Below, piece after piece: positions 1 through 64,000 of a stretch of 64,000 nucleotides of DNA. Numbering within the stretch: the first letter of the stretch is position 1; each line of letters opens with the position of its first letter. The notes beneath the pieces are model-generated. The model did not search any database and was not told the DNA's origin. It saw only the letters and a program-made list of their open reading frames with translations. The translations under genes were made by a program, and so were the position numbers. The stretch lies in the IMG/VR virus record IMGVR_UViG_3300027710_000011, positions 186,001 to 250,000 of that record; one strand, written 5' to 3'.

Positions 1-383
1 AAGCCGAAATACGGATGATTGCTGTGGAAATCCACGAGCGAAATGCAGCCGATCTCTTTGGTATGCGCATTTTCGTAGATAACGAGTGTTTCCGGGTTAT
101 GGCTAATACCGGAATCAAGCGTTTGACGATAACGAGGGATGATGCGGATGATGTCTGCATCGACCGGCATGGTTTTCGAGAAGGTGTACTTACCGTACTC
201 CTGCTCCATGCCGCTTTGAATGCTCTTCTCGGTTGAGCCACTGATCACCAGAGCTTGGCTGATGTGGCTGGAGAACATTTGCTTTCGCGACGCACTGTTG
301 TAAATGTCGAAGCTTGTCAACCCGAGGACGGTTGTGAGCTTTTGCGAGAGCTGGTTGGGTTTTCGGATATGCGGGTTTGTCAT
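1..383 (-). CDS. Non-virion RNA polymerase beta-like subunit (phiKZ gp71-73 type), 5' part, runs off window
   Basis: Not in the ORF track (no stop). Manual translation from ATG 383 gives MTNPHIRKPNQ...FDIYNSASRKQMFSSHISQALVISG...GMEQEYGKYTF, matching the beta conserved segment. AAGAGG SD upstream; position next to gp70 fits. Confidence 0.85.
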   Translation of the reverse strand, partial: MTNPHIRKPNQLSQKLTTVLGLTSFDIYNSASRKQMFSSHISQALVISGSTEKSIQSGMEQEYGKYTFSKTMPVDADIIRIIPRYRQTLDSGISHNPETLVIYENAHTKEIGCISLVDFHSNHPYFG

Positions 384-458
384 CAATTGTCCTCTTTTTT
401 GATGTACTACACGGGCTATTTGTCTTGCAAGGTCTTTTGTATGATTGTCACACCCTTA

Positions 459-475
459 GTGATATGTGACTGAAA
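459..475 (-). promoter_or_regulatory. Putative early (virion RNAP) promoter TTTCAGTCACATATCAC
   Basis: One of 5 copies of a 17-bp motif, 76 nt upstream of the gp71-like start; resembles phiKZ early TTTaA...TATTAC. Confidence 0.7.
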
Positions 476-502
476 CAACTTAGAACTTAGCGAGGTTTCT
501 CA

Positions 503-847
503 ATGGCAGCAATAGACGGACTCATGGTGTCGGATGGTGCCGACATCTATTACACCCAAGCTTTCCATAACGTGTTGGAAGACCACATGACTTATTTACG
601 TGGTTTGAAGTCAACAACTAGACAAGAGGTTGACCCTATCGACGTTGTTCGTTACCAAGCCGATTTGTTTGGCTTGCTAGGGAAGTTTGGGATTAAGCCC
701 GAGCTTCACTGGACTGTGATGCGTATGTCCAACATTGTGTCACCTGCCAAGGTTCCTGAAGATTTGTCTCACATCCTGGTTCCGGATGAGATGGAGATTA
801 ACCGACTGAAACAAACAGTCGTGACGACCTCTAAAATCCAAAAGTAA
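503..847 (+). CDS. Conserved jumbo-phage hypothetical protein, possibly virion/baseplate
   Basis: 114-aa ORF with GAGG SD, followed by a terminator. Confidence 0.7.
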   Translation: MAAIDGLMVSDGADIYYTQAFHNVLEDHMTYLRGLKSTTRQEVDPIDVVRYQADLFGLLGKFGIKPELHWTVMRMSNIVSPAKVPEDLSHILVPDEMEINRLKQTVVTTSKIQK

Positions 848-856
848 AAGCAAGAC

Positions 857-888
857 TAAAAGGGGTCCCGTGAAGGACCCCTTTTATG
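857..888. terminator. Bidirectional intrinsic terminator
   Basis: TAAAAGGGGTCC-cgtgaa-GGACCCCTTTTATG between convergent genes. Confidence 0.85.
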
Positions 889-895
889 ACGTCAC

Positions 896-2323
896 TTAGA
901 TGCCGGCAAAGCCGCCACCGTTGTTGCCGTTGTTCCCATAGCCGTTGCTATAACCAGGACCGCCGGAACGACCCCAGATCGGAACATGCGGAGGACGTTG
1001 TTGCGGCTGCAATTGCTGACCAGCGAAGGGATGAGCGCCGTAGCCGTAACCCATCTGCTGAACCGGTTCAACGTAGTTCGGCAAGAACTTGTTCAGGCTT
1101 TGCCCAATAACGCCAGGCGTCGCACCGACACGAGCCATACCTGCGTTTTGCTGGATGGGCTGTTGCACGGTCAACGGTGCGTTGTGAACCACATTAGCCG
1201 GCATCCCATAAGCAGGACGCTGAACAACGGGTTGCGGACGCGCTGGAGCTGTAGGACGTGGGCCAAAGATCGTGTCGTTGCTGCGATCTTCAGCAACAGC
1301 CGGAGCTTCGACTTGCTTGACAGTTGCGGGAGCTTGGCTTGTTGACAAGGTATTCTCGCCATCCCAAGGCGCTTGGTTCAGCGCTGGTTTGACGATACTG
1401 CCAGGAACTTCGATCTTCGGCCGATCCGAACCAGGCAGCTTGCCTTCATTGCCGGGCTGAGCTGGGACCAGGTTGATCTTCGCTTGAATCGCAGACAGGT
1501 TCTCGAAGGTGCTGACCCAATCCATCGGGTATTGCATGGAATCACGATCAGGGATCACCGTCTCGCCGAACAGCTCGGTCATTTCGTTCACCAAACCACC
1601 CAGCGAACGAGTAGCTTGCATCACGGCATCCAACGTTGGAGCAACTGTGGAGTCGCTGCCGCGGTTGTAATGACCAGCAATGGCGATGTTCGGCACCATG
1701 TACTCGACCAACTTGATCAAGCATTCACGATGCGCCTTCTTCACGCGGACGCCGTAGATCATGTTGGGCTGACCAGTTGCTGGACGCTTCAACAGCTCTT
1801 CGTAGAACGGGAATGACACAACGGCCAAGCGCTGCACAGTGCGTCCACCAATCTCGCCGCCGCGTTTGATGAAGAAACGCATGAAGCATTTCCCATCTTG
1901 GCTGACCGACATTGCTTCCAGGATTTTCGAGTAGGCTTCGACGATGTCTTCGTCGATATCCTTCAGGTTATCCATGAACAACGTTTGGTCAGGCGTCAGA
2001 TTGACGTGTTGAGCTGGCGAAGTTGCGAGCGTCAACAAGCACAACGTGATGTAGCTGAACGAGATGTTCAGGCGAGCGTTGATCATTTCACGCGTACGTG
2101 TCATGATGTCCGTCTCACCACGGATCAGGCTTTCGTGAAGCGGATGGAACACCACTCGATTGCCCAGATTGGGTTGGGCCAGCTGATTGCGAACCGGGAG
2201 AACCAAGCGCTTGCCGCTGAGCAAGACGGGTTCGTTTTGGTCCACCATCGAGATAAAGCCTTCGTCATCTGCAACCATGCCGGCATTGGCCAAGATGACT
2301 TTATAGATATCATTCAGTTCCAA
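896..2323 (-). CDS. phiKZ gp70-like core nucleus-block protein with Q/P/G/N/Y-rich C-tail
   Basis: 475 aa; lies between the gp69-like and gp71-like genes; low-complexity C-terminus. Confidence 0.75.
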   Translation of the reverse strand: MELNDIYKVILANAGMVADDEGFISMVDQNEPVLLSGKRLVLPVRNQLAQPNLGNRVVFHPLHESLIRGETDIMTRTREMINARLNISFSYITLCLLTLATSPAQHVNLTPDQTLFMDNLKDIDEDIVEAYSKILEAMSVSQDGKCFMRFFIKRGGEIGGRTVQRLAVVSFPFYEELLKRPATGQPNMIYGVRVKKAHRECLIKLVEYMVPNIAIAGHYNRGSDSTVAPTLDAVMQATRSLGGLVNEMTELFGETVIPDRDSMQYPMDWVSTFENLSAIQAKINLVPAQPGNEGKLPGSDRPKIEVPGSIVKPALNQAPWDGENTLSTSQAPATVKQVEAPAVAEDRSNDTIFGPRPTAPARPQPVVQRPAYGMPANVVHNAPLTVQQPIQQNAGMARVGATPGVIGQSLNKFLPNYVEPVQQMGYGYGAHPFAGQQLQPQQRPPHVPIWGRSGGPGYSNGYGNNGNNGGGFAGI

Positions 2324-2338
2324 TTTGGTTTCCTTTTT

Positions 2339-3811
2339 CTAGATATTACCAAAGCCGCCAGTGGCCAGCTCATCAATGTTGACGGACTTGACTTGCACCA
2401 GCGATTCCATCAGGTTGCTGAAGTCGCAAGCAACTTCTTGGATGTGATCGTTGTACGCAGTCAGCACTGGGGCGCTCAAAGCGTCAGCAAACGTAGGTGC
2501 AGAGAACGAAACCTGCGGACCTGTGTCCAGCTGAATAGTGATCTGCGAGAACTCCGTCAACGCGATGTTGGCGAAGACGTCGTAACCAATGCCGTTGCGC
2601 ATTGAGATGTCGTCCAGCAGTTCCTGCTGGATACGATGCTCAAGCAGCGACAAGCTTTGTGGCGACAAGACCATTTCGTTCACCAACGGTGTGGCGTACG
2701 GGATCTGGATGAACGCCCGGCCCGAATAGTTCGTAGCCTGAACGATCATGTGGCGCAGGCCGAACTCAACCATCAGCGCGGGGAGGCTGTTGGACAAGAT
2801 CGTTGCAGCCACTGTTTCCATGTCCGAACCACCCCAGCCATTGAAGTTGAATGCGTCCACAGATGCATCCAAGCCATTGGCCATCTTGACCACCGGAGCC
2901 GATGTCAGCACGAAGCAACGCTCGTCGAGCGTCCTGTCGATATTCATCAGATCTTGGTAGGTGAAGAAGTTCGACACACTGGTGTTGTTCATGCCGCTAA
3001 TCGTACGGATGAACTCGTCGCTGTTGATGCCCTTCGTACCGGACAACATGCCGTAGGTATCAGACATGATCTGGGACGGCTGTTCACTCTGGGTCTTGGC
3101 GGCAGCCATCGCGTAGCTGCCGATCATTTTGCCAGTGTAGTTGGACGACAGCGAGTTCTCGCGATACGAGAGCTTGGGCACACTCGAATTGCTTGACCGC
3201 AGGTCAACCAAGTCGGAGGTCATCATTGGCTGCGTCTGAATCGCACCGATGACGTCTTGGGGACGCATGGAGAGATTCTTGTATGGGTTGGTACCCATAA
3301 CCGACGCTGGACCGGAGTAGTTATTGTTCGCCAAGATGTGGTACGAATCCACAATCGTGGGAACACTGTTCCAGCCGTGACCGTTGTTGATGCGCGTATC
3401 ACGCAAGGTCGTGATCGAGTTGATGAAGAACTGCATCCGTGGATCGAAGTTCCCACCGTGCGACTGATCCGTGTAGCTGGTGTAGCCCTGGATCACTTCA
3501 CGCGTTTGACCGCCGAGGTAGTTGTGCACGATCACTTCCATCGTGTAGTAATAACGCTCGGTGTTCCAGTCGTTGGGAATCAAGATCTGTGACTCAGGCG
3601 CTGCTGACGGCCGCATGAATTCACCGGAGATACCGGCGAACAATTGCGGAGACGCCTTTGCGCCGGTATGACCCACTTGGTCAAAACGCTCTTGAAATTG
3701 GCTGATGACTTGGCCTTGTCCGTTGGTCGTGAACGGACGACGATACTGATCGCCGTAAGTTCCGGAACGTGCCATTGTCAGGGAAACAATTTCGATCCTT
3801 TTATTTGTCAT
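2339..3811 (-). CDS. picA: Phage-nucleus protein import factor PicA/Imp1 (phiKZ gp69-like)
   Basis: 490 aa, directly downstream of gp68 in the conserved Chimalliviridae block; size and position match. Confidence 0.7.
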   Translation of the reverse strand: MTNKRIEIVSLTMARSGTYGDQYRRPFTTNGQGQVISQFQERFDQVGHTGAKASPQLFAGISGEFMRPSAAPESQILIPNDWNTERYYYTMEVIVHNYLGGQTREVIQGYTSYTDQSHGGNFDPRMQFFINSITTLRDTRINNGHGWNSVPTIVDSYHILANNNYSGPASVMGTNPYKNLSMRPQDVIGAIQTQPMMTSDLVDLRSSNSSVPKLSYRENSLSSNYTGKMIGSYAMAAAKTQSEQPSQIMSDTYGMLSGTKGINSDEFIRTISGMNNTSVSNFFTYQDLMNIDRTLDERCFVLTSAPVVKMANGLDASVDAFNFNGWGGSDMETVAATILSNSLPALMVEFGLRHMIVQATNYSGRAFIQIPYATPLVNEMVLSPQSLSLLEHRIQQELLDDISMRNGIGYDVFANIALTEFSQITIQLDTGPQVSFSAPTFADALSAPVLTAYNDHIQEVACDFSNLMESLVQVKSVNIDELATGGFGNI

Positions 3812-3847
3812 TTTTTGCGTACTCCTAGGAGCTGGTTGTCGCGATCG

Positions 3848-5527
3848 TTAAATCAAGGCCCAGTTGGTTTCTGGGGGCGTGAGGACTGGCTGATTCAACA
3901 GCACAGGTGCGTAATGCTCTGGTATCTTAGGCAAAGGTTCAATGGAATCAATGCCAATCAACAACAAAGCTAAGCGAGTGCGGATGTCAGTTGGAATCTT
4001 CATCACTTTGTTACGAGGACTCCAGCCGGCTTTGCTGACCCAATGTTCAGGTAGCGTGATACGCCACTGATACTTACCCAAATCTTCGGTAAGCCTGTCG
4101 ATTACGACAATGACTGGGTTCAGACTTTTTGCAGTCTTAGCGCGAGAGCTCGTGCGTTTGTTGAACACGAAGCGCTTTTGCAGCTCGACGAGCTGTTCTT
4201 TCTCGATTGCATCTTTACGGTCAGCAATCATGCCAATATTGTCATCGATGGTGTCGATTGCAATACCGCCGACCAATGCGGCCAAGTGAAAGTGATTATT
4301 TTCCCACAAGTAAGCTTGAGAGAACGCAATCATTTTCAACAGGTCTGTTTTCTGCAGGCTAGGGATTGAACGCACCGGAACAAAGTGCTTCATTACCCAA
4401 CCAGCAATTGTGACTTGTTCACGAGTCAAACGAACGGCGCTCAGTTCCTGAACACTTTGATAAGACTCTGCGACAAGGCGTTGGAAATCGGGATTACTGC
4501 TCAGACGACGAACCAGTGATCTCTCACCAATTGGTTCGGTGCCCAATGCACGATCCATTTGGATTTCCAGGTAAGCACTGATGGTTTCAATGTTACCGAT
4601 TGACGTTGGTTGCTTGATCTTGAAGCCTTCAAGCTTCGAGAGGTTGCTGTCACCATCGCCGGCGTAGGAGCCTGAGTTCTTAGGACTCACGTTACCTACG
4701 TTGGTTTCGATACCGCGCAACTTCTGCAGAATGAAGTTGTACAGATATGCAGGCAGCGTGGTGATCTGGTTTGTTGTTGCAGGAGATTGGTTAATTCCCC
4801 GTACATCGCCGCAGCACAAACGAGTCACTACGGTTACGCTCAACACCCAGTTCGGAATGTCTTCTGACGAAATGCCCAGAAGAATGGCCGCATCATTGTG
4901 CCGATCTTTGGGGATCGTGTGGCGGATGAAGACCATCAAGCGATCCATTGCCTTGCACCGCGCCACATCGGACATAGCGAGCAATTGATAAGCCTGATAT
5001 TCCTTGAAGATGTTTCCAGCTTCACGACGGGTGTCGGTAGTGAACTGACGCCAGATGGGGAACATGGCACGCAAGGAGATGGACAGAGCCACCAACCAGC
5101 GATAATCCTCATCCAGATAAGTACGCTCCAACGTACCAGCCATTGTGCCGTTGGTATCGAAAGCACGATGAATGCTTGCGGGTACAACGATGTTGGCTCG
5201 AGACCATGCCCACATGAAAACATCTTCCTGAGGATGGTACTCCATCAGGTCGGCGATCAGTGGACGAAGGCGCGCAATACGGACGCTGATATCCCAAACG
5301 TTCTGGAACACAGCGTAGATCTTGTCGTAGATTGCAAAGATCTCGTCTTGCGTTTGCGGTTGGCACTGCGCCCAGTAGCCATTGATCTGCTCGAAGATGT
5401 CGAATTGGAAGTCCAAATCCTTAGAAGGAATGTTCCAACGCAGCTCGACACCTTTGTGCAGAATGACCAGTGCGGGCTCGGTCTTATTAAGACCACTGGC
5501 GTCCTGGGACAAAATGCGAATTTCCAT
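3848..5527 (-). CDS. Non-virion RNAP fifth (promoter-specificity) subunit, phiKZ gp68-like
   Basis: 559 aa; synteny gp67-gp68-gp69. Confidence 0.7.
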   Translation of the reverse strand: MEIRILSQDASGLNKTEPALVILHKGVELRWNIPSKDLDFQFDIFEQINGYWAQCQPQTQDEIFAIYDKIYAVFQNVWDISVRIARLRPLIADLMEYHPQEDVFMWAWSRANIVVPASIHRAFDTNGTMAGTLERTYLDEDYRWLVALSISLRAMFPIWRQFTTDTRREAGNIFKEYQAYQLLAMSDVARCKAMDRLMVFIRHTIPKDRHNDAAILLGISSEDIPNWVLSVTVVTRLCCGDVRGINQSPATTNQITTLPAYLYNFILQKLRGIETNVGNVSPKNSGSYAGDGDSNLSKLEGFKIKQPTSIGNIETISAYLEIQMDRALGTEPIGERSLVRRLSSNPDFQRLVAESYQSVQELSAVRLTREQVTIAGWVMKHFVPVRSIPSLQKTDLLKMIAFSQAYLWENNHFHLAALVGGIAIDTIDDNIGMIADRKDAIEKEQLVELQKRFVFNKRTSSRAKTAKSLNPVIVVIDRLTEDLGKYQWRITLPEHWVSKAGWSPRNKVMKIPTDIRTRLALLLIGIDSIEPLPKIPEHYAPVLLNQPVLTPPETNWALI

Positions 5528-5616
5528 GTAATGCTTATCCTTTTTTACACGTTCGCTAAGTCAAAGGTCGAATTACCTTTGATCAGAATTTGCGGATTGC
5601 ACTAATCCACAAGTAC

Positions 5617-5633
5617 GTGATATGTAACTGAAA
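5617..5633 (-). promoter_or_regulatory. Putative early promoter TTTCAGTTACATATCAC
   Basis: Motif copy 90 nt upstream of gp68, just downstream of the chmC terminator. Confidence 0.7.
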
Positions 5634-5716
5634 CAAGTTAGCTTTCAGTTGACTCACAGTACAGAAGATAACATTTATATGTTTTTTATTACCTATATAT
5701 GGTAAAAAATTAACAT

Positions 5717-5752
5717 CATAAAAGCCACCGGGGAGTACCCGGTGGCTTTATT
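5717..5752 (-). terminator. Terminator of chmC
   Basis: CATAAAAGCCACCGGG-gagta-CCCGGTGGCTTTATT. Confidence 0.85.
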
Positions 5753-5780
5753 AAGTAACGTTTAAGTTACCAGGACTTGC

Positions 5781-6497
5781 TTACCAGCTTTCGATATCGT
5801 CCATCGAATCTTCGACAGCAGGCTTGCCACCGCCACCATTGCCGCCACGGTTACCACCGTAGCTGTTGCCACCACCGCCTTGACCGCCGCGGTTACCGCC
5901 ACCGAAGCCACCGCCGCCGGCAGGCTTCTGCTCGGGTTCGACGTACTCAACCACGGCCAAGTGAGCCATGATCTTTTCCATCAGGTTGACCCAGCCCAGA
6001 GCAACGCGCTGCGAACCTTCGCCCTTGGACAGAGGAGTACCGTCGGACTTGATGAAGTTGTGGTACTCGTTCTCGCCGAACTGGAACTTGATCACCGGAC
6101 GACGTGGGGCGCTGATCGAGATGTAGACCACACCTTCTGCGTCCTTGCTGACGATCGTGCTCGAAACGATCGAGGGCTTTTCGGAACGCTGGCCGCCGCC
6201 CCAGGTGAAGTTCTTGTTGTCGATCTTCTCGCGGTACTCGCCAGGAGCATTGGCCGCCGTAGTGATCAGTTGTAGCAGAGAGAAGAAGGTCAACATATCC
6301 ATGTTGGCCGTGATCTTGCCGTAGTCGACGGTGTCCTCGGGATCATTGGTGTACACCACCATGCGAGGATTGTTCTTCACCAATTGCATGGCCAGCGAAG
6401 CCATCTTGCCCTTGGAGTTGGGGGAGTACAGCTTGAGCTTGGAGTTGTCCAGTGCGTTCTTTTGACGAGGAGGTGCGCGAAACTTATTGTCAGACAT
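5781..6497 (-). CDS. chmC: Nucleus-associated RNA-binding protein ChmC (phiKZ gp67-like)
   Basis: 238 aa between gp66 and gp68; Gly/RGG-rich disordered tail ending acidic (DDIESW); strong C/G-ending codon bias. Confidence 0.7.
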   Translation of the reverse strand: MSDNKFRAPPRQKNALDNSKLKLYSPNSKGKMASLAMQLVKNNPRMVVYTNDPEDTVDYGKITANMDMLTFFSLLQLITTAANAPGEYREKIDNKNFTWGGGQRSEKPSIVSSTIVSKDAEGVVYISISAPRRPVIKFQFGENEYHNFIKSDGTPLSKGEGSQRVALGWVNLMEKIMAHLAVVEYVEPEQKPAGGGGFGGGNRGGQGGGGNSYGGNRGGNGGGGKPAVEDSMDDIESW

Positions 6498-6500
6498 GAT

Positions 6501-7229
6501 TTATTCCTGTTGATCGGGTAAACGATACCAGTCTTTAAACTTCTCGCTTTTGCTTTCGAAGCGACTGTTAATCGTTGAATGAGGTATGCCTAAAGTTCTA
6601 GCCGCTTCTTTAAATCCAGGGTACTGGAGGCCGGCGCAAACTACAGGTTTTTGTTGAAGTTTTCCATTAGCAATCACTTTTTGATGATGTTCCTCTGAAA
6701 GAGGTTTACCTTTAAAATGATTACTAATTTGCTGCTTTTGCTTTTCTGAGATTACTCTCCCAGTAAACGCAGCGCTTAACTTCGCCTTATGTTCTTCAGA
6801 TAAAGTTCTTCCAGCATTTCTGCCTTTAGACGCTTCCTTCATCTTTAAGATAGTCTCAGGTGAACACTTTCGTCCAGTTCCTGCGAGACTAACTTTTAGA
6901 CGTGTTTCTGGACCAAATGTCATTCCTAACGTTGGTGCAGAAGTATCTTTAGAAACATTATACAAGGTACCTTCTGGAAACAATTCGTTTAAGACTACTT
7001 GTTCAACTTCTAATGGATTCACATCAGGAAGTGTGGGTATTCTTAAACAAACCAGCTCGTTACCTCTTTGATGAGCGCGCTGGAGTCCCCAGTTGTGATG
7101 GTCATTTCTTTTCAACATACGTTGATGATCGTAGGTCCGACGATCCAAGTCGTTACTACTTCCAACGTACGCCATTTGCTCAGTCAGATCTGCAATTACG
7201 TACAGACCTGGTACTTTTGGCCTTGCCAC
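6501..7229 (-). mobile_element. Free-standing GIY-YIG homing endonuclease with NUMOD3-type repeats and C-terminal HTH
   Basis: GLYVI...YVGSS..L.RR..DH motif with later E and YN; repeated SPETILKM/SEEHKAKLS/SEKQKQQIS units; KEAARTLGI HTH; visibly AT-richer than chmC; GTG start. Confidence 0.9.
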
Positions 7230-7276
7230 TGTTTCGCCTTGGCGCGTGGGGGAGGACGGAATTTGTTATCAGACAT
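7196..7276 (-). pseudogene. Orphaned original 5' end of chmC (26-codon mini-ORF MSDNKFRPPPRAK...)
   Basis: Own SD (AGAGG); the first 13 codons match ChmC MSDNKFRAPPRQK at 11 of 13 residues; overlaps the endonuclease GTG out of frame. Confidence 0.8.
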
Positions 7277-7407
7277 GCTGACCTCTAAAGAGAATAGCGT
7301 TCATCTGCCCAACTGTTAGGGCGCTATGACGCGGTTGAAAACTAGATCCTTTTTGTGGTGGGTTATTACCACAAAGGATCGCCTGGATCTGTAAATTCTG
7401 GCTTGCG

Positions 7408-8238
7408 TCAGAGTTCACGGAGAATGTCTCGCAGATAAGGATCCACGATTTGGCCAAAACCATAACGAACTTTCTCGTTCTGTGTGACTTGACTCCAGTT
7501 GTATTTGGCAGCCAAGTCTAGAACCTGTCGCCTAGCTTTTATTGGCCAAGGACGGAAGTGTTCGTTGTCACCAAAGATCTGAAGCATGTCTTCTCGAAAA
7601 GGGATGCTCGAGAGTTCTTTGCCATTCAGATACTTGGTATACCACATGAACTTATTCTTGATGGTACCCGTGTGGGATTCCAGAAGATGTAAGTTCGAAA
7701 ATCCCTTAGCTAAGAGGTCGTACGCAAAGTGCGTCAACATCAAAGCCTTACGTGCTTCCACGTCTAGGATTTTCAATGTGTAGCGTTTAACCGTGTTTGG
7801 ATGTGCGCGGATATAAGCTGATAGTGTTTCAACCATCATTGCCGTATACGCCAGCTGATTCGCTGTTATGTCACCACGGAGTATCGCATGCTTGTATTTT
7901 TGACCCATTCCAGCGTAATCACTCACGTAGAGAACTACATCCGTTCGGGATGCAGTCTCTACGGAGATTACGTGTTTCAGTTGATCGATTTCACTTGTGA
8001 AAGCATCGATGAAATCCTGGACACTCGCATTCTGCAACTGCTCCTTATCAACAGAGTAGTACAGATTGCGAAAAATCGTCTTCAAGTTGACCCAGATCAC
8101 AGCGTAACCTGGTAACAACTTCTTCGTCTGGTCTGGTTTGTCAGGATGAATACCCATCGCACCTTCAATTGCCAGGGACGTAGCAATTGAGATTGGGTAT
8201 TGTCCTAACACACGATCTGAAAGAACACTGGTCTTCAT
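7408..8238 (-). CDS. phiKZ gp66-like conserved protein
   Basis: 276 aa, between the SbcD-like gene and chmC in the core block. Confidence 0.7.
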   Translation of the reverse strand: MKTSVLSDRVLGQYPISIATSLAIEGAMGIHPDKPDQTKKLLPGYAVIWVNLKTIFRNLYYSVDKEQLQNASVQDFIDAFTSEIDQLKHVISVETASRTDVVLYVSDYAGMGQKYKHAILRGDITANQLAYTAMMVETLSAYIRAHPNTVKRYTLKILDVEARKALMLTHFAYDLLAKGFSNLHLLESHTGTIKNKFMWYTKYLNGKELSSIPFREDMLQIFGDNEHFRPWPIKARRQVLDLAAKYNWSQVTQNEKVRYGFGQIVDPYLRDILREL

Positions 8239-8245
8239 GAATGAA

Positions 8246-9367
8246 TTACCTCAGTTCCGTAACCGTACGTTCGACCATTTCAAGAATCTCTAAAGAGACT
8301 CCTCTTTGTCTAACGCGATCAGTTACCAGCTTCACAATGTTATCCGGTGTGATCGTGATGGGAATGAAATCAAGCTGACTGAGTTCGTTATCTTCGATCT
8401 CAGCAGTATCTTCTTTTAACTCCCTCTTGATCTTAGACCACGTATAAAGAGGCCAGCGAAGCGCCAATTCATGCATGTTCTCCAGCAACGGATTACCTTC
8501 CAAGCAAGAAACCCGTACGAAAGAATCGACAGGTAAGTCCTTAATCTTGGTTTGAATCTCATCCAAGGTTTCATCCAGATCCATACCAACACATTCAATC
8601 GTGATGAATTTACGAGCATCTTTGTTCTCAACAAACAAAGCTTCGTAGTCGCCATCAGGATGAACGGTTGCACGAATATGGCCTTTTGCATGCTCCTCGC
8701 CATGAGAGAGTCTATCAAAAGAGCCTTGGGCGTAAATTCGGTCTAGTACTGAATGGATGTGCACGTGACCAATAAAGATCAAGTACTTAACGATTTTCAA
8801 GTAACCTTCAGAGCTATGCTTTGGGGCTTTAACTACTGGAGGAAGTTGATATTCGAACTGTCCGTGCATGAATGCGAAGTCGACCTTATCGATCCCTTTT
8901 GCCTTCATCAGTTCTAGAACCTGGGCATACGTGTCGTCTGGGTTGGGCTCCCATTCGTCAGGTACATACAAAATATTGATGTCAAAATCCGGTTCGTAAA
9001 CAATCGAAAGTTTGTCCACGTACTGAAGATCACATCCGATCTTTGCACCGTCATTCAATGTGGTGAAACAGGCGGACTGTTTCCAATCATGACTGCGTGT
9101 TCCTTCGAGGACACGCAGCTTTATGTCGTGCTTTTTGCACAACCACAAAAGATCCATGATCCACATGTCGATTGGCATGCAGTCATCATCAGCTCTATTT
9201 AGAAGGCCGTCAAATACGTCGCCCACTAGAAAGATGAAATCCAAAGAAGCTGTCTCGGCATTATCCGGTAACGCTTTCCTCAGATTACTGATGATGAACT
9301 CAGTGTTGTTTCTATCGTGCCCTAAATGAATGTCACTTAGGGATGCGAATTTGATGCTCTTTTTCAA
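8246..9367 (-). CDS. sbcD: SbcD/Mre11-like metallophosphoesterase nuclease (gp65-like)
   Basis: SDIHLGH, GDVFD, GTRSHD, HG and GHVH metallophosphoesterase motifs. Confidence 0.9.
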   Translation of the reverse strand: MKKSIKFASLSDIHLGHDRNNTEFIISNLRKALPDNAETASLDFIFLVGDVFDGLLNRADDDCMPIDMWIMDLLWLCKKHDIKLRVLEGTRSHDWKQSACFTTLNDGAKIGCDLQYVDKLSIVYEPDFDINILYVPDEWEPNPDDTYAQVLELMKAKGIDKVDFAFMHGQFEYQLPPVVKAPKHSSEGYLKIVKYLIFIGHVHIHSVLDRIYAQGSFDRLSHGEEHAKGHIRATVHPDGDYEALFVENKDARKFITIECVGMDLDETLDEIQTKIKDLPVDSFVRVSCLEGNPLLENMHELALRWPLYTWSKIKRELKEDTAEIEDNELSQLDFIPITITPDNIVKLVTDRVRQRGVSLEILEMVERTVTELR

Positions 9368-9597
9368 CGGGCGATAACCTCTTTGAGCACTACCGTTGGT
9401 TTGTACATCTGCAACGCGTCCGAACGCATGGAAGGTTTATCAAACCCCAGGTTCTTTTCGGATCGAACCATTTCTGGATCTTCCAAGACAACGTTCAGAC
9501 CAAGAGTCTTCGTCAAGAGTTCTTCGATTTCAATCAGCAAGGCCGTCTTGCCGCAGCCGATCGATCCGCTAACAGTAATTGTAATCTCAGAACCCAT
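9364..9597 (-). CDS. Small hypothetical protein with P-loop-like GSIGCGKT
   Basis: Probable start 9597 (AAGGAG SD); stop overlaps the sbcD start. Confidence 0.7.
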   Translation of the reverse strand: MGSEITITVSGSIGCGKTALLIEIEELLTKTLGLNVVLEDPEMVRSEKNLGFDKPSMRSDALQMYKPTVVLKEVIAR

Positions 9598-9610
9598 GCT
9601 TAACTCCTTT

Positions 9611-10195
9611 TTAGAGCATGTCAGCATCGTCGAAGTTCAGCTGTGCTGCTGAACTGACGTTGCCTTCAGTAATTTCAGGAACTACTGCGCCGTCCGGCAT
9701 TTGAAAATCTTTCGGAATCACGTTGTACCGCTTGAAGATGTCCAGCCAAACCTTGGTTTGACGCAGAGCCTCATCCTTGCGGTCATGCAGGATTTCCAAC
9801 GAATTGATGAACCTGTTGAAGTAGTTCTGGCCTTGCGCAGGATGGATCAGGCTGAGGTCAGCCACCTTCTTCACCATGTCACTGATGTTGCCAGTCTTGC
9901 GGTCAGAGATGGTGAATGCACCTTCATCAAAGAATGGTGGAACCGTGTACAAAATGTCTCGAGTCTCATCATGGAAGACTTGCACGGACTTGAACGGGTT
10001 ACCAGCAAGAGCAATCCACTTAGCCGGAAGCTCATCGCCTTCCACCACATTCTGGCCGGCGAAGAACGGTAAAAACATCTTTACGAACAGAGATTCAGGG
10101 ATAGCCGCTTGTTCCGATTGCTCGGCGGCTGCGAGACTGCTAGCGATGCGGTTGATCAATGCACCGGTGCCGGGATACATACTTTGTTGCGACAT
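9611..10195 (-). CDS. Conserved core hypothetical protein (gp62-like)
   Basis: 194 aa, AGGAG SD, core-block position. Confidence 0.7.
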   Translation of the reverse strand: MSQQSMYPGTGALINRIASSLAAAEQSEQAAIPESLFVKMFLPFFAGQNVVEGDELPAKWIALAGNPFKSVQVFHDETRDILYTVPPFFDEGAFTISDRKTGNISDMVKKVADLSLIHPAQGQNYFNRFINSLEILHDRKDEALRQTKVWLDIFKRYNVIPKDFQMPDGAVVPEITEGNVSSAAQLNFDDADML

Positions 10196-10216
10196 GGCTA
10201 TTCTCCTAAGATTGGA

Positions 10217-10250
10217 ATAAAGACCAGGAGAATCCCTCCTGGTCTTTATG
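10217..10250 (-). terminator. Terminator
   Basis: ATAAAGACCAGGA-gaatccc-TCCTGGTCTTTATG. Confidence 0.8.
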
Positions 10251-10269
10251 TGTTTACCAGCTGGCCGTT

Positions 10270-10698
10270 TTAGACCGGAGCGGCGTCGGCGACGACTTCG
10301 CTCAGTTCTTGAGGAGCAGGCGCATCGCCGGCGGGAGCTGTGTCGACGGACTCGGGCGCCACTTCAGCGGCCTTGAAGTACTGGTAGCCTTCAACAGGCT
10401 TCTCGACCAACATCAGGCCCAGCTGCACATGGCCCTTGTTTTCCACGCCGACGGCCGACAGTTGACGAAGCAGTTCAGCAGTCATTTCTTCGCTCAGCTC
10501 GAGGAAGCGGGTCTGCATGGTGTTGGTCTCGTCTTCCAGGAAGGCGCAGAGGGTACGCTGGCCGTCAGCAGTGTGCGAGACGATCAGGCGGAAGAAGCCG
10601 GTGTTGGGGCGGAAGAAAGGCACCAGGCACAGCGACGAACCGTTGGCCAGCAGGGCAGGAGGGGTGATCAGTTGAGCAGCATCGACGTTGCTCATCAT
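10270..10698 (-). CDS. Hypothetical protein with highly expressed codon profile
   Basis: 142 aa, C/G-ending codons, acidic Ala/Pro tail. Confidence 0.75.
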   Translation of the reverse strand: MMSNVDAAQLITPPALLANGSSLCLVPFFRPNTGFFRLIVSHTADGQRTLCAFLEDETNTMQTRFLELSEEMTAELLRQLSAVGVENKGHVQLGLMLVEKPVEGYQYFKAAEVAPESVDTAPAGDAPAPQELSEVVADAAPV

Positions 10699-10841
10699 GC
10701 CGTAGCCTGGGCGCGCAGAGCGTTGCCGGAGGCGATCATTGTGTTGGCCATGATGAGGCCGACATTGGCGTTGGCAACTTCTTGAGCGATGCCGCGGAAT
10801 GCTTCGTTCATGTCCAGGGGCTTTTGGTCGTGATGGTTCAT
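10695..10841 (-). CDS. 48-aa small protein missed by the ORF track (MNHHDQKPLDMNEAFRGIAQEVANANVGLIMANTMIASGNALRAQATA)
   Basis: GAGGAA SD; ATGA stop/start overlap with the 10698 gene; same codon bias. Confidence 0.75.
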   Translation of the reverse strand: MNHHDQKPLDMNEAFRGIAQEVANANVGLIMANTMIASGNALRAQATA

Positions 10842-10858
10842 GTGTTCCTCTGAAAGGT

Positions 10859-11275
10859 TCATAGAGCGTTGTTGTTGAGATCTGAAAACTCAGCTAATTT
10901 TCCGTCCACGATGCTCAGCAACTTAGCCACAGAGAATGTTTCACCATTCAAAGTAACGGTTGCGTCGATCGTCATCGTCGTCTTTGAGCCGGAAACAGTT
11001 GGATCTGTATCAGCTACGGTGACGTTGATGTCAACGGAATCATAGTAAGTGCCCAGGTAAATATTTAATTGCTTTCTTACCGATTCTGCAGCAGCAGTCA
11101 TGTCTCTTGGATTCTCTTTCATGATCCAAGGGAAGCTAGAAATGCTGCCTGCATACAACGTAGATTGCAGGTAGTCGGACACAAAGAAGTAAACCATCAA
11201 GTAGTCTACTCGTTTTGCGTTTGACCGAACCCAGCCATCTGTAGAAAGGGTCGGTACTGGATTGATAGTGGCCAT
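10859..11275 (-). CDS. Conserved core protein (gp61-like)
   Basis: Likely start MATINPVPTLSTDGWV with GAGG SD. Confidence 0.7.
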   Translation of the reverse strand: MATINPVPTLSTDGWVRSNAKRVDYLMVYFFVSDYLQSTLYAGSISSFPWIMKENPRDMTAAAESVRKQLNIYLGTYYDSVDINVTVADTDPTVSGSKTTMTIDATVTLNGETFSVAKLLSIVDGKLAEFSDLNNNAL

Positions 11276-11406
11276 GACACCCTCGTAAGCTTGAGGAAAA
11301 AGTACGAAAACAAGCAAAAAAATAAGGCCGTGAGACCTTATCTGTCATTCAATAAAATAGACTGACCGAAGCCAATCCTTTTATTGAATGGTGCTCAAGC
11401 AGAGGG

Positions 11407-11435
11407 GGAGGAGGGCTAACACCCTCCTCCTTATG
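11407..11435 (-). terminator. Terminator-like hairpin
   Basis: GGAGGAGGG-ctaaca-CCCTCCTCCTTATG. Confidence 0.65.
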
Positions 11436-11450
11436 TCGACTAACTACGAA

Positions 11451-12080
11451 TCACAGCTTACCGCAGAACGGTGAAGTCGGATCTTCTTTTCCAGGGAGCA
11501 TCATGGTCTTGATGAAATCCCAGGTCGAGAGGATCTCGATCTTTTCCGTCACAGACAGCTGAACGTCAGCTGCACTTTCGTCCAGATAGTTCACGCACTG
11601 CCATTCGTATTCTGGATCGTCTGGAGTTTCTTCAACGAGTCCAGTGTTGACCAAGCGCCAGTCGTAATGATCACGGCCGATCGAATCGGGCGCCACGTCA
11701 ACGTAGCTATTTGAATAGCCATCACATTGTTGACGATGATACAACTCACGCACGCCAGGGCTCGCCATAATCCAGCGTTGCATCTTTTGGCCAGCTTGTT
11801 GAACAGAACCCAGGGTCTTGAGTTCACGAACACAATCTGAATCAAACGCATGCTGGACCGTACGAACCGCTGCCTTGGCCAAACGAATGGCTTCAGATCC
11901 ACCGTATTTCTCGAACACTTGCAGGCCGCGATTGACGAATGCTTCGCCAGCTGCCGCCATCGTATTTGAGAAACTGGTAAGTCTTTCTTCAAGGAAATTC
12001 AGGTTGGCTTGGGTTGGCACACCAAACGCGATTGCGTCAAAGTTTGCCTGCCCATGCCCGCCTTGAATAAATACGGGCAT
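11451..12080 (-). CDS. Conserved core protein (probably phiKZ gp59/Imp3-like)
   Basis: 209 aa downstream of gp55; gp number inferred from synteny. Confidence 0.6.
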   Translation of the reverse strand: MPVFIQGGHGQANFDAIAFGVPTQANLNFLEERLTSFSNTMAAAGEAFVNRGLQVFEKYGGSEAIRLAKAAVRTVQHAFDSDCVRELKTLGSVQQAGQKMQRWIMASPGVRELYHRQQCDGYSNSYVDVAPDSIGRDHYDWRLVNTGLVEETPDDPEYEWQCVNYLDESAADVQLSVTEKIEILSTWDFIKTMMLPGKEDPTSPFCGKL

Positions 12081-12103
12081 CTCGGTTTCCTTTTTTCGAT
12101 TGG

Positions 12104-13594
12104 TTAGACCGCTAAAGCCATCATGCGCTGTAGCTTTACCGGATCAGCAGGTTCTTGCAATGATTCAATCCACTCCGCCGTAGTAGCTACCACTGGTTTG
12201 GATAGACTTGCGGAATTGGACATCGATCGAACAGAGTCGATACCGTAGACGCTCATGTAGGGCGCTAAGGTTTCAAGTTTCTTTTCGATCACTTGGTCAA
12301 CAGCCAGCGTGAATTGCAGAGCATCGCCGTCAAAGTCGCAGTTCAGCGCCTTAACGATAAGAATACTCAGCGACACCGTCGGATCTTGCACGTCGGTTTT
12401 CACGCGCGAGATATAGACGTGCTGGATAGATCCACGACCAAGGGATGGGTTTCGATTCAGCGTGCAACTGATACCGACACCGCTTGGAGCTTCTGCGATC
12501 AGTTCTTTGAACAACGAATCCAGGAAAGGATTATAGTGCTCAGCATGCTCATCGATGAACCGGCAAGCTTCATTGGGCGTATAGTCCAACTTCAGCAGCT
12601 TGTTCTTCAAGTGTTCACGCAAAACTGACGTAGCAACGCCCCAGGGAATGTAGATTTCCCGGTGATTGTGAGCCTTGGTAATTGATGACACCACAGCACG
12701 GAAGCTGAAGTGTGACCGGGAAGCAACCACGTGTTTGCGGAAGGTTCCTTCTTTACCAGCCAAGGTATCACGGTAAGTCAGTTCAAAGTACTCGGCCAAC
12801 TGGTTGATCGATTTGACCGTCCGGTTTTCCTTAACGTACGTTTGGAACATGTTGGAGTCTGTGTCAATACCCGCGAGGATATGCACAGCGTCCATTGCGC
12901 CAGTCGTGATTGTGTCCACGAACCAGCCCAGGTCATTCTGTTCCAGCACCAAAAGCGAACGGTGCGGGATTGGAAGATACTGGCAGAAAATCTTGTCACG
13001 CTCAACCTGCAACAAGCGCCTCAAGTTATCGCCTTTACCGCGGTTCTTGCGGAAAAGAGGATGCTCGAATAACTCATGCATGATTTCATCGAAGTTGTCG
13101 ATGAAGTAGTTCAAACCACGATCGATGGGTTTCCCCTTGATCTTGATCTGTTCGATCATGTACAGCTTTTTAGGCGGAACTGCTGTTGGCGAATACATGG
13201 TATCGCACAACCACTGAATGATGTTGAACTTTCCGAAGCCCGATTTGAAACGGTTCTTCATCATAGTCCAGATCAGGGGATTGATCAGAGCACGCACGCC
13301 TTTCGGTGCACGCAACCACGTGATCGGTTCCAGATCCTGATCGAAGATCGGCTTAACGGATGTTCCGCAATGTGCGCAACGCACGCCGATGTTGTATTCA
13401 CCAGTCACTTCACCACACTCGCAGGTCGGGACATTGCTGAGCAAGTCTCCTGAGAATCTAGTAAAGATCAGGTTTTCCAACTTCTTCGCATCGTCTTCAG
13501 AGAAAGACGGTACATCGTTGATGATGACGGCTTCACCACCGCTGCGCTCACGATAGAGCTTGTCGAAATCAACTAACTGGGCGTAGGTCCCCAT
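12104..13594 (-). CDS. Non-virion RNAP beta' N-terminal subunit (gp55-like), uninterrupted
   Basis: CECG...CAHC zinc finger, NRNPSL, catalytic NCDFDGD, GKEGTFRKH. Confidence 0.93.
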   Translation of the reverse strand: MGTYAQLVDFDKLYRERSGGEAVIINDVPSFSEDDAKKLENLIFTRFSGDLLSNVPTCECGEVTGEYNIGVRCAHCGTSVKPIFDQDLEPITWLRAPKGVRALINPLIWTMMKNRFKSGFGKFNIIQWLCDTMYSPTAVPPKKLYMIEQIKIKGKPIDRGLNYFIDNFDEIMHELFEHPLFRKNRGKGDNLRRLLQVERDKIFCQYLPIPHRSLLVLEQNDLGWFVDTITTGAMDAVHILAGIDTDSNMFQTYVKENRTVKSINQLAEYFELTYRDTLAGKEGTFRKHVVASRSHFSFRAVVSSITKAHNHREIYIPWGVATSVLREHLKNKLLKLDYTPNEACRFIDEHAEHYNPFLDSLFKELIAEAPSGVGISCTLNRNPSLGRGSIQHVYISRVKTDVQDPTVSLSILIVKALNCDFDGDALQFTLAVDQVIEKKLETLAPYMSVYGIDSVRSMSNSASLSKPVVATTAEWIESLQEPADPVKLQRMMALAV

Positions 13595-13627
13595 TTGTTG
13601 TTTTGTCCTATTTTTTCAGCTGGGTTG

Positions 13628-13661
13628 AAAAAAAGAGAGCCCCTGCGGGCTCTCTTTTATG
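13628..13661 (-). terminator. Terminator of chmA
   Basis: AAAAGAGAGCCC-ctgc-GGGCTCTCTTTTATG. Confidence 0.85.
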
Positions 13662-13685
13662 CTTTACTCTCAGTTACCTGAGAGC

Positions 13686-15734
13686 TTAGCGCCAACGGCC
13701 CAGGCCAGTGTTCAGGCTGTTTGCCGGACCTTGGGAGGTAGGCATACCGCGATTGAACAGGTTGCTGGCGCCGTTGAGGCCGCCGGTTGCTTGGGCCAGG
13801 AAGCTGGCTTGACCACGGCTGCCGGAGACGATGTCCATGTACGGAGTTTCCGGACGGATCGACAGGCCGGCGTCGGCCATTGCTGCTGCCAGGGCATCCA
13901 GGAACTTGTTGCGGAAGGTCATGCGACGAGCCGCACCAGTCACGGTCAGACCAGCAGAGATCTGGCGAGCGATCTTCAGGCGCTCATGCTGACGCTGTTC
14001 CCACGAGTAGTCCAGCTGAGTGAAGGTGTCCGACCAGGCACGGCCTTGCTCAGGATTGGTGGCGCCCAGGACGTTCAGCACGCACAGTTGGTCGATTTCA
14101 CGCAGGTCAAGGGTACGGCCCTTGTTGTCAGTGAAATAACCCAGGTGGATGCGGTTCTCGTCGTTCACCATCACCGGCTCGCCGTCGGCGAAGTACTTGG
14201 CCATGTGACCACCGGTCAGCAGGTTGGCCGCGTCGATGATGTCTTGGTTGGCGCGAGGATTGCAGGTGGCGTTGGCGAACACAGAGTTCTGCCAAGTGCT
14301 GGCGCCGCATTCTTCAACGTCGATCGAGATGACCAGCTCAGGACGCACGAAGGCCGACAGCAAGCTGTGCAGATCGTGAGGCGTGAAGGTGTTCGAACGG
14401 GTCTGGTCGAAAGGCTTGCCGAAGCCGGAAGGATCGTTGCCATTGTTGACTTCGATGCCGATGGCGCCGATGTCGTGATGGTTGGCGTCCAGGCCGGCCG
14501 AGCGAGCGAAGGCGCCCATCCAGTTGTTCTGACGCTTCAGGATGTTGACGGCAGCCAAACCCCACAGCCAGCCAGGCAGCGTTGCCAGATCGCTCGACGA
14601 TGTGTCAGTGATCACGAAACGCGGCAGGTACTTGTAGGGCATCTGGTTGGGCAGCGGAGCCTGAGTGGCGAACGGCGAAGCGAACTGGTTCTGCTGCGCG
14701 CCCATCATGCTCTCGTTTTCCCACCACATCAGGTCCAGGAAGCCGCCGATCTTGAAGATCTCGGTGTTGACCTGGCCGCTGTTCAGCGACTGGATCACAT
14801 TGCGCTTGCCTTGTTGTTGGCCGGTCACCAGCGAGTAGCTCACCACGACGTCTTGACGAACGGGGTTGCCCACGCTGTCGCTGCCGTTGGGCTGGTTGTA
14901 GGTCAACTTGGCGACGGAGTCCAGACGGCCACCGGCAGCTTGCAGCAGCTCGGGCAGTTCCAGGTCCTTGAAGTCGGTCTTGACGGTTGTGTTCAAGATC
15001 GTGCCGCAAGCGGTCAAGGCGTTGGCCAGGGTACGCTGAACCAGGTTCAGGTCCTTGTAGTTGTAGCCCACAGGGATCACTTCGGCTTCAGCGTCGTAGA
15101 TGTTGATGCCGGGGTACAGCGAAGTCAGGGTTGCTTCCACCACGCCGCGGTAGTCTTCGTCGTAGGCGTCGCCGACAACGCGCTGCAGTTCGATGATGGC
15201 GTTGGTACCGGGAGCGGTCAGTTGTTGCACAGGCAGTTGCTCAGCCGTGTCGGCCAGCAGCAGAACGTGGCAAGCGACGCCGGCGTTCGGGGAATCAGCC
15301 AGGCGGACGCACAGGACAACGGCGGAAGCGAACAGGCGAGTAGCGGACTCGTTGGCGTTGATCGGCACGATCTCGATGTTGTAGCCGGTGTCTTTGGCTT
15401 CCAGCGTCGAGCGAATCGATTCGATGAACTTCTTGATGGCGTCAGCGGCAGGAGCGGACGACAGAGGCGCGGTGTTGCCGGAACGCAGGAGCGACAGCAG
15501 ATTCGAGGTTTGGGTAGACATAGTTGTTTTCAGCTGATTGGTTGTTGCAGGTACTTTTGCCGTGGCGACCGGCATCGGTTTCGTGGGAACAGCAGGAACG
15601 ACGGGCTTTTGCGAGATCAGTGCACTGGGCATCGCAGCGGCCATAGCCGTTTCATTCTTGACAGGGCGCTCAGCCTTTGGTGTGGGCACACCGCTGACTG
15701 GAGAACCTTGCTCTTCGTCGTCGACGTGAAGCAT
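13686..15734 (-). CDS. chmA: Chimallin, major phage-nucleus shell protein
   Basis: 682 aa immediately upstream of gp55; chimallin-like segments (ISIDVEECGASTW, NRIHLGYF, DLREIDQL); extreme codon bias. Start may be 15521. Confidence 0.9.
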   Translation of the reverse strand: MLHVDDEEQGSPVSGVPTPKAERPVKNETAMAAAMPSALISQKPVVPAVPTKPMPVATAKVPATTNQLKTTMSTQTSNLLSLLRSGNTAPLSSAPAADAIKKFIESIRSTLEAKDTGYNIEIVPINANESATRLFASAVVLCVRLADSPNAGVACHVLLLADTAEQLPVQQLTAPGTNAIIELQRVVGDAYDEDYRGVVEATLTSLYPGINIYDAEAEVIPVGYNYKDLNLVQRTLANALTACGTILNTTVKTDFKDLELPELLQAAGGRLDSVAKLTYNQPNGSDSVGNPVRQDVVVSYSLVTGQQQGKRNVIQSLNSGQVNTEIFKIGGFLDLMWWENESMMGAQQNQFASPFATQAPLPNQMPYKYLPRFVITDTSSSDLATLPGWLWGLAAVNILKRQNNWMGAFARSAGLDANHHDIGAIGIEVNNGNDPSGFGKPFDQTRSNTFTPHDLHSLLSAFVRPELVISIDVEECGASTWQNSVFANATCNPRANQDIIDAANLLTGGHMAKYFADGEPVMVNDENRIHLGYFTDNKGRTLDLREIDQLCVLNVLGATNPEQGRAWSDTFTQLDYSWEQRQHERLKIARQISAGLTVTGAARRMTFRNKFLDALAAAMADAGLSIRPETPYMDIVSGSRGQASFLAQATGGLNGASNLFNRGMPTSQGPANSLNTGLGRWR

Positions 15735-15871
15735 CTTCGTCCTTTTATGACTTGTTTTCGGTTCGTACTTCTTGCTTCGACCGCTACATGTGGGGCAAGT
15801 AACGATCTATACATCCACATCCCTGCAGAAATGTTGACGGGAGAAACCAGTTAACCCTATTCTCCAGGGAA

Positions 15872-15888
15872 GTGATATGTGGTTGAAA
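15872..15888 (-). promoter_or_regulatory. Putative early promoter TTTCAACCACATATCAC
   Basis: Motif copy upstream of chmA. Confidence 0.7.
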
Positions 15889-16107
15889 TTCTTTCGAATC
15901 CAGTTCAGAAGCACGGGCATTAATTAGGTATTCGGCAAAGCGAGACACCATAGGGTACCCCCAGACCCAGCGCAAACCAGGCCTGGAAAGAATCAGCTGT
16001 GAAGCCTCTTCCACATTATACATCTAACTCTAGTAAATTTTGACATTCCGTCGTAAGCACTGGTTACTATGGTATGTCAATCATCTACTCTTCATTAATC
16101 CGCTGCT

Positions 16108-17199
16108 ATGCAAAGCTTCTTTGGATTCGAAACGGGAAGTAATGAAGGAACGGCACTTATCCCAGACTGGAACTACTTGCGTTCAGGACTGCAAGCGAAT
16201 CTGGAAACCGTGACCTCTTACTACCGAACATACGCAGGCAAAGTAGATGGCTCTCACTTCTTGATCAAACTGATCTATGGCGTGGGGGTCACCAGATCTC
16301 TGTCTATCGATCGGTTTTATGCAACAGCTGTAGCGAAGACTCAAGGAATCGCTTCAGCAAACAAAATGACTTGTGCTGTAAGTAACGGCAACGTTTTTGA
16401 CGGCGTGTTCTACGGCAAGGGCGTTCACGAGATCATTATTGGTCATGATGACGCTTTTGATTACGACGACGCTGCTGAGAACTGGCAAGATCTTCAACCT
16501 ATCAAGGTACTGAAGCATCCTAAAAGCGATCTTGCTTTGAACATCCCAGACGGGACGATCACCAGTCGTGAAAAAGGTACAGCTGTCATTGCGATCAACA
16601 TTCCCATGCTCGCGTTGCAGTATCGTCAATGGAAGTACATCGAAGACATGCGTGCCGAAAAAACCGGCGACTCCCCTAAGGGAATTACGCATTTCATCTA
16701 CAACTACCCATTGGTGAACATGTTGAGTTCACACCTTGACGTGTGTGTCTTCAACCGTATCTACAACTTGCTCAACGGTATTCCTTTTGGGGAATCACGA
16801 GTGAGACATCCGTTTTACATGACGGACTTCACGAAACGACTTAACGATATCCAGATGCGTCAGTTGGACAATCTGAGAGGATCGACAAGAAGGTTCAACT
16901 CTTTGCTGAAGATGATTCCCTTGGTTAGTGAACCAACTTTAGCAGATTTGGCCAAGCTTCCAGAAGTAGCCCCTACACGTCAAGCTGTTTGGGCGCTGAC
17001 ATTGGCTAGATTGACAATGCTGTCATTCTTGTTCAAGGTCACAAAGCTAAGGCCTCGTGAAGTGAATGCTTCCGAGGTTAATCGCATTCAGTGGAATCTT
17101 TCTCTGTACAAGACTGAGAAAGTATTGCAACACATCCTTCCGGGCGATGCGTTTACAGATGCTAAGTACGATCTCAACGTTCTACTCGAAAAGAGTTAG
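16108..17199 (+). CDS. Conserved core, probably virion protein (gp52-like)
   Basis: 363 aa, opposite strand, between chmA and DNA polymerase. Confidence 0.7.
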   Translation: MQSFFGFETGSNEGTALIPDWNYLRSGLQANLETVTSYYRTYAGKVDGSHFLIKLIYGVGVTRSLSIDRFYATAVAKTQGIASANKMTCAVSNGNVFDGVFYGKGVHEIIIGHDDAFDYDDAAENWQDLQPIKVLKHPKSDLALNIPDGTITSREKGTAVIAINIPMLALQYRQWKYIEDMRAEKTGDSPKGITHFIYNYPLVNMLSSHLDVCVFNRIYNLLNGIPFGESRVRHPFYMTDFTKRLNDIQMRQLDNLRGSTRRFNSLLKMIPLVSEPTLADLAKLPEVAPTRQAVWALTLARLTMLSFLFKVTKLRPREVNASEVNRIQWNLSLYKTEKVLQHILPGDAFTDAKYDLNVLLEKS

Positions 17200-17201
17200 C
17201 T

Positions 17202-17262
17202 CATACAGCACCAGGTTAGTAGGGTCGCCACTTCTGTGGGACCTGCTACCTGGAGCTGTATG
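17202..17262. terminator. Long hairpin between convergent genes
   Basis: CATACAGC-accagg...cctgg-a-GCTGTATG. Confidence 0.7.
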
Positions 17263-17277
17263 ACTATATGTCGTCAA

Positions 17278-19419
17278 TCAGTAATAATCAGAACACAGGT
17301 GGGTGATTTTATCCGTCGTTGCGTAGTAACCAAGTGTCTCCAAGATCAGATAGAAGATCTTAGAGATGTCGGCAACGGAGCGACGCATGTCCAAGTAATC
17401 CACCAGCTCTGCAGGCATTCCGGTGAGTTCCAGATTGGACTGCGGCAAAAGCAGAGAAGTGATAGCGCCAGTCTTGTCGTTATCAATAAGCCACTTTTGC
17501 ATACGAGCTGCGAGATCTTTGTCCTTGATGTTCTCAACCCACTGACGAACCTGACCGGCAGATTGCAAGTCCAAACAAACCTTGGCGGCAGCGTATGGTG
17601 GGGCGGGAGCAGGGCCGTATTTGTCAGCAAAGACTTTCTGCCACAAATCGTAGAACTGATACGGTGAACCCATCGCACCTTTCTTGTACGAGCTTGCGCC
17701 CTTGATCTGTCCGCCACGCATGTACGTGGATTCACCGGCGATAATTGAACGCATAACTTCACGCTCAACATCAGCAACCTCTTTGAGATATGCGATGAGA
17801 CTGATCTTCTTGTTATCCAGTACTGTTTGCATGATGCGTTTCATCATGTCCTCAGCCTGAGCAACAATCTTCTTGGGCACGTTGGAAGACTTCAGGTGAA
17901 CACCCTTGATCTCCATCTTGTACTTCTTGTAGATATTGCCTTCTTGCGAACTAATGTACGCAAAGTAGTGTTTACCTACTTGAGTCGGAACGAACACGTC
18001 GAACTTGTATTCGTTCTTCATGGCCACCTGATGGATACGGTCAGCTTCGATACCGAAGTTGGCAGACATCATGGCCAGCACGTGAGTAATGGATTCAGCA
18101 GCCAAGAAAATCATGGTTGCCGCCAGACCAGACGTACCTTCTGTAAAGCCTGGAGAATCGCCGTAATACCAGAACACCCAGTCCTGCACGGTGAAAATCG
18201 TGGAGTCAGTATCTGAAGTCAAAGCAGCACGACGAATGCTGTCTGGGAAGAAACCCAGGGAAGCAGGTACGTTGGTTGTTCCCAGGAACGTACGAATGAA
18301 GGACTCGTACGCCATGAGCGTGTCGTTGATGTTGATGATCGTGGCAGCAAGATCTTTCTCCAGCTGTGTACCCACGATCTCTTTCATCTGTAGACCACGC
18401 ATTTCGATAGGGAACAACTGCGCGGCCAGAAGCCGGTATTCTTCACGATAGGTGTCGAATACTTTCTTCGGTTCTTCAACTGTGGAACCCGTAACTTTCT
18501 TGGACAACCTGCCAAGGAATTCACGCATCGTACCGTCGTTGAATTTCATCAGGTGATACAGATCACCCGTGTACACAAAGGCACTGCATTGTTCAGGCGT
18601 CAAGTTATACACCAGCTCACGGATCATGAGCATGTGTTGCTCACTGCGCCAATACAAGTCGGTGGAGAAACGAATGACTTGCATCGTTTCTTCGTGTGTG
18701 ACGTGACGAATGCCAAAACGCTGCATGACTTCACGCAAGTTGTCGTAATTCGTGTGATTTGTCACAGCCACGATGTTGTTGATCACGATCTCGTGATTGT
18801 GATAGTGGCGATTACCACTCAACATCTTCTCGTTATTTGCATTACCGTAACCAGAAGTGGTGCGGCAGTTCGATGTCAGAGTCGAATGTGATGTCCGATT
18901 GAACAGAGGTGTCGAGTTAGACACGTGTGCGCCGGAGATCGAGTTGTTCGATAGTTTCTTGTTGTTCTGCTCGTTCTTCTTGAACAACTGCAGAATTTTG
19001 TTACCAGCCATTTCAGCAACATACATGGCTTTCTTAGCCACACTACGCGCTTTAACGTTAATGCCGATAAACGTAGCCAAGATAGATTTCTTGACCTTGG
19101 GATGCAAGTACGTTGTGAACGTTGGTGCAATCAGTTCACGAGACTTGATGGATTCGTTCAGGTAACCCAAGAAGGTTGTTGTCTTCTCGGTACGGTCACC
19201 ATTCTCACCACGTTCCAGGTAGCGGACTGTCGGATCCTTAACAGCAAACTCACCACCTGGCTTTGAGTTCTTGATCACGTAAGCCAGACATTCGTCAAGA
19301 GGTGTCTTGGTCATGACGTGCAAGTAATGCGCGGCATCCAGAGCGTAGTTCTTAACGATATGCAGATCTCGCTTGTATTCCGTCTTCGGAAGCGTGAAAG
19401 GATTTGTGTGCGCAGACAT
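17278..19419 (-). CDS. Family B DNA polymerase, polymerase-domain subunit (gp50-like)
   Basis: KLSNNSISG, TSGYG, SDTDS and KGVHLKSS motifs; start at MSAHTN with AAGGAG SD. Confidence 0.9.
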   Translation of the reverse strand: MSAHTNPFTLPKTEYKRDLHIVKNYALDAAHYLHVMTKTPLDECLAYVIKNSKPGGEFAVKDPTVRYLERGENGDRTEKTTTFLGYLNESIKSRELIAPTFTTYLHPKVKKSILATFIGINVKARSVAKKAMYVAEMAGNKILQLFKKNEQNNKKLSNNSISGAHVSNSTPLFNRTSHSTLTSNCRTTSGYGNANNEKMLSGNRHYHNHEIVINNIVAVTNHTNYDNLREVMQRFGIRHVTHEETMQVIRFSTDLYWRSEQHMLMIRELVYNLTPEQCSAFVYTGDLYHLMKFNDGTMREFLGRLSKKVTGSTVEEPKKVFDTYREEYRLLAAQLFPIEMRGLQMKEIVGTQLEKDLAATIININDTLMAYESFIRTFLGTTNVPASLGFFPDSIRRAALTSDTDSTIFTVQDWVFWYYGDSPGFTEGTSGLAATMIFLAAESITHVLAMMSANFGIEADRIHQVAMKNEYKFDVFVPTQVGKHYFAYISSQEGNIYKKYKMEIKGVHLKSSNVPKKIVAQAEDMMKRIMQTVLDNKKISLIAYLKEVADVEREVMRSIIAGESTYMRGGQIKGASSYKKGAMGSPYQFYDLWQKVFADKYGPAPAPPYAAAKVCLDLQSAGQVRQWVENIKDKDLAARMQKWLIDNDKTGAITSLLLPQSNLELTGMPAELVDYLDMRRSVADISKIFYLILETLGYYATTDKITHLCSDYY

Positions 19420-19475
19420 GGTTCTCCTTTTTCTACAAATCATGTCTGGTTCCTGTAAAAAAGAGGCGGCATATT

Positions 19476-19506
19476 AGCCAGAGGGGACTTCCCCTCTGGC
19501 TTTATG
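19476..19506 (-). terminator. Terminator
   Basis: AGCCAGAGGGG-actt-CCCCTCTGGCTTTATG. Confidence 0.75.
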
Positions 19507-20002
19507 TTGTTTCTTTCTGTGGCACAGCTATCTTTCTAGAACCTTCTTGAATTCTGAAAACCATAGCTCTTGTCTCAATCATCTTGCTTGATGCTTTCAA
19601 GAAACTAGGGATGTCCTTGAACTCTACAAAATCCGTCTTGTAATGACTTCCCAAGCGATAAGCTGCATCGCCCCCGCCGTGCATAAACAAGTGTGCTAAG
19701 CAGTAAAGTTCTTTACCATCTTTGGTAAAATAGAACTCATGCTTCTTGTATACGCATAATTGAAGCTGCGTATGGTAGATATTGTCCGAATAATTGGTGA
19801 TGAAGATTCCAACTAAACGTGCTTCGTCGTAAAACGGATTGATGAATTTCTTGATTCTGAACGCTGCTGGCTTAAATCCGTGGTCACGCATCAGCAAGAA
19901 TAACGGATCACGCTTATCAACCAGCGGGTTAATGAACCATTGGTATTTACTTAGTAGCCGCGCTACGAAACTTCTCCACATGTGATTACTCCAGAGTCTC
20001 AC
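19502..20002 (-). CDS. Hypothetical protein
   Basis: 166-aa ORF, start uncertain. Confidence 0.6.
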   Translation of the reverse strand: MRLWSNHMWRSFVARLLSKYQWFINPLVDKRDPLFLLMRDHGFKPAAFRIKKFINPFYDEARLVGIFITNYSDNIYHTQLQLCVYKKHEFYFTKDGKELYCLAHLFMHGGGDAAYRLGSHYKTDFVEFKDIPSFLKASSKMIETRAMVFRIQEGSRKIAVPQKETT

Positions 20003-20014
20003 ATCAAAATAGGC

Positions 20015-20240
20015 AAAAAAATAAAAGGTGATGAAACCCTCAGACCTTTCGGAGCTTCTCGCAGCACACGCTCGAGGGCTCTTAAGATCTGAGGGGAACC
20101 AATTCCATCAGGTGTTGCAAAATGGAACAACCGTTTTCATTTTGCTTCACCAATCCTGATCGAGAAAAAGGATCGAAAACTCTTTCAGGATTGTGATTCG
20201 AAGATAACCAGTCTTCGCTCAAACTATAGTGTCCTATAGA
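20015..20240 (-). ncRNA. Candidate structured non-coding RNA or leader
   Basis: Five or more hairpins in ~220 nt ending in a U-tract (see findings). Confidence 0.45.
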
Positions 20241-20255
20241 TATTTTTTTACGACC

Positions 20256-20669
20256 TTAAGGAATCGGAATTGGATTCAAGCTCACTGTGACGCTGTTGAA
20301 TCCATTCATCAACAAGCATTGACGAACGCGATCAATGTCTGTAGTCTTAGCGTCTTCAATCAGAACATGGATTCTGGTTGTAGCGCGCGGCGTGATTGTG
20401 GTTTGGTTGATCCACGTGATACCGAGAACGGTTTTGATGCCGTTATTCAATGCCACCTTAACGTAGTAATACGCTGTGGCGTCATCAATTGTTCCGGCCG
20501 GCAGATAAGGATAGACTGCGGCGTGCAGTGCATCAATGTCTGCGATCTGACGAGCAGAGTCGGCATCGAGAATACCGAGGATGGTCACATTCGTGTAGTC
20601 ATTCGGGATGACTGTGGAAGGGTAGACTGAAAAGTCGTACACCTTACCTACTTCAACAGGGTAAGTCAT
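20256..20669 (-). CDS. Conserved jumbo-phage hypothetical protein
   Basis: 137 aa (GKVYDFSVYP...VTILGILD...H..VYPYLP). Confidence 0.75.
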   Translation of the reverse strand: MTYPVEVGKVYDFSVYPSTVIPNDYTNVTILGILDADSARQIADIDALHAAVYPYLPAGTIDDATAYYYVKVALNNGIKTVLGITWINQTTITPRATTRIHVLIEDAKTTDIDRVRQCLLMNGFNSVTVSLNPIPIP

Positions 20670-20727
20670 GTTGGTGCCTTCTGGTAATAGGTTCGTGTAT
20701 TGCGCAACACACGATTAATGACCAAGG

Positions 20728-21219
20728 TCAATTTAGAGCTTCATCAAGCCAGCGATGATACGACACAGGAACGTAGCCGTTATACAGCGGGCGCAGATTT
20801 GGCGTTGGAGGAAGATTGGACTTTACGAATTCCAACAACACAGCTTCTCCAAACACTTCGACCTTACCAAGCCGACGTTTCACTTCTGAAACAGGAACTT
20901 GGTAAGTATCGAAATTAGACAGCATTGCGTCCATGAAAGTCCACAATGCCTGTACTAACGTATCGCGCTCTACACCGTCAAATGCTTCCACCTCATCGAT
21001 GATGGCATCTAACGGCGTGTTCTCCCAATCAGTACGTTCTTCAAGGACGATCCAAATTAGCTGTAATAGCACGGAGTTGAGCCTCGAACGTAGTCGCGTT
21101 GCCATCGAGGTATTTTGCCGTACCTGGTAAAACATTCTGGCTATGATCCCGTCGATTGGAAAAACCACTGACGAAGGTAACTTGTCGTTGAAGGTTGTTG
21201 ACATGACGCTGTCTCGCAC
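20728..21219 (-). CDS. Array member G, hypothetical
   Basis: VVFPI near the N-terminus and GEAVLLEF near the C-terminus; start uncertain. Confidence 0.65.
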   Translation of the reverse strand: MRDSVMSTTFNDKLPSSVVFPIDGIIARMFYQVRQNTSMATRLRSRLNSVLLQLIWIVLEERTDWENTPLDAIIDEVEAFDGVERDTLVQALWTFMDAMLSNFDTYQVPVSEVKRRLGKVEVFGEAVLLEFVKSNLPPTPNLRPLYNGYVPVSYHRWLDEALN

Positions 21220-21703
21220 GATCTTCGGTTAGGAAGGGGACGCCGATCTTTTCTAGCACAAGGGCCGTTCCGATGATCGTACTGATTTGGTAGAACAAAC
21301 GATCGCGATGGTAAAGCTTGTAATCATTGAAGATTTTCAACAAAGCTTTACCCATCTCTTCACGAGCAGAGATGTAATCGACCACGTCTTGATCCATTTG
21401 GGAGATTGGTTCTTGCTCCTCTTCTCTTCCAGCCATGCAGATAGCTGCATCCACAGGCGTCATCTCGTAACTACTGTACGCCAGCTCGTGCTCGGCATCA
21501 GTTTTCTGCGCCAAGCATTCGATCAGATCGGCCACAGCCGCTTTGATTTCGATACCGAGTTCCTCGTACTTGCTGATCGCGGCTTCGAAGCGTTTCAGAG
21601 GTTCTTCAATATCGACTACCAAACGCGTCGGTAGTCCTGGAGCAGAATCAGTTTGTTGCACGTCATCTCCTGGATCGAGTTCTGAGGATGATTGAGTGTT
21701 CAT
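21041..21703 (-). CDS. Array member F, hypothetical
   Basis: Clear similarity to member E; C-terminus overlaps member G. Confidence 0.7.
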   Translation of the reverse strand: MNTQSSSELDPGDDVQQTDSAPGLPTRLVVDIEEPLKRFEAAISKYEELGIEIKAAVADLIECLAQKTDAEHELAYSSYEMTPVDAAICMAGREEEQEPISQMDQDVVDYISAREEMGKALLKIFNDYKLYHRDRLFYQISTIIGTALVLEKIGVPFLTEDRARQRHVNNLQRQVTFVSGFSNRRDHSQNVLPGTAKYLDGNATTFEAQLRAITANLDRP

Positions 21704-22097
21704 CGATTATTCCGTGATAGCTGTATCGAAGCTCGCCGTCAGTATAGAGGCGATAACCTTCGAATTCTTGTTTTAATTGCTGGCCAAGTTTCTTAGCCAG
21801 AGCCACGATGTGTTCAAGGCCGAGTATGTTTTCTTCAGGAGACTCGTAGAAGCTGACCTCATCACTAGGATATAGCATCGGTCCACTACGACTACCTAAA
21901 AATTCATCTCGCAGCATGGTTCTTCCGAGATGAAATAACTCAGCCTCAGCCTCCCTGACAGAAGACACCGAATCAATCACGAGATCAATCACTGCTTCGA
22001 AATCGATGCAGGGAAGCTCTGGTTGATCAAGCGCTCGTTTAAACGCTATTAAGCTATTCTGCACAGGTACGATAAGCAGTGGTGATTTGTTCATCAA
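21663..22097 (-). CDS. Array member E, hypothetical
   Basis: LGQQLKQEFEGYRLYTDGELRY resembles MGKALLKIFNDYKLYHRDRLFY of member F. Confidence 0.7.
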   Translation of the reverse strand: MMNKSPLLIVPVQNSLIAFKRALDQPELPCIDFEAVIDLVIDSVSSVREAEAELFHLGRTMLRDEFLGSRSGPMLYPSDEVSFYESPEENILGLEHIVALAKKLGQQLKQEFEGYRLYTDGELRYSYHGIIDEHSIILRTRSRR

Positions 22098-22115
22098 TAA
22101 ACACAGGGGTTGGGA

Positions 22116-22574
22116 TTAAAAATCTACCGTCACGATGTAATGCATATTCGTTCCCACCATGGGTTCAACAGCATGTACATGCAAGTCGCTAGAGCCAAAC
22201 AACTGCCGCATCTGCCTCAGGACGTATTCTTCCAAAAGCTCTGTAGCAATCTTCACGTTGGTAAATAGACCGAGTAAATCAATCGGTCCGGTGTTCACCT
22301 GACACTCACCTTCTATCCATCTTTCCAGATCACAGATGATGTGATTTGGGCTGACGAAATAGTGGTCGTCCGGAATGCACGTAGTTGCCAATGTGATTTC
22401 GATAGCGTCCTTCAAACCTCGTGGGTAGAAAAAGAACGCTCTAGACATATCTCCTAGTTCGAGATACGCCTCATCGAATGGCACTACGTATCGCCTCTTC
22501 CGGGATGGCCTTTGATGAAATCTCTGGCGGTAAGTCCTCTGTAACGGGTACATAGACGACAAGATCCGTTTCAC
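22116..22574 (-). CDS. Array member D, hypothetical
   Basis: YVVPF...GTNMHYIVTV; overlaps member C. Confidence 0.65.
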   Translation of the reverse strand: MKRILSSMYPLQRTYRQRFHQRPSRKRRYVVPFDEAYLELGDMSRAFFFYPRGLKDAIEITLATTCIPDDHYFVSPNHIICDLERWIEGECQVNTGPIDLLGLFTNVKIATELLEEYVLRQMRQLFGSSDLHVHAVEPMVGTNMHYIVTVDF

Positions 22575-22935
22575 CTGGTGGATAGAAGAAGTAATGGTTG
22601 GTTGGACGCATCACCATGGAGGGGAAAGTGCTTGACAAGACATCAGCAAGTAGACCCATGTAATCATGCATCTGGATATCTACTTGCAACGCTTGTTCTT
22701 CAGTGATCACTTGAGGTATGAGTTGGCGATAAATGCCGACAACGCCCGAGTACTTTCCGTAACGACCGACTCGATCAAAGAAGACGTTGTTCAGCATCTC
22801 CATCATGATACACGATAAATCGATATCACGACCATACGCGAGTTCATCACGCATTACAACGAGAATGTCGGCAATGGAGATTTTGTACTGAATGTACAGT
22901 TGGGATGCTCCCATGGACGGACGTGTTTGGTTCAT
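22471..22935 (-). CDS. Array member C, hypothetical
   Basis: YKISI...ETDLVVYV; probable start MNQTRP. Confidence 0.65.
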   Translation of the reverse strand: MNQTRPSMGASQLYIQYKISIADILVVMRDELAYGRDIDLSCIMMEMLNNVFFDRVGRYGKYSGVVGIYRQLIPQVITEEQALQVDIQMHDYMGLLADVLSSTFPSMVMRPTNHYFFYPPGETDLVVYVPVTEDLPPEISSKAIPEEAIRSAIR

Positions 22936-22942
22936 CGTTCGT

Positions 22943-23710
22943 TCACAGTCCTGTTTTCTTGAGATGCTGAGCTTCCCAAGAGTTGATACGGAAATCACCT
23001 TTCTCGATCAGCAGGAAGTCATTGCCGCGCATACGCTGCAATTCGAATTCCATCCACGGATGCGAGATCAAGTGATCAGCGATTGGCTGAATGATCGAAT
23101 AGCAGAGCTGAATAATTCGGCTCAGGAACACGCCGAAGACGTGGTCTTGTCCAGGCACAGGCATGATGCCGCGCATGTATTCGATTGTGACTTCGTTCAA
23201 ATGCTCGTGAACTTCAGCCATTTTGGTTCGATCGTACGTTTCCATGATTTCATACTTGATGAACTTGTGGAAACGATGATACAGGTTACCTGTACCCAAC
23301 ATCTTGTCTTCTGTGTGCGGATACCAGCAACGCGACATCTCGATGAACGTTTGCAGATATTCCATAACGATGCGATGACCGATGACTGGGATTTGCGGGG
23401 TCAGTTGCAGATCACCAACTCGGTAGACGCGCATTACGCGTGTTCCTTCATCGCTATAGACCATACCTTTCACAACCGCGAGGTTAGTTACCTCACGCTT
23501 GTTAAGCGTATTTGGCTCTTGCAACCAGTAGATTGCAGGCATGCCGGAACGACTGCGGTAAGGCAGGCAAGGTTCCAGATCGGTACTGCGATAGTACCCT
23601 TCTTCAGGTTCGATCAAGATCTCACCGAAATCTTGCTCAATCAGAGTTGGTATTTCTGCAACTCCTAAGACAAACACCTTTTGTGATTCATTCATTTTTG
23701 CTATTTCCAT
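22943..23710 (-). CDS. Array member B, conserved hypothetical
   Basis: 255 aa ending GNDFLLIEKGDFRINSWE. Confidence 0.7.
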   Translation of the reverse strand: MEIAKMNESQKVFVLGVAEIPTLIEQDFGEILIEPEEGYYRSTDLEPCLPYRSRSGMPAIYWLQEPNTLNKREVTNLAVVKGMVYSDEGTRVMRVYRVGDLQLTPQIPVIGHRIVMEYLQTFIEMSRCWYPHTEDKMLGTGNLYHRFHKFIKYEIMETYDRTKMAEVHEHLNEVTIEYMRGIMPVPGQDHVFGVFLSRIIQLCYSIIQPIADHLISHPWMEFELQRMRGNDFLLIEKGDFRINSWEAQHLKKTGL

Positions 23711-24123
23711 GTAACGATTACGGCATCGCCTAGCTTGTCTAAATACACGACCTCAGGGAAGTCGTGCGTTCGAATCACTGAGTCAAGGCATGTTGAAAAG
23801 AACAGTTCGTAATCAGAGATCGCTGTGGTTACCATGATATCTAATACACGAACTATGTCAAATCTGTACTCGCTTTCAGTCAGGTGTGGTGAATGAATTC
23901 CAGCCACTACTTGAACTAGGAAGCGGTTCTCTATTAGTCTTTTTGTTAGTTGGTACAAGTATTGTTCCAGCAAGAACTTATGTTCTAGCGAGTTAACAAT
24001 GCTCGCATCTACGACTCGTAGAGATCTGAGATGTGCTTCTTTTCTTACCTTGACCGCGAATGGCTCGAGAGGCAACACAACGCCTTTAATGGGATGTCCC
24101 ATCTGAGCTCCTATCAGGATCAT
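23701..24123 (-). CDS. Array member A, hypothetical
   Basis: VVLPL...GDAVIVTW. Confidence 0.65.
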   Translation of the reverse strand: MILIGAQMGHPIKGVVLPLEPFAVKVRKEAHLRSLRVVDASIVNSLEHKFLLEQYLYQLTKRLIENRFLVQVVAGIHSPHLTESEYRFDIVRVLDIMVTTAISDYELFFSTCLDSVIRTHDFPEVVYLDKLGDAVIVTWK

Positions 24124-24240
24124 TCAAAAAATTGGTGGAGTGAATAAAAATCCACTAGAAGCAGTCAGGGTATTGGTCACTTATTTTAAACCTCTCCTGG
24201 GTGATTCTGGTGGATTCTAGAGGTAAAATAAAAAGAGGGA

Positions 24241-24283
24241 ATAAAACCAGTGTTGCGGGTTAAGCAACACTGGTTTCTTTATG
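24241..24283 (-). terminator. Terminator of phuZ
   Basis: AAACCAGTGTTGC-gggttaa-GCAACACTGGTTT. Confidence 0.85.
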
Positions 24284-24289
24284 CTGTGT

Positions 24290-25291
24290 TTACAGCACGA
24301 TGCCGGAATCAGTCGGCTTGTCGGAGTTGCTCAGGATCGGGCCGTTATCGACGCGGGCTTTGACAGCCTTCTCGATTGCGACCAGACGAGCGCTCATGTC
24401 CTTGGCAACAACGGCCGGCGTGTTTGCCAGCGTGACCAGTGACAGCGGAGCAATGTCCAGGACTTGACGGTTGACCTTTTCGTTCAGGTAACCGATCGAG
24501 CCGTATTCGGGAGTGAAGTTCAGGTCCAGCGTAGCGCCGGGCTTGAGCACCGAGACCACGGTGATGACGTTGCCGGTGGTGATGTCGTCCAAGTTCTCAG
24601 TTTGGTCGGACAGGTAGCGGACCAGGCCGACGACGCGAGGCTTGTAGCTGGTGACCTTGTCGAAGCGCAAGAAGTTGGCCAAGTCCATGCTGTCGAGTTC
24701 CGTATTCTCGCGAGAGAAAACAGTCATCAACGTGGAGACCAGTTCCACAGCGGCACGGTCCACAACAGCACGAGGAGTTTCCTTGCTGTTCTGGAAGTAG
24801 GCCATGACCACAGGCGTTTCGCGCTTCTGAGCAACACCTTCGTACGACTTGAGGGTGTTCAGCGTGTTCTTGATTTCCAGAGCACTGTCGGTGCCGCCGA
24901 TGGTGATGACCACGGTGGGAATGCCGTCGCTCAGCAGTTCGGAAACCAGGGAAGGAGCAATCACACTGCCGGAGCCGCCGTGGGCCGAAGACAGAACGAT
25001 GGCCAAGTCGCCGGGTGGGAACTTCTGGAGGATGGAGCGAACATGACGACTGATCTCTTGGTAGTTTTCGGCACGAACCTTGCCGGAACCATCCATGCCT
25101 TCGAAAACCCAGGTGAACTCGGGCGGGAGGCCTTTGCTGTTGGACAGCGAGGTATCGATGTAGACCGGAGAGATGGTTGCCATCCCCAGTTCTTGTGCGT
25201 TGCGGAAGGGCTCAATCAACTTGGCAACGTTGATCCCCGCACCCCCTGCTGCGTACAGAGTGATGTTGCCTTTGCGTGTTTCAATTGTCAT
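24290..25291 (-). CDS. phuZ: Phage tubulin PhuZ
   Basis: AAGGAGINVA, DTS, GMDGSGK and GGSGS tubulin motifs; short C-tail DSGIVL. Confidence 0.95.
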   Translation of the reverse strand: MTIETRKGNITLYAAGGAGINVAKLIEPFRNAQELGMATISPVYIDTSLSNSKGLPPEFTWVFEGMDGSGKVRAENYQEISRHVRSILQKFPPGDLAIVLSSAHGGSGSVIAPSLVSELLSDGIPTVVITIGGTDSALEIKNTLNTLKSYEGVAQKRETPVVMAYFQNSKETPRAVVDRAAVELVSTLMTVFSRENTELDSMDLANFLRFDKVTSYKPRVVGLVRYLSDQTENLDDITTGNVITVVSVLKPGATLDLNFTPEYGSIGYLNEKVNRQVLDIAPLSLVTLANTPAVVAKDMSARLVAIEKAVKARVDNGPILSNSDKPTDSGIVL

Positions 25292-25401
25292 ATCTTCCTC
25301 AGATGGTTCAAGGGTTGCAAATCAGACGAGCTTTTTAACAGCCCTCTAATATGAAGGGTGCATCCTGTTCTTTTTTAGATTTAGGCCACACCTCCAAGTC
25401 A

Positions 25402-25418
25402 GTGATATGTGACTGAAA
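25402..25418 (-). promoter_or_regulatory. Putative early promoter TTTCAGTCACATATCAC
   Basis: Identical 17-mer to 459-475, upstream of phuZ. Confidence 0.7.
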
Positions 25419-25459
25419 GTAAGTTGATTGTTTTCAGCACTCGAATAGAGGTTACACAC

Positions 25460-26263
25460 ATGAATCCAATTTCCAGAGCGATCAGTGAAGCGCGTTATCA
25501 GATCCCTGATGAAATCCTTCAAGCTCTTTTCTACGACCGAACCAAAAGCATTCGGTCTACACCCGACACAATCACGGAGAACTTAAAAGCCGTGGTGATT
25601 CGTCCACGCGTTCTCATTGATTGCGACATTGTGGGCGGCACAGAAATCCTTGTTCGTCTTGAAGGCTTGATGACTTCCAGACCCGATGACTTCACGTCGA
25701 TCTATCGCATCCCAAAATCCATGACGCAAAATCGCTCTATCTTGAGCGTTCTAAACGTCACGTTCAACGATCCGACAGGCATCGCCTATTACGGTATGGC
25801 GACAGGTTGTCAGAGCACGCAGATGATGGCAACGGCGCAAGGGTTGCTTGATTCCGCAGGCACCATCCCTGTTACGTCGACATCACAAGTGCAGTTGATT
25901 GGTGAAAATGTGGTGTCTGTTCGTGACACAACAATTCTGCCAGCAAATGCTTTCTTGCGCTGCATGTTGGCCAGTGACGAGAACATGAGTCACTTGCAAT
26001 TGCGTGTGTTCCGTCAATTCAGCCAGTTGTGCGTGCTGGCTATCAAGTCCTACATCTACAACAAGCTTGTCGTCCGTGTGGATGTCGGCGAACTTATGGG
26101 TGGTTTCCAATTGGGACGTTTCCGTGAGATTGTCGACAGTTACTCGGACAGCGAAGAGTTGTACCAGACATACCTCAGGGAAGTGTGGCAGAAGGTCAGC
26201 CTCATGAACGATGCGCAGAAGTGGACTCGCACGCTTCGCATGGTCATTGGCGGTCACCGCTAA
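25460..26263 (+). CDS. Conserved virion structural protein (gp35-like)
   Basis: Start MNPISRAISEARYQIP with GAGG SD. Confidence 0.7.
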   Translation: MNPISRAISEARYQIPDEILQALFYDRTKSIRSTPDTITENLKAVVIRPRVLIDCDIVGGTEILVRLEGLMTSRPDDFTSIYRIPKSMTQNRSILSVLNVTFNDPTGIAYYGMATGCQSTQMMATAQGLLDSAGTIPVTSTSQVQLIGENVVSVRDTTILPANAFLRCMLASDENMSHLQLRVFRQFSQLCVLAIKSYIYNKLVVRVDVGELMGGFQLGRFREIVDSYSDSEELYQTYLREVWQKVSLMNDAQKWTRTLRMVIGGHR

Positions 26264-26269
26264 ACGAAG

Positions 26270-26339
26270 CATAAACGGGGGAGGTAACTCTCCTGTTTAT
26301 GACGTGACAACATAAACCCGGAGACCGAAGTCTCCGGGA
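26270..26339. terminator. Tandem terminators between convergent genes
   Basis: CATAAACGGGGGAG...CTCTCCTGTTTATG and CCCGGAGAC-cgaa-GTCTCCGGG. Confidence 0.8.
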
Positions 26340-26491
26340 GTACGCTAGCTTCGATGCAACAAAGTCTACAAGTCGCTTTCACGCGACGGAATCAGCAGGT
26401 TGGCCGTGAACGCACAAAGGCAATAAGCTCGTTAGCTGACAATTTGTTCTTTGGAACTTCTCTACACAACATGACGTCCAGGTGTAATTTT

Positions 26492-27151
26492 TTACACTAC
26501 TTCGTCACAAGCCCTTGAAGACTTAGTAACTTTGCAACTGGATCGTTCGTCCGTGGCAGACTCCCTACGAAACACTGGGTTGTTTGTTTTTGACACGCAA
26601 TACTCAGTCATGGTTTGGCATTGATGACAGTTACCAGACCCTGGGTCGTGAGCACGCATTACTAAAGCTTTTGAATTCTCGTAAAACGATACATCCAAAC
26701 CTTGCTGTTGTGTGACAGCTGCAAAAACCCGAGTGATCTCCTCATCCTTCAAATCGAAGAGATTGAGTTGGACTTTCTTATAGCCTACCTTTGAACCGTA
26801 CCATTGGTCTTTGCCTAACCCGAAAGCAAGAACTCTAAGGCCGCGTGTATGCTCCTCGTTAGTAAGGATGCGCACAGCGACCAAAGTTCTCGTCTCTAGT
26901 GTGGAAGACAAATCAAGCTTCGAGAAAGCTTCAAAGACTGAAAGTTTTGATTCATTCGGACTGACGATGTCCTGTAGTGCTTTCGAGTATTGTTGGAAAG
27001 CACTGTCGGCCGCTAGATTTGCTTTGGTGTTTGTTACCTTGGTGTTCAACGAGTAAACATCATTTTTGATAACTTTAAACTCCTCAACTTCATTGCGACC
27101 GTGGCTGTAGGCTACTCCGGGGTATTGCTTGTCCCGTTTTGCTGCAACCAT
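26492..27151 (-). CDS. Hypothetical protein, Cys-rich C-terminus
   Basis: 219 aa, AGGAGG SD. Confidence 0.65.
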   Translation of the reverse strand: MVAAKRDKQYPGVAYSHGRNEVEEFKVIKNDVYSLNTKVTNTKANLAADSAFQQYSKALQDIVSPNESKLSVFEAFSKLDLSSTLETRTLVAVRILTNEEHTRGLRVLAFGLGKDQWYGSKVGYKKVQLNLFDLKDEEITRVFAAVTQQQGLDVSFYENSKALVMRAHDPGSGNCHQCQTMTEYCVSKTNNPVFRRESATDERSSCKVTKSSRACDEVV

Positions 27152-27169
27152 TTTCCTCCTTACTTCTCC

Positions 27170-27607
27170 CTACGGATTTGGATACGAAATTACCTTGATG
27201 TACAAACTGCGCGACAACTTGCGACTGATAAGCTCAATCAACGTATAAGGAGTGCCGTCCTTAAAAGCTTTGTACGTTGAAATCTCAACGTCATACAAGT
27301 TTTCAAGATGCGGGAAGTTTGCAGCGAGGCCGGTAATCAGCTGTTGCTCTTTGAAGCTGAACGGCATCGATAAGCTCGAAAGTATCGATGCCTTATTCAA
27401 ATGCATCAATTCTTCCAAATCGTTCGACGGCGAAAAATCTTCTGGCGTTTGTTCAGGAATGTAGTTGTGAAGTTCAAACACAACGCTGCAATTGCCTTCG
27501 TCGAGTTTGTCTTCTTCAACAACCTTGACGATTGATTGAAGCACCACTTTGTCAGCAATGCGGTTTTCAACCGGTGTATCCGGATTTTGATTAAAGAACT
27601 GATTCAC
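27170..27607 (-). CDS. Hypothetical protein
   Basis: 145 aa, GTG start with AAGGA SD. Confidence 0.6.
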   Translation of the reverse strand: MNQFFNQNPDTPVENRIADKVVLQSIVKVVEEDKLDEGNCSVVFELHNYIPEQTPEDFSPSNDLEELMHLNKASILSSLSMPFSFKEQQLITGLAANFPHLENLYDVEISTYKAFKDGTPYTLIELISRKLSRSLYIKVISYPNP

Positions 27608-27621
27608 TGCGATGTCCTTCC

Positions 27622-28410
27622 TTACTGCTCAGCAACTTCACTGATTTTTTCTTCAGCTTGTACTGGAGCAGTTTGTTCAAAAAAGTCGAAGCGCATTTTG
27701 ATGTGGTGGCTTCGTCCGTGTTTGTGCCGCAAGTCCAAGAAAAGGTGAGGTTCTTGGTCAAGCTGGGTAACAAAAGAATATTCATGAACAATTATTTCTT
27801 GCTTGATGCTTTCCAGATACTCGAGCAGTTGCTGGAGAACAAAGCGATAGTTGATCACGCCGCACGTCAAAAGACGCGCATCTTTTGGGAAGGCTGTCGT
27901 ATCGGACAGTTCAGTGAAAACGCGCCGCAGTGTCTTTGCGGCGATTTTCAAATCCTTGACTTCATTGGTCCTATCAGCAATAGGTTCGATGCTGATCATT
28001 GCACGGTTACCTGCCTCATTGATGTCATAAAGCATCTCTGTGACAACATAACGGTCGGTGTTTTCAGGATGTGCCCGCTCGGCGGAATACATCAGTTTCG
28101 AATTGGGTTTTGCTGTGGACTGAATGGCTCTCATCAACAAACGAGTTTGGTCGATCATTCGACTCATGGCGCTTGGATACTTGCAGTGCAGGTACTTGCG
28201 AATGAAAGTCAACTCGGTGTTGTTGAAAGCAATATCGCTGGTCCTTAGCACTATTAAAGTTCTCTTATCCATAGCGATTTTTCCCTTGCCTTTTGTGTTT
28301 GCAGCGTGGCGCTTGCTCATATCAAGGCTTGTCACAATTAGGTGTTGTAGTAAAAATACGCTTTCATCGTATGTGATGACGATATTTACTCGTACTGCAT
28401 TCAAGCCCAC
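27622..28410 (-). CDS. Hypothetical protein (start probably 28272 or 28320)
   Basis: Long ORF co-oriented with its neighbours. Confidence 0.6.
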   Translation of the reverse strand: MGLNAVRVNIVITYDESVFLLQHLIVTSLDMSKRHAANTKGKGKIAMDKRTLIVLRTSDIAFNNTELTFIRKYLHCKYPSAMSRMIDQTRLLMRAIQSTAKPNSKLMYSAERAHPENTDRYVVTEMLYDINEAGNRAMISIEPIADRTNEVKDLKIAAKTLRRVFTELSDTTAFPKDARLLTCGVINYRFVLQQLLEYLESIKQEIIVHEYSFVTQLDQEPHLFLDLRHKHGRSHHIKMRFDFFEQTAPVQAEEKISEVAEQ

Positions 28411-28422
28411 TGGAGCCTATTC

Positions 28423-29127
28423 ATGAAAAACTCAATCTTGTCTCAAGCTCTGGAGAGTTTGGAGACACCCGTTCCCGCAGCATTGCCACCTGCTACTGAA
28501 CCAGTTGCACCTGCTCCACAAGCAGCCCCTCCCACTCACGTCATCAGTCGTGAGAACACGGACGCTGCTGTTGAGCAAAAGCTCGAAGCCATGAGTCGCG
28601 ACAGTGTCGTGATGAATGCGCCGCTGTCCACCCTCTTCACTCGTGCGCTGAATATTCAATTGGCCAAGAAGAACGTGGTGACTGGCGAGTTCGATGGCGT
28701 TACGCCTGCAGCCACAACTCAAGCTGAAGCCGTTGCGACTGAAAGCCAGGCGCAAGACGCTTACTTCTCCGCAGCAGCCCGCCGAGTCTTCCAAGACACT
28801 CACAAGGTGGAAGAGCGGATTGACATTACGGATCCGGTAAAGCCTGAAGTTCCTGAAAGCTTGGAAACCGGTGGTTCAGGTACAAAGCTGATTGCGCCAG
28901 CCACTCAGGAAGAAACCATCAAGTTCTTCAACTCCAACGACCTGGATGGTTTGGAGCCCAAGTTCGTTTTCTACCGCGACGTTGGCATTAAGACTGACGG
29001 CGTGGTGAAGGAAGACTGGGAAACCCAGAAGATGATTGCTTTGAACGAGCAAAGCAGTGATGCCAATTACGTGGTTGAATCCATCGAAGTGGTGATTCGT
29101 ACTCGCAAGGTTGACATCAAGGACTAA
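28423..29127 (+). CDS. Probable virion head protein with protease-processed acidic propeptide
   Basis: 234 aa, Ala/Pro/Glu-rich; ALE-S and ATE-S sites fit the gp175 S/A/G-x-E cleavage rule. Confidence 0.6.
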   Translation: MKNSILSQALESLETPVPAALPPATEPVAPAPQAAPPTHVISRENTDAAVEQKLEAMSRDSVVMNAPLSTLFTRALNIQLAKKNVVTGEFDGVTPAATTQAEAVATESQAQDAYFSAAARRVFQDTHKVEERIDITDPVKPEVPESLETGGSGTKLIAPATQEETIKFFNSNDLDGLEPKFVFYRDVGIKTDGVVKEDWETQKMIALNEQSSDANYVVESIEVVIRTRKVDIKD

Positions 29128-29140
29128 AAGTCTGAAAAAG

Positions 29141-29168
29141 TAAAGAGGGGGTAAAACCTCTCTTTATG
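29141..29168 (+). terminator. Terminator
   Basis: TAAAGAG(G)GG-gtaaaa-CCTCTCTTTATG. Confidence 0.75.
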
Positions 29169-29403
29169 TTGTCACTTGTAAAACGCTGCTAAGGACCCTA
29201 CAAAGGCCATAGATGAAATAAAAAAGAAAAGTCGAGGGTAGGTAGCTACCCAAATCTGAGTTCAATACAAGCCTTTTTAAAAGGTCACTATGCCAAAAAA
29301 TACTGGCTAGCTTACTAATATAGTTAAAGCTATTTTAACTAAACCTAGTATAATAGGGGGGCCCCAGACCCCCGATAGTATACTAAGAATAATAAAGAGT
29401 ATA

Positions 29404-29445
29404 ATGCGCGTGCGCGCACACATGCGCACGCATACGCGCACGCGT
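29404..29445. repeat. 42-bp perfect alternating purine-pyrimidine tract (Z-DNA-prone)
   Basis: ATGCGCGTGCGCGCACACATGCGCACGCATACGCGCACGCGT. Confidence 0.9.
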
Positions 29446-29492
29446 TCTATAATGAGGGTTTCTTAAAAAGAGAAATTTTTTAAGAGTTAAGC

Positions 29493-29520
29493 GGCTGGGT
29501 AGTAGACCCAGCCTTTTATG
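29493..29520 (+). terminator. Terminator-like hairpin inside the non-coding region
   Basis: GGCTGGGT-agtag-ACCCAGCC-TTTTATG. Confidence 0.65.
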
Positions 29521-29854
29521 CTGAGAAGATGAGATCTTGAAGTTATAGGCTTAGAAAAGGTTTTAAGAGGTCTTAGAGCTATTTTCGTTGCTTAGATGAG
29601 CAACGATGAGTCTGAGAGAAAAGAAAGCCGTATAGACGGTTTAAACGAATCTAGCCAATTGACAGACCAACTACCAGAAAAAGGACTTCGTCCAAAGTCT
29701 TGAGAGATTACCCTCCCCCAAAGCCCCCTCCCGCGAAACCGGGGCGGGGCGGCTTTTGACTTTACTTCCCTTTTCCTTTGTGGAGGTACTCACAACACCT
29801 CTTCGCCGTTCATGAGTGGCGGCAACCTGAAACAACGTTACTGAGGCGAACGAA

Positions 29855-31096
29855 ATGCAAGAAGCAAAGATCAGAGACATCTTCGACGATGTCTGCCGGA
29901 ACGTTGTGGCTGATAAGGCATTGAGCCTGAGGATCCATCGCTATGTCGTGGACTTTATCAACCGCAACAGTGAACACTCCCAATTCTTCGGGGGCAACTT
30001 GACAGGTGTTCAAGTCGTGCGGTTTGTGGAGTCGGACAAGAACCACTGGTTCGACGATATCCTGGACGTTAACGAACATGACTTGCAGGACAAGATCAAC
30101 AAGCTGGCTTGCGTACAAGGCAAGGACGGTGTGCGTCACGTGTCTGGTGACGCTTTGAACCAATCGTGCGTGTGGCTTTGCTACAAGTTCCACAATGCAT
30201 CGAATCTCACCATCGACGAGCGTGCCCAAACCATCCAAGACATCTTGCTGGCTTTGCAGTTCAAATTCCTGACCAGTCGTTTGTTCCGTCACTTCAAGTT
30301 CCCAGCCGACCGCGCTTCGGCTGAGGCTGCGTACGCGCAGTTGTCGAACAAGTATTCGATCAAGATCTACGGTACTTGGTTGAAAGTCCTGGAAGCACGT
30401 TGCTCTGACATCACGGCAAAGACTAGCTCTCACTTCAATGTGATTGCTCGTATGGATGACGACATGGGCGTTGTTCGAATGCTCAATGACATTCAAGGTC
30501 GTCTGCGTGACATGCTCAAGAACATCTTTGGTCAGTTCGTACAGATCAAGGACGCGGGTGAGAAAATCACATCCAGCTCCGGTGTGGTTGACTTTGACGG
30601 CGTGGAAGTGCTCAAGGATCGAAGTAAAGGCTTGGCAACTTACACCAACTACATGAACTCCGTTGTGGGTGACAAGAACTCATTCATTCGTGGTGAGTTG
30701 CTGAAAGTGGTTCAAGACATCTTCCCTTCTGCCCCACCCAAGCACATCGTCAGTGCACTTGAATACATCTCGAACAATTACTTGAAATCTCGTTCCGACG
30801 ATATTGCCAAGTTGATCGAGATGACGATGATTCACAGCTTCACGTACTTGGAGAAGAATCGTCAAACAGTTCAAGCCGGCATTAACTTGCCCAAACTGTT
30901 GGAGCGTTTGCGCGGTGTTTACACATCGTCCCGTTCTACGGATCCTGACTTGATGGATCTTCGTCGGTTTGCAGAAGTCATTGTTCGTAAGTCTGTAGAT
31001 ACACGCACAGATAGCGTCATTGCTTCTGTGCGAACCGCAGTCTTGCTTTACATCGTGTCTCGTGCATACACGATGTGTCATTGGTCCAACGTGTAA
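29855..31096 (+). CDS. Conserved core protein (phiKZ gp32-like)
   Basis: 413 aa; FFGGNLTGVQVVRF segment; position near the tail genes. Confidence 0.7.
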   Translation: MQEAKIRDIFDDVCRNVVADKALSLRIHRYVVDFINRNSEHSQFFGGNLTGVQVVRFVESDKNHWFDDILDVNEHDLQDKINKLACVQGKDGVRHVSGDALNQSCVWLCYKFHNASNLTIDERAQTIQDILLALQFKFLTSRLFRHFKFPADRASAEAAYAQLSNKYSIKIYGTWLKVLEARCSDITAKTSSHFNVIARMDDDMGVVRMLNDIQGRLRDMLKNIFGQFVQIKDAGEKITSSSGVVDFDGVEVLKDRSKGLATYTNYMNSVVGDKNSFIRGELLKVVQDIFPSAPPKHIVSALEYISNNYLKSRSDDIAKLIEMTMIHSFTYLEKNRQTVQAGINLPKLLERLRGVYTSSRSTDPDLMDLRRFAEVIVRKSVDTRTDSVIASVRTAVLLYIVSRAYTMCHWSNV

Positions 31097-31172
31097 TATA
31101 CCGTTTATGAAGGCGTCCATCAATCCTTTGGTGCGATGAATCGAGAGAGTATTTACTTCCTTCTAAAATGGT

Positions 31173-31586
31173 GTGTTCGCCATGGGTCATTTTCGATTAC
31201 TTAGTCAGCTGCTTCCGAAGGCCATCGAAACTATTCGAGGTGAAAGAAGTCTGATTGAAATCACTGAAGCAAGGGCTCAGATAGAGTCCTTAGTCGCATA
31301 CTCTGTTGAAGGGTATACAGTGACTATCCATTGTCAGGAAAGAAAATACAGGTGCATGTATAAGCGTTGGTTTGTGCCAAACTTCGTGATTAAAACTTAC
31401 GAAGTCTTTGCCACTATCGCTGGGAAAGCACCTGACGTATTGATCGATGCTTGCGCCAGAGACAGGACGTTCCCTCGACTATTGAACTCGTGGTCCAACT
31501 CGTCCAGTCAAAAGGAAGCAGCAATAGAGGCCTTCTTAGACCTCCTACATGCCAGACTGCGTTACGCTCAAAGCACGTCTGGTTAA
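31173..31586 (+). CDS. Hypothetical protein
   Basis: 137-aa ORF followed by a terminator; start uncertain. Confidence 0.5.
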   Translation: MFAMGHFRLLSQLLPKAIETIRGERSLIEITEARAQIESLVAYSVEGYTVTIHCQERKYRCMYKRWFVPNFVIKTYEVFATIAGKAPDVLIDACARDRTFPRLLNSWSNSSSQKEAAIEAFLDLLHARLRYAQSTSG

Positions 31587-31631
31587 GTCGTGAGATACAT
31601 CGGCGCTTGCGCGTCAATTGCTTCAGTGATT

Positions 31632-31683
31632 ATAAAAAGCCAACACCTATCCGGGAACTAACTCGGGTAGGTGTTGGCTTTAT
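31632..31683 (+). terminator. Long terminator hairpin
   Basis: AAGCCAACACCTA...TAGGTGTTGGCTT, 13-bp stem. Confidence 0.8.
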
Positions 31684-31818
31684 TCCGTCACTTTATCTTT
31701 TTTTATTATATACACCAAGCTTATGGTGAATGCGCTGCATCCATGCGGCCATTAAATGGAGAGGTTATGCATCACTTCAAAGATTTTTGTCTTAGAGAGA
31801 AGTTGGAGTAACTAAGTA

Positions 31819-33999
31819 ATGATACTCTTCTTAGACGACTGGAAGAAATATCCAAGAGCAATCATCGACATGAAGACGACGAACACGTCCTTCATTCGAC
31901 TGGCTTCGGTTTATCGCGCAATGGGTATCGAGAACAATGCGTTCTTGCTCGCCCTACTGAATCCAGACTTGCAAGGAGTTGATCCATACTCGCCTGATTT
32001 GACGCTTGAGCAGATGGCGGCGATCAGTTTGGAATGCAAGCACAATCCTTGGTATTTCTTTCGAGAGATTGCTAAGGTCCCTGCTTCGGGCGGTAACGAC
32101 GCAATGCGGCTTCAGGCCAATCGAGGCAATATTGCATTGTTCTGGTTGTTCTTCAATCACATCACGCAATTTCTAATTCAGCCACGGCAGACAGGTAAGT
32201 CTATTAACGTTGACGCGTTGATGATCTTGCTGCTGAACATCATCTGTATTGCTACAAAGATCAACTTGCTGACAAAGGACGACACTCTGCGTCGTGCCAA
32301 CGTTCAGCGGATCAAGGACATGATGGAGGAACTCCCTCCATACCTGTTCCTGAAGGGTCCGAGTGATCTGAACAATACAGAAGAAATTACCATCAACGCG
32401 CTGGGTAACCGTTACACGACTCACGTTCCACAAAGCTCTCCAAAGCGTGCGGATAACATGGGCCGGGGTTTGACTACTGCGGTTATGCATGTTGACGAAG
32501 CACCCTTCCAGGTGAACATTGAGATTGCGTTGAAAGCAGCTCTGCCTGCTATGACTGCAGCTATCGAAGCAGCTAAGCGTGAAATGGCTCCGTATGGAAC
32601 TATCTTCACTACAACGGCTGGTAAGAAGGATGACAAGGACGGCGCTTTCATTTATCGCGAGATGATGGAGTCTGCACCTTGGACTGAGAAGTTCTTGGAT
32701 TGCAAGAACCTTGTAGATCTTGAAACAACTATTCGTACCAATAGCCGAGGAGGTAAGGTTCGAGTTCGTTGCGTCTTCAATCATCGGCAACTGGGTAAGA
32801 CGGATGAATGGATGTTGCGAGCTCTGGAGGATTCCTTCCAGTCTGGCGATTCTGCTAACCGAGACTTCTTCAACATGTGGACGTCCGGCTCTCAGACCAA
32901 CCCGATCCCTATTCACTTGCTCGAGCGCATTGCTGGCTCACGCATGGAGCCTTTGGAAACAGAGATCTCCAGTCAAGACCGTTACATCACGCGCTGGTAT
33001 ATTCCGGCCGATACGATTCATGGCCGCATGGCGAACGGTAAGTTTGTCCTAGTCCTTGATACCAGCGAAGCCGTCGGCAATGACGATATTGGTTTGTTGC
33101 TGATCGATCTGGCTACAACCGAAGTGATTGCGTCAGGTACGTTCAACGAAACCAACTTGATTAAGTTCTCTCGTTGGCTGTTGCAATGGTTCATCCGCTT
33201 TGAGAACATCACCGGTTTGTTGGAGCGACGCTCTACTGGTGGGATGATCATGGACTACTTGATCGTTTACATGATCGAAGCTGGTATTGATCCCTTCAAG
33301 CGCTTGTTCAACACAGTGGTGCAAGACTACCGTGAGAATCACGACAACTTCGAAGAGATTCGTAAACCAATGAATCGTCGCGATCCTCGTATCTACGATC
33401 GCTTCAAGAAGACGTTTGGTTTCTCCACTTCAGGCGGTGACGGTACGTATAGTCGTAATGGACTTTACTCCAGCACACTGATGATGGCTGCTAAGCGTGG
33501 TTGTGATTATGTTTACGACAGTACCCTTATTGACCAGGTGAATGCCTTGATCAATAAGAACGGTCGAGTCGATCACCCGCAAGGCGGACACGACGATATG
33601 GTCATCGCGTGGCTGCTTGGTTTCTGGTTCATGACTAAAGCAGTTAACGTTGGTTTCTACGGTATTGATTCACGACTACTGATGTCTAAGAATCAAGACT
33701 TGTCGAATCCGGCCAGCGTAATACCTACTCAAGATCAAGAGGTCCAAAACGCTCTGCGTGATAAGATCGAAGGTCTGACAGAAGAGCTCGGTAAAGAGCG
33801 TGACAAGTTTGTAGCTCAGCGTTTGGAGCAAGAGATTCGAAGTCTGATGAAATACGTCATCGTAAAAGAAGACGAAATCTACAGCGTCGATGAACTGCTT
33901 AGAACGGCTAAGGAAAAGCGTGTTGAGAAGAAACGCTTTAACAGCTACCAGCAAAGTCCTTATCAAATGACTTCGCTGCAACCAGGTTACTATCGATAG
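31819..33999 (+). CDS. terL: Terminase large subunit (gp25-like)
   Basis: Walker A PRQTGKS, Walker B HVDEAPF, TTTAG, nuclease DTSEA and HDDMVIAWL. Confidence 0.95.
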   Translation: MILFLDDWKKYPRAIIDMKTTNTSFIRLASVYRAMGIENNAFLLALLNPDLQGVDPYSPDLTLEQMAAISLECKHNPWYFFREIAKVPASGGNDAMRLQANRGNIALFWLFFNHITQFLIQPRQTGKSINVDALMILLLNIICIATKINLLTKDDTLRRANVQRIKDMMEELPPYLFLKGPSDLNNTEEITINALGNRYTTHVPQSSPKRADNMGRGLTTAVMHVDEAPFQVNIEIALKAALPAMTAAIEAAKREMAPYGTIFTTTAGKKDDKDGAFIYREMMESAPWTEKFLDCKNLVDLETTIRTNSRGGKVRVRCVFNHRQLGKTDEWMLRALEDSFQSGDSANRDFFNMWTSGSQTNPIPIHLLERIAGSRMEPLETEISSQDRYITRWYIPADTIHGRMANGKFVLVLDTSEAVGNDDIGLLLIDLATTEVIASGTFNETNLIKFSRWLLQWFIRFENITGLLERRSTGGMIMDYLIVYMIEAGIDPFKRLFNTVVQDYRENHDNFEEIRKPMNRRDPRIYDRFKKTFGFSTSGGDGTYSRNGLYSSTLMMAAKRGCDYVYDSTLIDQVNALINKNGRVDHPQGGHDDMVIAWLLGFWFMTKAVNVGFYGIDSRLLMSKNQDLSNPASVIPTQDQEVQNALRDKIEGLTEELGKERDKFVAQRLEQEIRSLMKYVIVKEDEIYSVDELLRTAKEKRVEKKRFNSYQQSPYQMTSLQPGYYR

Positions 34000-34006
34000 T
34001 GACAGA

Positions 34007-34038
34007 ATAAAAGCCCAGGGCGAACCTGGGCTTTTATG
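34007..34038. terminator. Bidirectional terminator between terL and the tube gene
   Basis: ATAAAAGCCCAGG-gcgaa-CCTGGGCTTTTATG. Confidence 0.85.
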
Positions 34039-34057
34039 TTCACCGTAGTGAAGTGGT

Positions 34058-34924
34058 TTACACGCGCAGAGCCGTGTTGCCCAGATTTGCCGTTTGAGCA
34101 GCGTAGCCGATGTTCTGCGCAGCAGTGTCGGAATCCACAGCTTGCACGAAGGCAGGACGCAGGTAAGGGTTCGCATTGGTGATGCTGATCGAGTCGAGCA
34201 TCGATTGAGCGAACGCCATCACGCCCAGGCTGTGCTGGGTGATTGCCGTGAAGGTGATGTCGTACGTGACGGTTTCACCAGCGGCAGTCTTGTCGCGACG
34301 ACCAGTCACATCACCAGCGCTCTTGGGGAACATGTTGGTCGACAACCAAGCATTGATCACCTTCGAGTGAGTGATGTCGGGCTCGATGAAGAGCACGGTC
34401 ATGGCGTAGCGGTCAGCCAGCATGTCGGTAGGACGCTTGGCCGTGGTGGAGATGTTGGCCACCTTGGTTTCAGGATCCATGATCAGGTTGGTGATCCAGC
34501 CTTCCAAGAAGGCATTGATCGGACGACCATCCTTTTCAACCCAGCTGAACACTGGCTGCGAACGTGCACGCTTCACATCAGTGAAGTCTTCATGCATTTC
34601 GCCACCACCGCCGACAGGCGAGCTGTCCACGGTTTCGACTTCCAAAGTCGATTGCAGGCCAGTGATGCGGATGGCGTGACGTTCCACCAGAGCGCGCAGA
34701 GTGCTCGTCCACTTTTCAGGGTTTTCCAGATCGCGGAAACCAGTGGGCGATTCAATGAGCAGCGCAATCATGTTGCGCTGGACGTACGCCTTATTGCTCA
34801 CCCATTCAGCGTATTCAGGGGCGTAGCCGTTGTGCGCACCGAATTGCAGATCCAGCATCGGAGCTGTTCGGCCCTTTGCGTAAGCCTGGCCATTCGGCAA
34901 CAGTGCGTTAGTAACTCGAGACAT
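34058..34924 (-). CDS. Tail tube protein (gp30-like)
   Basis: Follows the sheath gene; start MSRVTN with GAGGA SD; strong codon bias. Confidence 0.8.
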   Translation of the reverse strand: MSRVTNALLPNGQAYAKGRTAPMLDLQFGAHNGYAPEYAEWVSNKAYVQRNMIALLIESPTGFRDLENPEKWTSTLRALVERHAIRITGLQSTLEVETVDSSPVGGGGEMHEDFTDVKRARSQPVFSWVEKDGRPINAFLEGWITNLIMDPETKVANISTTAKRPTDMLADRYAMTVLFIEPDITHSKVINAWLSTNMFPKSAGDVTGRRDKTAAGETVTYDITFTAITQHSLGVMAFAQSMLDSISITNANPYLRPAFVQAVDSDTAAQNIGYAAQTANLGNTALRV

Positions 34925-34993
34925 TGTGTTATCCTCGGATGAAAGAGATGAATGCATTACCCGGTAGTTTTTACACTACCGGGCTTTGCTGCC

Positions 34994-37090
34994 TTAGCCT
35001 TGTTGAGCGTCGAGATCCGAGAGACGACGGCCGTTCACGTTCAACGTTGCCACGGTCTTCATGTTCGGACCGTACAGGTTGATTTCGGTGTGCCAGCTGT
35101 AACCATTGGCCTCGTCAGCCGCCGTGTAGTACGTACGCGGCACGACGGTGTAACGGTTGGTCAGGCGACCACGGACGTTTTCGGAAATCCATTCATCGAT
35201 GCGCTTGGCGAACTGTTCGTTCGACAGGTCAGCACGACCGGTGAACTGACGCCACGAAGCTTCGCCAACCTTCTGCAGTTCCACACAGGCCATGGCCGTG
35301 ATGAAGCTGGTCAGGATCGAAGTGTCGTTGCTGTACACCGTCTTCAACGCAGGGAAGAACAGAGTTTCGCGGCCAGAGCTTTGCACCCAGTTCAAACCAG
35401 CATCCCAGTCCTTGTTGCGCACAGCGACCGAGGTGTAGCGAACGTTCACGTCAGTGAACATGTCCACTTCGTTCAGCGGAGCAACGTCGAACATGTTCTC
35501 GTTGTTCCACACGCCATTGCTGGCACCCCAAGCTGCAGCAGCACGGCGAGCCAACTGAGGAGTCAGAGGCATGCGCTTGTTGTACTGCGAACCCAACATC
35601 TTGCCGTCGCGGCCGATGATGGCGGCACGCACCACTTGAGTGCCGTAGTATTCGGACTCAGGGTAGTTCTGAGCACGAGTGCGCAGAGCGATGGCGATCG
35701 AGTTCTCTTGCGATGCAGTAGCCGACGGCGAGTCGACATCGTGCACGGCCAGCACGCAGAACGTGTCCTTGCGCTGAGCAATGATCTTCAGCAGGTCGTA
35801 CTTGGTTGCCAGCGGGAAGCCCGAGTCATAGACGATCGAAACGGGGTAACGCGCAGCGTCCAGCATGTCGCTGTTGGGATCTGCAAACTTCTGCATCCAA
35901 GCGCTCACCGAACGAGCAAAGGCCGCATTGTTCATGGTGCCGTCGGCGCCGCCGCGAGCGTAGGTTGTCGATGCTTCGCTCAGGAGCGTCGCATTGCCAC
36001 CGCTGGTTTGCAGTTGGAACGTCACGTAAGGAGCGCCAGTCGAGTCCTTGCCGGAAACCAGATTGAAGCGATACTGTTCATCAGCATCACCCTTCAGGTC
36101 GCACGAAGTCAGGGCCGAAGGCAGTTCAGCAGCAGTCACCAGATCCAAGATGGTCTTGACGTTGGCGTCGTAGGTGTGCATTTCACCGAACGGACCGTAC
36201 TGCTTGGGCATGCCCTTGCTTTCCAGATCTTGGTAGTCCTGGATGAAACGGTCGCCGACATACATCAGCTTGCTGGTGTTGCGATCCAAGGAACCAGGCT
36301 TGAAGCTCAGATCCAAGTACTGCTCGCCGGCTTGGGTTTGCACCACGACGGGAGTGCTCAAGACATCGGCGCGTGTCACGCAAGCGATGCGGAACGGGTA
36401 CAGCTTGGCTTGATCGATCAAGCGGCTGTCCAGAGGTGCATTGCCGTTGACAGTCGGAGCCCAGAGACGCAGGCCGACGTTGTTGCCGTCTGCACCTTCG
36501 CTCGGAACACGCAGATCCATGATCGGATAGCGAACCGACTGAGTCGAAGTCGTGGTGTCCACTTGGTCACCAACGCCTTGAGAAGCAGTACCGAAAGTAT
36601 CGGCTCCGTCGACGTCAGGAGTCACCTTGTCGGCAACCCACTTGACCTTGTAGCCTTGGACAGTTTTCGTACCGTCCTTGACAGGCAAGCCGTCGACGTC
36701 CAGTTGGTACGAATTGTCAGGATTGCGCTTGTACACCGGCACTGCCGTTGCCAAGACATCCATGGACAGGCGGATTGTCGCTGCAGGACCTGCATCGTCA
36801 GGAACGATACGGACACACAGCTGGCTATTGCCTTGACTGTTGATGACGTTGTTCATCAACGAAGCATGGTTGAAGTACGACGACGTGGGGTCGAACGTAG
36901 CGTCACCATACAACGCGTTACGGCTGTTGCCTACGCAAAGCTGAGGATCGCGAGGACCCTTCTTGGCGTAGAAGAAAGACAACGGCAGGTGGGTGGGACG
37001 ATCTTCAGGCACAGCGACGGGAGTGCGAAAGCTCTCGTCCTTGATGCCATTGTTGATCACTTTCGGTGCGGCGTTAACGATAGCGGACAT
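34994..37090 (-). CDS. Tail sheath protein (gp29-like)
   Basis: 698 aa; YDSGFP, YPESEYYGT and ALKTVY segments typical of phiKZ-type sheath. Confidence 0.88.
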   Translation of the reverse strand: MSAIVNAAPKVINNGIKDESFRTPVAVPEDRPTHLPLSFFYAKKGPRDPQLCVGNSRNALYGDATFDPTSSYFNHASLMNNVINSQGNSQLCVRIVPDDAGPAATIRLSMDVLATAVPVYKRNPDNSYQLDVDGLPVKDGTKTVQGYKVKWVADKVTPDVDGADTFGTASQGVGDQVDTTTSTQSVRYPIMDLRVPSEGADGNNVGLRLWAPTVNGNAPLDSRLIDQAKLYPFRIACVTRADVLSTPVVVQTQAGEQYLDLSFKPGSLDRNTSKLMYVGDRFIQDYQDLESKGMPKQYGPFGEMHTYDANVKTILDLVTAAELPSALTSCDLKGDADEQYRFNLVSGKDSTGAPYVTFQLQTSGGNATLLSEASTTYARGGADGTMNNAAFARSVSAWMQKFADPNSDMLDAARYPVSIVYDSGFPLATKYDLLKIIAQRKDTFCVLAVHDVDSPSATASQENSIAIALRTRAQNYPESEYYGTQVVRAAIIGRDGKMLGSQYNKRMPLTPQLARRAAAAWGASNGVWNNENMFDVAPLNEVDMFTDVNVRYTSVAVRNKDWDAGLNWVQSSGRETLFFPALKTVYSNDTSILTSFITAMACVELQKVGEASWRQFTGRADLSNEQFAKRIDEWISENVRGRLTNRYTVVPRTYYTAADEANGYSWHTEINLYGPNMKTVATLNVNGRRLSDLDAQQG

Positions 37091-37252
37091 GTTGATTCCG
37101 TAAAAGAAAGGGTTTTGGATATACGTAAAGCAACAGATGGCACTTGCAAGCGGTTAACCGGTTGCCACGAATCACAGTACGTACTTCAAGCTTTCTAAGT
37201 TCTCAAACTGCTTTGCGGGCAATAAGGAACTTTGTATTAGGCCTATTTAATT

Positions 37253-37484
37253 CATGCGTCTTTTTTGGAAGCCACTAGAACAAATAAGCGTTTAGGCGCG
37301 ACAGCAATAGCTTGCCACACACAATCAGCTGATCAAACGCGATGGCCGCAGGTGATTGTTATGTGACAAGCTCTTGGAAAGTGGCTTAAGCCAGTGTCTT
37401 TGCAGACGCACTTATTGATGCTTCCTTGAGTTTTAAGTACTCTTCAATGAGTGCATTCAGATAAGAGCTCTATTTAAACTCTAG
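37253..37484. ncRNA. Candidate structured RNA in the divergent sheath/gp28 intergenic region
   Basis: Nested helices forming a ~160-nt rod with a central bubble, plus a second domain. Confidence 0.4.
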
Positions 37485-37570
37485 TCGAACCCCGTGAAAA
37501 AGGGCCCGTGTTCATATTAAATGCACAACGGCGCTCCATGGTAGCGGATGTCTTTTTTAAGGAACCCAAA

Positions 37571-38455
37571 ATGTCTGTGTTTCAAACCGCTTACCAGACC
37601 AGTGCTTGTGCTGGTACTGTCACAAGCAAACTCGTGGAAGCACTGATTCGTGCTCGTATTGAAAACTATATTCGAACCGAGCAAGGCTTCACCGATTTGT
37701 ACCTGGTGCGCCGTGATCGCTACGTGGATGAGCTGGTGCCTTCGTTCCATCACCCGGTCGTCAGCGAAGCTTCTGGCGAGAAGTTTGTCTATGTGGACGT
37801 TCGTCCTTACGGCAAGCAAAGCGCCAGCACGCTTGATTTCGAAATCACGAATAAAGACGCTTACGACGCAGCGACTCTTCGTGGTCGTCTTCAGCAGATG
37901 TGGACAACTGGCGGTCAAGCAGCTCTGCGCGACATGCGTTTGCCAGCAATGGCATTCCCTGCCTGGATCTCCATCAATCTCACCAAGCGTCTGAACTTCG
38001 GTCCTGCCGAGCAAGCCAAGATCTGCATCTTGGCAGGTATCTACTACCTCAGCTTGTTCAGCGATGAACCCGTTGACAAAGTGATCGTTGTCACTCAAGT
38101 GGCAAAGAACACCGGCATCAAGCCACAAGTGGTCGAGGAGGTCGTGGACCGCTATCCTTATATCGCGAACATCAACGAGTTCTGCGAAGCAGCTAAGGAA
38201 GAAATTCAAAACGTTCGTCTGAACAATTTGAATACCGCCACGCTGTTCCCAATCATGGCCGGTACTTGGTATGGTGCCAACTCCGCCGAGATCACTGCGG
38301 TTGCTTTGGAGCATCCGCCGACTTGGATCATGATGGTTTACCAAGCAGTCACTGCTCGGTCTTACTACCATTCGGCCCTGGCCAAAATGCTGGAGCAAAA
38401 CCAGTACAAGCGCGAAGTTCGTCAATTCACCATCTCCTTGCGAGAAGGCGAGTAA
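37571..38455 (+). CDS. Virion structural protein (gp28-like)
   Basis: Start MSVFQTAYQT with AAGGA SD; synteny. Confidence 0.75.
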   Translation: MSVFQTAYQTSACAGTVTSKLVEALIRARIENYIRTEQGFTDLYLVRRDRYVDELVPSFHHPVVSEASGEKFVYVDVRPYGKQSASTLDFEITNKDAYDAATLRGRLQQMWTTGGQAALRDMRLPAMAFPAWISINLTKRLNFGPAEQAKICILAGIYYLSLFSDEPVDKVIVVTQVAKNTGIKPQVVEEVVDRYPYIANINEFCEAAKEEIQNVRLNNLNTATLFPIMAGTWYGANSAEITAVALEHPPTWIMMVYQAVTARSYYHSALAKMLEQNQYKREVRQFTISLREGE

Positions 38456-38496
38456 GAATTTCGAATCCCATCTAGTAGCTTTCTCGAAAGATAAAC

Positions 38497-41118
38497 ATGG
38501 CTCAACCCAGCAGCTACGACGTGATGGGTGGTTTCCTGCAGCAACATGCGTATAAGAACGTATGGTGCACGCCAAATCAAGACAAGCAAGCGATCTTCAA
38601 ACCTGCTCGGTTGACTGACCTCAACGGAGCATGGATGGATTTCAGGGTGATGTGGACAAAACACAAACTCCCTGATCAACGCTCGCGCTTTCACATCTAC
38701 CAAATCGGTCAGATTCATCCACTGTTGCTCGGCTTACAGCAAAGTTCAAAGAACGTTTGGATCTCGCTGGCCGACGCATGCATCGAGATGCAGATGATGG
38801 CTGATGTGTATACGGTTAAGGGTTATCAAATCCACCGTAGTCAGATCTGGTACAAGGTTACTCCCGAACGCGATTTGATTCTCGCTATCCGAATTCCTGA
38901 GTACGATCGCATCCCAATCGATCTTGTTCAAGAAACGATCTACGTGCGTCTATACACGAATGCTTACTTCCAGAGCGCTCGTGCAAATTCGCAAGACAAC
39001 ATTGTGTACGTCAAAGGCATTCAAGCCGTCACGACTGCTGACATCATGGCGATTCAGCAAGTCTTGAACGTATACAAAGCCAAAGAAGTTGGCACTACTC
39101 GCTGCTTTGTCAATGGCCTTCTCGTCGACACTATCGACTTGATCACAGCAAAGCCAGGCGATTACATGGAGTTCGTTTTTGACGGCTCTGTGAAGAAGAT
39201 CATCACTTTCGATATTGGTTCTTTGCCGCAATTCGAAAGTACGCTGGACAACGTCTACAAATTCTTGCTTCACTACGCTGGTGAAACAGACATCATCGAC
39301 TACATGGACGATGTGGATTTGTTCCTAGTCAAGGAAGATGGACAGCGCTATAAAGGTCTGTACTACAACAAGAACAATCCCAAAGCCATGCGAATGGTTA
39401 CGCACAAAGACTACGCAGTCCCAGTGCAGTTCTTGACAGCCTACGCTGAGGAAGGCAGTATCTTTGCCCCTCTGAATTCACTGAAGCTAGTTCTGCATGT
39501 TCGTAACTCAGGTTACGATCGTCCACTGGTGTACGAGGAAAATCGCGTCCGTGATCTCTACAAGCTAGATGATGAAGATTTGCTCCAAGCGATGCTTGGC
39601 GTCAATGCGCTTGTGGACGTGTGGAAGGTGGAGAATCTTGAGAACTCCGCCTATATCGGACTGATGAGCAAGAACCTCGGTGCCATCACGGTTGACGATG
39701 TTCAGAACGCTTATGGTTACAACGCCATCAGTGTTTTGATTGCAGATACTCCTCAGCACACTCAGCTGGTATCGACACTCCAGCGCGTTCAGCTTCCATC
39801 AGCTTTGGCGATGGACTGTACTGTTTACGAGTACGACGCCGATGGCTACATGGTCGGACACAGCGTTCACAATTCTGGAACAAGCTACACGTGTGCAAAC
39901 CCAACTACACGGTTGTGTGAAGCAATCAGTGGAGCGGCAGACATCGGTCTGAATTCGTTCTGGAATGTTCGCACGCATTCGATTGATCCTGATCAGAACT
40001 ACAGGTTCTACACCTGTGGTAAGATCGGCAACATCCTGGATAACGTGTGGGTGGATGTGACAGGCTCAGGCCAGTACACGATCATCAACAGCGTCGTGAC
40101 GTGGGTGAATAATCCAGATACGACGTACACATTGGTGCGGCCAAGCAAGAAGCACATTTACTACGAGCTGGATTACTTCGCAGTCGATGGCTTGATCACG
40201 TTCTCTCTTCGTGAATGGCGTGAAGACTTGCAAACCTTCCGCACCATGGCTGTTCCGATGGGCGAGCTGGATCTCTTCTTGAACGGTAAGTCCTTGATTG
40301 AAGGCTTGGACTACATTGTTGACTTCCCACGCATCGTCGTCAACAATAAGGAATACCTGGTCAATCCGGATACACAACCACAGAAGCTCGGGATTCGTTT
40401 CTCAAACTTCTGTAAGTCCGACATGACTCGTCCGAATGTCCCAGACATCGGCTTTGTTCAGTACGGTGTTTTGTCGTACAACAACAAGTACGATATTCGT
40501 CACGACAAGGTCAATCGTGTAAACATCCGGGGCGCTCTCTATCGTTGGGATGAATTGAACTACGGTGAGGATGATTTTGACATCCACGTTGTGGACGTCA
40601 TGAATGGTTCTCCGTATTCCATCCGCGACATCATTGTGCCGATGAACGATTATCTGCATCAAGCAGATGAGAAGATTGATCCAACGTTTGCTCTGCGCGC
40701 GAAGTCAATGGCGATTGATAAAGCCATCTCCGACTACATGACGCTGAAGATACCTGAAAAGAAACCTCAGCCTCCGAGTGCGATTCCAGCACTCTATCAA
40801 GTTGTGAGTCCGTTCTTCAATCGGATCGTCCACGACTTGAATAGCGGCGCTTTGTGGGATGCCAAGTTTATTGAACAGTACAGCGATGTGTTTGTTCGGG
40901 AAACTTGTCAGAGGTACGAGTATCTGTTGGCATGGGATCCTGTGACGGACAAGAACTTGCTTGACCCCAACTTCGTTGTGGTTCATCCGCACAACACGGA
41001 TGGCTATATCGACATGGGCGTTTACCAGTACAAGTTCTTGACCCGCGTTGCGCTGATCTACGGCTCCAACCGTATTTCGCTGTCTGGCTCGATTCGCGTA
41101 AAGCAATTCGGTCAATAA
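38497..41118 (+). CDS. Virion structural protein (gp27-like, tail/baseplate)
   Basis: 873 aa; synteny gp28-27-26. Confidence 0.75.
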   Translation: MAQPSSYDVMGGFLQQHAYKNVWCTPNQDKQAIFKPARLTDLNGAWMDFRVMWTKHKLPDQRSRFHIYQIGQIHPLLLGLQQSSKNVWISLADACIEMQMMADVYTVKGYQIHRSQIWYKVTPERDLILAIRIPEYDRIPIDLVQETIYVRLYTNAYFQSARANSQDNIVYVKGIQAVTTADIMAIQQVLNVYKAKEVGTTRCFVNGLLVDTIDLITAKPGDYMEFVFDGSVKKIITFDIGSLPQFESTLDNVYKFLLHYAGETDIIDYMDDVDLFLVKEDGQRYKGLYYNKNNPKAMRMVTHKDYAVPVQFLTAYAEEGSIFAPLNSLKLVLHVRNSGYDRPLVYEENRVRDLYKLDDEDLLQAMLGVNALVDVWKVENLENSAYIGLMSKNLGAITVDDVQNAYGYNAISVLIADTPQHTQLVSTLQRVQLPSALAMDCTVYEYDADGYMVGHSVHNSGTSYTCANPTTRLCEAISGAADIGLNSFWNVRTHSIDPDQNYRFYTCGKIGNILDNVWVDVTGSGQYTIINSVVTWVNNPDTTYTLVRPSKKHIYYELDYFAVDGLITFSLREWREDLQTFRTMAVPMGELDLFLNGKSLIEGLDYIVDFPRIVVNNKEYLVNPDTQPQKLGIRFSNFCKSDMTRPNVPDIGFVQYGVLSYNNKYDIRHDKVNRVNIRGALYRWDELNYGEDDFDIHVVDVMNGSPYSIRDIIVPMNDYLHQADEKIDPTFALRAKSMAIDKAISDYMTLKIPEKKPQPPSAIPALYQVVSPFFNRIVHDLNSGALWDAKFIEQYSDVFVRETCQRYEYLLAWDPVTDKNLLDPNFVVVHPHNTDGYIDMGVYQYKFLTRVALIYGSNRISLSGSIRVKQFGQ

Positions 41119-41165
41119 CTTAAAAGGGCTCGAGTGGGCAACCGCTCGAGTATTCGGAGCCCTAA

Positions 41166-42872
41166 ATGGCAAATGATCCAATCATCTCAACATCAGGCAT
41201 TACTGGGTCTGACGGCATCACGCCGATCTACGATCCAGATGGTCGCTTTCAAATCTGGAACAAAAACGAAATCTTCATGGGCCCAACAGCTCCTGGCGAT
41301 AAGCGGTACGTTCCAAAGATCGATGACATGGTTGTCGAACTGGTCCCTTTGACCTGGTACCGCGTGACCAATATCGATCTTGCTACATTGATCCCGACTC
41401 TGGACGAGCTGGAAACCGTAGCATCCGGCGGTGATCCTACCGACAAGGATCTGCTCCTCGGTCCTGGACCTGGTACGCCCAGCGATACGTATCGCGTGTA
41501 TTTGGACACATCCGTTGTTCCGCACGCAATCCGTGTCGATGCTCGTTGCTACATTCGTGGTAGCGAGAATATGTACGCACGTCTGTTCTTGGGTTCGGAT
41601 ATCTCCAGCGAAGCCAACATCATCAGTTTGCAGTACGACAGTGCTGGTAACATCATCGGGAACAAAATCCCGCTGGAGTTGGCTGAGATCAACAACACGA
41701 CGAACATCGCTACCAAAGTCATGCCGACCGCATACACCATGCGGGAGATCCAAGATGATGAGCGTGTTACGTTTGTGTCGTACTCGGCAGACAATCGCAT
41801 CACTTCCAAGCGTCAGTTGATCTTGGAAAACTCGGCATTCATTGCCAGTGCGAACATCTCTACCAAGTACATCGTTGGCATCTCGCTGAAGTGCCCGTTC
41901 TTGTCGGCTGCCGATCCGCATCGCATCGATTTGCCGCAGAACGTGCTGCTCACCGGTTTGAACATGATCGGTGTGGTGACGTATTCGGATGGCTCAACAA
42001 ACGAGCTGCCTGTGGACGGTACCAAGTTCAAGATGCTGGGTATGGAGTCGTACCTGACAACCATCGTCGGCCATCAAGCTGGTATTGTGTTGCGTTACCA
42101 GTTGTCTGCCAACGAAATCTCGTACGGCAACCAAGTGGGTGCAGTTCCGTTCATCTCGCAAGAGTACAAGATCGTGACTGCTCAGGAAGACAACGCATAC
42201 AGCGTCAAGCTGTTCGGTTACCCAGTGTGGCAGAATTCCGTCGCAGGCTACACCTTGCGCTGGTTCCTGTACAACGCGCTGCGTAACGTTGTTTACGACG
42301 TCACCAATTCGATTCAGCACAGCCCCGCCGCTGCTCCGTTCCAACCTAAGCTCTACGGTGCCCTGCAGACCGTCGTGGTTAGTGTGAACCTGCAAGACGT
42401 CAATGGTTCGTATCGCAACTACCGCCATGCTCAAACCCAGCAGTTGATTCTCTGGGGTGAAGGTACGATGCGTACAACCAACTGGACGATTCTGTTCGAT
42501 CAGAATCAGAACCCGGTGTACGGTTTGAATCTGCACGCCGACCTGACGTTTGTGAACTACAACTACTACAAGTTGAAGTTCGGCACTGGTGCTCAAACCA
42601 AGGCGGAATGGCTCAAGCGTTTGTACTACGACTCCAAGCCAATCATCGACCAGTTCAAAGAGCAGACGCCGCCGGCGCCTACTCACTTCCGGTTGCGGGT
42701 TGGTACGCAGGACTACGAGTACAGCGTGGACGCATGGAACGACGAGATCATCGTGGGCAACGGTCTGAACGACAACGACACCTTGATCATCTACTTCATC
42801 AGCAAGAACCAATCGACGGATCTTCAATTGTCCGTGGCTGGCTTGCCGGTGTATCAGGTAACAGGAAACTGA
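41166..42872 (+). CDS. Virion structural protein (gp26-like, tail/baseplate)
   Basis: 568 aa, beta-rich; synteny. Confidence 0.75.
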   Translation: MANDPIISTSGITGSDGITPIYDPDGRFQIWNKNEIFMGPTAPGDKRYVPKIDDMVVELVPLTWYRVTNIDLATLIPTLDELETVASGGDPTDKDLLLGPGPGTPSDTYRVYLDTSVVPHAIRVDARCYIRGSENMYARLFLGSDISSEANIISLQYDSAGNIIGNKIPLELAEINNTTNIATKVMPTAYTMREIQDDERVTFVSYSADNRITSKRQLILENSAFIASANISTKYIVGISLKCPFLSAADPHRIDLPQNVLLTGLNMIGVVTYSDGSTNELPVDGTKFKMLGMESYLTTIVGHQAGIVLRYQLSANEISYGNQVGAVPFISQEYKIVTAQEDNAYSVKLFGYPVWQNSVAGYTLRWFLYNALRNVVYDVTNSIQHSPAAAPFQPKLYGALQTVVVSVNLQDVNGSYRNYRHAQTQQLILWGEGTMRTTNWTILFDQNQNPVYGLNLHADLTFVNYNYYKLKFGTGAQTKAEWLKRLYYDSKPIIDQFKEQTPPAPTHFRLRVGTQDYEYSVDAWNDEIIVGNGLNDNDTLIIYFISKNQSTDLQLSVAGLPVYQVTGN

Positions 42873-42881
42873 TGTCTGAAA

Positions 42882-42971
42882 ATAAAAGGAGAGGGAAACC
42901 TCTCCTTTTATGCTGTTTCAAACAAAAAAGAAAAGAGAGCATAAACGGAGGCCTGATGGCCTCCGTTTATT
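42882..42971. terminator. Tandem terminators between convergent genes
   Basis: ATAAAAGGAGAGG-gaaa-CCTCTCCTTTTATG and CATAAACGGAGGCC-tgat-GGCCTCCGTTTAT. Confidence 0.85.
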
Positions 42972-42974
42972 TCA

Positions 42975-43469
42975 TCAGTCTTCGATCAGATCCCAGGGAA
43001 TATTGTCAGCCAGCTTCGTGACACCTTGACGTAGGTCCTTCAAAGCTGTTCTGAGCGTCTTGTTACGGACCTCAAGCTGCTCTACCTCAGAGAGGTTATT
43101 GTTACTCTTGAACTTGGCTTCAGCGACGTCATAGTCTTCGTCAGTGACGTAACGTTGCAATTCACCGAAGCCACCCAATGAGTAACCGATGAGTTGAGCA
43201 AACTGGACTTGATCGTGACGGCTGTAATTCGACCTCGCGATATGGTTCAAATCGAACCCTAGTGGTGTTGCGAACTCCAACATATCGTCTACGATTTTGT
43301 TAGGACGGAAACGAACCACACCAGTCTCGTCTAAATAAAGATCCTGCACGGGATGAGGTCGTGAGAATGACTGCACTGGAGTGATGGGTGTAATTTCCGT
43401 AACTTGAACTTCCGGCTGGGGTTCTGACGCCGGAGGTTTTTGCATAGTGGCCAGGATGAATTTATTCAT
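42975..43469 (-). CDS. Hypothetical protein of a widespread phage family (HP.Q....D..GV.RF..N.IV...FAQLIGYS..GFGEL)
   Basis: Motif recognised from phage hypothetical proteins; function unknown. Confidence 0.7.
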   Translation of the reverse strand: MNKFILATMQKPPASEPQPEVQVTEITPITPVQSFSRPHPVQDLYLDETGVVRFRPNKIVDDMLEFATPLGFDLNHIARSNYSRHDQVQFAQLIGYSLGGFGELQRYVTDEDYDVAEAKFKSNNNLSEVEQLEVRNKTLRTALKDLRQGVTKLADNIPWDLIED

Positions 43470-43933
43470 AGTTGAACCTGAATGACGACTTTGTTTTCGG
43501 TGTTCTTTTCTGCATAGTAGAAACAATGCAGATTGTTCACCTTGGTTTGCATGGCATAATACAAACCACTGTCGTCAGCAAATTGGTTTTGAATGTTTTC
43601 ATTCAACCACGTCATGATCGCGGCAATCAAATCCATACAGCCCAGAGATTTGATAGTAGCAATCATGGAACGGCAGGAAGGAGAACGCAAACCTGCGTAA
43701 CGGAAGTTGGGCGGCAACTCAGAAACCGTGAATACACGGAACTCCGCAACGATGGTTTGTTTTCCTTGCTGAAAGACGTAACGGTTGTACTTCCGACCGT
43801 TAACGCCGTCCAGATCTGGCTGGATAGACAGCGAGGTATTGGACGAAGTCACCGCCATTCTTCGAATGAAGTCGTAATACTTCATCTCCAACACAGAAGC
43901 GGTTTGTGGATTGATAATTGGAAACTGCGACAT
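43466..43933 (-). CDS. Hypothetical protein
   Basis: 155 aa; ATGA overlap with the next gene. Confidence 0.65.
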   Translation of the reverse strand: MSQFPIINPQTASVLEMKYYDFIRRMAVTSSNTSLSIQPDLDGVNGRKYNRYVFQQGKQTIVAEFRVFTVSELPPNFRYAGLRSPSCRSMIATIKSLGCMDLIAAIMTWLNENIQNQFADDSGLYYAMQTKVNNLHCFYYAEKNTENKVVIQVQL

Positions 43934-43954
43934 GAACGATCCTTTTTCTATTCA

Positions 43955-44623
43955 TTAACTGACTACAGCACCGCGGGCTTCTTCCAGAATCTGTTCAGAA
44001 CACCCGCCTTCAACAGTGGGCTTCATCAGAATCTGCATCGTGACATTGAAGTCATCAGAGCCTTCTATCTTTGGAAAGTACCTGCAGGCCTTAAAGTAAC
44101 CTTGCTTGATGTCGTTCAAGTGAAGATAGTTTTGAGCGTTATCTTGCTCACCACTTGCTTCACTCAGACTACTCAGATATCTGAACGTTTCTGTGCGAAC
44201 TGAATCAAACGGCAAGACTCTCAGCACGCTGGTTGTCAAAGGAGATACTGTTTTGGAAACGTTTTCGTATTTCAACTCAGCAAATTCCTTCTGCATGCTG
44301 TTGAATCCGCCGCTAGCGTTTCTACAAAGCTGAGCCAGTAGAAACACTTCACCATTTAACGGATTGCAAATGGTGAACTGAATGACCAGCACATCTTCTT
44401 CAACCGTAAAGCTCGTGATGCATTTTGCACCAGTGATGCCGTACATGGTCCAACTGACAAAACTGAAGAAAGCAAGGATGGCCTTAGAAATCCGATCATC
44501 CATTTTGAGCATCTCTACATCGCTCATTATCTCTTCAAGTTCGATCCGGTGGAGTTTGGAGTGGTAGATGTGGTTAATCAGTAGCACGACGTCTTCCTCG
44601 TTTGAGCCTGTATGCCAAGACAT
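43955..44623 (-). CDS. Hypothetical protein (start uncertain)
   Basis: Co-oriented ORF. Confidence 0.6.
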   Translation of the reverse strand: MSWHTGSNEEDVVLLINHIYHSKLHRIELEEIMSDVEMLKMDDRISKAILAFFSFVSWTMYGITGAKCITSFTVEEDVLVIQFTICNPLNGEVFLLAQLCRNASGGFNSMQKEFAELKYENVSKTVSPLTTSVLRVLPFDSVRTETFRYLSSLSEASGEQDNAQNYLHLNDIKQGYFKACRYFPKIEGSDDFNVTMQILMKPTVEGGCSEQILEEARGAVVS

Positions 44624-45209
44624 AGGTCAGCATTTCAGTACCATTCGCTTTCGAAGCGCGGTAGTTGATAGTAAAACCATACCTATCATTACTCAGGATC
44701 TTGTATTTTGGATTCTTATCCTTGAGCAAGACAGATGCGCCGGTAATCAGCTGTTCTATCAAAGAGTAGCTTTGCAGGTTCTTGGATATCCCGCATTCAG
44801 CATATATGTTATCCAGAGCGTTAAGACAATCCTGCCGAGTATCTATCTTCGCTTCTTCAAGCGACTCATCCATAGAGCCGTGAAGTTGGACGACAGAGAT
44901 GTTTACGTATTGGGTAAACCCACAATCTAGTTCGATCTCTCGCGGGAACTTCACCTCGAGGATGTCACCGATGAACGTGGTGTTGTGAATGAAACGCCGA
45001 TGGTGAGGACAATCCAGCTTTCTATCCGCAATCAATTGGAATGACCTGTCGCGAATCCGCCGAAAGATGTCTGCCTCGTAGCCTTCGTACATCGTATCCA
45101 GTGTTGCAATCTTTATTTCAGGAAACGCGTTGATCGCTTTATCGATCCGAACACGCTGATGCGTGTAAGGATTGTCCCTGACATTTGTTAGTTCGAAGTC
45201 CACCCGCAT
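44574..45209 (-). CDS. Hypothetical protein
   Basis: 211 aa, AAAGGA SD. Confidence 0.65.
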   Translation of the reverse strand: MRVDFELTNVRDNPYTHQRVRIDKAINAFPEIKIATLDTMYEGYEADIFRRIRDRSFQLIADRKLDCPHHRRFIHNTTFIGDILEVKFPREIELDCGFTQYVNISVVQLHGSMDESLEEAKIDTRQDCLNALDNIYAECGISKNLQSYSLIEQLITGASVLLKDKNPKYKILSNDRYGFTINYRASKANGTEMLTYVLAYRLKRGRRRATD

Positions 45210-45246
45210 TCCTTTCTTTTTATTGAGTCAAAAAATAAAAGTACGC

Positions 45247-45280
45247 AAAAGTAGAGATGGAGGTGACCCCCATCTCTACT
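45247..45280 (-). terminator. Terminator
   Basis: GTAGAGATGG...CCATCTCTAC with adjacent A-tract. Confidence 0.75.
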
Positions 45281-45310
45281 CTACGTTACAACACCGGCAA
45301 AGCCGTTGAC

Positions 45311-45790
45311 TTACTTGGAAGCCAATTGCTTGGTGGCCAGGGCCGACAGGTGAGCGCGGATGTTGCCGAGCTGACCGGTCTTGCGCGATGCGCGCAGGGT
45401 GATTTCAGGCATGATCACGCCGAACTTGTCGCTCTTCTCAGCACCAGGGGCGCCGACCAGCTTGGAGCGATAGAACACGGTGCCGAACTGGTTGCCGGAA
45501 GGGTCCTTGACGACCAGCTCGGAGGAGGCCAGCTCAGGGTTCTTCTTCATCACCGGAATGGCAGCTTCGCCGTGGGCCAGAGTTTGGGCCTGGGCCAGTT
45601 CTTCGACGAAGGTGAACACGCGCTTGTATTGCTCAACGCTCACGTCTTCAGGCAGCAGCGATTCGACGGTGGCGGCCTGGGTGGCGGCGCCGGTCTTGGG
45701 GTCGATGGTGATGTTCAGCTTGGCAGCCAGTTCGCGAGTTGCGTCGCTGATCACGATTGCTTTGACTTCAGGGGTCTTTGTTGCAGACAT
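45311..45790 (-). CDS. Abundant conserved jumbo-phage protein, possibly DNA-binding
   Basis: Strong C/G codon bias, own terminator; DNA-binding role is only a guess. Confidence 0.75.
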   Translation of the reverse strand: MSATKTPEVKAIVISDATRELAAKLNITIDPKTGAATQAATVESLLPEDVSVEQYKRVFTFVEELAQAQTLAHGEAAIPVMKKNPELASSELVVKDPSGNQFGTVFYRSKLVGAPGAEKSDKFGVIMPEITLRASRKTGQLGNIRAHLSALATKQLASK

Positions 45791-45929
45791 GGGAAACATC
45801 CTTTTGGATTTTGGTTGATATCAGAGGAGTTCTTTGTGAATAGCAAGATCGTAAAGTTTGGTTGCATTACGATCCTGAACCATCCACGCCGAGCTCCTCT
45901 ATTCTCGGCATGAACGATGTCATTACTTC

Positions 45930-46469
45930 TTAACCTGGACGACGATTGAATGTCGGTCGATCAGATTGTTGGCGATAACCGCCGTCGTCACGTTGCTGGT
46001 ACGGACGTTGCGGGCGATCACCGTAGCGCGGACGCTGATCAAACTGCTCTTGGAAGCCAGCTTGGATTTCGCGTTCAACCTTGTCAGCAACCGCGTTCTG
46101 CTTGTCAGCAGGAACCGTGATGGTCGAGATGTGTTTCATCAACTGCTTGCTGATGAGGCGCACTTTCAAGACACCAGGCTTCTGACCCGCTGGCAATTCC
46201 GCATTGTCGTCCAGAAACTTCTGAACCCGACCCCAGTTGCACAAGACAACGTAGTGGCCACTTTGTGGGTGCACGCAAACCGACATGTGTGCAGTCACTT
46301 CGTTGTCATCTTCAGTTGCAGTCCACAAGCCACGTTGAGCGGCTTTCAAGTCTTCCAACTGCAGAGCGATCTCTGGAGCAGAAGAAATGCTTTTGGTCAA
46401 AGCGCTGAAACTAACAGTCTTTTCACAGATTGTCAGGTGAGTGCGCTTGGGTTGCTTAGTTGGTGTCAT
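45930..46469 (-). CDS. Hypothetical early protein with R/Q/G-rich tail
   Basis: Start MTPTKQPK with GAGGA SD, downstream of a promoter motif copy. Confidence 0.7.
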   Translation of the reverse strand: MTPTKQPKRTHLTICEKTVSFSALTKSISSAPEIALQLEDLKAAQRGLWTATEDDNEVTAHMSVCVHPQSGHYVVLCNWGRVQKFLDDNAELPAGQKPGVLKVRLISKQLMKHISTITVPADKQNAVADKVEREIQAGFQEQFDQRPRYGDRPQRPYQQRDDGGYRQQSDRPTFNRRPG

Positions 46470-46584
46470 GTTCCTCGACTTGGTTGGTGTGGTTGTCACT
46501 CGCATCTGATTTACGCGAGCGCTGTAAAAAACTTCCAGCTTTGCTGCATGAAATATTAGAAGGTTAACCCAATACTCCAAATTG

Positions 46585-46601
46585 GTGATATGTGGTTATA
46601 A
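46585..46601 (-). promoter_or_regulatory. Putative early promoter TTATAACCACATATCAC
   Basis: Degenerate fifth copy of the motif. Confidence 0.6.
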
Positions 46602-46618
46602 CTATTTTCAATACACGG

Positions 46619-46655
46619 CATAAAGGACAGTGGGTGACCCCACTGTCCCACTATG
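46619..46655 (-). terminator. Terminator of the protease operon
   Basis: GGACAGTGGG-tgac-CCCACTGTCC. Confidence 0.75.
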
Positions 46656-46699
46656 CTGCGTTATGCGCTCTACGAGCCGTTAAACGCGTTCTAGAGCTA

Positions 46700-47473
46700 T
46701 TACCAACCGCACCACGGTGCTTCCTTCTTGAAGAGACGTTCCAGCGCCGTAGCGTCGGTCCAACCCATCGAGCTGAAGAGCTCACGACCAGTCAGGATAG
46801 CTGCAGATTCTTGAGCGATACCTGCCCCGGCGCTTGTGTTGACCGCGTACTCCATTTGAGCACGAGAGAACACTGTTTCGGATTCAGATTCCAAAGCAGG
46901 GTTCTTGAACTTCTCAGCAACCGACATACCAGGCTCGTTAACGTAGTCGAACGTCACGACGGTACGCAGATCACGATTCTTCACACCCATGACTTGGTAG
47001 TCCTTGGTGAAAGCACGAATCGAGAAGCACACGTTCTCAGACGGGTTCTCCAGCTGCTTAGCCAATGCCGGACCAAAAGGACCAGCTGGTGCAACTTCGG
47101 AGAAGATAGCAATTACGGGATTGCCACGATCATCCGTCATTTCATCAAACACGAGTTCGATGTTGCGGTGATGGCAGCAGACGCTCTTCTCGTCAATGTC
47201 CAGCACGCGACGTGCAAACATCTCGGTAGACATATTGCCTTGACGAGGATGACCGTATTCACCACGCAAAGCACCGCGACGAACACGGCGCATCAAAGCA
47301 CTGCTTTCTTCGAAGACTTGCTTGGCTTGCTCGTAGGTGTAGAAATGACCTGCCGAATTGAACATATTCAGCGCACCAACGACCATTCGATAGTAGCCGT
47401 TGTCAAGCTGCTTGAGCTTGCCGACCTTGTTTGTGCCCTGCAATGCAGTGCACGAAAAGAAAACGCTATTCAT
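46700..47473 (-). CDS. Prohead (head maturation) protease, gp175-like
   Basis: GEYGHP (His) and CFSIRA (Ser) motifs; TFDYVNEPG. Confidence 0.9.
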   Translation of the reverse strand: MNSVFFSCTALQGTNKVGKLKQLDNGYYRMVVGALNMFNSAGHFYTYEQAKQVFEESSALMRRVRRGALRGEYGHPRQGNMSTEMFARRVLDIDEKSVCCHHRNIELVFDEMTDDRGNPVIAIFSEVAPAGPFGPALAKQLENPSENVCFSIRAFTKDYQVMGVKNRDLRTVVTFDYVNEPGMSVAEKFKNPALESESETVFSRAQMEYAVNTSAGAGIAQESAAILTGRELFSSMGWTDATALERLFKKEAPWCGW

Positions 47474-47494
47474 ACACGACCTACTCGATCTTGT

Positions 47495-48235
47495 TCAATG
47501 CAGCAGGAGGCCTTCAATGCGTTCGACACGTTCAGATGGTGAAACCAGAGCTGACACAATGCCGTCTTGCATGTAAGAACCACCAAGCTTGTTGGTTGTG
47601 TTTGTTGCGGAGTACATCACGCTCTTCAGCGGAATGAACGCAGGAGGATGGTTCACGAGATCTTCGGGACTTTGAATGAACTGCCGATAATACTGCGAAC
47701 GGTCGTTCGGATTGCGAGCAATCATGGAGATAATCAGTTCAGTGACTTCATGGTCTCCACCAATATTTGCATTGGCATGCTTCTTCGCCGTATCAAAGAG
47801 TTTCGCCAGTTCAGGATAACCCATGTACCAAGGCACACGTCCTTTACTGATGAACTCGTCGTAGATGCGGTAAACCAAAGTGTTCTGCTTCACCAGAGAC
47901 AGCGTCGGAATGACGGTTGACCCTGCGTTAAAGCTGAACTCGTAATACTCATCGCCATCGAACACAACCTTGTTGGTTGCGATTGGGTCGATACGCATCA
48001 ACGCGTTGACAATCATCACCGCGTAATACTTATCTTCCACAACGACAGCGAAGAGTCCCACGATAGTGGTTTCCACACCTACACTTGCCAAACCACGCTC
48101 AGAGAAGCGGACTGGGATGTAGATCTTGCAACTCTTGAGAGCTACCAGACTTTCATTCCCAGTCTTTGCATCAACAACTTCCGTGAGCGATCCATGCACT
48201 CGCGCAACATCTTTGACAAAACTCTTATGTTTCAC
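47495..48235 (-). CDS. gp176-like protein, possibly virion-RNAP associated
   Basis: Synteny with gp175-gp178; association with the virion RNAP is recalled from SPN3US work and is tentative. Confidence 0.65.
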   Translation of the reverse strand: MKHKSFVKDVARVHGSLTEVVDAKTGNESLVALKSCKIYIPVRFSERGLASVGVETTIVGLFAVVVEDKYYAVMIVNALMRIDPIATNKVVFDGDEYYEFSFNAGSTVIPTLSLVKQNTLVYRIYDEFISKGRVPWYMGYPELAKLFDTAKKHANANIGGDHEVTELIISMIARNPNDRSQYYRQFIQSPEDLVNHPPAFIPLKSVMYSATNTTNKLGGSYMQDGIVSALVSPSERVERIEGLLLH

Positions 48236-48266
48236 AGGAGTTCTTTCTCAGATGCTCAGGTCAGGA

Positions 48267-49697
48267 TCAGTTGACGCGCGTCAACAACAGCTGGCCAGAA
48301 ACCCAGTAGGTGATGTAATCGATAGCCGCAATGGCTGCCGCTTCACGCACATCCAGATCCGGATTGGCTTCACGCACATCGCTGATCGACTTCAGAATGC
48401 GGTACGCATCCGTATCGTAGAACCAGCTGGTGCCCAGCAAACGCAAGCTCCAAGCAAACAAGTTGCGAGTTTCTTCGATGCGGCTTTGTTCCAAGGCAGT
48501 GTTGAAACGACGCAGGATGATCTCGCGATCATTCAACGGCATCTCGCTGTGAGTGGAGTCAGCCATCAAGCGGCAGAACTCCGCAGCAGCGGCTTCCTTG
48601 TACTTGGTGAACATGCGGTTGTTGAAGTTCAACGCATTCATGGCGGCGTAACGAGACCACGCTGCCTTGCTGCTTTCCGCATCTGCGTCGATGTCCTTGA
48701 CGGTCAGCGCAGGGCTCGACTTCAAAGCGTTGCCGAACAACACTTCGTTCGAACCACCCGATTGCAGCCACTTCACGTAGACCGATTGGTTCACCACGAT
48801 CTTGCGGTTGTAGCTCGACAGCACGAGGTTGCCGGCTTTCTCACCGCGCTCAGCGTTGTTGATGCGCTGGTTCAAACGGCTTGCCACTTGCAGACGCAGT
48901 TCAGCGATCGTGTCGTTGTACTTGCTCAGCGACACTTGCGTGCCTTCTGCGGGGTTGTCCCACATCGTGCGGCAGAACAGGAAAGCAGCCAGCAAGCGCT
49001 CAGTGCCTTCTCCGGTTTGCTGGAAAAAGGCGCTGGCCGTTGTGGTCGGCGCATTCATGCCATCCGAGAACAGACGCTCCCAGACTTCTGCGATGAACGT
49101 AATGCCTTTGGCATCAGCCCATGCATCGATGACGGCATCCAGAGCTGGTGCGCCAGTGCGCAGCATCTGCAGCATGCCTTCAGTGCTGACCGAAGGGAGA
49201 CCCATCAAAGGCATCTCGAAATCGCGAGACAGAACGGTCTCACCCTTCTTGATTGAATCCAGAATGCTGCTGTCAGCCAAAGGCGCTGGCAGAGCTTGCG
49301 TCACGATTTCAAAATCGTGCGCAATAATTCCGCGATAAACAGACACAGCTTCATCCAAATGACGAACAAATTCTTCGACAGCAGGAGCAACGACAGTACG
49401 GGCGTGAGCCAGATAACCTGTCACCTTGGGAGCGATCAGAGCCACCAGCTCGGATTGAGTCAGCGTGTGTTCGCAACTGCCAGTAATGCCGTCAGTCGAA
49501 TTCGCAGCGTACTCGATGCTCGAGCTGCTCAGCACGTGTTGACCGGCGTTGTCTTCAAAAGACGAGATCATGCCGGGATGGCACGCACGCACGGTCGATT
49601 CCAGCAGTGAGCCAGGCAAAGCGCTGACGATAACGCCGCGTGCTTCGAAATTGGCGACTTGGTCGATCGCGGTAGAGATTGCTTGTGCGGACAACAT
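48267..49697 (-). CDS. Virion head protein, gp177-like
   Basis: 476 aa; synteny. Confidence 0.65.
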   Translation of the reverse strand: MLSAQAISTAIDQVANFEARGVIVSALPGSLLESTVRACHPGMISSFEDNAGQHVLSSSSIEYAANSTDGITGSCEHTLTQSELVALIAPKVTGYLAHARTVVAPAVEEFVRHLDEAVSVYRGIIAHDFEIVTQALPAPLADSSILDSIKKGETVLSRDFEMPLMGLPSVSTEGMLQMLRTGAPALDAVIDAWADAKGITFIAEVWERLFSDGMNAPTTTASAFFQQTGEGTERLLAAFLFCRTMWDNPAEGTQVSLSKYNDTIAELRLQVASRLNQRINNAERGEKAGNLVLSSYNRKIVVNQSVYVKWLQSGGSNEVLFGNALKSSPALTVKDIDADAESSKAAWSRYAAMNALNFNNRMFTKYKEAAAAEFCRLMADSTHSEMPLNDREIILRRFNTALEQSRIEETRNLFAWSLRLLGTSWFYDTDAYRILKSISDVREANPDLDVREAAAIAAIDYITYWVSGQLLLTRVN

Positions 49698-49700
49698 TTC

Positions 49701-49898
49701 TTAGACCCCCAGATTCTTCTCAGACAGGTTCTTTTCAAAACCCGATTGAGCCATGTTGAGCATCATTTCTTTGGTCAGTGGAGTGCCACCCACTGTGTCT
49801 GCCACTTCTTGCCCGAGGACTTGCTCGGCAATTGCGGCAACCAGCTCGCCGCCTGCAGCGAGTGTCACCGCTGTGGTGACCGATTGTTTGTGTTTCAT
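49701..49898 (-). CDS. Small hypothetical protein
   Basis: 65 aa, AGAGG SD, abuts the gp177-like gene. Confidence 0.6.
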   Translation of the reverse strand: MKHKQSVTTAVTLAAGGELVAAIAEQVLGQEVADTVGGTPLTKEMMLNMAQSGFEKNLSEKNLGV

Positions 49899-49932
49899 TT
49901 TTGCCTCTGAAAAGAAAGCGGTTAAAAACTAG

Positions 49933-49962
49933 GGAGTACTGGGCAATGAAGCCCAGTACTCC
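49933..49962 (-). terminator. Terminator-like hairpin
   Basis: GGAGTACTGGGC-aatgaa-GCCCAGTACTCC. Confidence 0.7.
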
Positions 49963-49969
49963 TTCACAC

Positions 49970-52900
49970 TCAGGATGCGTCGTACATCTCGACCGCTTTT
50001 TTGGCGATCACGTTCAACAGGGTTGCTGTTGTGCCGATAAGGTACGGACTCATCACAATACGGTTGTCGACACTGATGGCACCGAAGATGCTATCGATCG
50101 GGGTGCCTGTTTCAGTACGTACGTTCTCAGAGAACACACGACCAAAAACTGTTTTCAGCTGATTACCGAAAACACCCTTATCGCCAACACCAGCCGCAAC
50201 TTCCGTGGAGATATAGATGTTGATCGCAGCGCTATCGAGCTGCAATGCATCGTTTTCAACACGGAAGTTTTCATCCACGCTGCCGTTGAATACCTTCTTA
50301 CCTTGACTACGCAGACGCGCAGTCAGCTTATGGTCAGATTCGGTAGCCAACGCACGCAGAGTCGGTGACATGTCTTCCTTCTCACCGTGATAGAAAACTT
50401 CCACACGTTCCACAGTACCAAGGATCTTGGCTTGAGGAGCTTGTGCCGTCAGGACTCGAAGCGTGTCGATTGTCGATTCATCGAGAACCCCGGAACTCGC
50501 AGTCACGGCGTCTTCGATCATACACAGAATAGAGTCGTACTCGACTTTATCGCCGACCTTCGCGACACGGTGAACCTGTTGATCAAAGTTCACCACAATG
50601 GTGCGAAGCTTGGTGATCTTGGTGCGCAACTTGTTCGACAATCTCACGCTGATAGCGCACGAGTCTTCCAAAGTGTCCGTTGATTCCAACAAAGCAGTCT
50701 TGGAGTTCGTGCTGCACTTCCAAACAATCTGTTTAGGATTGAAGAAGTCAGGCTCGAAGAAACCGGAGTTGTAAGCGATTGGATCACCTGCGTTGAAAGT
50801 GTCACCAAGCTTGAGCGTAGTGACGATTTCGTGAGGGATAGTAAGGCCAGCAGCGTTGCCGTACTTACGACCAATCTCAACACCAAGCGTTTCGCCGTCA
50901 GCGTAAGTGACGATGATGCCTGTTGCATTGAGCGACGTCACCTGACCATTCTTCTTGGCCATCACGGTATAAGTCGGTCCAACACGATAAGGAATCACTT
51001 GCTCGTAACCGGTACGAACTTGCGCTTGATGGTAACCACCGCACGCCATACCGTGAGCTTGCTGAATGCTTGCAAAGTTAGCACGCTTCATGTCGTCACG
51101 ATCCAACGCAGGCGAGGCCAATGCTGTCGTAGACAATCCTGAAGTTGCTCCAGATTGACCTGGTACGTAAGGCTCTGCCATACCGCGCAGATTCTTGAAC
51201 TTGGGGTCAGCCGTCAAGAACGTATTGATGCCGACGTCAGAAGAGTCCGACGTTGCTTCAGAGATCACACCTGCGTCAGAAGGATGGTAGGCACGTGTGC
51301 GCTTCACCATAGAGCGTCCAGAGCGGCCGCCAGTACCTGCGTACGTGACTGCTTCGATTTCCTTAAGCTCTTTGATCGGATTGATTTCCAGCGACTGGTC
51401 CTTAGCAGGATCTTCACTGATGGCAATCCAAACAGCGTAAGGATTCATTTCCAACGGGTGCATCGCCTTGGATCCCTTGGCGTTGTGGACCCGCAAAGAA
51501 CGAATCAGTTCAGCGTACAGCAAACCGGAGAAACGCTCGTAACCCTTAATGCGCAAGTAAGTAGCGTCCAGCTCGTGCGGGTGCTGATCAGTGGTGAGCA
51601 GCGCAGCAGCCCTAACCAGCAACTCAGTCCAAACTTGCGGCTCCTTCATCTCAGCCAAGAGTTCCTTGGTGATCGGGTCGATGAACATCTGTGCCATCAA
51701 GTCCAATTCGCGCAAGTAACGAACACTCAAACCGTTCTCTTCAAGAACGTTAAGGTACACGTCACGGCGATTGAATTCGTGATGACCATAGTTCAACGTG
51801 GTTTCGCGATAATCTCGCCACCCACCCAGCACCAACGTAGCAACAACATCGTCGCGATTGAACACCCATGTTTCATCTTGGAAGACGATCGTCCATTCTC
51901 CAGGACCCAAGCTAGCACGCTGACCAGCAGGAACAACACGAGGTTTCACGCTGAGGCGTTTGCAAAGCTCATCCAGACCCATCAGGTAAGACAAGACGAC
52001 ACCAACAGGGATCATCTTACCAAACACACGAAGTTCTGCAAACTCAACAGGGCAGCGAAGGCCGGCCAAGCCAAGCAGTTCATCCAAAGCAGGCATCGGA
52101 ATGATACTGCCTTGAGAATTGACTTCGTAGATGGCGTTTTGCTTATCCATCAACAAGACGCGACCGTTCTCAACCATACCGATGATTACGAACTTGCCGT
52201 TTTGCTCAAGCTTAGCAATCGTGGCTTCTTGTCCGCCAAACATGTTCTTGACACGCGTGTGGTCGAACAACAGTTTCCACTGGACGTCTTGACCTTCGCG
52301 ATTCACGGTCAGATTGAACGCACGAATGCCTTGCGCAATCGTCGTGTAAAGGCGCGGTGCTTCAAACGAGGGATCAAACGCATCGCCTTGCTCGATGTAT
52401 GTAACCAACTTCTGATTGTCAGCCAAAGCCATTCGAACGATGTGGTCCCGCAGCCAACGACCGTAATCGTTAACCTTCTTTGCAGACCGCTCAATGAAAG
52501 CCTTACCGTAATAGCTAGTCAAAGCCACACGTGTTGGAGTCAGCTTTCGAATCGGCATGTCGCCGCGTTGCTTACGTGTGCGGTAAACAACGCCATTGAT
52601 GCGGTAAGAACCATCTTCTTCGACGCGAGGGATCTTGAATCGAAGCGTGCTAGGGATGCCTTGCAAAGGCTTAACCTTAACAACGTAATCCATCACGCCG
52701 CCAGTGACGTTTTCGATTTCGTTGACACGGTAGTCAGTAACCATCACGCCAGCATTTTGCAAGCTAATTGCCATGTTGGCAATATCGCGCTGCATCACGT
52801 CCTTAACGTAACGTCGATCAAAGTCGAGCAAGGACGACTGCGTCATCGTTTTATCGATGATGGTTTGGCGATCCGGGACCTTACTGATTTCCGTCAGCGC

Positions 52901-54355
52901 AGTCATCTCAGGTTTGATCTGAGTGAATTCACCCAGCGTCGTTCCGTCGGGCGCTGTAATTTGCTTGTAGCGACCAGCGTTCTCGAGAGCACGGCGATAT
53001 TCAGTCGCAGGCCATCCACCAGCGTCGGCAAGCGCGTTCGCATGTGCGACGATTGCTTCTTCCGGCGTCTTAGCTTCCGGAGGAGCGTATTCAACGAAGA
53101 CAGCGTCTGGGCCTTCAGTCTCATCGTCGCCGTATGCGTTATCCGCAATAGTCGCCAATGATTCCAAGTCTGCATCGATACTGGTATTGAAGACTTCTTC
53201 CTTCGTCAACACCGGTTCATGATCGATAACTTGAGCTTGCGCGTCGAGCTGCTTTTCTTCCTGCTCTTCGCGTTCAATCTCGTCAACAAAGTCAGATACT
53301 TCAGGCTCCGGGACAGCGTCAATCTTCTCAGGAGAGATCTTCTCCTTAAGAGTCTTGCCTGCTGGCGAAACGGTCACGACTTCGGGCACGGAACCAGTGG
53401 GTAGCTGATTTGCAGCCAAGACGTCAGACTTCTTGTCTTCAGACTCATTGCCCAGATTCTCGGGAACGCTCTCGTCACGAGCAGCAGTCAGCGCCATTGC
53501 CAACCGAAGCATGTAACGCTGCATGCGAGTAGCTTCGTTACCCTTACGACCCGCCAAAGCAGGATTCTCTTCAACCTCGCGCTTTGTCGGCAGCCGCCAT
53601 TCATCGAGCTGACCCAGGTTAATCACAAACCAGCGATTACCTTCACAGAACACGATGTTGACGCGAGAGTAGAACTTGGGATCGATCTTGGCGATCAAAG
53701 ACTTCTCACGATTCGGCCCCAACCATTTCCACAGCTCCAGCAAAATCAAAGTTTCGCTGTATGAGAAAACGGCTGCCAGTTTTTGCGTCATGGAAGTTTC
53801 CATAACGTTAAACATAGAGACGCTTGGGAGCACGCGCGGCAGATTGAACTCGATGAATTGATTACGCGGTGAAGCGCTCGCAATCTCAGCAATCTTGGTC
53901 CAGACAGTATCGTGGATATTTTTCCAGCGATAGTAGTTGGAGTAGATGTTTCGCGGATAACGATACATCCGGTGCAGCAACGAATAGTTGAACACACCAA
54001 CCGTTTGCTGATCGCGCTCCACGGCAGACAGATCGCGCATGATCCGGAAGCGAGGATTACGCGTCAGATGTGAACGCGCAATCTTGTCAGGCATGATCGG
54101 AAGCAGGCGAGGCATACCTTCCGTACCTGACAGTGCCTTGATGGTCGTCAATGGGAATGGACGATTCTTGTTGTTCTGAAGCGCCGTGGTGTCTTCAGTC
54201 GGACCATCATCCAACGGGCCTTCTCCCACGTAGTGGTAGTAAGAGTTGGCGGGCATGGACAGACGACTCAGCAAAGGCAGTGGTGGTGAAACCAACTGTG
54301 CCATTCGCCGAATGCCGTACATTCGGTAAAAGTTGTTGTATTGAATCAAAGCCAT
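49970..54355 (-). CDS. Virion RNA polymerase beta-like subunit (gp178-like)
   Basis: 1461 aa; DDMKRANFASIQQAH, LEDS and GDKGVFGNQLKTV beta motifs. Confidence 0.92.
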   Translation of the reverse strand: MALIQYNNFYRMYGIRRMAQLVSPPLPLLSRLSMPANSYYHYVGEGPLDDGPTEDTTALQNNKNRPFPLTTIKALSGTEGMPRLLPIMPDKIARSHLTRNPRFRIMRDLSAVERDQQTVGVFNYSLLHRMYRYPRNIYSNYYRWKNIHDTVWTKIAEIASASPRNQFIEFNLPRVLPSVSMFNVMETSMTQKLAAVFSYSETLILLELWKWLGPNREKSLIAKIDPKFYSRVNIVFCEGNRWFVINLGQLDEWRLPTKREVEENPALAGRKGNEATRMQRYMLRLAMALTAARDESVPENLGNESEDKKSDVLAANQLPTGSVPEVVTVSPAGKTLKEKISPEKIDAVPEPEVSDFVDEIEREEQEEKQLDAQAQVIDHEPVLTKEEVFNTSIDADLESLATIADNAYGDDETEGPDAVFVEYAPPEAKTPEEAIVAHANALADAGGWPATEYRRALENAGRYKQITAPDGTTLGEFTQIKPEMTALTEISKVPDRQTIIDKTMTQSSLLDFDRRYVKDVMQRDIANMAISLQNAGVMVTDYRVNEIENVTGGVMDYVVKVKPLQGIPSTLRFKIPRVEEDGSYRINGVVYRTRKQRGDMPIRKLTPTRVALTSYYGKAFIERSAKKVNDYGRWLRDHIVRMALADNQKLVTYIEQGDAFDPSFEAPRLYTTIAQGIRAFNLTVNREGQDVQWKLLFDHTRVKNMFGGQEATIAKLEQNGKFVIIGMVENGRVLLMDKQNAIYEVNSQGSIIPMPALDELLGLAGLRCPVEFAELRVFGKMIPVGVVLSYLMGLDELCKRLSVKPRVVPAGQRASLGPGEWTIVFQDETWVFNRDDVVATLVLGGWRDYRETTLNYGHHEFNRRDVYLNVLEENGLSVRYLRELDLMAQMFIDPITKELLAEMKEPQVWTELLVRAAALLTTDQHPHELDATYLRIKGYERFSGLLYAELIRSLRVHNAKGSKAMHPLEMNPYAVWIAISEDPAKDQSLEINPIKELKEIEAVTYAGTGGRSGRSMVKRTRAYHPSDAGVISEATSDSSDVGINTFLTADPKFKNLRGMAEPYVPGQSGATSGLSTTALASPALDRDDMKRANFASIQQAHGMACGGYHQAQVRTGYEQVIPYRVGPTYTVMAKKNGQVTSLNATGIIVTYADGETLGVEIGRKYGNAAGLTIPHEIVTTLKLGDTFNAGDPIAYNSGFFEPDFFNPKQIVWKCSTNSKTALLESTDTLEDSCAISVRLSNKLRTKITKLRTIVVNFDQQVHRVAKVGDKVEYDSILCMIEDAVTASSGVLDESTIDTLRVLTAQAPQAKILGTVERVEVFYHGEKEDMSPTLRALATESDHKLTARLRSQGKKVFNGSVDENFRVENDALQLDSAAINIYISTEVAAGVGDKGVFGNQLKTVFGRVFSENVRTETGTPIDSIFGAISVDNRIVMSPYLIGTTATLLNVIAKKAVEMYDAS

Positions 54356-54357
54356 GG

Positions 54358-55983
54358 CTATTTCCGGAATCCAGTCATGTTGCGCAATACAAGTTGTATT
54401 GTCGACACACCGGTGTTGTGGATCAATTTGCCGTCCGTACCAACGTACGCACGTCGTGAGTTGATGAACTCTTTGTACTCCGCCACTGATTCTTCAGAAT
54501 AGGCAATGTTGGCAGAACAAGTATCACCGTCAAAGTCAGCACCGAGACCTCCAAGCCTTGAGCTGTGTGGCACCAAGGAGTTCATGAAGGCACTGCCTTT
54601 TACCGGGAATTCGAGTGCATCAAATTCCTCAGGCAATGGCTGCCAATTTTCATCCAAACGTGTACGACGTTCGCTTTCAATCGTCACGCGCATGTGAGTG
54701 GAGCTGGGGTAAATAGAACCAACGCCCGACACAGGGTAACGCGTCACGAGAACAGGGTAGCGACTTGAATCCTTGTACACAGCCAAGTACATCAGTTCAG
54801 TGAACGTGATGGGACTGACGTGTTGAGGATCCCGATCTGACGGCAATTCACGAATGTCTGACATCAGACGGAAAGTCATGTCCGGACCTTTGTAGATCAG
54901 GAACATATAACGACCTTCAATTTCCATGAAGCGATTACGAATACTTTCTTCTTGGTACTTCGTAATCTCACGCGCAATACCTTCGTTGGTTGCCCAACGA
55001 TCGTACCACAAGCTGGCCAACATGACTTCTTCGGATTGAAGTGTTTGCTTGTTAATCAGACGAGACGCTTGATTAACATCAGGGAACACTGGCGCCACCA
55101 ACTCACGCAGCTGTTGCGTTGTGACCGGCAGCGTGGCCTTCATGTATTGGTACAGACCAATGACCGTTGAATTGAAGTCAAGGTTACCTTTGGCACCAAG
55201 CACCTTAACCGACGTATCGATCGCGGTAATCACGTTCCGAGTACCGTTGAAAATGTTGCGAGAAGCCCAGCGGCCCAGCAGCAATTTCTTCTTCCCTTCG
55301 ATCAACGAAGAGATGTATTCGTAGATTTGATTAAAACAAATCTGAATCTGATAGCGGGGTACGTTCAAAGCCGCTACGTCCTTACGGACAGAAGCATCCA
55401 GAATTGTGTTCGACAACTTGATCAGAGTCCGGTACATCTGGTTGATTTCGTCTTCAGACTTCCGGTTGTGCTGATCGATCTCAAGATCACGCAAGCCAGC
55501 AGGCATCACGATGATGTTGGTTGTCAACGCAACGTCTTTGTACTTGCGAAGCAAAGCGATACTCTGCTCACGAACGGCGGACTTGGATTCAGAGAACGCA
55601 ATGTCTTGCCAGTGTGAAACGAAGAATTCAAATCCCGTGTCACCCTGTGCTGCGTTCGACTTGACGAAGTCTTTCAGATTCTCGTCCCAAGTCGCATAGA
55701 GCGTGCCGGCCATGATGTCGGCGTAGATACGCTTGAGCTTGATCAAGATGTTGTAAACCACTGGATGGAAAACAGGCACCTTCACATCGACGTATGAGAA
55801 ACGACGGTTACGCCGTTGGTCACCAACACGTCCAAAGATCTCTGTGGAGAACAAGCCATTAGGATGGAAGTTCTCAGAACTACCTTCCATGATGTCCAAT
55901 GCCGAGACAGGACGAATGGCTTTCAATCGGTCTGGTGTCAAAGCCAGAATTTTGATGTTGAACGGAATTTCAGCGCGTTTCAT
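54358..55983 (-). CDS. Virion RNA polymerase beta'-like catalytic subunit (gp180-like)
   Basis: GLFSTEIFG, RYPV and catalytic GADFDGD. Confidence 0.95.
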   Translation of the reverse strand: MKRAEIPFNIKILALTPDRLKAIRPVSALDIMEGSSENFHPNGLFSTEIFGRVGDQRRNRRFSYVDVKVPVFHPVVYNILIKLKRIYADIMAGTLYATWDENLKDFVKSNAAQGDTGFEFFVSHWQDIAFSESKSAVREQSIALLRKYKDVALTTNIIVMPAGLRDLEIDQHNRKSEDEINQMYRTLIKLSNTILDASVRKDVAALNVPRYQIQICFNQIYEYISSLIEGKKKLLLGRWASRNIFNGTRNVITAIDTSVKVLGAKGNLDFNSTVIGLYQYMKATLPVTTQQLRELVAPVFPDVNQASRLINKQTLQSEEVMLASLWYDRWATNEGIAREITKYQEESIRNRFMEIEGRYMFLIYKGPDMTFRLMSDIRELPSDRDPQHVSPITFTELMYLAVYKDSSRYPVLVTRYPVSGVGSIYPSSTHMRVTIESERRTRLDENWQPLPEEFDALEFPVKGSAFMNSLVPHSSRLGGLGADFDGDTCSANIAYSEESVAEYKEFINSRRAYVGTDGKLIHNTGVSTIQLVLRNMTGFRK

Positions 55984-56081
55984 CGCCTACTCCTAAATAA
56001 AATCACAAAAATTATGAGGAAACCAAACGCAGAAGCACTAATGTATATTAGCTTTTCTGTATTTTTACATTCGAGGTTTTA

Positions 56082-59000
56082 ATGGCCACAAAAACCACCA
56101 AACATAAGACTGGTAACAGTCTAGACATCGATCCAGGCCTCGACATTCCTGAGTTTGATTTCGAATCTTTCGAAAGCGGCTTCAGCAAGCAGATGAAGGA
56201 CGAAGGTCCGGTGAAGGAAGTGCTTGGAAGTTTTGCCAAAGGTGTTGGCTCTTCCTTCGTAAAGCCTGGCTTCATCGAAACCACTATCCGCAACGTACTG
56301 CCGCGAGAATACGGCAGTGCTCTAGACCTCGGTCAAGCTAGCTTGGGTTCAGCCCGATCGCTATACAATCAAGCGGTCAAAGAGCTGAAACCTGCGGTCG
56401 GTCAGCTCAAGCAACTGACCCAGCAAGTTCTTCCCAAAACGGAAGGAATTCTCTCGAAGAATATTCAAGAGAAGCTCAAGGACTGGAGTCGAGAAGAGAA
56501 GAGCGGTGAGCTGAGTGAAGAGCGTATGCGCGAAATGGCGCTCGCTGTTGAACTCGGTTCTATTTTCGAAGCTCAGGCGAAAGATACTGATCGTCGAGAA
56601 GAAGCTAATCGTCGAAGCGATCAAATCAAGGATGGTGTCGAGCAGTTGCGTCATCGCGACGAAATGGGGCGTCTGAGTGAAATCGCTCAGAACACATCAC
56701 GCCTCGTTGGTTTTAACGAAGACGTCACTACAGCGGTTTACAAGAAATCACTGCAAGTACAGCTTCGTCAGTTTTATGCAGTCACTGAGTTGCTGCGTGA
56801 AACCAAGATTGCCAACATCAAGAAAACAGCACAGCTTGAAGGCGTTGTTCGCAACACCGGTATTTCGGCAGGTGCTGTTGAAACTACGAATAAGGGCTCT
56901 TTCAAGAACAAGTTCTTGGACGGTGCCAAGAAAGGTTTGTTCGGCGCAGCCCAGGGCTTTGCCAGGGACTACGTCGGAAACATTCATGATGACCTGAGCA
57001 AGAAGCTCACCGGCGCCACCTCGTCAGGTAACGATCTGCTTAGCCAGATCAACATGATGGCTTCCATGGGAAGCATGGGCGCTGACGTAGGTATGTCGGC
57101 CAAAGGCATGGCTGGCGACATGGCTGGTAGTTTCCTTGGTGATTACTTGGCTAACAAGCTGCAAGGTAAGCTGAAGAAACACGTTGGCAAGATTCCTGCT
57201 GTACAGAAGCTAGGAGCCAAACTTGGTTACGGCATGGAGAATGCCGGCCCCTTGTTGAACGATTATCTCAATGATCGCAACAATAAGCTTGGACCTCTGG
57301 AGCCTTTCCGGGAATACCTGACATCGATGCTGCCTAAGACTGGCGTTGACGTCACGATGGATGTGGCATCTTTGCATAAGTCTAATGAGCAAGCGCATTT
57401 CACCAATGCGACTCAGAAGTCTATCATCGAAGTCATCCCTGGTTTGCTCGCACGTATTCAGCGCGAACTCGTCATTACTCGCACAGGTAAAGATGCTCCA
57501 CTGATCTCGTACGACTACAAGGCCAACAAGTTCTCTACCGTTGAGAAGTTGACGTCAGATCTGCGCGCCGCTTTCACGGGTAAGGATAAGCAAGAAGACG
57601 TGAAGAAACGCTTCGATGAGATGTTCAAACTCATCGACAAAGACGGAGAGCTGGACGAAAGCAAGCGTGAACGAATCAAGAAACAGTTCATGGACAAAAA
57701 GTCCAAGGGCATGTCTACTGATTCCAAACACATTGCGTCCAAGTTGAATTGGGGTATGGATGAGGAAGGCGAAGCAATTGCTAAGTTCTTCCAGAAGTAC
57801 TTGAAAACCGATTCCGTCGGTAAGCGTGATCCGGACTCTTTGCAAGCGATCAGGCGTCAGCGCGTATTGTCAAAGCAGATTGATCGATTGACTCGTTTCT
57901 TCGAAGACCCTCGCGCAGACGCTCAAGCTATGGCCAACCTTGGTCAACTTGATGTGCTCTCCGGGACAGGTCTCTATAACACCGAGAAGAATAGCTTTGA
58001 TTTGGATAAAATCAATCAGGGCCTTTTGGGTGGCGAAGACGATACAATCTTGCAAGCTGGTGAAAACAGGAACCCGACTCTTGTTGAAGGCTCCTCTCGC
58101 GATTCCTTGAATAGGCCTCGCCGGAACATTCAGAAGGACGCTCGCCTTGCTGCTCAAGAACGTCGTCGTCGCATGCAAGAAGCGATGACGCCTCGTAATC
58201 AGGCGGCCGGCGCTATTCCTCAACAAGCGCCAGTGGAGCCGACACCAGTTGTTGGTGCTGAAGCTCTGAAGCAAACAGTTGAAGCCATGGTTGACACTGC
58301 AGCTCTCGAAAGGATGATGCAGGAACAAATTGCAGAGATCAAGAAGATTGATCCCAACGCAAACCTGCTGACCGTGATCGAAGTGCTGCGTTCGATGGAC
58401 AGTCGCTTGGAAGGCGGTATCAATACCTACTCCCTTGCCGAAGACTTCCTGGGTCCCGAAGCTCGTGATCGCTTCCGTGATCGCGCAAGCCGCGCAGGGC
58501 AACGTGTCAAAGGCGCTGCTGGCTCAGCTCGTGATGCAGCAGCTAATGCTGCGCGAAGGACTGCTGATGCTGCGCGTAGGGCAACCAGTAGAGTCAAAGA
58601 CAAGGTTAAGTCTTTCCGTGAGACAACTTTGGGCGACGTTGCAGACGCTGGTCTTGGTGCCGCAAAATCGATCGGAAGCTTTGGACTCGACATGGCGAGT
58701 AAGCTTGGCAGCATTGGTGTCAAAGGCGCCAAGATGGCTGGGTCTGTCGCTAGCACTGTCTTGAATAAAGCTGGTAAGACGGCTGATAAAGTTGCCGACT
58801 ATTTCGGCGACGTCTTTGTTGAAGGTGAAACCGAACCACGCTTGACTCGTGCAAAGATGAAGGCTGGTAAGTACTTCGACAAAGGTAGCAAAAAAGTCCT
58901 TACCTCTCTTGCTAACATCAAGGGCGCTGTTCTTGATGAAGAAGGCATGGAGATCTTGAGCGCTGATGAACTCGAGAAGTCCTACGTTAAGGGCTCGAAG

Positions 59001-62000
59001 ATTCGCGCTCTGAAAGAGATCGCCACCACTGGAGCCGGTTGGATTGGTGCCGCCGGATCGATGGCTGTAAAGGGTCTTGGTACCTTCTACGGCGGATTGG
59101 TCAACGTCGGATTGAAGGCCTTTAAGGCTGGTTTGAAACTGCTGCCACCGTACGACGTGTATGTCAAGGGACAGGAGAAGCCTGTTCTTACCGTGGGTGG
59201 TTTCAAAGGTGGCTTGTACATCTCTCAGAAATCTGAAAAGACTCTCTCCCATCCTCGAGAGATCGATGGTCCGGTGATGGACAAGGACGGTAACTATCTG
59301 GTTACTGAAGACGACATCCGGACAGGACTTGTTGACAAGAACGGCTTGACAGTTACCAACAAAGCTGCGCGCTTGCTGGGCAAAGTCAAGAACGTACTCG
59401 GTGCTGGCTTCAAAGCCCTCAAGGGCATTGCCGGCATGGGTAAGGAATTCCTGGTAGGCATCGGTCAAGCGTTCAAAGATATGTTCTCTGGTATCTTTGG
59501 TCTGCGCGGTGAGTACTTGGAAACCAGTAGAAGTCAACTCGATGTTCAGCGCGAAATCCTTAAGGTTTTGGTTGAACGTCTTCCTACCTCTGGCAATAAA
59601 GTCAAAGGCGATTACGACGGAGATGGGGTTCGTAATGGATCAGCTGAAGACATCAGGCGTCAAGCCGCTGAAGCGGAGAAGCAAAAAGCTGCTGATCAAA
59701 ACTCCACCGAGATTAAGAATCAACCTGCTGGTGGAAAAGGCATCTTGGGTATGCTCGCCGGATTGTTCGGTAAAAAGAACAAGGGCGAAGAAGATGAAGG
59801 TGGTGACACCAACATTACTCTTGGTGGAGGCGGCGACGGAAAAGCTCCAGGTGATGCCGGTAAGGATGCTGGTAAAGCTGCAAAGTCTTCTAAGTGGCTT
59901 GGGAAAGGCGGCAGGCTTGCTCGCTTGGGTGGCGGCCTTTGGGGCGCTACTAAGTGGGCCGGAGGTGCTGCTCTTAGCATGGCTGGTCTGGGCGGTCTGG
60001 GCCTTGGTGGTCTTGCTTCAGGTGCTGCTAGTGCTGGCGGTGCCGCTCTAGGTGCTGCTGGAACAGGCCTCGCTGCTGCTGGAACAGCGCTTGGCGCCAT
60101 ACTGACAGCGCCTGTTCTCCTGACAGCCTTAGGCGTCGCTGCAGTGGCCACAGCTGGCTACTACGGTTACAAGTACCTGACTCGTGCTCAACTCACCACA
60201 CTGAACAAAGTTCGCTTTGCTCAATATGGTTTTGCTGAACAAGATAAAGAGAAGCTAGCTATCGTCTTTGGTCTGGAACAATACTTGATGAAGAATGTCA
60301 AGTTCGATAAGGACAAGGCATACATCAATTCTGAAAAGATTGATGCAAACGAGATGATGAAGCCTTTCGAAGTCAGTCAAGGATCTAGTTTTGCTCCCCA
60401 ATGGATGCTTTGGTTTGAACGTCGTTTTAAACCAATCTTCCTTGGACACGTCGCTGCACTGAAGGGTATCAATCCTGAAATTGCACTTGCTGATGTGGAT
60501 AGCAAGCTCAAGTCGGATGAGAAGCTGAAATACTTGGATGCGAGTTCGATGCCTGATGGTCCTTACGACATTTTGGAATCACCGTTCCAAGACATGAAAC
60601 AACTCTCGGTTAGTTCTAGCGGCGTAAAAGCTGCAATTGAACTGGCGCGAGATGAGCTTCAAAAAGCCGTGAAGAGTGATGCTACTTCTTCCGCTGCTAA
60701 GAAGGCAGGCGCTGCCGCTACAGGCGCAGCTCTGCTTAAGAGTGGTGGCGATGGCACCAGCGTCAGTAACGGCAATGCACCTCCGTCAGGTACAAGTGAT
60801 GAGGCTAGTGATGAGCTCAAAGCTGCCGCAGGCATAGGTGCTGCCGGTATGGAGTCCAGCGTGCAAGCTGGCTTGTCTGTCAGTGGCTCCAGCAACGTTC
60901 CTGGTGACTTCTTGTTCACTGGGCAAAAGGGAACCATCGACGCTTTGTCTTCCATCCGCTTTAAGGCGTACGGTTTGACAGAGATGGAAGTGCCCAAGAT
61001 CAAAGATCTGGCTTTCCTTGAAAAACAAGTCAGCAAGGATGTTATCTTTACCAAGGATAGCGCCACTTACGAAGAAGATGTTCGTGACCTGCTGTCTCGA
61101 GTCAAGAGCAAGTTCGGTATTGTTGGTCCGGAAAGTCCAGAAGGTCGTGAATGGGTCAATTGGTTCCGCTGCCGTTTCCTGCCCGTCTATTTGAATTACA
61201 GAACGTTGATTCAAAAAGCAACTGGTAAAGAAGACGGTGTTGTTGGCGGAATGATGCTCAAGCCCGACCAGCAGTTGGACGTGGCTAACGCGCTGATCAC
61301 TACGACCGGTATCGATCGCGGTCGTAAGGTTCCTGTCTGGGACATCACGTATACGCCTTGGACCGATTATCCGATGAATACGGATTCGGCCTCTACTGAG
61401 CTGAACATCAAGTTCTTGACTGAAGCCGTCAAGGCCGTCAAGGCTGGTGAGCAGAAATCAGCAGAAAAGAAAAAAGAAGCCGCTGCCAATGAATCGGCCG
61501 CCATCTCTCGTGGAGAAGCAGCCGATACGAAGTGGCGCGTGAATACTCCGGTTGGTCAACTCGCTATCCCTAAGGACCCTTACAGTCTGAAGAAGGATCG
61601 TGAAGCCATGGCGGAGAAGAACGGTTACGTTCAACCTGCTCCTTTGAATAGCGACGGTACCGGTGTGCGCGGTATGGGCGACTACATTAAGGGTGAGGCG
61701 ATCAAACACCCTGGTAAGGGTACGGGTGGTGACATCAATTCAATTCCTGAACCAACTGGAAACAATTGGCCAGGCATGAAAGCAATGCTCGAAGCAGTCG
61801 GAAAGATAACAGGTGTTGATGCAAGTACGCTTGCTGCAATGGCTGCTATCGAATCCAGCTTCAACCCAACTGCCCAAGCAGGTACCTCCAGTGCCGCTGG
61901 TTTGTTCCAATTCGTCAACAAGACTTGGAACGGAATGATCCAGAAGTATGGTTCTAAGTACGGCATTGCGCCGAACACACCTCGAACCGATGCACGCGCT

Positions 62001-62942
62001 AGTGCTTTGATGGGAGCAGAGTTCATTAAAGAGAATATCGGTTATCTGAAATCCAAACTCAAGGGTAAGGATATCACGAATACCGACGTCTACATGGCTC
62101 ACTTCTTGGGTGCCGGTGGCGCTACTGAGTTTCTCAATAGCGATCCCAACATGACTGGAGATCAAGTAACGTCTAAATCCATGAGAGACGCTGTTGCTGC
62201 CAACCGTCCTGTTTTCTACGAGAACAAAGGAAACGGTAGGGCTCGCACATTCGCTGAGATTTACAAACTCTTCAACCAGAAGATGGATCGTGAATCAAAG
62301 AAAGCAGGCGTCGGTAGTGGCTCGTCATCGTCCGCTGTCGCACCCACAGTGACTGGCGATAAAACGACAGGCGCTCCAGCATCAGTCACACCGGCAGCCG
62401 GAGATCGTGCTGGTGGTGGTAACGTGGCAGCACCAAGTGCTAGTGCAGCTAAGAACTCTGGCACTGCGGCTTTGGCTGCGGCGAACAGTGCTCCGGCTCC
62501 TACAAGCGCTGTAGCTTCTAACGTGACACCTGTTGTTCCTGTTCAAACACCACCCACAACGACTCAAGTCGGTGGTTCCGGTGGCGCATACACAGCACCT
62601 TCAATGCCTGCTGCAGATGCGCCTCGACCTCCGATTCGTCCTGTTCCTGATTTCGCTGGCTTCTCGCCACAACCTCGTCCGACGGGTACGGAAATCAGTG
62701 CTCAAGGCGATGCAAATCGTAAAGCAATGGCTGACGGCATTGTTAGCATTGGTAAGATCTTGGATGATTCTTTGGATGTTCAGAAGAAGATTCTCGACGG
62801 CATCAATGTCATTGCTAAGAACGGTCTTTCAGGTGCTTCTAAAGAACCTGAAAAGCCAAAGACCCCGGTGGCTAACACACCGACTTCCCCTAATGCTCAA
62901 CGCGCCGCTAAGGCTCCGGTGAGTATGGGTAGGGACTACTAA
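56082..62942 (+). CDS. Tail tape-measure/lytic transglycosylase protein (gp181-like)
   Basis: 2286 aa; Gly/Ala hydrophobic segment; C-terminal SLT domain (AIESSFNP, AAGLFQF, YMAHFLG). Confidence 0.92.
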   Translation: MATKTTKHKTGNSLDIDPGLDIPEFDFESFESGFSKQMKDEGPVKEVLGSFAKGVGSSFVKPGFIETTIRNVLPREYGSALDLGQASLGSARSLYNQAVKELKPAVGQLKQLTQQVLPKTEGILSKNIQEKLKDWSREEKSGELSEERMREMALAVELGSIFEAQAKDTDRREEANRRSDQIKDGVEQLRHRDEMGRLSEIAQNTSRLVGFNEDVTTAVYKKSLQVQLRQFYAVTELLRETKIANIKKTAQLEGVVRNTGISAGAVETTNKGSFKNKFLDGAKKGLFGAAQGFARDYVGNIHDDLSKKLTGATSSGNDLLSQINMMASMGSMGADVGMSAKGMAGDMAGSFLGDYLANKLQGKLKKHVGKIPAVQKLGAKLGYGMENAGPLLNDYLNDRNNKLGPLEPFREYLTSMLPKTGVDVTMDVASLHKSNEQAHFTNATQKSIIEVIPGLLARIQRELVITRTGKDAPLISYDYKANKFSTVEKLTSDLRAAFTGKDKQEDVKKRFDEMFKLIDKDGELDESKRERIKKQFMDKKSKGMSTDSKHIASKLNWGMDEEGEAIAKFFQKYLKTDSVGKRDPDSLQAIRRQRVLSKQIDRLTRFFEDPRADAQAMANLGQLDVLSGTGLYNTEKNSFDLDKINQGLLGGEDDTILQAGENRNPTLVEGSSRDSLNRPRRNIQKDARLAAQERRRRMQEAMTPRNQAAGAIPQQAPVEPTPVVGAEALKQTVEAMVDTAALERMMQEQIAEIKKIDPNANLLTVIEVLRSMDSRLEGGINTYSLAEDFLGPEARDRFRDRASRAGQRVKGAAGSARDAAANAARRTADAARRATSRVKDKVKSFRETTLGDVADAGLGAAKSIGSFGLDMASKLGSIGVKGAKMAGSVASTVLNKAGKTADKVADYFGDVFVEGETEPRLTRAKMKAGKYFDKGSKKVLTSLANIKGAVLDEEGMEILSADELEKSYVKGSKIRALKEIATTGAGWIGAAGSMAVKGLGTFYGGLVNVGLKAFKAGLKLLPPYDVYVKGQEKPVLTVGGFKGGLYISQKSEKTLSHPREIDGPVMDKDGNYLVTEDDIRTGLVDKNGLTVTNKAARLLGKVKNVLGAGFKALKGIAGMGKEFLVGIGQAFKDMFSGIFGLRGEYLETSRSQLDVQREILKVLVERLPTSGNKVKGDYDGDGVRNGSAEDIRRQAAEAEKQKAADQNSTEIKNQPAGGKGILGMLAGLFGKKNKGEEDEGGDTNITLGGGGDGKAPGDAGKDAGKAAKSSKWLGKGGRLARLGGGLWGATKWAGGAALSMAGLGGLGLGGLASGAASAGGAALGAAGTGLAAAGTALGAILTAPVLLTALGVAAVATAGYYGYKYLTRAQLTTLNKVRFAQYGFAEQDKEKLAIVFGLEQYLMKNVKFDKDKAYINSEKIDANEMMKPFEVSQGSSFAPQWMLWFERRFKPIFLGHVAALKGINPEIALADVDSKLKSDEKLKYLDASSMPDGPYDILESPFQDMKQLSVSSSGVKAAIELARDELQKAVKSDATSSAAKKAGAAATGAALLKSGGDGTSVSNGNAPPSGTSDEASDELKAAAGIGAAGMESSVQAGLSVSGSSNVPGDFLFTGQKGTIDALSSIRFKAYGLTEMEVPKIKDLAFLEKQVSKDVIFTKDSATYEEDVRDLLSRVKSKFGIVGPESPEGREWVNWFRCRFLPVYLNYRTLIQKATGKEDGVVGGMMLKPDQQLDVANALITTTGIDRGRKVPVWDITYTPWTDYPMNTDSASTELNIKFLTEAVKAVKAGEQKSAEKKKEAAANESAAISRGEAADTKWRVNTPVGQLAIPKDPYSLKKDREAMAEKNGYVQPAPLNSDGTGVRGMGDYIKGEAIKHPGKGTGGDINSIPEPTGNNWPGMKAMLEAVGKITGVDASTLAAMAAIESSFNPTAQAGTSSAAGLFQFVNKTWNGMIQKYGSKYGIAPNTPRTDARASALMGAEFIKENIGYLKSKLKGKDITNTDVYMAHFLGAGGATEFLNSDPNMTGDQVTSKSMRDAVAANRPVFYENKGNGRARTFAEIYKLFNQKMDRESKKAGVGSGSSSSAVAPTVTGDKTTGAPASVTPAAGDRAGGGNVAAPSASAAKNSGTAALAAANSAPAPTSAVASNVTPVVPVQTPPTTTQVGGSGGAYTAPSMPAADAPRPPIRPVPDFAGFSPQPRPTGTEISAQGDANRKAMADGIVSIGKILDDSLDVQKKILDGINVIAKNGLSGASKEPEKPKTPVANTPTSPNAQRAAKAPVSMGRDY

Positions 62943-62947
62943 AAGGA

Positions 62948-62981
62948 ATAAGGGTGGGGATTATCCCCACCCTACCTTTTT
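62948..62981 (+). terminator. Terminator
   Basis: AGGGTGGGGA-tta-TCCCCACCCT followed by a T-tract. Confidence 0.75.
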
Positions 62982-63008
62982 CTATGAGTAAATTAGAAGG
63001 TTACAGCC

Positions 63009-64000
63009 ATGGCTACTTTGAGTGCAAAAATCCGCGATTCCAGTTGGCTGCGGCAAGTCTTCTTGGTCCCAACCAAGGGGAATAGCCCACTGGTCGACGA
63101 CATCGACAAACGTAATGCCGCTTTTTCAACAGCAAGATTCAAGTTCGCCAATACCTCCCTAGGTGGTTCAATGGCGATCAACCCACCTCCGCAATATACA
63201 CCGAATGCTGATCGACGTGTCCCAGGCGTGCACATGTTGCGCGATAAAGCCGACCAGCCGTTGAGCAGAGAAAACCAAGGCACACTTGGTCGTTATTACA
63301 GTGAAGCCGTTGACGATAATTCCCGCATCATCAGCATGCGTATGGGAGTTCCAGCTTTCAACTCGCTGAGTTCGTTCTTCACTGGCTTCTACAACTACAA
63401 CGCTGGTTTGATGGCGCGCACTGGACGTGCCACTGGTGCAATGTATGCATTGGGTATGGCAACAGGTTTCGTCGCTTCCCTGGTAGTGTGGCCGCTGATG
63501 GTCATCAACTTGGGTGGTGACCTGATTAAGTTCTTCATGAACAAACCACGTAGTAAGTATTACTACCTGAAGCCCACGATGCCTCTTTACTGGAATGCAG
63601 TCACTGCCCTGGTGAACAACATTGCAGTTAACAAAGGCATTATTCCGCGCATCCTGGACGAAGACTCCACCAATAACTTGGATGGTCGCTTTCCGTTCAA
63701 GAAGGATGACATGGAGCATGTTTCCAGACTTATGGGCGACATTTACATGGAAGGTGGACAGATCAACGTCTACGCCATGGCAACGCGCTATCAGCGTCAA
63801 GCTCGTAAGTTCTATGGATACATGCAAAAGAAATACATGAACGAGACGGGTTATCTGGACACGTACGGCATGGTGGAAGATTTGTATAAACACCGTGTCG
63901 ATCTAGGTACCCGAGAGAATCCGTCTTTGTCAATGTACTTGAAGAAGTGGATTACTACGTCATCAGGTACACCAAAGCAAACGGAGCAATCTCAGAAGGG
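63009..64000 (+). CDS. Tail tip/baseplate hub protein (gp182-like), partial
   Basis: Not in the ORF track. Manual translation gives MATLSAKIRDSSWLRQ...KFANTSLGGSMAINPPPQYT...LGRYYSEAVDDN; follows gp181. Confidence 0.8.
   Translation, partial: MATLSAKIRDSSWLRQVFLVPTKGNSPLVDDIDKRNAAFSTARFKFANTSLGGSMAINPPPQYTPNADRRVPGVHMLRDKADQPLSRENQGTLGRYYSEAVDDNSRIISMRMGVPAFNSLSSFFTGFYNYNAGLMARTGRATGAMYALGMATGFVASLVVWPLMVINLGGDLIKFFMNKPRSKYYYLKPTMPLYWNAVTALVNNIAVNKGIIPRILDEDSTNNLDGRFPFKKDDMEHVSRLMGDIYMEGGQINVYAMATRYQRQARKFYGYMQKKYMNETGYLDTYGMVEDLYKHRVDLGTRENPSLSMYLKKWITTSSGTPKQTEQSQK

What the first reader, a model, noticed from the sequence alone, without database searches (positions are those of the whole stretch)
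459..46601. 17-bp promoter motif marks a nucleus-assembly regulon
GTGATATGTRRYTGAAA on the plus strand occurs at 459, 5617, 15872 and 25402, with a degenerate copy at 46585; the 459 and 25402 copies are identical. Read on the minus strand (TTTCA...ACATATCAC), each copy lies ~75-140 nt upstream of gp71, gp68-picA-gp70, chmA, phuZ or the 46469 orphan. This matches the phiKZ early consensus TTTaA...TATTAC with a T-to-C change. It implicates the uncharacterised 46469 gene as co-regulated with the nucleus machinery. The plus-strand reading contains TATG (the phiKZ late element), and three copies face a divergent plus-strand gene, so they may be bidirectional.
Basis: partly seen in the sequence, partly recalled or inferred. 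Interest (0 to 1): 0.6.

Follow-up and report, generated by a model that had tools for sequence, protein, structure and literature searches.

The report
Early promoters of a jumbo phage
The repeated 17-base motif is real, but it is the ordinary early-gene promoter that this nucleus-forming giant phage's virion-packaged RNA polymerase most likely reads; there are 25 copies genome-wide, so it is not a switch specific to the phage-nucleus genes.

Summary
There are four exact copies and one two-mismatch copy of the 17-mer, all on the + strand, where chance predicts none.

The 17-mer is part of a roughly 39-bp asymmetric motif read on the minus strand. It has a TCTA-type box near -30, a TTTCA block near -20, an invariant ACATATCAC, and a TG 6-7 nt further on, which is the predicted start.

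The window lies in a 276.8-kb uncultivated chimallivirus from a subsurface metagenome. That genome holds exactly 25 copies. All are on one strand and all are intergenic, and the next-best score is far lower.

They head minus-strand operons. These include every non-virion RNA polymerase subunit gene, chmA, phuZ and picA, plus many arrays of small unknown genes. No copy precedes a virion gene or faces a plus-strand gene in its own orientation.

The same four blocks, in the same register, make up the 33 phiKZ early-promoter sites I recovered. They also occur in Burkholderia phage FLC9 and two other IMG/VR jumbo phages. In all four they sit upstream of the gp54, gp68 and gp71 orthologues.

Verdict: this is the virion-RNA-polymerase early promoter class, a new member of a known kind. 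"Nucleus-assembly regulon" is too narrow. The orphan gene is one more early gene. The bidirectional TATG idea is unsupported but not excluded.

The parts
451..489 (-). Early promoter copy 1 (model positions -22 to +16; core 459-467). Predicted start near 451-453. Heads the gp71/73-like, gp74-like and helicase operon, which runs off the left end of the window.
   Evidence: Model score 36.7, intergenic. Start codon at 383, 75 nt after the core. Downstream ORF matches PHIKZ071.
5609..5647 (-). Early promoter copy 2 (core 5617-5625). Predicted start G at 5610. Heads gp68-like (3848-5527), gp69/PicA-like (2339-3811) and gp70-like (896-2323).
   Evidence: Score 37.7. Orthology to PHIKZ068-070. A promoter sits 36-54 nt before the gp68 orthologue in G1, G3, FLC9 and phiKZ.
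857..886 (-). GC-rich hairpin with flanking A and T runs that ends the gp68-gp69-gp70 operon. It lies convergent with the + gene 503-847.
   Evidence: Terminator-like site with 13 pairs.
15864..15902 (-). Early promoter copy 3 (core 15872-15880). Predicted start G at 15865. Heads chmA (13686-15734), gp55-like nvRNAP subunit (12104-13594) and the gp59-like gene (11451-12080).
   Evidence: Score 40.8. phrog_4795 and phrog_2987. No terminator-like site between chmA and the gp55-like gene; the next ones are at about 11320-11378. The core is unchanged in relatives' contigs. A promoter lies directly upstream of chmA in G1, G3, FLC9 and phiKZ.
25394..25432 (-). Early promoter copy 4 (core 25402-25410). 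Predicted start G at 25395. Heads phuZ (24290-25291).
   Evidence: Score 40.5. phrog_4733. The core is 9/9 invariant in six relatives down to 65% PhuZ identity, while only 33% of all columns are invariant.
46577..46615 (-). Early promoter copy 5 (core 46585-46593). Predicted start G at 46578. Heads the orphan gene (45930-46469) and five further small genes down to 42975.
   Evidence: Best score in the genome, 42.7. Core and start region conserved in relatives with 59-88% protein identity.
46619..46649 (-). Intrinsic terminator (10-bp GC-rich stem, 4-nt loop, TTTATG tail). It ends the late vRNAP and head-protease operon just before promoter copy 5, forming a terminator-promoter cassette.
   Evidence: Local fold -31.2 kcal/mol. 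Coordinates. A compensatory G/C exchange keeps the stem in L108 and L109.
45930..46469 (-). Orphan early gene, 179 aa. It has an N-terminal domain and an Arg/Gln/Pro-rich tail, and is restricted to this clade.
   Evidence: No Pfam or PHROG hit. Three homologue clusters only (88%, 59% and 49% identity). In the two whose contigs I fetched (88% and 59%) the gene sits just after the head-protease gene. Models are poor: Atlas pLDDT 0.43, AlphaFold2 pLDDT 55.
49970..55983 (-). Genes of two virion RNA polymerase subunits (gp178-like 49970-54355, gp180-like 54358-55983). This is the enzyme inferred to read the motif. Their operon starts at a divergent junction that has no early motif.
   Evidence: phrog_3148 (E 0) and phrog_2986 (E 1e-195). 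tblastn to PHIKZ178 and PHIKZ180. No motif at 55984-56081.

Best explanation
The motif is the early promoter class of this chimallivirus. The multisubunit virion RNA polymerase (vRNAP) is packaged in the capsid and ejected with the DNA. It recognises a roughly 39-bp asymmetric element on the minus strand: a -30 box (T..A.TCTA), a -20 block (TTTCAR), an extended -10-like block (ACATATCAC), and a start at the conserved G about 7 nt after the block. From the 25 copies it transcribes the first wave of genes. That wave includes all subunits of the second, non-virion polymerase, the nuclear shell protein ChmA, PhuZ, PicA and many small accessory genes. The five window copies are ordinary members of this set. 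Shown here: the motif, its count, strand and position rules, its conservation in relatives, and its same-register match to phiKZ early promoters at orthologous positions.
For: Exactly 25 sites score 23-43 and the next best scores 10. All are minus-strand and intergenic, with none in reversed-sequence controls. 23 of the 25 have a start codon 19-139 nt downstream, 19 of them with a strong ribosome-binding-site match. Five sites sit at divergent junctions and one in a +/+ junction, where no upstream minus gene exists. This rules out a 3'-end element. No site is oriented toward any of the 51 + genes, and virion-gene blocks have none. All four vRNAP subunit orthologues are present and lack the motif. 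All nvRNAP subunit orthologues (gp55, gp68, gp71/73, gp74, gp123) lie in motif-headed operons. The motif model finds one-stranded site families in phiKZ (33 sites, the TATATTAC class), FLC9 (24), G1 (16) and G3 (37), with the same four blocks in register. A site lies directly upstream of the gp54, gp68 and gp71 orthologues in all four genomes. Literature: RNAP-encoding jumbo phages carry a phage-specific motif at about -10 of early operons, shown to be the vRNAP promoter wherever tested (PMC7598289). phiKZ and phiR1-37 start 6 nt after the element, and AR9 has element-(6N)-G+1 (PMC5312081). 201phi2-1 and phiKZ early promoters are conserved at -10, -20 and -30 (PMC11512511). Footprints: the core is 9/9 invariant at phuZ across six relatives and 8/9 at the orphan.
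Against: There is no transcript data. No RNA run holds this phage, so the starts, the timing and the identity of the polymerase rest on homology. The core is less AT-rich than published early motifs. Two copies have no obvious gene behind them (genome 47478 and 51384). My gene calls come from a home-made caller, so some junction classes may be off.
Confidence: 0.88

Rival explanations
1. One reading: the motif defines a dedicated regulon for phage-nucleus assembly (chmA, phuZ, picA and neighbours), and so marks the orphan as nucleus machinery.
For: Four of the five window copies precede chmA, phuZ, the picA operon and gp71. The first 16 transcribed bases of the chmA and orphan copies are 14/16 identical.
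Against: 20 further copies precede unrelated, mostly unknown small genes. gp68, gp71/73, gp74 and gp55 are polymerase subunits, not nucleus parts. In phiKZ, phuZ is the fourth gene of an early operon with no promoter of its own. The leader similarity scores 22, barely above the 99th percentile of shuffles at 20. The orphan has no detectable relation to any nucleus protein.
Confidence: 0.03
2. An add-on rather than an alternative: at divergent junctions the complement of the core (which contains TATG) also serves as a phiKZ-type late promoter for the facing + strand virion gene, giving a compact early/late bidirectional module.
For: TATG is about 3-fold enriched 21-60 nt before + strand operon starts: 16 of 40 have one, against about 14% expected. 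At 4 of the 6 copies facing a + gene, the motif's own TATG lies 29-51 nt before that ATG: window 503 and 25460, genome 47514 and 254242. A gp123 orthologue is present, and gp123 is the subunit that binds TATG in phiKZ (PMC12809450).
Against: TATG is present in every copy because CATA is part of the core, yet 18 of 25 copies face no + gene. 15 of 20 divergent junctions lack the motif. In phiKZ (6/6) and FLC9 (6/7), early sites at divergent junctions have no TATG on the other strand. The + gene at 16108 has its own TATGs at -37 and -32. The spacing to the facing ATG varies by indels among relatives.
Confidence: 0.12
3. The motif is read by another polymerase, either the non-virion RNAP (a middle class) or the host sigma-70 holoenzyme, rather than by vRNAP.
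For: No direct enzyme data exist for this phage. In 201phi2-1 some nvRNAP subunit genes are driven by middle or late promoters (PMC11512511).
Against: The motif has no -35/-10 hexamer pair, and sigma-70-like sites are not enriched: 11 found against 17.2 expected. It aligns with the phiKZ class that was shown experimentally to be early and vRNAP-dependent (PMC7598289, PMC5312081).
Confidence: 0.05
4. The copies are remnants of a small mobile or duplicated cassette without a common function.
For: Three copies (genome 62835, 111117, 121166) share near-identical 30-nt stretches joined to a terminator hairpin.
Against: Similarity ends at the roughly 39-bp motif in most copies. Strand and position rules are strict. 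Motif positions are conserved across relatives while the flanks diverge.
Confidence: 0.02

Closest known systems
phiKZ early (virion RNA polymerase) promoters, TATATTAC class (Ceyssens 2014, as cited in PMC8244752 and PMC7598289)
   Same: The four-block layout is in the same register: a -30 box, a TTT-A block, an 8-9 nt -10-like block ending in AC, and TG 6-7 nt downstream. Copy number is similar (33 sites by my scan, 28-32 published). All sit on the leading strand and are intergenic. Positions before gp54, gp68, gp70.1/71 and gp121-123 are shared.
   Different: The core is ACATATCAC rather than TATATTAC, differing at 2 of the 8 aligned bases, so it is less AT-rich. The -30 box is TCTA(G)A rather than ATTCAAA. 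phuZ has its own copy here but not in phiKZ. The genome is 50% GC against 37%.
201phi2-1 early promoters (PMC11512511)
   Same: Conserved -10, -20 and -30 regions. Regulatory elements keep their position relative to homologous genes.
   Different: In 201phi2-1 not all nvRNAP subunit genes have an early promoter nearby. Here every one lies in a motif-headed operon. Not compared at sequence level here.
AR9 early promoters, AT-rich element-(6N)-G+1 (PMC5312081)
   Same: A long conserved element followed by six bases and a conserved G start, read by a virion multisubunit RNAP. About 40 copies.
   Different: AR9 is not a nucleus-forming phage and has uracil DNA. The element sequence differs.
phiKZ late promoters, TATG at -3 to +1 (PMC7598289, PMC12809450)
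   Same: The complement of the core contains TATG.
   Different: The late signal is four bases read by nvRNAP gp123. Here the TATG is a by-product of the core and mostly faces no gene.

Membership tests
Chimallivirus/phiKZ-type vRNAP early promoter | Long, highly conserved -10-like element related to TATATTAC | tested here: met
   ACATATCAC is exact in 17 of the 25 sites, and the others differ at 1-3 of its 9 bases. 6 of 8 aligned bases match phiKZ in the same register.
Chimallivirus/phiKZ-type vRNAP early promoter | Additional conserved blocks near -20 and -30 | tested here: met
   TTTCA block and T..A.TCTA box. The same columns are conserved in phiKZ, FLC9, G1 and G3, as reported for phiKZ and 201phi2-1 (PMC11512511).
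Chimallivirus/phiKZ-type vRNAP early promoter | Transcription start about 6 nt downstream of the element, usually G | not testable with these tools
   The sequence is compatible: the seventh base after the core is G in 14 of the 17 exact-core sites and in 16 of the 23 sites that have a downstream gene. No RNA data exist.
Chimallivirus/phiKZ-type vRNAP early promoter | Intergenic, one orientation, tens of copies, in front of early operons including nvRNAP subunits and chmA; absent from virion-gene blocks | tested here: met
   25/25 are minus-strand and intergenic. All nvRNAP subunit genes and chmA lie downstream. None occur in structural regions.
Chimallivirus/phiKZ-type vRNAP early promoter | Genome encodes the virion RNAP (gp80, gp149, gp178, gp180 orthologues) | tested here: met
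   tblastn hits at the phiKZ coordinates of all four. The names of three (gp149, gp178, gp180) were confirmed in the phiKZ record. gp80 is inferred from its position just before PHIKZ081.
Chimallivirus/phiKZ-type vRNAP early promoter | Activity without new protein synthesis and independent of host RNAP | not testable with these tools
   Needs infection experiments or in vitro transcription. The phage is known only from metagenomes.
Chimallivirus/phiKZ-type vRNAP early promoter | Conserved position relative to orthologous genes in related phages | tested here: met
   A site lies within 200 nt upstream of the estimated start of the gp68, gp71 and chmA orthologues in G1, G3, FLC9 and phiKZ. It is also conserved upstream of phuZ and the orphan in closer relatives.
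phiKZ-type late promoter (TATG) on the + strand | TATG at the start site of a late gene transcript | tested here: inconclusive
   TATG is present by construction in all copies. It is suitably placed (29-51 nt before an ATG) at only 4 of 25. Relatives' divergent sites mostly lack it.
Host sigma-70 promoter | TTGACA and TATAAT hexamers 16-18 nt apart | tested here: not met
   None of the listed sigma-70-like sites lies on the minus strand at a motif copy. Such sites are below shuffle expectation: 11 against 17.2.

The most novel reading that the evidence does not exclude
At the few tight divergent junctions (window 459/503 and 25402/25460; genome 47478/47514 and 254196/254242), the early promoter core doubles, on its other strand, as a TATG late promoter. 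One 9-bp element would then be read by the virion polymerase early in one direction and by the non-virion polymerase late in the other.
Probability: 0.1. Interest if true: 0.5.

Novelty: new member of a known kind. Interest (0 to 1): 0.3.

Why it matters
The motif gives a clean, sequence-only map of the early regulon of an uncultivated, deeply divergent nucleus-forming phage: 25 promoters with predicted start sites. Its chimallin is at most 34% identical to that of any cultured phage in the collection searched. The map shows that the virion-polymerase promoter keeps one four-block architecture across very different genomes: phiKZ (37% GC), this phage (50% GC) and FLC9 (56% GC). It also keeps its position in front of the shell protein gene and the second polymerase's genes. 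One model can therefore pick out early genes in metagenomic chimalliviruses, including candidate host-takeover and anti-defence genes. For the finding as submitted the result is deflating: there is no nucleus-specific control element.

Tried and rejected
- **Megablast of the chmA region against phages:** no match.
- **Chimallin search in viral contigs:** no confirmed relative.
- **Exact 17-mer scan of IMG/VR:** 38 hits, mostly single and probably chance. Four jumbo contigs were real relatives.
- **RNA evidence:** no RNA run holds the phage. The one 'RNA?' run (X11) is a guess kept as contigs, so it shows neither starts nor strand. The variant table is truncated, so I use it only as weak support.
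- **Papers:** the phiKZ TSS tables were not held, and Ceyssens 2014 was not held either.
- **Orphan protein:** no Pfam hit, no PHROG hit, no Atlas look-alike, and an AlphaFold2 model at pLDDT 55 that was too poor to search with. I made no fold search and no large profile search, because the claim does not rest on absence of relatives.
- **Leader comparison among the 25 copies:** the top matches were only ribosome-binding regions.
- **Candidate small RNA behind genome site 47478:** no Rfam hit. At the equivalent place in FLC9 the downstream RNA has no stable fold, z +1.9.
- **phuZ leader block:** unique in the genome, so it is not a second promoter class.
- **Complex prediction and other genetic codes:** not used, as nothing called for them.
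- **Operators' limits:** The reads call used 5,201 letters.
Full report
**What the window is.** The window is bases 186001-250000 of a 276,772-bp IMG/VR virus record with 49.7% GC. The only run that holds the whole test stretch is a subsurface metagenome.

It is a nucleus-forming jumbo phage, a chimallivirus.
- The ORF at 13686-15734(-) matches the nuclear shell protein family (phrog_4795, E 3e-90).
- The ORF at 24290-25291(-) matches tubulin PhuZ (phrog_4733, E 8e-80).
- The best chimallin match among 50,697 phage records is only 34% identical (Burkholderia phage FLC9).
- 67 of my 268 gene calls have tblastn matches in phiKZ, and window 896-25460 is colinear with phiKZ 31.9-64.4 kb.
- That gp69 is PicA is from my own knowledge of the literature, not from a tool.

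**The observation.** The 17-mer occurs exactly four times, all on the + strand, with none expected. Allowing three mismatches adds only the 46585 copy. Genome-wide there are 7 exact copies and 22 within three mismatches, every one on the + strand.

Read on the minus strand, the invariant part is ACATATCAC. It has 17 exact copies in the genome, all minus-strand and all intergenic, although my calls leave only about 13% of the genome non-coding. In the window there are 5 against 0.46 expected.

**The full element.** Aligning the copies shows information well beyond the 17-mer:
- T at -22, A at -19 and TCTA at -17 to -14
- a TTTYARYY block at -8 to -1
- the nine-base core
- a TG at the sixth and seventh bases after the core

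A weight matrix over these 39 positions, iterated to convergence, finds exactly 25 sites scoring 23-43. The next best score in either strand is 10, and reversed-sequence controls give none. All 25 read on the minus strand and all are intergenic. The 46585 copy scores highest of all, so it is a full member, not a degenerate one.

**Position relative to genes.**
- Start codons: 23 of the 25 sites have a start codon 19-139 nt downstream on the minus strand, 19 of them with a strong ribosome-binding-site match. The window copies have the longer leaders, 75-137 nt.
- Junction classes: 18 sites lie between two minus-strand genes, five at divergent junctions and one between two + genes. The last, scored 'convergent', is a missed gene call.
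- Not a 3' element: the divergent and +/+ cases have no upstream minus gene, so the element belongs to the 5' end of the downstream gene.
- Plus-strand genes: no copy points toward any of the 51 + strand genes, and 15 of 20 divergent junctions have none.
- Layout along the genome: the copies head long arrays of small unknown genes (42-141 kb) and the conserved replication/transcription block (162-211 kb). They are absent from the virion-gene blocks.
- Non-virion polymerase: every subunit orthologue (gp55, gp68, gp71/73, gp74, gp123) lies in an operon headed by a copy.
- Virion polymerase: the four subunit orthologues (gp80, gp149, gp178, gp180) do not. gp80 is assigned from its coordinates only.
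- Terminators: 14-15 copies sit 12-58 nt after a strong GC-rich hairpin with a TTTATG tail, forming terminator-promoter cassettes. The one before the orphan is at 46619-46649.

**Relatives.**
- phiKZ core: TATATTAC, the sequence I recalled as the published phiKZ early-promoter core, occurs 33 times forward and 9 times reverse in phiKZ, against 10-12 in controls. Its context shows the same layout.
- Scan with this phage's matrix: it recovers one-stranded site families in phiKZ, in FLC9 and in two IMG/VR jumbo phages, G1 (3300046507_000773) and G3 (3300028603_000018). I found those two through the exact motif.
- After per-genome refinement: the families number 33, 24, 16 and 37 sites. Their consensus lines up column by column with the 25 here: -30 box, TTT-A block, [CT]ATAT[CT]AC, then TG.
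- Positional conservation: a site lies directly upstream of the gp68, gp71 and chmA orthologues in all four genomes. For phuZ this holds only in G1. In phiKZ, phuZ is the fourth gene of the gp36 operon.
- phuZ footprint: closer relatives, fetched through PhuZ and orphan homologues, give footprints. At phuZ, six sequences down to 65% protein identity keep 9/9 core bases plus the AATC, TC and T-G positions, while only 33% of all columns are invariant.
- Orphan footprint: at the orphan, relatives at 59-88% identity keep 8/9 core bases and the whole start region. The upstream terminator stem is kept by a compensatory change.
- Metagenome contigs: contigs of relatives laid on the chmA region differ at flanking and degenerate positions but not in the core. 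That table is truncated, so this is weak support.

**Mechanism.** Published work says that each RNAP-encoding jumbo phage carries its own conserved motif centred near -10 upstream of early operons. Wherever it has been tested, this motif is the promoter of the virion RNA polymerase (PMC7598289). phiKZ has 28-32 such promoters on the leading strand (PMC8244752, PMC10914365). In phiKZ and phiR1-37 the start lies 6 nt after the element, and AR9 has element-(6N)-G+1 (PMC5312081). phiKZ and 201phi2-1 early promoters are conserved at -10, -20 and -30, with positions kept relative to homologous genes (PMC11512511).

The element here fits each point. I therefore infer the following sequence of events:
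1. The ejected virion polymerase initiates at the G about 7 nt after ACATATCAC. The predicted minus-strand starts are 5610, 15865, 25395, 46578 and about 452.
2. It produces the first wave of transcripts.
3. The non-virion polymerase assembled from that wave then takes over.

The motif, its distribution and its homology are shown here.

A nucleus-specific regulon is not supported. Twenty copies lie elsewhere, and the window operons also encode polymerase subunits.

The orphan (179 aa) has an N-terminal domain and an Arg/Gln/Pro-rich tail. It has no family hit and only three homologue clusters. In the two clusters whose contigs I fetched, the gene sits right after the head-protease gene. Models are poor. 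The orphan is an early gene of unknown role.

For the bidirectional idea there is a hint. TATG is about threefold enriched 21-60 nt before + operon starts, and at four junctions the motif's own TATG lies 29-51 nt before the facing ATG. Against it, the TATG comes with the core in every copy, most copies face no + gene, and divergent-junction early sites in phiKZ and FLC9 lack it. I rate it about 0.1. It cannot be tested without 5' ends.

Host sigma-70-type sites are not enriched.

**Verdict.** The feature is real and strongly non-random, and it is correctly read as a minus-strand promoter related to phiKZ early promoters. It is the general early promoter class of this phage, a new member of a known kind. 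It is of modest interest beyond giving a clean early-gene map for an uncultivated chimallivirus.

Noticed in passing
outside the window: genome 47282-47486 (locus L111 about 1783-1987), minus strand: One early-promoter copy (core ACATATGAC) sits between two + genes and reads toward the 3' end of the DnaB-like helicase gene (PHIKZ118 orthologue). The roughly 190 nt behind it fold at -103 kcal/mol (z -7.5) and end in a long hairpin plus a run of 11 U right at the helicase stop. This is a candidate early small RNA. It has no Rfam match. FLC9 has a weak site at the equivalent place, but the sequence behind it does not fold stably.
   Followed up: partly
outside the window: genome 50210-51384 (L111 4711-5885), minus strand: Behind another early-promoter copy there are about 1.2 kb with no minus-strand ORF over 65 aa before the next gene. 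A 13-bp perfect hairpin lies at genome 50438-50468. This may be a long leader, tiny ORFs or a non-coding transcript.
   Followed up: partly
window 25341-25359 (minus strand), in the phuZ 5' leader: A 20-nt block (CACCCTTCATATTAGARGGC) has one variable position, G or A, across six relatives down to 65% PhuZ identity, while its surroundings diverge. It is unique in the genome. Its complement contains a TATG 107 nt before the divergent + gene at 25460. It could be a leader RNA element or that gene's promoter.
   Followed up: partly
genome-wide; window example 46619-46649: 14-15 of the 25 promoters follow a GC-rich hairpin flanked by AAAG...CTTTATG. Three copies (genome 62835, 111117, 121166) share almost identical 30-nt terminator-promoter joints, as if the cassette had been duplicated. 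The TTTATG tail also precedes several + genes.
   Followed up: partly
window 17200-17277 and about 31600-31820, compared with L115 18072-18842 and 2297-3223: A sister genome (PhuZ 97% identical) carries an I-TevI/NUMOD3-like gene between the DNA polymerase gene and the gp52-like gene, and an HNH_3 gene next to the 732-aa gene. Both are missing at the same places in this window. This looks like presence/absence polymorphism of homing endonuclease genes.
   Followed up: no
window 46470-46578 (minus strand), orphan leader: The 109-nt leader of the orphan gene is unusually well conserved in relatives whose protein is only 59% identical, including a GGAAGTTTTTTACAG stretch. The first 16 transcribed bases resemble those of the chmA leader (14/16).
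   Followed up: partly
whole genome: There is only one tRNA gene (Thr, genome 112133-112207, minus strand) in 277 kb. The gp71 and gp73 parts of the non-virion polymerase beta subunit appear to be one uninterrupted 715-aa ORF here, whereas the phiKZ record lists gp71, gp72 and gp73 separately. tblastn matched only residues 18-397 to gp71, so the gp73 part is presumed from length.
   Followed up: no

What the first reader, a model, noticed from the sequence alone, without database searches (positions are those of the whole stretch)
6459..7290. Homing endonuclease inserted into the 5' end of chmC, carrying a synonymously recoded replacement start
Upstream of the GIY-YIG gene is an SD plus ATG TCT GAT AAC AAA TTC CGT CCT CCC CCA CGC GCC AAG (MSDNKFRPPPRAK). 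Three nt after the endonuclease stop, intact chmC begins ATG TCT GAC AAT AAG TTT CGC GCA CCT CCT CGT CAA AAG (MSDNKFRAPPRQK). Eleven of 13 residues match, yet 8 of the 10 shared non-Met codons differ at the wobble base. Inference: the element invaded a probably essential nucleus gene at about codon 13 without splicing. It would have restored the gene with a recoded, cleavage-resistant N-terminus and kept the old start as a leader ORF that overlaps and may throttle the endonuclease GTG. It could act as a weapon against co-infecting relatives, as described for the intron-encoded endonuclease of PhiPA3, but here intron-less and aimed at chmC.
Basis: partly seen in the sequence, partly recalled or inferred. 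Interest (0 to 1): 0.85.

Follow-up and report, generated by a model that had tools for sequence, protein, structure and literature searches.

The report
Homing endonuclease mis-inserted into chmC start
A selfish nuclease gene that normally sits just in front of the jumbo-phage nucleus gene chmC has landed 13 codons inside it here, bringing a differently spelled copy of the gene's start and leaving the old start as a short leader; this is a clear natural example of a known kind of event, not a new mechanism.

Summary
A close relative without the endonuclease (L003) has the empty site. Its chmC start is 39/39 nt identical to the upstream remnant (7276-7238). Window sequence on both sides of a 779-nt insert (7237-6459) maps to the same 39-40 nt of L003. 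The functional copy (6497-6459) matches only 26/39 nt but 11/13 residues.

The insert holds an intact GIY-YIG/NUMOD3 endonuclease gene. No intron RNA was detected, and chmC has its own ribosome-binding site and ATG.

New here: the three known homologues of this endonuclease (43-58% identity) all sit directly 5' of chmC in other chimalliviruses, with no remnant. In a second, about 98.5% identical pair with and without the gene (L012/L025), 10 of the first 51 chmC bases differ (P about 1e-9).

So this endonuclease family lives in front of chmC and travels with a re-spelled chmC 5' end, which is probably its target and immunity determinant. The window records an off-register acquisition.

Cleavage, immunity, leader-ORF throttling and a weapon role are inferences. 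The closest analogue is the endonuclease-plus-duplicated-gene-end hybrids of fungal mitochondria. I rate it a new variant of a known kind, of moderate interest.

The parts
7408..8238 (-). Conserved upstream neighbour gene (276 aa, PHROG 3229). It marks the left side of the locus in all relatives.
   Evidence: ORF list; PHROG hit; syntenic with chmC in nearly all of the roughly 40 distinct chmC loci recovered.
7337..7380 (-). Inverted repeat followed by a T-run after the upstream gene's stop. It looks like a terminator.
   Evidence: Read from the sequence; also present in L003. The consensus scan did not call it.
7297..7305 (-). Conserved GATGAACGC block 21-29 nt 5' of the original chmC ATG. 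It is a candidate promoter or 5'-UTR element that now precedes the leader ORF.
   Evidence: Conserved in the window, L003, L007, L009, L057 and L058. There are only 2 copies in the window, no more than chance, so its function is unproven.
7282..7285 (-). Original chmC Shine-Dalgarno sequence (GAGG), five nt before the old ATG.
   Evidence: Sequence; identical in L003 in front of its functional chmC.
7238..7276 (-). Remnant of the original chmC start, codons 1-13 (MSDNKFRPPPRAK).
   Evidence: 39/39 nt identical to the chmC start of the endonuclease-less relative L003. The BLAST alignment to L003 ends exactly at 7238.
7196..7276 (-). 26-codon leader mini-ORF: the old 13 codons, 13 out-of-frame codons across the endonuclease start, and a TAA. 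It overlaps the endonuclease ORF by 34 nt.
   Evidence: ORF list. It occurs only in this phage lineage, so there is no conservation evidence for or against a function.
6459..7237 (-). The 779-nt insert relative to the empty allele. It contains 8 nt, the endonuclease gene, a 3-nt spacer, and the replacement ATG plus 12 codons. The boundaries are ambiguous by 3 nt because AAG ends both copies.
   Evidence: BLAST against L003. GC is 39-41%, against 53-63% in chmC. Third-position GC is 0.32 in the endonuclease and 0.38 in the new 13 codons, against 0.80 in chmC codons 14-190.
6501..7229 (-). Free-standing GIY-YIG homing endonuclease gene (242 aa, GTG start, weak AAGG site 7 nt upstream that straddles the junction).
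   Evidence: Pfam GIY-YIG at 26.4 bits (cut-off 22.6) and NUMOD3 at 38.7 bits (cut-off 20.4). It aligns to the I-TevI catalytic domain 1MK0/1LN0 residues 3-91, and the GIY, YVGS, Arg, His, Glu and Asn positions are present. PHROG 'homing endonuclease'. The start aligns with the ATG starts of homologues.
6505..6508 (-). Replacement Shine-Dalgarno sequence (AGGA) for chmC. It lies inside the last codons of the endonuclease gene, 7 nt before ATG 6497.
   Evidence: Sequence. L012 likewise supplies a new AAGGA site within its cassette.
6459..6497 (-). Replacement chmC start, codons 1-13 (MSDNKFRAPPRQK). It matches the old copy at 26/39 nt and 11/13 residues.
   Evidence: With five outgroups, 7 clear plus 5 ambiguous window-specific changes fall here, against 0 in codons 14-26 and about 1.4 per 13 codons elsewhere (P = 0.0014).
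5781..6497 (-). Intact chmC (238 aa): a flexible N-terminal tail, a Whirly/PUR-like domain, and a disordered Gly-rich C-terminus.
   Evidence: tblastn hit to PHIKZ067 at 32.5%, E = 4e-17; PhiKZ gp67 is ChmC (PMC11077065). PHROG 3284. AlphaFold model with pLDDT 76; the best PDB folds are human PURA and T. brucei MRP1/2, and these matches are weak.

Best explanation
The insert is a free-standing, I-TevI-like GIY-YIG/NUMOD3 homing endonuclease gene. It belongs to a small family whose normal home is the spacer immediately 5' of chmC in nucleus-forming jumbo phages.

The gene moves as a compact cassette with the first roughly 13-17 codons of the donor's chmC. Those codons are spelled differently, mostly at synonymous sites, from the alleles of phages that lack the endonuclease. 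That stretch is most likely the enzyme's recognition and cleavage region, so the re-spelled version protects the carrier.

In the window's lineage the acquisition was off-register. I infer the following sequence of events:
1. A break occurred near chmC nt 39/40 of an L003-like recipient.
2. The right-hand end copied leftwards from the donor, through donor codons 13-1 and the endonuclease gene.
3. The unresected left-hand end was joined illegitimately 8 nt upstream of the endonuclease start.

The recipient's own promoter region, ribosome-binding site, ATG and 13 codons therefore survive as a leader mini-ORF. chmC is now translated from a start and ribosome-binding site supplied by the cassette. 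All three ORFs are probably read from the original chmC transcript.

The endonuclease has a GTG start and a weak ribosome-binding site, and it lies under the strongly initiated leader ORF. It is therefore probably made at a low level.

Shown: the anatomy, the empty site, the family's fixed location, the re-spelled tract in two independent pairs, and the absence of an intron. Inferred: the target site, the break position, immunity, the repair route and the expression level.
For: - Empty site. L003, L007, L009, L057, L058 and L060 have the upstream gene, a spacer of about 130 nt, then a single chmC start. L003 matches the remnant at 39/39 nt, and both window flanks map onto L003 6000-6039.
- Real structure. 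The region is identical in three assemblies.
- Intact enzyme. Pfam and I-TevI alignments show the catalytic positions present.
- Family location. Homologues at 58%, 51% and 43% identity (L010, L011, L012/L013) all lie between the same two genes. They abut or overlap the chmC ATG, with no remnant. None of the other distinct chmC loci recovered has an endonuclease there.
- Second pair. L012 and L025 (without) are 98.4-98.9% identical in the flanks. The insertion is clean and sits 2 nt before the ATG. Ten of the first 51 chmC nt differ and the next difference is at nt 196 (binomial P about 4e-10 to 8e-10).
- Step-like boundary in the window. Window-specific changes are confined to codons 3-12.
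- Composition. The third-position GC of the new 13 codons resembles the endonuclease, not chmC.
- No intron. Rfam finds none at E <= 1.
- Precedent. Illegitimate break repair at microhomologies, and endonuclease starts that overlap upstream ORFs (mobA with GUG), are documented in T4 (PMC2988022).
Against: - No donor phage carrying the exact 'new' 39 nt was found. Donor origin is therefore inferred rather than shown.
- The new 13 codons differ from every relative by 10-13 of 39 nt. That is more than codons 14-30 differ (6-9 of 51), so simple hitch-hiking of an averagely diverged donor does not fully explain them.
- L003 has its own cluster of derived synonymous changes in codons 14-27. This leaves it open whether the donor tract ends at codon 13 or nearer codon 27-37.
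- Cleavage specificity, immunity and expression are untested.
- The predicted fold of the leader RNA is no better than shuffled sequence (z = -0.35).
- An endonuclease of a nucleus-forming phage must reach the DNA inside the phage nucleus. The PhiPA3 work showed this is not automatic.
Confidence: 0.72

Rival explanations
1. Recoding in place. The endonuclease cassette inserted with a 39-nt duplication of the recipient's own chmC start. One copy was then re-spelled by selection, either to escape self-cleavage or to stop the direct repeats from recombining the insert out.
For: - The two copies encode nearly the same peptide.
- The changes stop exactly at the end of the duplicated segment.
- Every codon from 3 to 12 is altered, including two conserved or variable residues. 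This looks more thorough than ordinary divergence.
Against: - The remnant has no changes relative to L003 while the other copy has 13, against a local background of about 5%. That would need extremely fast, one-sided change.
- The L012/L025 pair shows the same re-spelled tract with no duplication at all, so the tract arrives with the endonuclease.
- The new codons have endonuclease-like composition, and use TTT, which chmC otherwise never uses.
Confidence: 0.1
2. Fossil. The anatomy arose as described, but the endonuclease is no longer active, or cannot enter the phage nucleus. The locus would then be a neutral scar with no present homing or competitive effect.
For: - Homing endonuclease genes commonly decay after fixation.
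- The GTG start and weak ribosome-binding site sit under an overlapping ORF.
- Only one lineage carries this version.
- Nuclear import was limiting for PhiPA3 gp210.
Against: - The ORF is full length with all catalytic positions present.
- The family has stayed intact across 43-58% divergence at the same locus.
- The L012/L025 pair is about 98.5% identical in its flanks, which implies a recent gain or loss.
Confidence: 0.15
3. An intron, or translational bypass, joins the old start to the chmC body, so that the old start is the real one.
For: Phage endonucleases of this type are often intron-encoded, and the old start keeps the stronger ribosome-binding site.
Against: - No group I or group II intron match at E <= 1.
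- The insert is 779 nt, which is not a multiple of 3.
- Removing it is unnecessary, because a complete ORF with its own start follows.
- Homologues are plainly free-standing in the spacer.
Confidence: 0.02
4. Assembly chimera of two co-occurring strains, one contributing each copy of the start.
For: The sequence comes from metagenome assemblies, and L003-like strains do exist.
Against: An identical 980-nt structure appears in three assemblies from different samples and pipelines, on contigs of 19.8-277 kb.
Confidence: 0.01

Closest known systems
Mobile endonuclease ORFs with duplicated gene ends in fungal mitochondria (Allomyces macrogynus atp6; Glomus atp6, atp9, cox2, nad3; PMC3630166)
   Same: - An endonuclease ORF (LAGLIDADG in most cases, GIY-YIG in Glomus atp9) arrives with a foreign copy of the end of an essential gene.
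- The foreign copy becomes the expressed one, and the displaced native end remains beside it.
- The native piece is (near-)identical to close relatives. The inserted piece is 64-81% identical in DNA but nearly identical in protein. The figures here are 100% for the native piece and 67% in DNA with 11/13 residues for the inserted piece.
   Different: - This case is the mirror image: the 5' end rather than the 3' end is duplicated.
- The displaced piece keeps the promoter side and becomes a translated leader rather than a silent tail.
- The endonuclease is a separate ORF in another frame, not fused in frame.
- The host is a phage, not an organelle.
Free-standing Seg/Mob endonucleases of T4-like phages ('intronless homing', marker exclusion; PMC2988022)
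   Same: - A GIY-YIG enzyme lies between genes, with presence/absence polymorphism among close relatives.
- Adjacent markers are co-converted.
- The target is a conserved essential gene next door.
- Low-level translation comes from starts that overlap upstream ORFs (segC, segF, mobA with GUG, mobC).
- Rare transposition-like insertions into coding regions occur (mobE in Aeh1 nrdA, mobA in gene 60/39).
   Different: - Those intragenic insertions split the gene into two polypeptides that reassemble. Here the gene stays whole because the cassette supplies a replacement start.
- The inferred cut site is within tens of nt of the insertion, closer to I-TevI geometry than to the distant sites of Seg enzymes.
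I-TevI (intron-encoded GIY-YIG endonuclease of T4 td)
   Same: - The catalytic domain aligns (1MK0).
- It has a modular NUMOD3-type DNA-binding region.
- I-TevI cuts 23-25 nt from the insertion site (PMC2988022), a scale similar to the 39-51 nt re-spelled tract here.
   Different: There is no intron here, the identity is low, and the specificity is unknown.
PhiPA3 gp210 intron endonuclease (PMC11620839)
   Same: A homing endonuclease in a chimallivirus that targets a conserved essential gene of related phages. Silent recoding of the target protects against it (shown experimentally there with 17 silent changes).
   Different: gp210 is an HNH nickase inside a group I intron in a virion RNA polymerase gene. 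The enzyme here is GIY-YIG, intron-less and aimed at chmC. No competition data exist for it.

Membership tests
GIY-YIG homing endonuclease (I-TevI/Seg-like) | GIY-YIG catalytic domain with conserved Tyr, Tyr, Arg, His, Glu and Asn positions | tested here: met
   Pfam PF01541 at 26.4 bits (cut-off 22.6). Aligns to I-TevI 1MK0/1LN0 residues 3-91 with the motif positions present. These positions are invariant across the four family members.
GIY-YIG homing endonuclease (I-TevI/Seg-like) | Appended modular DNA-binding region (NUMOD motifs) | tested here: met
   Pfam NUMOD3 at 38.7 bits (cut-off 20.4), two stretches. PHROG 314 'homing endonuclease' over residues 138-235.
GIY-YIG homing endonuclease (I-TevI/Seg-like) | Presence/absence polymorphism at one fixed site among close relatives | tested here: met
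   Window versus L003 and L012 versus L025. The same locus is occupied in L010 and L011.
GIY-YIG homing endonuclease (I-TevI/Seg-like) | Co-conversion of flanking sequence with the endonuclease gene | tested here: met
   10 of 51 nt differ next to the insert, against a 1.2% background, in L012/L025 (P about 1e-9). 13 of 39 nt differ in the window, with a step-like boundary.
GIY-YIG homing endonuclease (I-TevI/Seg-like) | Site-specific cleavage of the endonuclease-less allele and biased inheritance | not testable with these tools
   Needs protein and DNA substrates, or mixed infections.
Intron-encoded homing endonuclease (group I intron) | Ribozyme core flanking the ORF, with the host gene restored by splicing | tested here: not met
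   No Rfam intron match at E <= 1 in 5400-7700. The downstream gene is complete with its own start. The insert is 779 nt. Homologues lie in the spacer.
Mitochondrial-type endonuclease / duplicated-gene-end hybrid | Endonuclease ORF flanked by a foreign expressed copy and a displaced native copy of a gene terminus. The native copy matches relatives; the foreign copy diverges in DNA but not in protein. | tested here: met
   The native remnant is 39/39 nt identical to L003. The replacement is 26/39 nt and 11/13 aa. Expression of either copy was not tested.
Mitochondrial-type endonuclease / duplicated-gene-end hybrid | Endonuclease ORF and inserted terminus in phase with the host gene | tested here: not met
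   The endonuclease is in a different frame from the leader. It is separated from chmC by a stop codon and 3 nt.
ChmC (chimallivirus nucleus-associated RNA-binding protein) | Sequence homology to PhiKZ gp67 / PhiPA3 gp61 | tested here: met
   tblastn hit to PHIKZ067 at 32.5% over residues 31-191, E = 4e-17. gp67 is named ChmC in PMC11077065.
ChmC (chimallivirus nucleus-associated RNA-binding protein) | Whirly/PUR-like fold plus a disordered Gly/Asn-rich C-terminus | tested here: inconclusive
   The model (pLDDT 76) has repeated beta-sheet and helix units and a tail with pLDDT below 50 from residue 194. The top PDB folds are PURA and MRP1/2, the same class the ChmC paper reports, but the matches are weak (E 0.02-0.1, TM 0.40-0.45).
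ChmC (chimallivirus nucleus-associated RNA-binding protein) | Conserved gene neighbourhood with non-virion RNA polymerase subunits | tested here: met
   RNA polymerase Rpb2 and Rpb1 domain genes flank the cluster in L003, L007 and L012. The paper describes the same cluster.

The most novel reading that the evidence does not exclude
The most novel reading the evidence allows has two parts.

First, the leftover start is not a passive scar. It would be a functioning upstream ORF that captures the very strong early chmC translation signals and sets the endonuclease dose. It might also yield a 26-residue peptide carrying the conserved ChmC N-terminal motif.

Second, the endonuclease plus the re-spelled chmC 5' end would act as an interference weapon. 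During co-infection it would cut the mRNA-export factor gene of related nucleus-forming phages inside a shared nucleus. The clusters of synonymous change in chmC codons 3-27, in both carriers and non-carriers (window, L012, L003), would then be the trace of that arms race.
Probability: 0.2. Interest if true: 0.7.

Novelty: new variant of a known kind. Interest (0 to 1): 0.5.

Why it matters
The finding identifies a homing endonuclease family dedicated to chmC, a gene reported as required for chimallivirus infection. It also pins the probable target to a stretch of about 50 nt, which can be tested directly with two natural pairs of alleles (window/L003 and L012/L025).

The window is a rare natural record of an imprecise homing event. 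The junction probably marks the break point, and the event shows how a phage can survive an insertion inside an essential gene: the mobile cassette brings its own replacement start. This mirrors the duplicated-gene-end hybrids long known in fungal mitochondria and extends that pattern to phages and to the 5' end of a gene.

For annotation, the duplicated start and the local burst of synonymous change could be mistaken for an intron, a frameshift or positive selection on ChmC.

It does not reveal a new mechanism.

Tried and rejected
- Megablast of the locus against GenBank phages found nothing. The nearest named phage protein is only 42% identical (Burkholderia phage FLC9), so public phage genomes could not provide the comparison. 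Metagenome proteins did.
- The Rfam scan at a permissive threshold gave only sub-threshold hits to unrelated small RNA families, all well below their gathering scores, and no intron.
- Folding the leader and endonuclease start region gave a structure no better than shuffles (z = -0.35). I dropped the idea of a ribosome-binding-site-sequestering hairpin like those of T4 endonucleases.
- The sigma-70 promoter and terminator scan was uninformative. The conserved GATGAACGC block is not a repeated motif in the window.
- I first read the decline in divergence from L003 (0.33, 0.21, 0.13, then 0.05 per 13 codons) as a co-conversion gradient. Polarising with five outgroups showed a step instead. Window-specific changes stop at codon 12, and the changes in codons 14-27 are L003-specific.
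- Searches with an endonuclease family alignment in IMG/VR and in GTDB genomes found no further members. L010 has no close endonuclease-less partner (best 68%), so only two pairs are available.
- A -1 frameshift from the leader into the endonuclease frame is open between the frames, but there is no canonical slippery site. I considered it and set it aside.
- Pfam gives no family for ChmC.
Full report
**1. What is in the sequence**

All relevant genes are on the minus strand. Reading 5' to 3', the locus contains:
- a conserved 276-aa gene (8238-7408);
- an inverted repeat with a T-run (about 7380-7337);
- a conserved GATGAACGC block (7305-7297);
- GAGG (7285-7282) and ATG 7276, opening a 26-codon ORF whose first 13 codons read MSDNKFRPPPRAK, with TAA at 7198-7196;
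- overlapping it in another frame, a GTG at 7229 that opens a 242-aa ORF ending at TAA 6503-6501;
- three nt later, ATG 6497, which opens a 238-aa ORF (to 5781) beginning MSDNKFRAPPRQK.

11/13 residues are shared. 8 of the 10 shared non-Met codons differ at the third base. In total 13 of 39 nt differ.

The 242-aa protein has a GIY-YIG domain and NUMOD3 motifs above Pfam's cut-offs. It aligns with the I-TevI catalytic domain with the motif positions present.

The 238-aa protein is a homologue of PHIKZ067, which is ChmC (PMC11077065). Its model has a flexible N-terminal tail, a repeated sheet-helix domain and a disordered Gly-rich tail. The best PDB folds are PURA and MRP1/2, though these matches are weak.

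**2. Is it real and non-random**

The window is IMG/VR contig 3300027710_000011. The 980-nt region is base-for-base identical in two further assemblies from other samples, L014 and L015.

A search of metagenome proteins found close ChmC relatives at 70-87% identity. Their contigs (L003, L007, L009, L057, L058, L060) all show the 276-aa gene, a spacer of about 130 nt and a single chmC start, with no endonuclease.

The chmC start of L003 is 39/39 nt identical to the window's upstream copy. BLAST places window 11477-7238 on L003 1782-6039 and window 6498-1 on L003 6000-12464. L003 therefore carries the empty site. Relative to it, the window has a 779-nt insert after codon 13, flanked by two versions of the same 39 nt.

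A motif scan of 69 fetched loci found two copies only in copies of this same phage.

**3. The endonuclease family and its normal home**

Only three homologues exist in the 5.8-billion-protein collection, at 58%, 51% and 43% identity. All three lie between the same two genes in other chimalliviruses. They overlap the chmC ATG (L010, L011) or sit 30 nt before it (L012/L013), and none has a remnant of chmC upstream.

Synteny of the 276-aa gene, chmC and the 559-aa gene holds across the roughly 40 distinct chmC loci recovered. Only these lineages have an endonuclease there.

The family's usual position is therefore the spacer directly 5' of chmC. The window is the exception.

**4. A second, cleaner pair**

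L012 (with the endonuclease) and L025 (without) are 98.4-98.9% identical over 5.5 kb of flanks. In L012 the endonuclease gene replaces two bases just before the chmC ATG, and there is no duplication.

Even so, 10 of the first 51 nt of chmC differ (positions 9-51; eight synonymous codons and one Lys/Arg change at codon 12). The next difference is at nt 196. Against a 1.2% background, P is about 4e-10 to 8e-10. The nearest difference on the left is 135 nt away.

A re-spelled chmC 5' end therefore travels with the endonuclease, whether or not there is a duplication. In both pairs codon 12 is changed at two or more positions.

**5. Where the window's changes lie**

Raw divergence from L003 falls from 0.33 (codons 1-13) to 0.21, 0.13 and 0.05, which looked like a gradient. 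Polarising each difference with five outgroups changes the picture:
- Window-specific changes number 7 clear plus 5 ambiguous in codons 1-13, none in codons 14-26, and about 1.4 per 13 codons elsewhere (P = 0.0014).
- L003 has its own cluster of 7 derived synonymous changes in codons 14-27 (P = 0.002).

So the foreign tract in the window ends at or very near the same coordinate as the left junction, chmC nt 39/40.

The new 13 codons have third-position GC of 0.38, like the endonuclease (0.32) and unlike chmC codons 14-190 (0.80). They use TTT, which chmC otherwise never uses.

**6. Most likely history and mechanism**

Shown:
- the anatomy and the empty allele;
- the fixed location of the family;
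- a co-travelling re-spelled tract in two independent pairs;
- no intron RNA, and an independent start for chmC.

Inferred:
- The enzyme recognises and cuts the conserved chmC 5' region (roughly codons 3-17, possibly to 27) in phages that lack it.
- Carriers are protected by the re-spelled tract.
- In the window's ancestor, which was L003-like, the break was near nt 39/40. The right end copied from the donor through donor codons 13-1 and the endonuclease gene. The left end was joined illegitimately 8 nt before the endonuclease start. Illegitimate repair at microhomologies is documented for T4 (PMC2988022).

This explains three things: why both boundaries coincide, why the remnant is recipient-like, and why the replacement is foreign.

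Consequences for expression:
- The original chmC signals now drive the leader ORF.
- The endonuclease has a GTG start and an AAGG site created at the junction, and is overlapped by the leader for 34 nt. T4 segC, segF, mobA (GUG) and mobC show similar overlaps, which are thought to limit translation.
- chmC uses an AGGA site inside the endonuclease's last codons.

No hairpin of note covers the endonuclease start.

**7. Rivals**

- Recoding in place after a duplication is unlikely. The change is one-sided (0 versus 13 differences), and the L012/L025 pair shows the tract without any duplication.
- An inactive fossil cannot be excluded, although the ORF and its motifs are intact.
- An intron or translational bypass, and an assembly chimera, are excluded for practical purposes.

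**8. Comparison with known systems**

- The closest match in form is the endonuclease-plus-duplicated-terminus hybrids of fungal mitochondria. There, the native displaced terminus matches close relatives, and the inserted one is 64-81% identical in DNA but conserved in protein (PMC3630166). Here the arrangement is mirrored at the 5' end, in a phage, and the displaced piece becomes a leader ORF.
- In mechanism it belongs with the free-standing Seg/Mob endonucleases of T4-like phages. It differs from the gene-splitting insertions mobE and mobA because the gene stays whole.
- The PhiPA3 gp210 case (PMC11620839) is a useful functional analogy, including protection by silent recoding. That enzyme, however, is an intron-encoded HNH nickase, and its effect depended on entry into the phage nucleus.

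**9. Verdict**

Cleavage resistance, throttling by the leader and a weapon role remain hypotheses. I rate it a new variant of a known kind, with interest about 0.5.

Noticed in passing
L003 964-1782; the corresponding empty site is near window 11477/11464: The relative that lacks the chmC endonuclease carries a different GIY-YIG endonuclease (272 aa, 27% identical) between its 209-aa and 138-aa genes. The window lacks it. The two phages therefore differ reciprocally in endonuclease content.
   Followed up: partly
L003 6040-6081 (chmC codons 14-27): L003 has a cluster of 7 lineage-specific synonymous changes immediately downstream of the window's insertion point (P about 0.002). This could be target-site escape in a phage without the endonuclease, or the ancestral state of the window's recipient.
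   Followed up: partly
window 7297-7305 (-): A GATGAACGC block 21-29 nt before the original chmC ATG is conserved in six related phages, although the spacer around it varies. It may be a promoter or 5'-UTR element. It is not repeated elsewhere in the window beyond chance.
   Followed up: partly
window 7337-7380 (-): A 13-15 bp inverted repeat followed by TTTT lies just after the 276-aa gene's stop. It is also present in L003 and looks like an intrinsic terminator between that gene and chmC.
   Followed up: no
window 10270-10862 (-): A gene that is a single 194-aa ORF in L003 is split into 55-aa and 142-aa ORFs in the window. It is called as different fragment pairs in the sister assemblies L014 (57+82) and L015 (64+117).
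   Followed up: no
window 5781-6458 (-): The chmC body has very strong codon bias (third-position GC 0.80; TTC 7:0 over TTT, AAG 16:0 over AAA). This fits the high expression reported for ChmC and contrasts with a third-position GC of 0.32 in the endonuclease.
   Followed up: no
window 6474-6476 (-), ChmC residue 8: The replacement start has Ala at residue 8. Pro is nearly invariant there among 20 ChmC relatives, and FRAPPR is unique in the set. The residue lies in the predicted flexible N-terminal tail.
   Followed up: no

What the first reader, a model, noticed from the sequence alone, without database searches (positions are those of the whole stretch)
20015..20240. Hairpin-dense 220-nt intergenic element, candidate structured ncRNA
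Paired arms seen: CTATAG/CTATAG (20224-20239), CGAAGA/TCTTCG (20199-20217), CAATCCTGA/TCAGGATTG (20151-20193), GCAAAATG/CATTTTGC (20117-20145) and CCCTCAGA/TCTGAGGG (20038-20095). On the minus strand the last is extended by UGAUGGAA/UUUCAUCA, contains a CC-GAAA-GG loop and ends in a U-tract. This is far more structure than a terminator needs and matches no family I recognise.
Basis: partly seen in the sequence, partly recalled or inferred. Interest (0 to 1): 0.6.

Follow-up and report, generated by a model that had tools for sequence, protein, structure and literature searches.

The report
Conserved structured RNA before polymerase genes
The hairpin-rich spacer is a real, evolutionarily conserved folded RNA of about 205-218 bases in an uncultivated nucleus-forming-type giant phage; it sits just upstream of a small unknown gene and the DNA polymerase gene, matches no catalogued RNA family, and most likely acts as a regulatory leader that ends in a terminator-like hairpin.

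Summary
The spacer folds far better than shuffles (z -4.7 and -5.9). The window comes from a 276.8-kb phiKZ-like (chimallivirus-type) phage. The element lies on the minus strand, the gene-sense strand, between an SH3DP gene (the phiKZ gp049 homologue) and a 159-aa ORF that precedes the divergent family-B DNA polymerase gene.

Five further metagenomic lineages (68-94% SH3DP identity) keep the same gene order and a gap of about 270 nt. Across these six lineages:
- 62 base pairs are 94% maintained, against 35-45% in slid controls.
- 24 pairs show compensatory double changes (0 of 500 shuffles reach this).
- G.U cells outnumber A.C cells 30 to 5, which points to an RNA on the sense strand.
- Loops are more conserved than stems.

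The CTATAG hairpin and the CC-GAAA-GG loop are not.

The element is single-copy, has no Rfam match and no conserved ORF. It ends in a conserved U-tract 30 nt before the ORF159 start codon.

Best reading: a leader or attenuator RNA, possibly released as a short RNA, of the kind mapped experimentally in phiKZ. Its function and its ends are untested, because no RNA data could be obtained.

The parts
20256..20669 (-). Upstream gene: SH3DP protein (137 aa), homologue of phiKZ gp049, PhiPA3 gp046 and 201phi2-1 gp81. Its stop codon is 26 nt before the conserved core.
   Evidence: Pfam PF20287 at E 1.2e-32; phrog_3235; PhiPA3 annotation notes.
20230..20255 (-). Possible internal promoter of the phiKZ middle type (AT-rich tract about 23-24 nt before the start of conservation). 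This is inference only.
   Evidence: 46-65% identity to diverged relatives against 74-82% for the core; segment comparison; phiKZ middle-promoter descriptions in PMC7598289 and PMC8244752.
20012..20229 (-). Conserved core of the RNA element (218 nt, covariance model R1), single copy in the genome.
   Evidence: R1 scores 190-252 bits in all full-length relatives; one hit in the 276.8-kb genome; covariation statistics.
20199..20217 (-). Helix P2 (6 bp) with a 7-nt loop CUGGUUA; UGGU is invariant.
   Evidence: 95% of cells paired; 2 of 6 pairs carry compensatory changes, for example G-C to A-U.
20154..20190 (-). Helix P3 (11 bp with an internal loop) capped by a 15-16-nt loop (20165-20179) whose U-runs and AUCC core are invariant. 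The loop is complementary to the phage's commonest ribosome-binding sequence, AAAAAGGA(U).
   Evidence: 8 of 11 pairs carry compensatory changes; loop invariance; RBS 5-mer spectrum and anti-loop matches near start codons.
20111..20151 (-). Helix P4 (16 bp in three stacked segments) with an apical loop containing the invariant GGUUGU. The invariant UUGGUG sits at the P3/P4 junction.
   Evidence: 8 of 16 pairs carry compensatory changes; 92% of cells paired.
20029..20110 (-). Helix P5, an 82-nt irregular hairpin. It has an 8-bp basal helix, an invariant 7-nt bulge UUGGUUC (20096-20102), a 10-bp main helix and an 11-bp apical part.
   Evidence: 100% of cells paired in all three segments; 6 pairs carry compensatory changes, including a double swap in the basal helix.
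20012..20028 (-). Conserved tail: a 2-3-nt spacer followed by UUU(U)AU6-7 and G(C/U)C. This is a terminator-like U-tract directly after P5.
   Evidence: Conserved in all five full-length lineages. It resembles the genome's usual 'hairpin + UUUAUG' module but reads TATT where that module reads TATG.
19982..20011 (-). 30-nt conserved stretch carrying the GGAG ribosome-binding site of ORF159. No recognisable phage promoter motif lies in it.
   Evidence: 73-77% identity to diverged relatives; alignment; the promoter motifs mapped are absent here.
19502..19981 (-). ORF159, a clade-specific protein of unknown function and the gene immediately downstream of the element.
   Evidence: Homologues of 159-162 aa at 43-52% identity in every relative; no Pfam, PHROG or Atlas lead; the AlphaFold model is poor, pLDDT 47.
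19462..19501 (-). Standard 'GC hairpin + TATG' module between ORF159 and the polymerase gene. Inferred to be the terminator of the ORF159 unit and a late-type promoter for the polymerase gene.
   Evidence: Hairpin at 19476-19501; followed on the minus strand by AATATGCCGCC, conserved as T(T/A)TATG(C/T)CGCC in L002, L005 and L007; TATG late promoter of phiKZ (PMC7598289).
17278..19443 (-). Divergent family-B DNA polymerase gene. The relatives' 713-aa gene calls suggest the true start is about 24 nt downstream of the first ATG.
   Evidence: PF20286 at E 6e-237; phrog_2927; gene calls in relatives; leader sequences.

Best explanation
Shown: the spacer encodes a conserved, sense-strand structured RNA. 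It has four helices (P2 to P5), invariant loops and a terminator-like U-tract at its end. Inferred mechanism: it is a cis-acting leader or attenuator. Transcripts arrive from the upstream late-type operon, whose hairpin-TATG promoter lies near window 24278 and which runs through SH3DP, and/or start at an AT-rich internal promoter just after the SH3DP stop codon. The RNA folds as it is made. The basal helix of P5 plus the U-tract stops a fraction of polymerases, releasing a short RNA of about 205-220 nt. The transcripts that read through carry ORF159. The invariant single-stranded motifs would be contact sites for a factor (protein, RNA or small ligand) that sets how much read-through or translation occurs. 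These motifs are the UGGU-type loops in P2, P4, P5 and at the P3/P4 junction, and the U-rich AUCCUUUUU loop of P3. This is the architecture described for the '5'UTR-derived ncRNA candidates' made by premature termination in phiKZ.
For: Structure and strand: 62 pairs are 94.4% paired against 35-45% in slid controls, 24 pairs carry double changes, and 0 of 500 shuffles reach the observed values. There are 30 G.U cells against 5 A.C cells. The structure conservation index is about 1.0, and in the three most diverged lineages the sense strand is 10-15 kcal/mol more stable than the antisense strand.

Selection: core identity is 74-82%, against 47-53% at third codon positions of SH3DP and 65% for ORF159. 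Against the closest relative it is 97.7%, while the flanking genes are 85-91%. 62 of 99 unpaired columns are invariant.

Position: the gene order SH3DP, gap, ORF159, polymerase holds in every relative. The U-tract is conserved and lies only 30 nt before the ORF159 start codon. Neither of the genome's recognisable promoter motifs lies in between, so ORF159 expression appears to depend on passing P5 and the U-tract.

No usual terminator: the SH3DP gene lacks the genome's standard hairpin-TATG terminator module, of which about 35 copies exist elsewhere.

Analogy: the phiKZ and PhiPA3 spacers between SH3DP and the polymerase gene (201 and 184 nt) also hold a second hairpin followed by a U-tract. 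The conserved leader at window 24124-24289 has the same design. Premature termination in 5' UTRs that yields short RNAs is documented for phiKZ (PMC10914365).
Against: No transcript data exist, so the 5' end, the 3' end and termination at the U-tract are all inferred. No conserved alternative (antiterminator) pairing was found: the UUCCAU/AUGGAA alternative seen in the window is absent from L007 and L009 (read by eye from the sequences). P5 is as conserved as the rest of the element, which is unusual for a mere expression platform. Its base is A-U-rich and sits 2-3 nt from the U-tract, and the simple terminator scan did not call it. The putative internal promoter motif does not recur in the genome. 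How the phage RNA polymerases respond to such a hairpin is unknown.
Confidence: 0.45

Rival explanations
1. A stand-alone, trans-acting small RNA or ribonucleoprotein scaffold. It would have its own AT-rich promoter after the SH3DP stop codon and its own terminator (P5 plus the U-tract). Its exposed loops would bind other molecules. For example, the P3 loop could pair with AAAAAGGA(U)-type ribosome-binding sites of phage mRNAs, including that of the polymerase gene, and the repeated UGGU loops could bind a protein.
For: Loops are more conserved than stems. The P3 loop is complementary to the most frequent ribosome-binding 5-mers of this genome, AAGGA, AAAAG and AAAGG. 4 of the 10 AAAAAGGAT sites lie within 25 nt of a start codon, against about 0.2 expected. 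The polymerase ribosome-binding site reads GAAAAAGGAGAA in L002, the window's closest relative. The AT-rich tract lies about 23-24 nt before the onset of conservation, matching the description of phiKZ middle promoters. A discrete RNA released by termination could also act in trans, so this rival overlaps with the best explanation.
Against: Complementarity to a generic ribosome-binding consensus is not specific. The putative promoter motif is not repeated elsewhere in the genome. No expression data exist. The element keeps a strict position next to ORF159 in all lineages, although overall gene order is conserved in this clade anyway.
Confidence: 0.25
2. A purely structural 3'-end or intercistronic element. 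It would be an elaborate terminator and stabiliser that protects the upstream SH3DP-operon mRNA from 3' exonucleases and lowers ORF159 transcription constitutively, with no sensing or trans function.
For: It occupies the place where the genome's other transcription units carry a hairpin-UUUAUG module. It ends in UUUUAU plus a U-run.
Against: A stabiliser or terminator needs one stable hairpin, yet four helices and 62 invariant unpaired positions are kept. The element is more conserved than the flanking genes.
Confidence: 0.12
3. An RNA-processing element or a new self-cleaving ribozyme that separates the upstream and downstream cistrons.
For: The multi-helix junction has invariant unpaired nucleotides. 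Phages are rich in small ribozymes (general knowledge).
Against: There is no match to any ribozyme family in Rfam, even at permissive E-values. No pseudoknot or known catalytic core is recognisable.
Confidence: 0.04
4. A DNA-level element next to the replication genes, such as a replication origin, cruciform or protein-binding site.
For: It is adjacent to the polymerase module. Both strands fold well in the window copy. The A-run is swapped for a T-run in one lineage, which suggests an AT-tract that acts as DNA.
Against: Stems tolerate G.U 30 times but A.C only 5 times, which a DNA cruciform would not allow. In diverged lineages the antisense fold is clearly weaker. There is no GC-skew inflection at 206 kb. 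There are no iterons or tandem repeats.
Confidence: 0.03

Closest known systems
5'UTR-derived ncRNA candidates and premature-termination leaders of phage phiKZ (Putzeys et al. 2024, PMC10914365; two were also seen by Grad-seq and dRNA-seq)
   Same: Same phage group. A structured segment of 100-200 nt lies between a promoter and a gene start and ends in a hairpin plus U-tract. The phiKZ and PhiPA3 spacers between SH3DP and the polymerase gene themselves contain such a hairpin and U-tract.
   Different: There is no detectable sequence or covariance-model similarity to phiKZ, PhiPA3, RP31, FLC1-1B or FLC9. This element is larger, with four helices, has invariant loops, and is backed by covariation rather than by transcript mapping. 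It precedes a clade-specific ORF, not the polymerase gene itself.
Transcription-attenuating riboswitches and protein-dependent leaders (general class)
   Same: A conserved multi-helix domain with invariant junction and loop nucleotides is followed by a hairpin, a U-tract, a ribosome-binding site and a start codon, all in the sense orientation.
   Different: No conserved antiterminator alternative was found. No ligand or binding protein is known. The terminator-like helix is itself highly conserved. There is no match to any Rfam riboswitch.
T-box leader antiterminator bulge (7-nt bulge with UGGN that pairs with the tRNA 3' NCCA end). This is recalled from general knowledge and is a lead only.
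   Same: P5 carries an invariant 7-nt bulge, UUGGUUC, between two helices. Three further conserved UGGU/CGGU motifs sit in loops.
   Different: No Rfam family, T-box included, matched. Here the bulge lies in the terminator-like helix, not in an antiterminator. T-boxes belong mainly to Gram-positive bacteria, whereas this phage's nearest cultured relatives infect Ralstonia and Burkholderia.
Chimallivirus 'A-rich + GC hairpin + TTTATGYYGT' module (terminator joined to the TATG late promoter of the non-virion RNA polymerase)
   Same: The element ends with a hairpin followed by UUUUAU, as the roughly 35 modules of this genome and those of phiKZ, PhiPA3 and RP31 do.
   Different: It reads TATT where the modules read TATG, and all four bases of TATG are required in phiKZ (PMC7598289). 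Its hairpin is 82 nt long and irregular, and three further conserved helices precede it.
Structured spacers of 426-437 nt upstream of a small ORF and the polymerase gene in Ralstonia phages RP31/RP12 and FLC1-1B
   Same: Same relative position. Read by eye, the motifs come in the same order: a hairpin with a CUGGU(C/U) loop, a hairpin with a U-rich UCCUUU loop, (G/U)UGGUG(A/G)AGC, then CG(G/A)UUGUU. The RP31 spacer folds well (z -5.9). RP31 and FLC1-1B show many paired-site double changes.
   Different: Not significant by nhmmer or by either covariance model (best E 0.16-0.31). These spacers are twice as long. Their downstream small ORF is not homologous to ORF159. Homology is unproven.

Membership tests
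Any Rfam 15 family | Score at or above the family's gathering threshold | tested here: not met
   0 matches in the whole window. The best permissive hit is MIR474 at 19.6 bits against a threshold of 48, E 0.32. There are 0 hits at E up to 1 in three divergent copies.
Conserved structured RNA (generic criterion) | Base pairs maintained by compensatory substitutions across lineages, beyond controls | tested here: met
   24 of 62 pairs carry double changes; 94.4% of cells are paired against 35-45% when slid; 0 of 500 shuffles reach the observed values. SCI is about 1.0. Caveat: only six lineages were available, and the alignment was fitted to the model.
Conserved structured RNA (generic criterion) | Strand-specific wobble pairs (G.U tolerated, A.C not) | tested here: met
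   30 G.U cells against 5 A.C cells on the window's minus strand.
Intrinsic (factor-independent) terminator | Stable stem-loop immediately followed by a U-tract on the transcribed strand | tested here: inconclusive
   The P5 basal helix is followed by a 2-3-nt spacer and U4AU7, conserved in five lineages. However, the base of the stem is A-U/G.U-rich, the hairpin is 82 nt long, and the consensus scan did not call it. Termination itself was not measured.
Riboswitch or attenuator leader | Mutually exclusive terminator and antiterminator pairings conserved across lineages | tested here: not met
   The only alternative pairing seen in the window (UUCCAU with AUGGAA) is not conserved in L007 or L009 (read by eye from the sequences). 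The GGUG segment can pair with either of two CAC segments, but the register is not consistent.
Riboswitch or attenuator leader | Located in the 5' leader of the controlled gene, sense strand, with a conserved sensing domain | tested here: met
   The same position, 30 nt upstream of the ORF159 start codon, holds in every lineage. Neither of the genome's recognisable promoter motifs lies between the U-tract and the ribosome-binding site.
phiKZ-type 5'UTR-derived ncRNA | Mapped transcription start, plus abundant short transcripts ending inside the 5' UTR | not testable with these tools
Type III toxin-antitoxin locus (ToxIN-like: repeat RNA, terminator, toxin gene) | Tandem direct repeats in the RNA gene and a ToxN/AbiQ-family toxin downstream | tested here: not met
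   There are no tandem repeats. ORF159 has no Pfam hit at E up to 0.1. Only the order 'RNA, U-tract, roughly 160-aa ORF' resembles this locus type.
Repeated or mobile palindromic elements (REP/MITE-like) | Multiple copies in the genome | tested here: not met
   One copy by BLAST and one by covariance model in the 276.8-kb genome.
Chimallivirus hairpin-TATG terminator/promoter module | GC-rich hairpin directly followed by TTTATG(Y)(Y)GT | tested here: not met
   The element's tail reads TTTTATTTTTTTGCC, while about 35 genuine modules were mapped elsewhere.
Protein-coding small ORF | A reading frame that stays open and in register in all lineages | tested here: not met
   No frame is open across the core in all five full-length copies. 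Indels of 1-2 nt occur between lineages.

The most novel reading that the evidence does not exclude
The element is a new class of phage regulatory RNA, either sensing or trans-acting. One version: a riboswitch-like or protein-responsive leader that ties expression of the replication module to an unknown signal. The other: a released small RNA whose invariant AUCCUUUUU loop pairs with the phage's own AAAAAGGA-type ribosome-binding sites, including that of the DNA polymerase gene, to retime translation, while its four UGGU-type loops recruit a specific protein or the 3'-CCA ends of tRNAs. If the by-eye resemblance to the RP12/RP31/FLC1-1B spacers is true homology, the family would extend to cultured Ralstonia jumbo phages and would be experimentally tractable.
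Probability: 0.2. Interest if true: 0.75.

Novelty: new member of a known kind. Interest (0 to 1): 0.5.

Why it matters
Non-coding RNAs of nucleus-forming jumbo phages are almost unexplored. The phiKZ candidates rest on transcript mapping, and the work read here reports only sequence conservation for such candidates, not covariation. This element is the reverse case. It has strong comparative evidence: four helices, 24 covarying pairs, strand-specific wobble pairs, and loops more conserved than the neighbouring genes. It sits at a meaningful place, between the polymerase-associated SH3DP gene and the polymerase gene. It therefore offers a defined RNA, with defined loops to mutate, for asking how these phages regulate their replication genes after transcription. 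A covariance model is also available to find more members as metagenomes grow. It remains one clade-specific motif of unknown function, so the interest is moderate rather than high.

Tried and rejected
- **Close relatives in other collections.** None were found in IMG/VR or in GenBank phages.
- **Pattern scans.** A scan of JGI metagenomes returned only the window's own contig plus five chance hits. A scan of GTDB genomes returned two chance hits, both rejected by the model.
- **Three further lineages** (P0006, P0007 and P0010, with P0015 and P0016 on the same contigs) are on record, but their DNA could not be fetched.
- **ORF159.** Pfam, PHROGs and the Atlas gave nothing. The AlphaFold2 model has pLDDT 47, too poor for a fold search, so none was run. 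ORF159 is not homologous to the RP31 and FLC1-1B small ORFs.
- **Homology to other chimallivirus spacers.** Comparison with the spacers of RP31, FLC1-1B, FLC9, phiKZ and PhiPA3 was not significant with nhmmer, the full model R1 or the half model R2.
- **Replication origin.** There is no GC-skew signal.
- **Own promoter.** The early-promoter-like motif (CATATCAC type) and the TATG module are both absent from the element. The A-run + TAC-like motif is not recurrent in the genome.
- **Helices seen only in the window's fold.** The A-run/U-run closing helix and hairpin 1 are not conserved.
- **Targets complementary to the P2, P4 and P5 loops.** Nothing convincing was found near start codons.
- **Complex prediction** was not used, because no protein-protein claim is made.

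Full report
**Observation**

The region is the spacer between two minus-strand genes. The upstream gene ends at 20256. The downstream 159-aa ORF starts with an ATG at 19981-19979. The 273-nt spacer folds at -88.9 kcal/mol on the minus strand (z -4.71) and -86 kcal/mol on the plus strand (z -5.86), and none of 200 dinucleotide shuffles does as well.

Stability alone is not special here. I made a rough gene call on the whole genome. Among the 32 gaps of 150 nt or more, about 8-10 have z below -6. In most of them the signal comes from one long GC-rich terminator hairpin. This spacer differs in having several medium-sized hairpins.

**Genome and neighbourhood**

The window is bases 186001-250000 of a 276,772-bp virus record. 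The upstream gene is an SH3DP protein (PF20287, 'SH3 fold domain associated with phage DNA polymerases'). It is the homologue of phiKZ gp049 and PhiPA3 gp046. Beyond ORF159 lies a divergent family-B DNA polymerase gene (PF20286). The nearest cultured phages are Burkholderia phage FLC9 and Ralstonia phages FLC1-1B and RP12/RP31, at 51-53% polymerase identity and below 40% SH3DP identity. phiKZ-type phages are at about 36-38%. The phage is therefore an uncultivated phiKZ-like (chimallivirus-type) jumbo phage.

**Relatives**

A word-based protein search found SH3DP proteins at 68-94% identity in Logan and ENA metagenome assemblies. Every contig that could be read shows the same order: SH3DP, a gap of about 261-282 nt, an ORF of 159-162 aa, then the polymerase gene. 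ORF159 is a real but fast-evolving gene, at 43-52% identity.

The spacers align over their whole length. Inter-anchor segment lengths are almost constant.

| Region | Identity to three diverged lineages | Identity to closest relative (L002) |
|---|---|---|
| Element core | 74-82% | 97.7% |
| SH3DP gene | 71-75% | 85% |
| SH3DP third codon positions | 47-53% | 68% |
| ORF159 | 65% | 91% |

The element is under stronger constraint than its neighbours.

**Structure**

I built a covariance model (R1: 218 positions, 62 pairs) from seven distinct sequences representing six lineages, two of them partial. I then realigned the sequences to the model.
- 94.4% of pair cells are standard pairs, against 35-45% when the 3' partners are slid by 1-3 columns.
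- 24 pairs show changes on both sides.
- None of 500 shuffles reaches the observed percentage paired, double-change counts or covariation score.
- Every helix (P2, P3, P4, and the three segments of P5) has at least one compensatory pair. P3 and P4 have eight each.
- The alifold energy equals the mean single-sequence energy, so SCI is about 1.0.
- 30 cells are G.U and only 5 are A.C.
- In the three most diverged lineages the sense strand folds 10-15 kcal/mol better than the antisense strand.

The selected structure is therefore an RNA on the window's minus strand, not a DNA cruciform and not an antisense RNA. No reading frame stays open in all lineages. Unpaired columns are more often invariant than paired ones, 62 of 99 against 64 of 124.

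Caveats: only six lineages were available, and the alignment was fitted to the model, which favours it. The slid controls and the strand asymmetry argue that the signal is real.

**Anatomy** (window coordinates, minus strand)
- P2: 20217-20199, with a 7-nt loop CUGGUUA.
- P3: 20190-20154, with a 15-16-nt loop UUUUCGAUCCUUUUU. The loop's closing stem covaries while the U-runs and AUCC core of the loop are invariant.
- P3/P4 junction: the invariant UUGGUG.
- P4: 20151-20111, with a loop containing the invariant GGUUGU.
- P5: 20110-20029. It has an 8-bp basal helix supported by a double GA/UC to AG/CU swap, an invariant 7-nt bulge UUGGUUC, a 10-bp helix and an 11-bp apical part.
- Tail: a conserved CC-UUUUAUUUUUUU-GCC.

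In L009/L010 the A-run is a T-run.

**What it is not**
- It is not in Rfam.
- It is not repeated in the genome.
- It is not a tandem-repeat RNA of a type III toxin-antitoxin locus.
- It does not lie at a GC-skew turning point.
- It is not found in IMG/VR, JGI metagenomes or GTDB genomes with a stringent pattern.

**Transcriptional context**

Two sequence modules recur in this genome.
1. An early-promoter-like motif ending in CATATCAC. It has 19 copies, 17 of them on the minus strand, usually 40-100 nt before a gene.
2. A module 'A-rich, GC hairpin, TTTATG(Y)(Y)GT'. It has about 35 copies, with all twelve strict matches intergenic. The same module follows the SH3DP gene of phiKZ and PhiPA3 and occurs in RP31.

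TATG overlapping the start site is the late-promoter signature of the phiKZ non-virion RNA polymerase (PMC7598289). I therefore infer that these modules are terminators joined to late promoters.

One such module lies between ORF159 and the polymerase gene in all lineages. Another opens the operon that runs down to SH3DP; its leader, window 24124-24289, is 86% conserved and also contains a long hairpin plus a U-tract.

After SH3DP there is no such module. The element stands in its place, and its tail reads TATT where the module reads TATG. Only 30 conserved nucleotides, carrying a GGAG ribosome-binding site, separate the U-tract from the ORF159 start codon, and neither promoter motif occurs there.

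The 5' flank of the element carries an AT-tract about 23-24 nt before the point where strong conservation begins. This matches the loose description of phiKZ middle promoters: an AT-rich motif near -24, or an A-rich repeat plus TACT near -22. The motif does not recur in this genome, so an internal promoter remains a guess.

**Mechanism**

The best-supported reading is a sense-strand leader or attenuator RNA. RNA made from the upstream operon, or from an internal promoter, folds into P2-P5. P5 with the U-tract stops part of the transcription. Read-through supplies ORF159. The short product would correspond to the '5'UTR-derived ncRNA candidates' generated by premature termination that long-read transcriptomics found in phiKZ: 17 candidates, some confirmed by Northern blot (PMC10914365). 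The invariant loops imply a specific partner.

Two observations may point to that partner, but neither is proof.
- The P3 loop is complementary to AAAAAGGA(U). This is the commonest type of ribosome-binding site in this genome and, in L002 (the window's closest relative), that of the polymerase gene.
- UGGU-like motifs recur in four exposed positions.

A conserved antiterminator alternative was not found, and this is the main weakness of a riboswitch-type model. A trans-acting small RNA, a passive terminator or stabiliser, a processing element and a DNA-level element are kept as rivals with decreasing weight.

**Wider family**

phiKZ and PhiPA3 have spacers of 201 and 184 nt between SH3DP and the polymerase gene. 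Each holds a hairpin-TATG module followed by a second hairpin and a U-tract. RP31 and FLC1-1B have structured spacers of 437 and 426 nt before a small ORF and the polymerase gene. FLC9 has a 536-nt spacer directly before the polymerase gene.

RP31 and FLC1-1B align with many paired double changes. By eye they show the same order of motifs as this element. Neither nhmmer nor the two covariance models gives a significant hit; the best E-values are 0.16-0.31, although some of those weak hits fall in the matching spacers. Long structured leaders ahead of the polymerase module thus look like a general habit of this phage group. Homology of this element beyond its own clade is not shown.

**Limits**

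No RNA-level data could be obtained. The host is unknown. ORF159 has no recognisable function: its model has pLDDT 47, so no fold search was attempted.

**Verdict**

The element is a new, clade-specific RNA motif of a known general kind (phage leader or UTR-derived RNA), and its mechanism is still inferred.

Noticed in passing
Genome-wide; in the window for example 19476-19511, 24240-24290, 26280-26330, 29140-29175 and 42870-42920: A recurrent module 'ATAAA-like A-rich run, GC-rich hairpin, TTTATG(Y)(Y)GT'. It has about 35 copies, and all 12 strict matches are intergenic. The same module follows gp049 in phiKZ and occurs in PhiPA3 and RP31. It probably combines a terminator with the TATG late promoter of the non-virion RNA polymerase.
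   Followed up: partly
Window 466, 5624, 15879, 25409 and 46592 (minus strand), plus 14 more sites in the genome: A conserved motif of about 17 nt ending in CATATCAC, often preceded by TTTCAG or a T-run. It has 19 copies, 17 on the minus strand, typically 40-100 nt upstream of a gene. It is the likely early (virion RNA polymerase) promoter of this phage.
   Followed up: partly
Window 24124-24289 (minus strand); L002:364-571, L005:409-617, L008:413-617: The leader of the operon that ends with SH3DP is 86% identical among three diverged lineages. It contains a hairpin-TATG module, followed by a long-range hairpin (CTCTAGAATCCAC ... CTTCTAGTG) and a U-tract. This is a second attenuator-like conserved leader.
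   Followed up: partly
L002:7443-8213, L005:7486-8067; the matching place in the window is about 17200-17277: A gene with NUMOD3 and I-TevI DNA-binding domains (homing-endonuclease-like) lies just downstream of the polymerase gene in some relatives. It is absent from the window and from L007, so this is a presence/absence polymorphism of a selfish gene.
   Followed up: no
Window 29128-29670: A 543-nt spacer between a plus-strand gene and a minus-strand gene that converge on it. It has many hairpins (z -6 and -9.8) and a run of about 40 nt of alternating purine-pyrimidine (GCGCGTGCGCGCACAC...).
   Followed up: no
Window 5528-5780 (minus strand): Another multi-hairpin spacer of 253 nt (z -9.4). 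It holds a terminator-TATG module, an early-promoter-like motif and three more hairpins before a gene whose ribosome-binding site is AAAAAGGAT.
   Followed up: no
L019:5728-6164 (RP31), L024:2276-2701 (FLC1-1B), L023:2453-2988 (FLC9): Cultured Ralstonia and Burkholderia jumbo phages have structured non-coding spacers of 426-536 nt ahead of the polymerase module. RP31 and FLC1-1B share blocks and apparent compensatory changes. Homology to the window element is possible but unproven.
   Followed up: partly
L010:946-1713: In this lineage the ORF159 homologue diverges after about residue 125 and stays open to the end of the contig (256 aa). This could be a fusion, a frameshift or an assembly chimera.
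   Followed up: no
Genome 112133-112207 (outside the window): ARAGORN finds only one tRNA gene (Thr, anticodon TGT) in the whole 276.8-kb genome, and none in the window.
   Followed up: no
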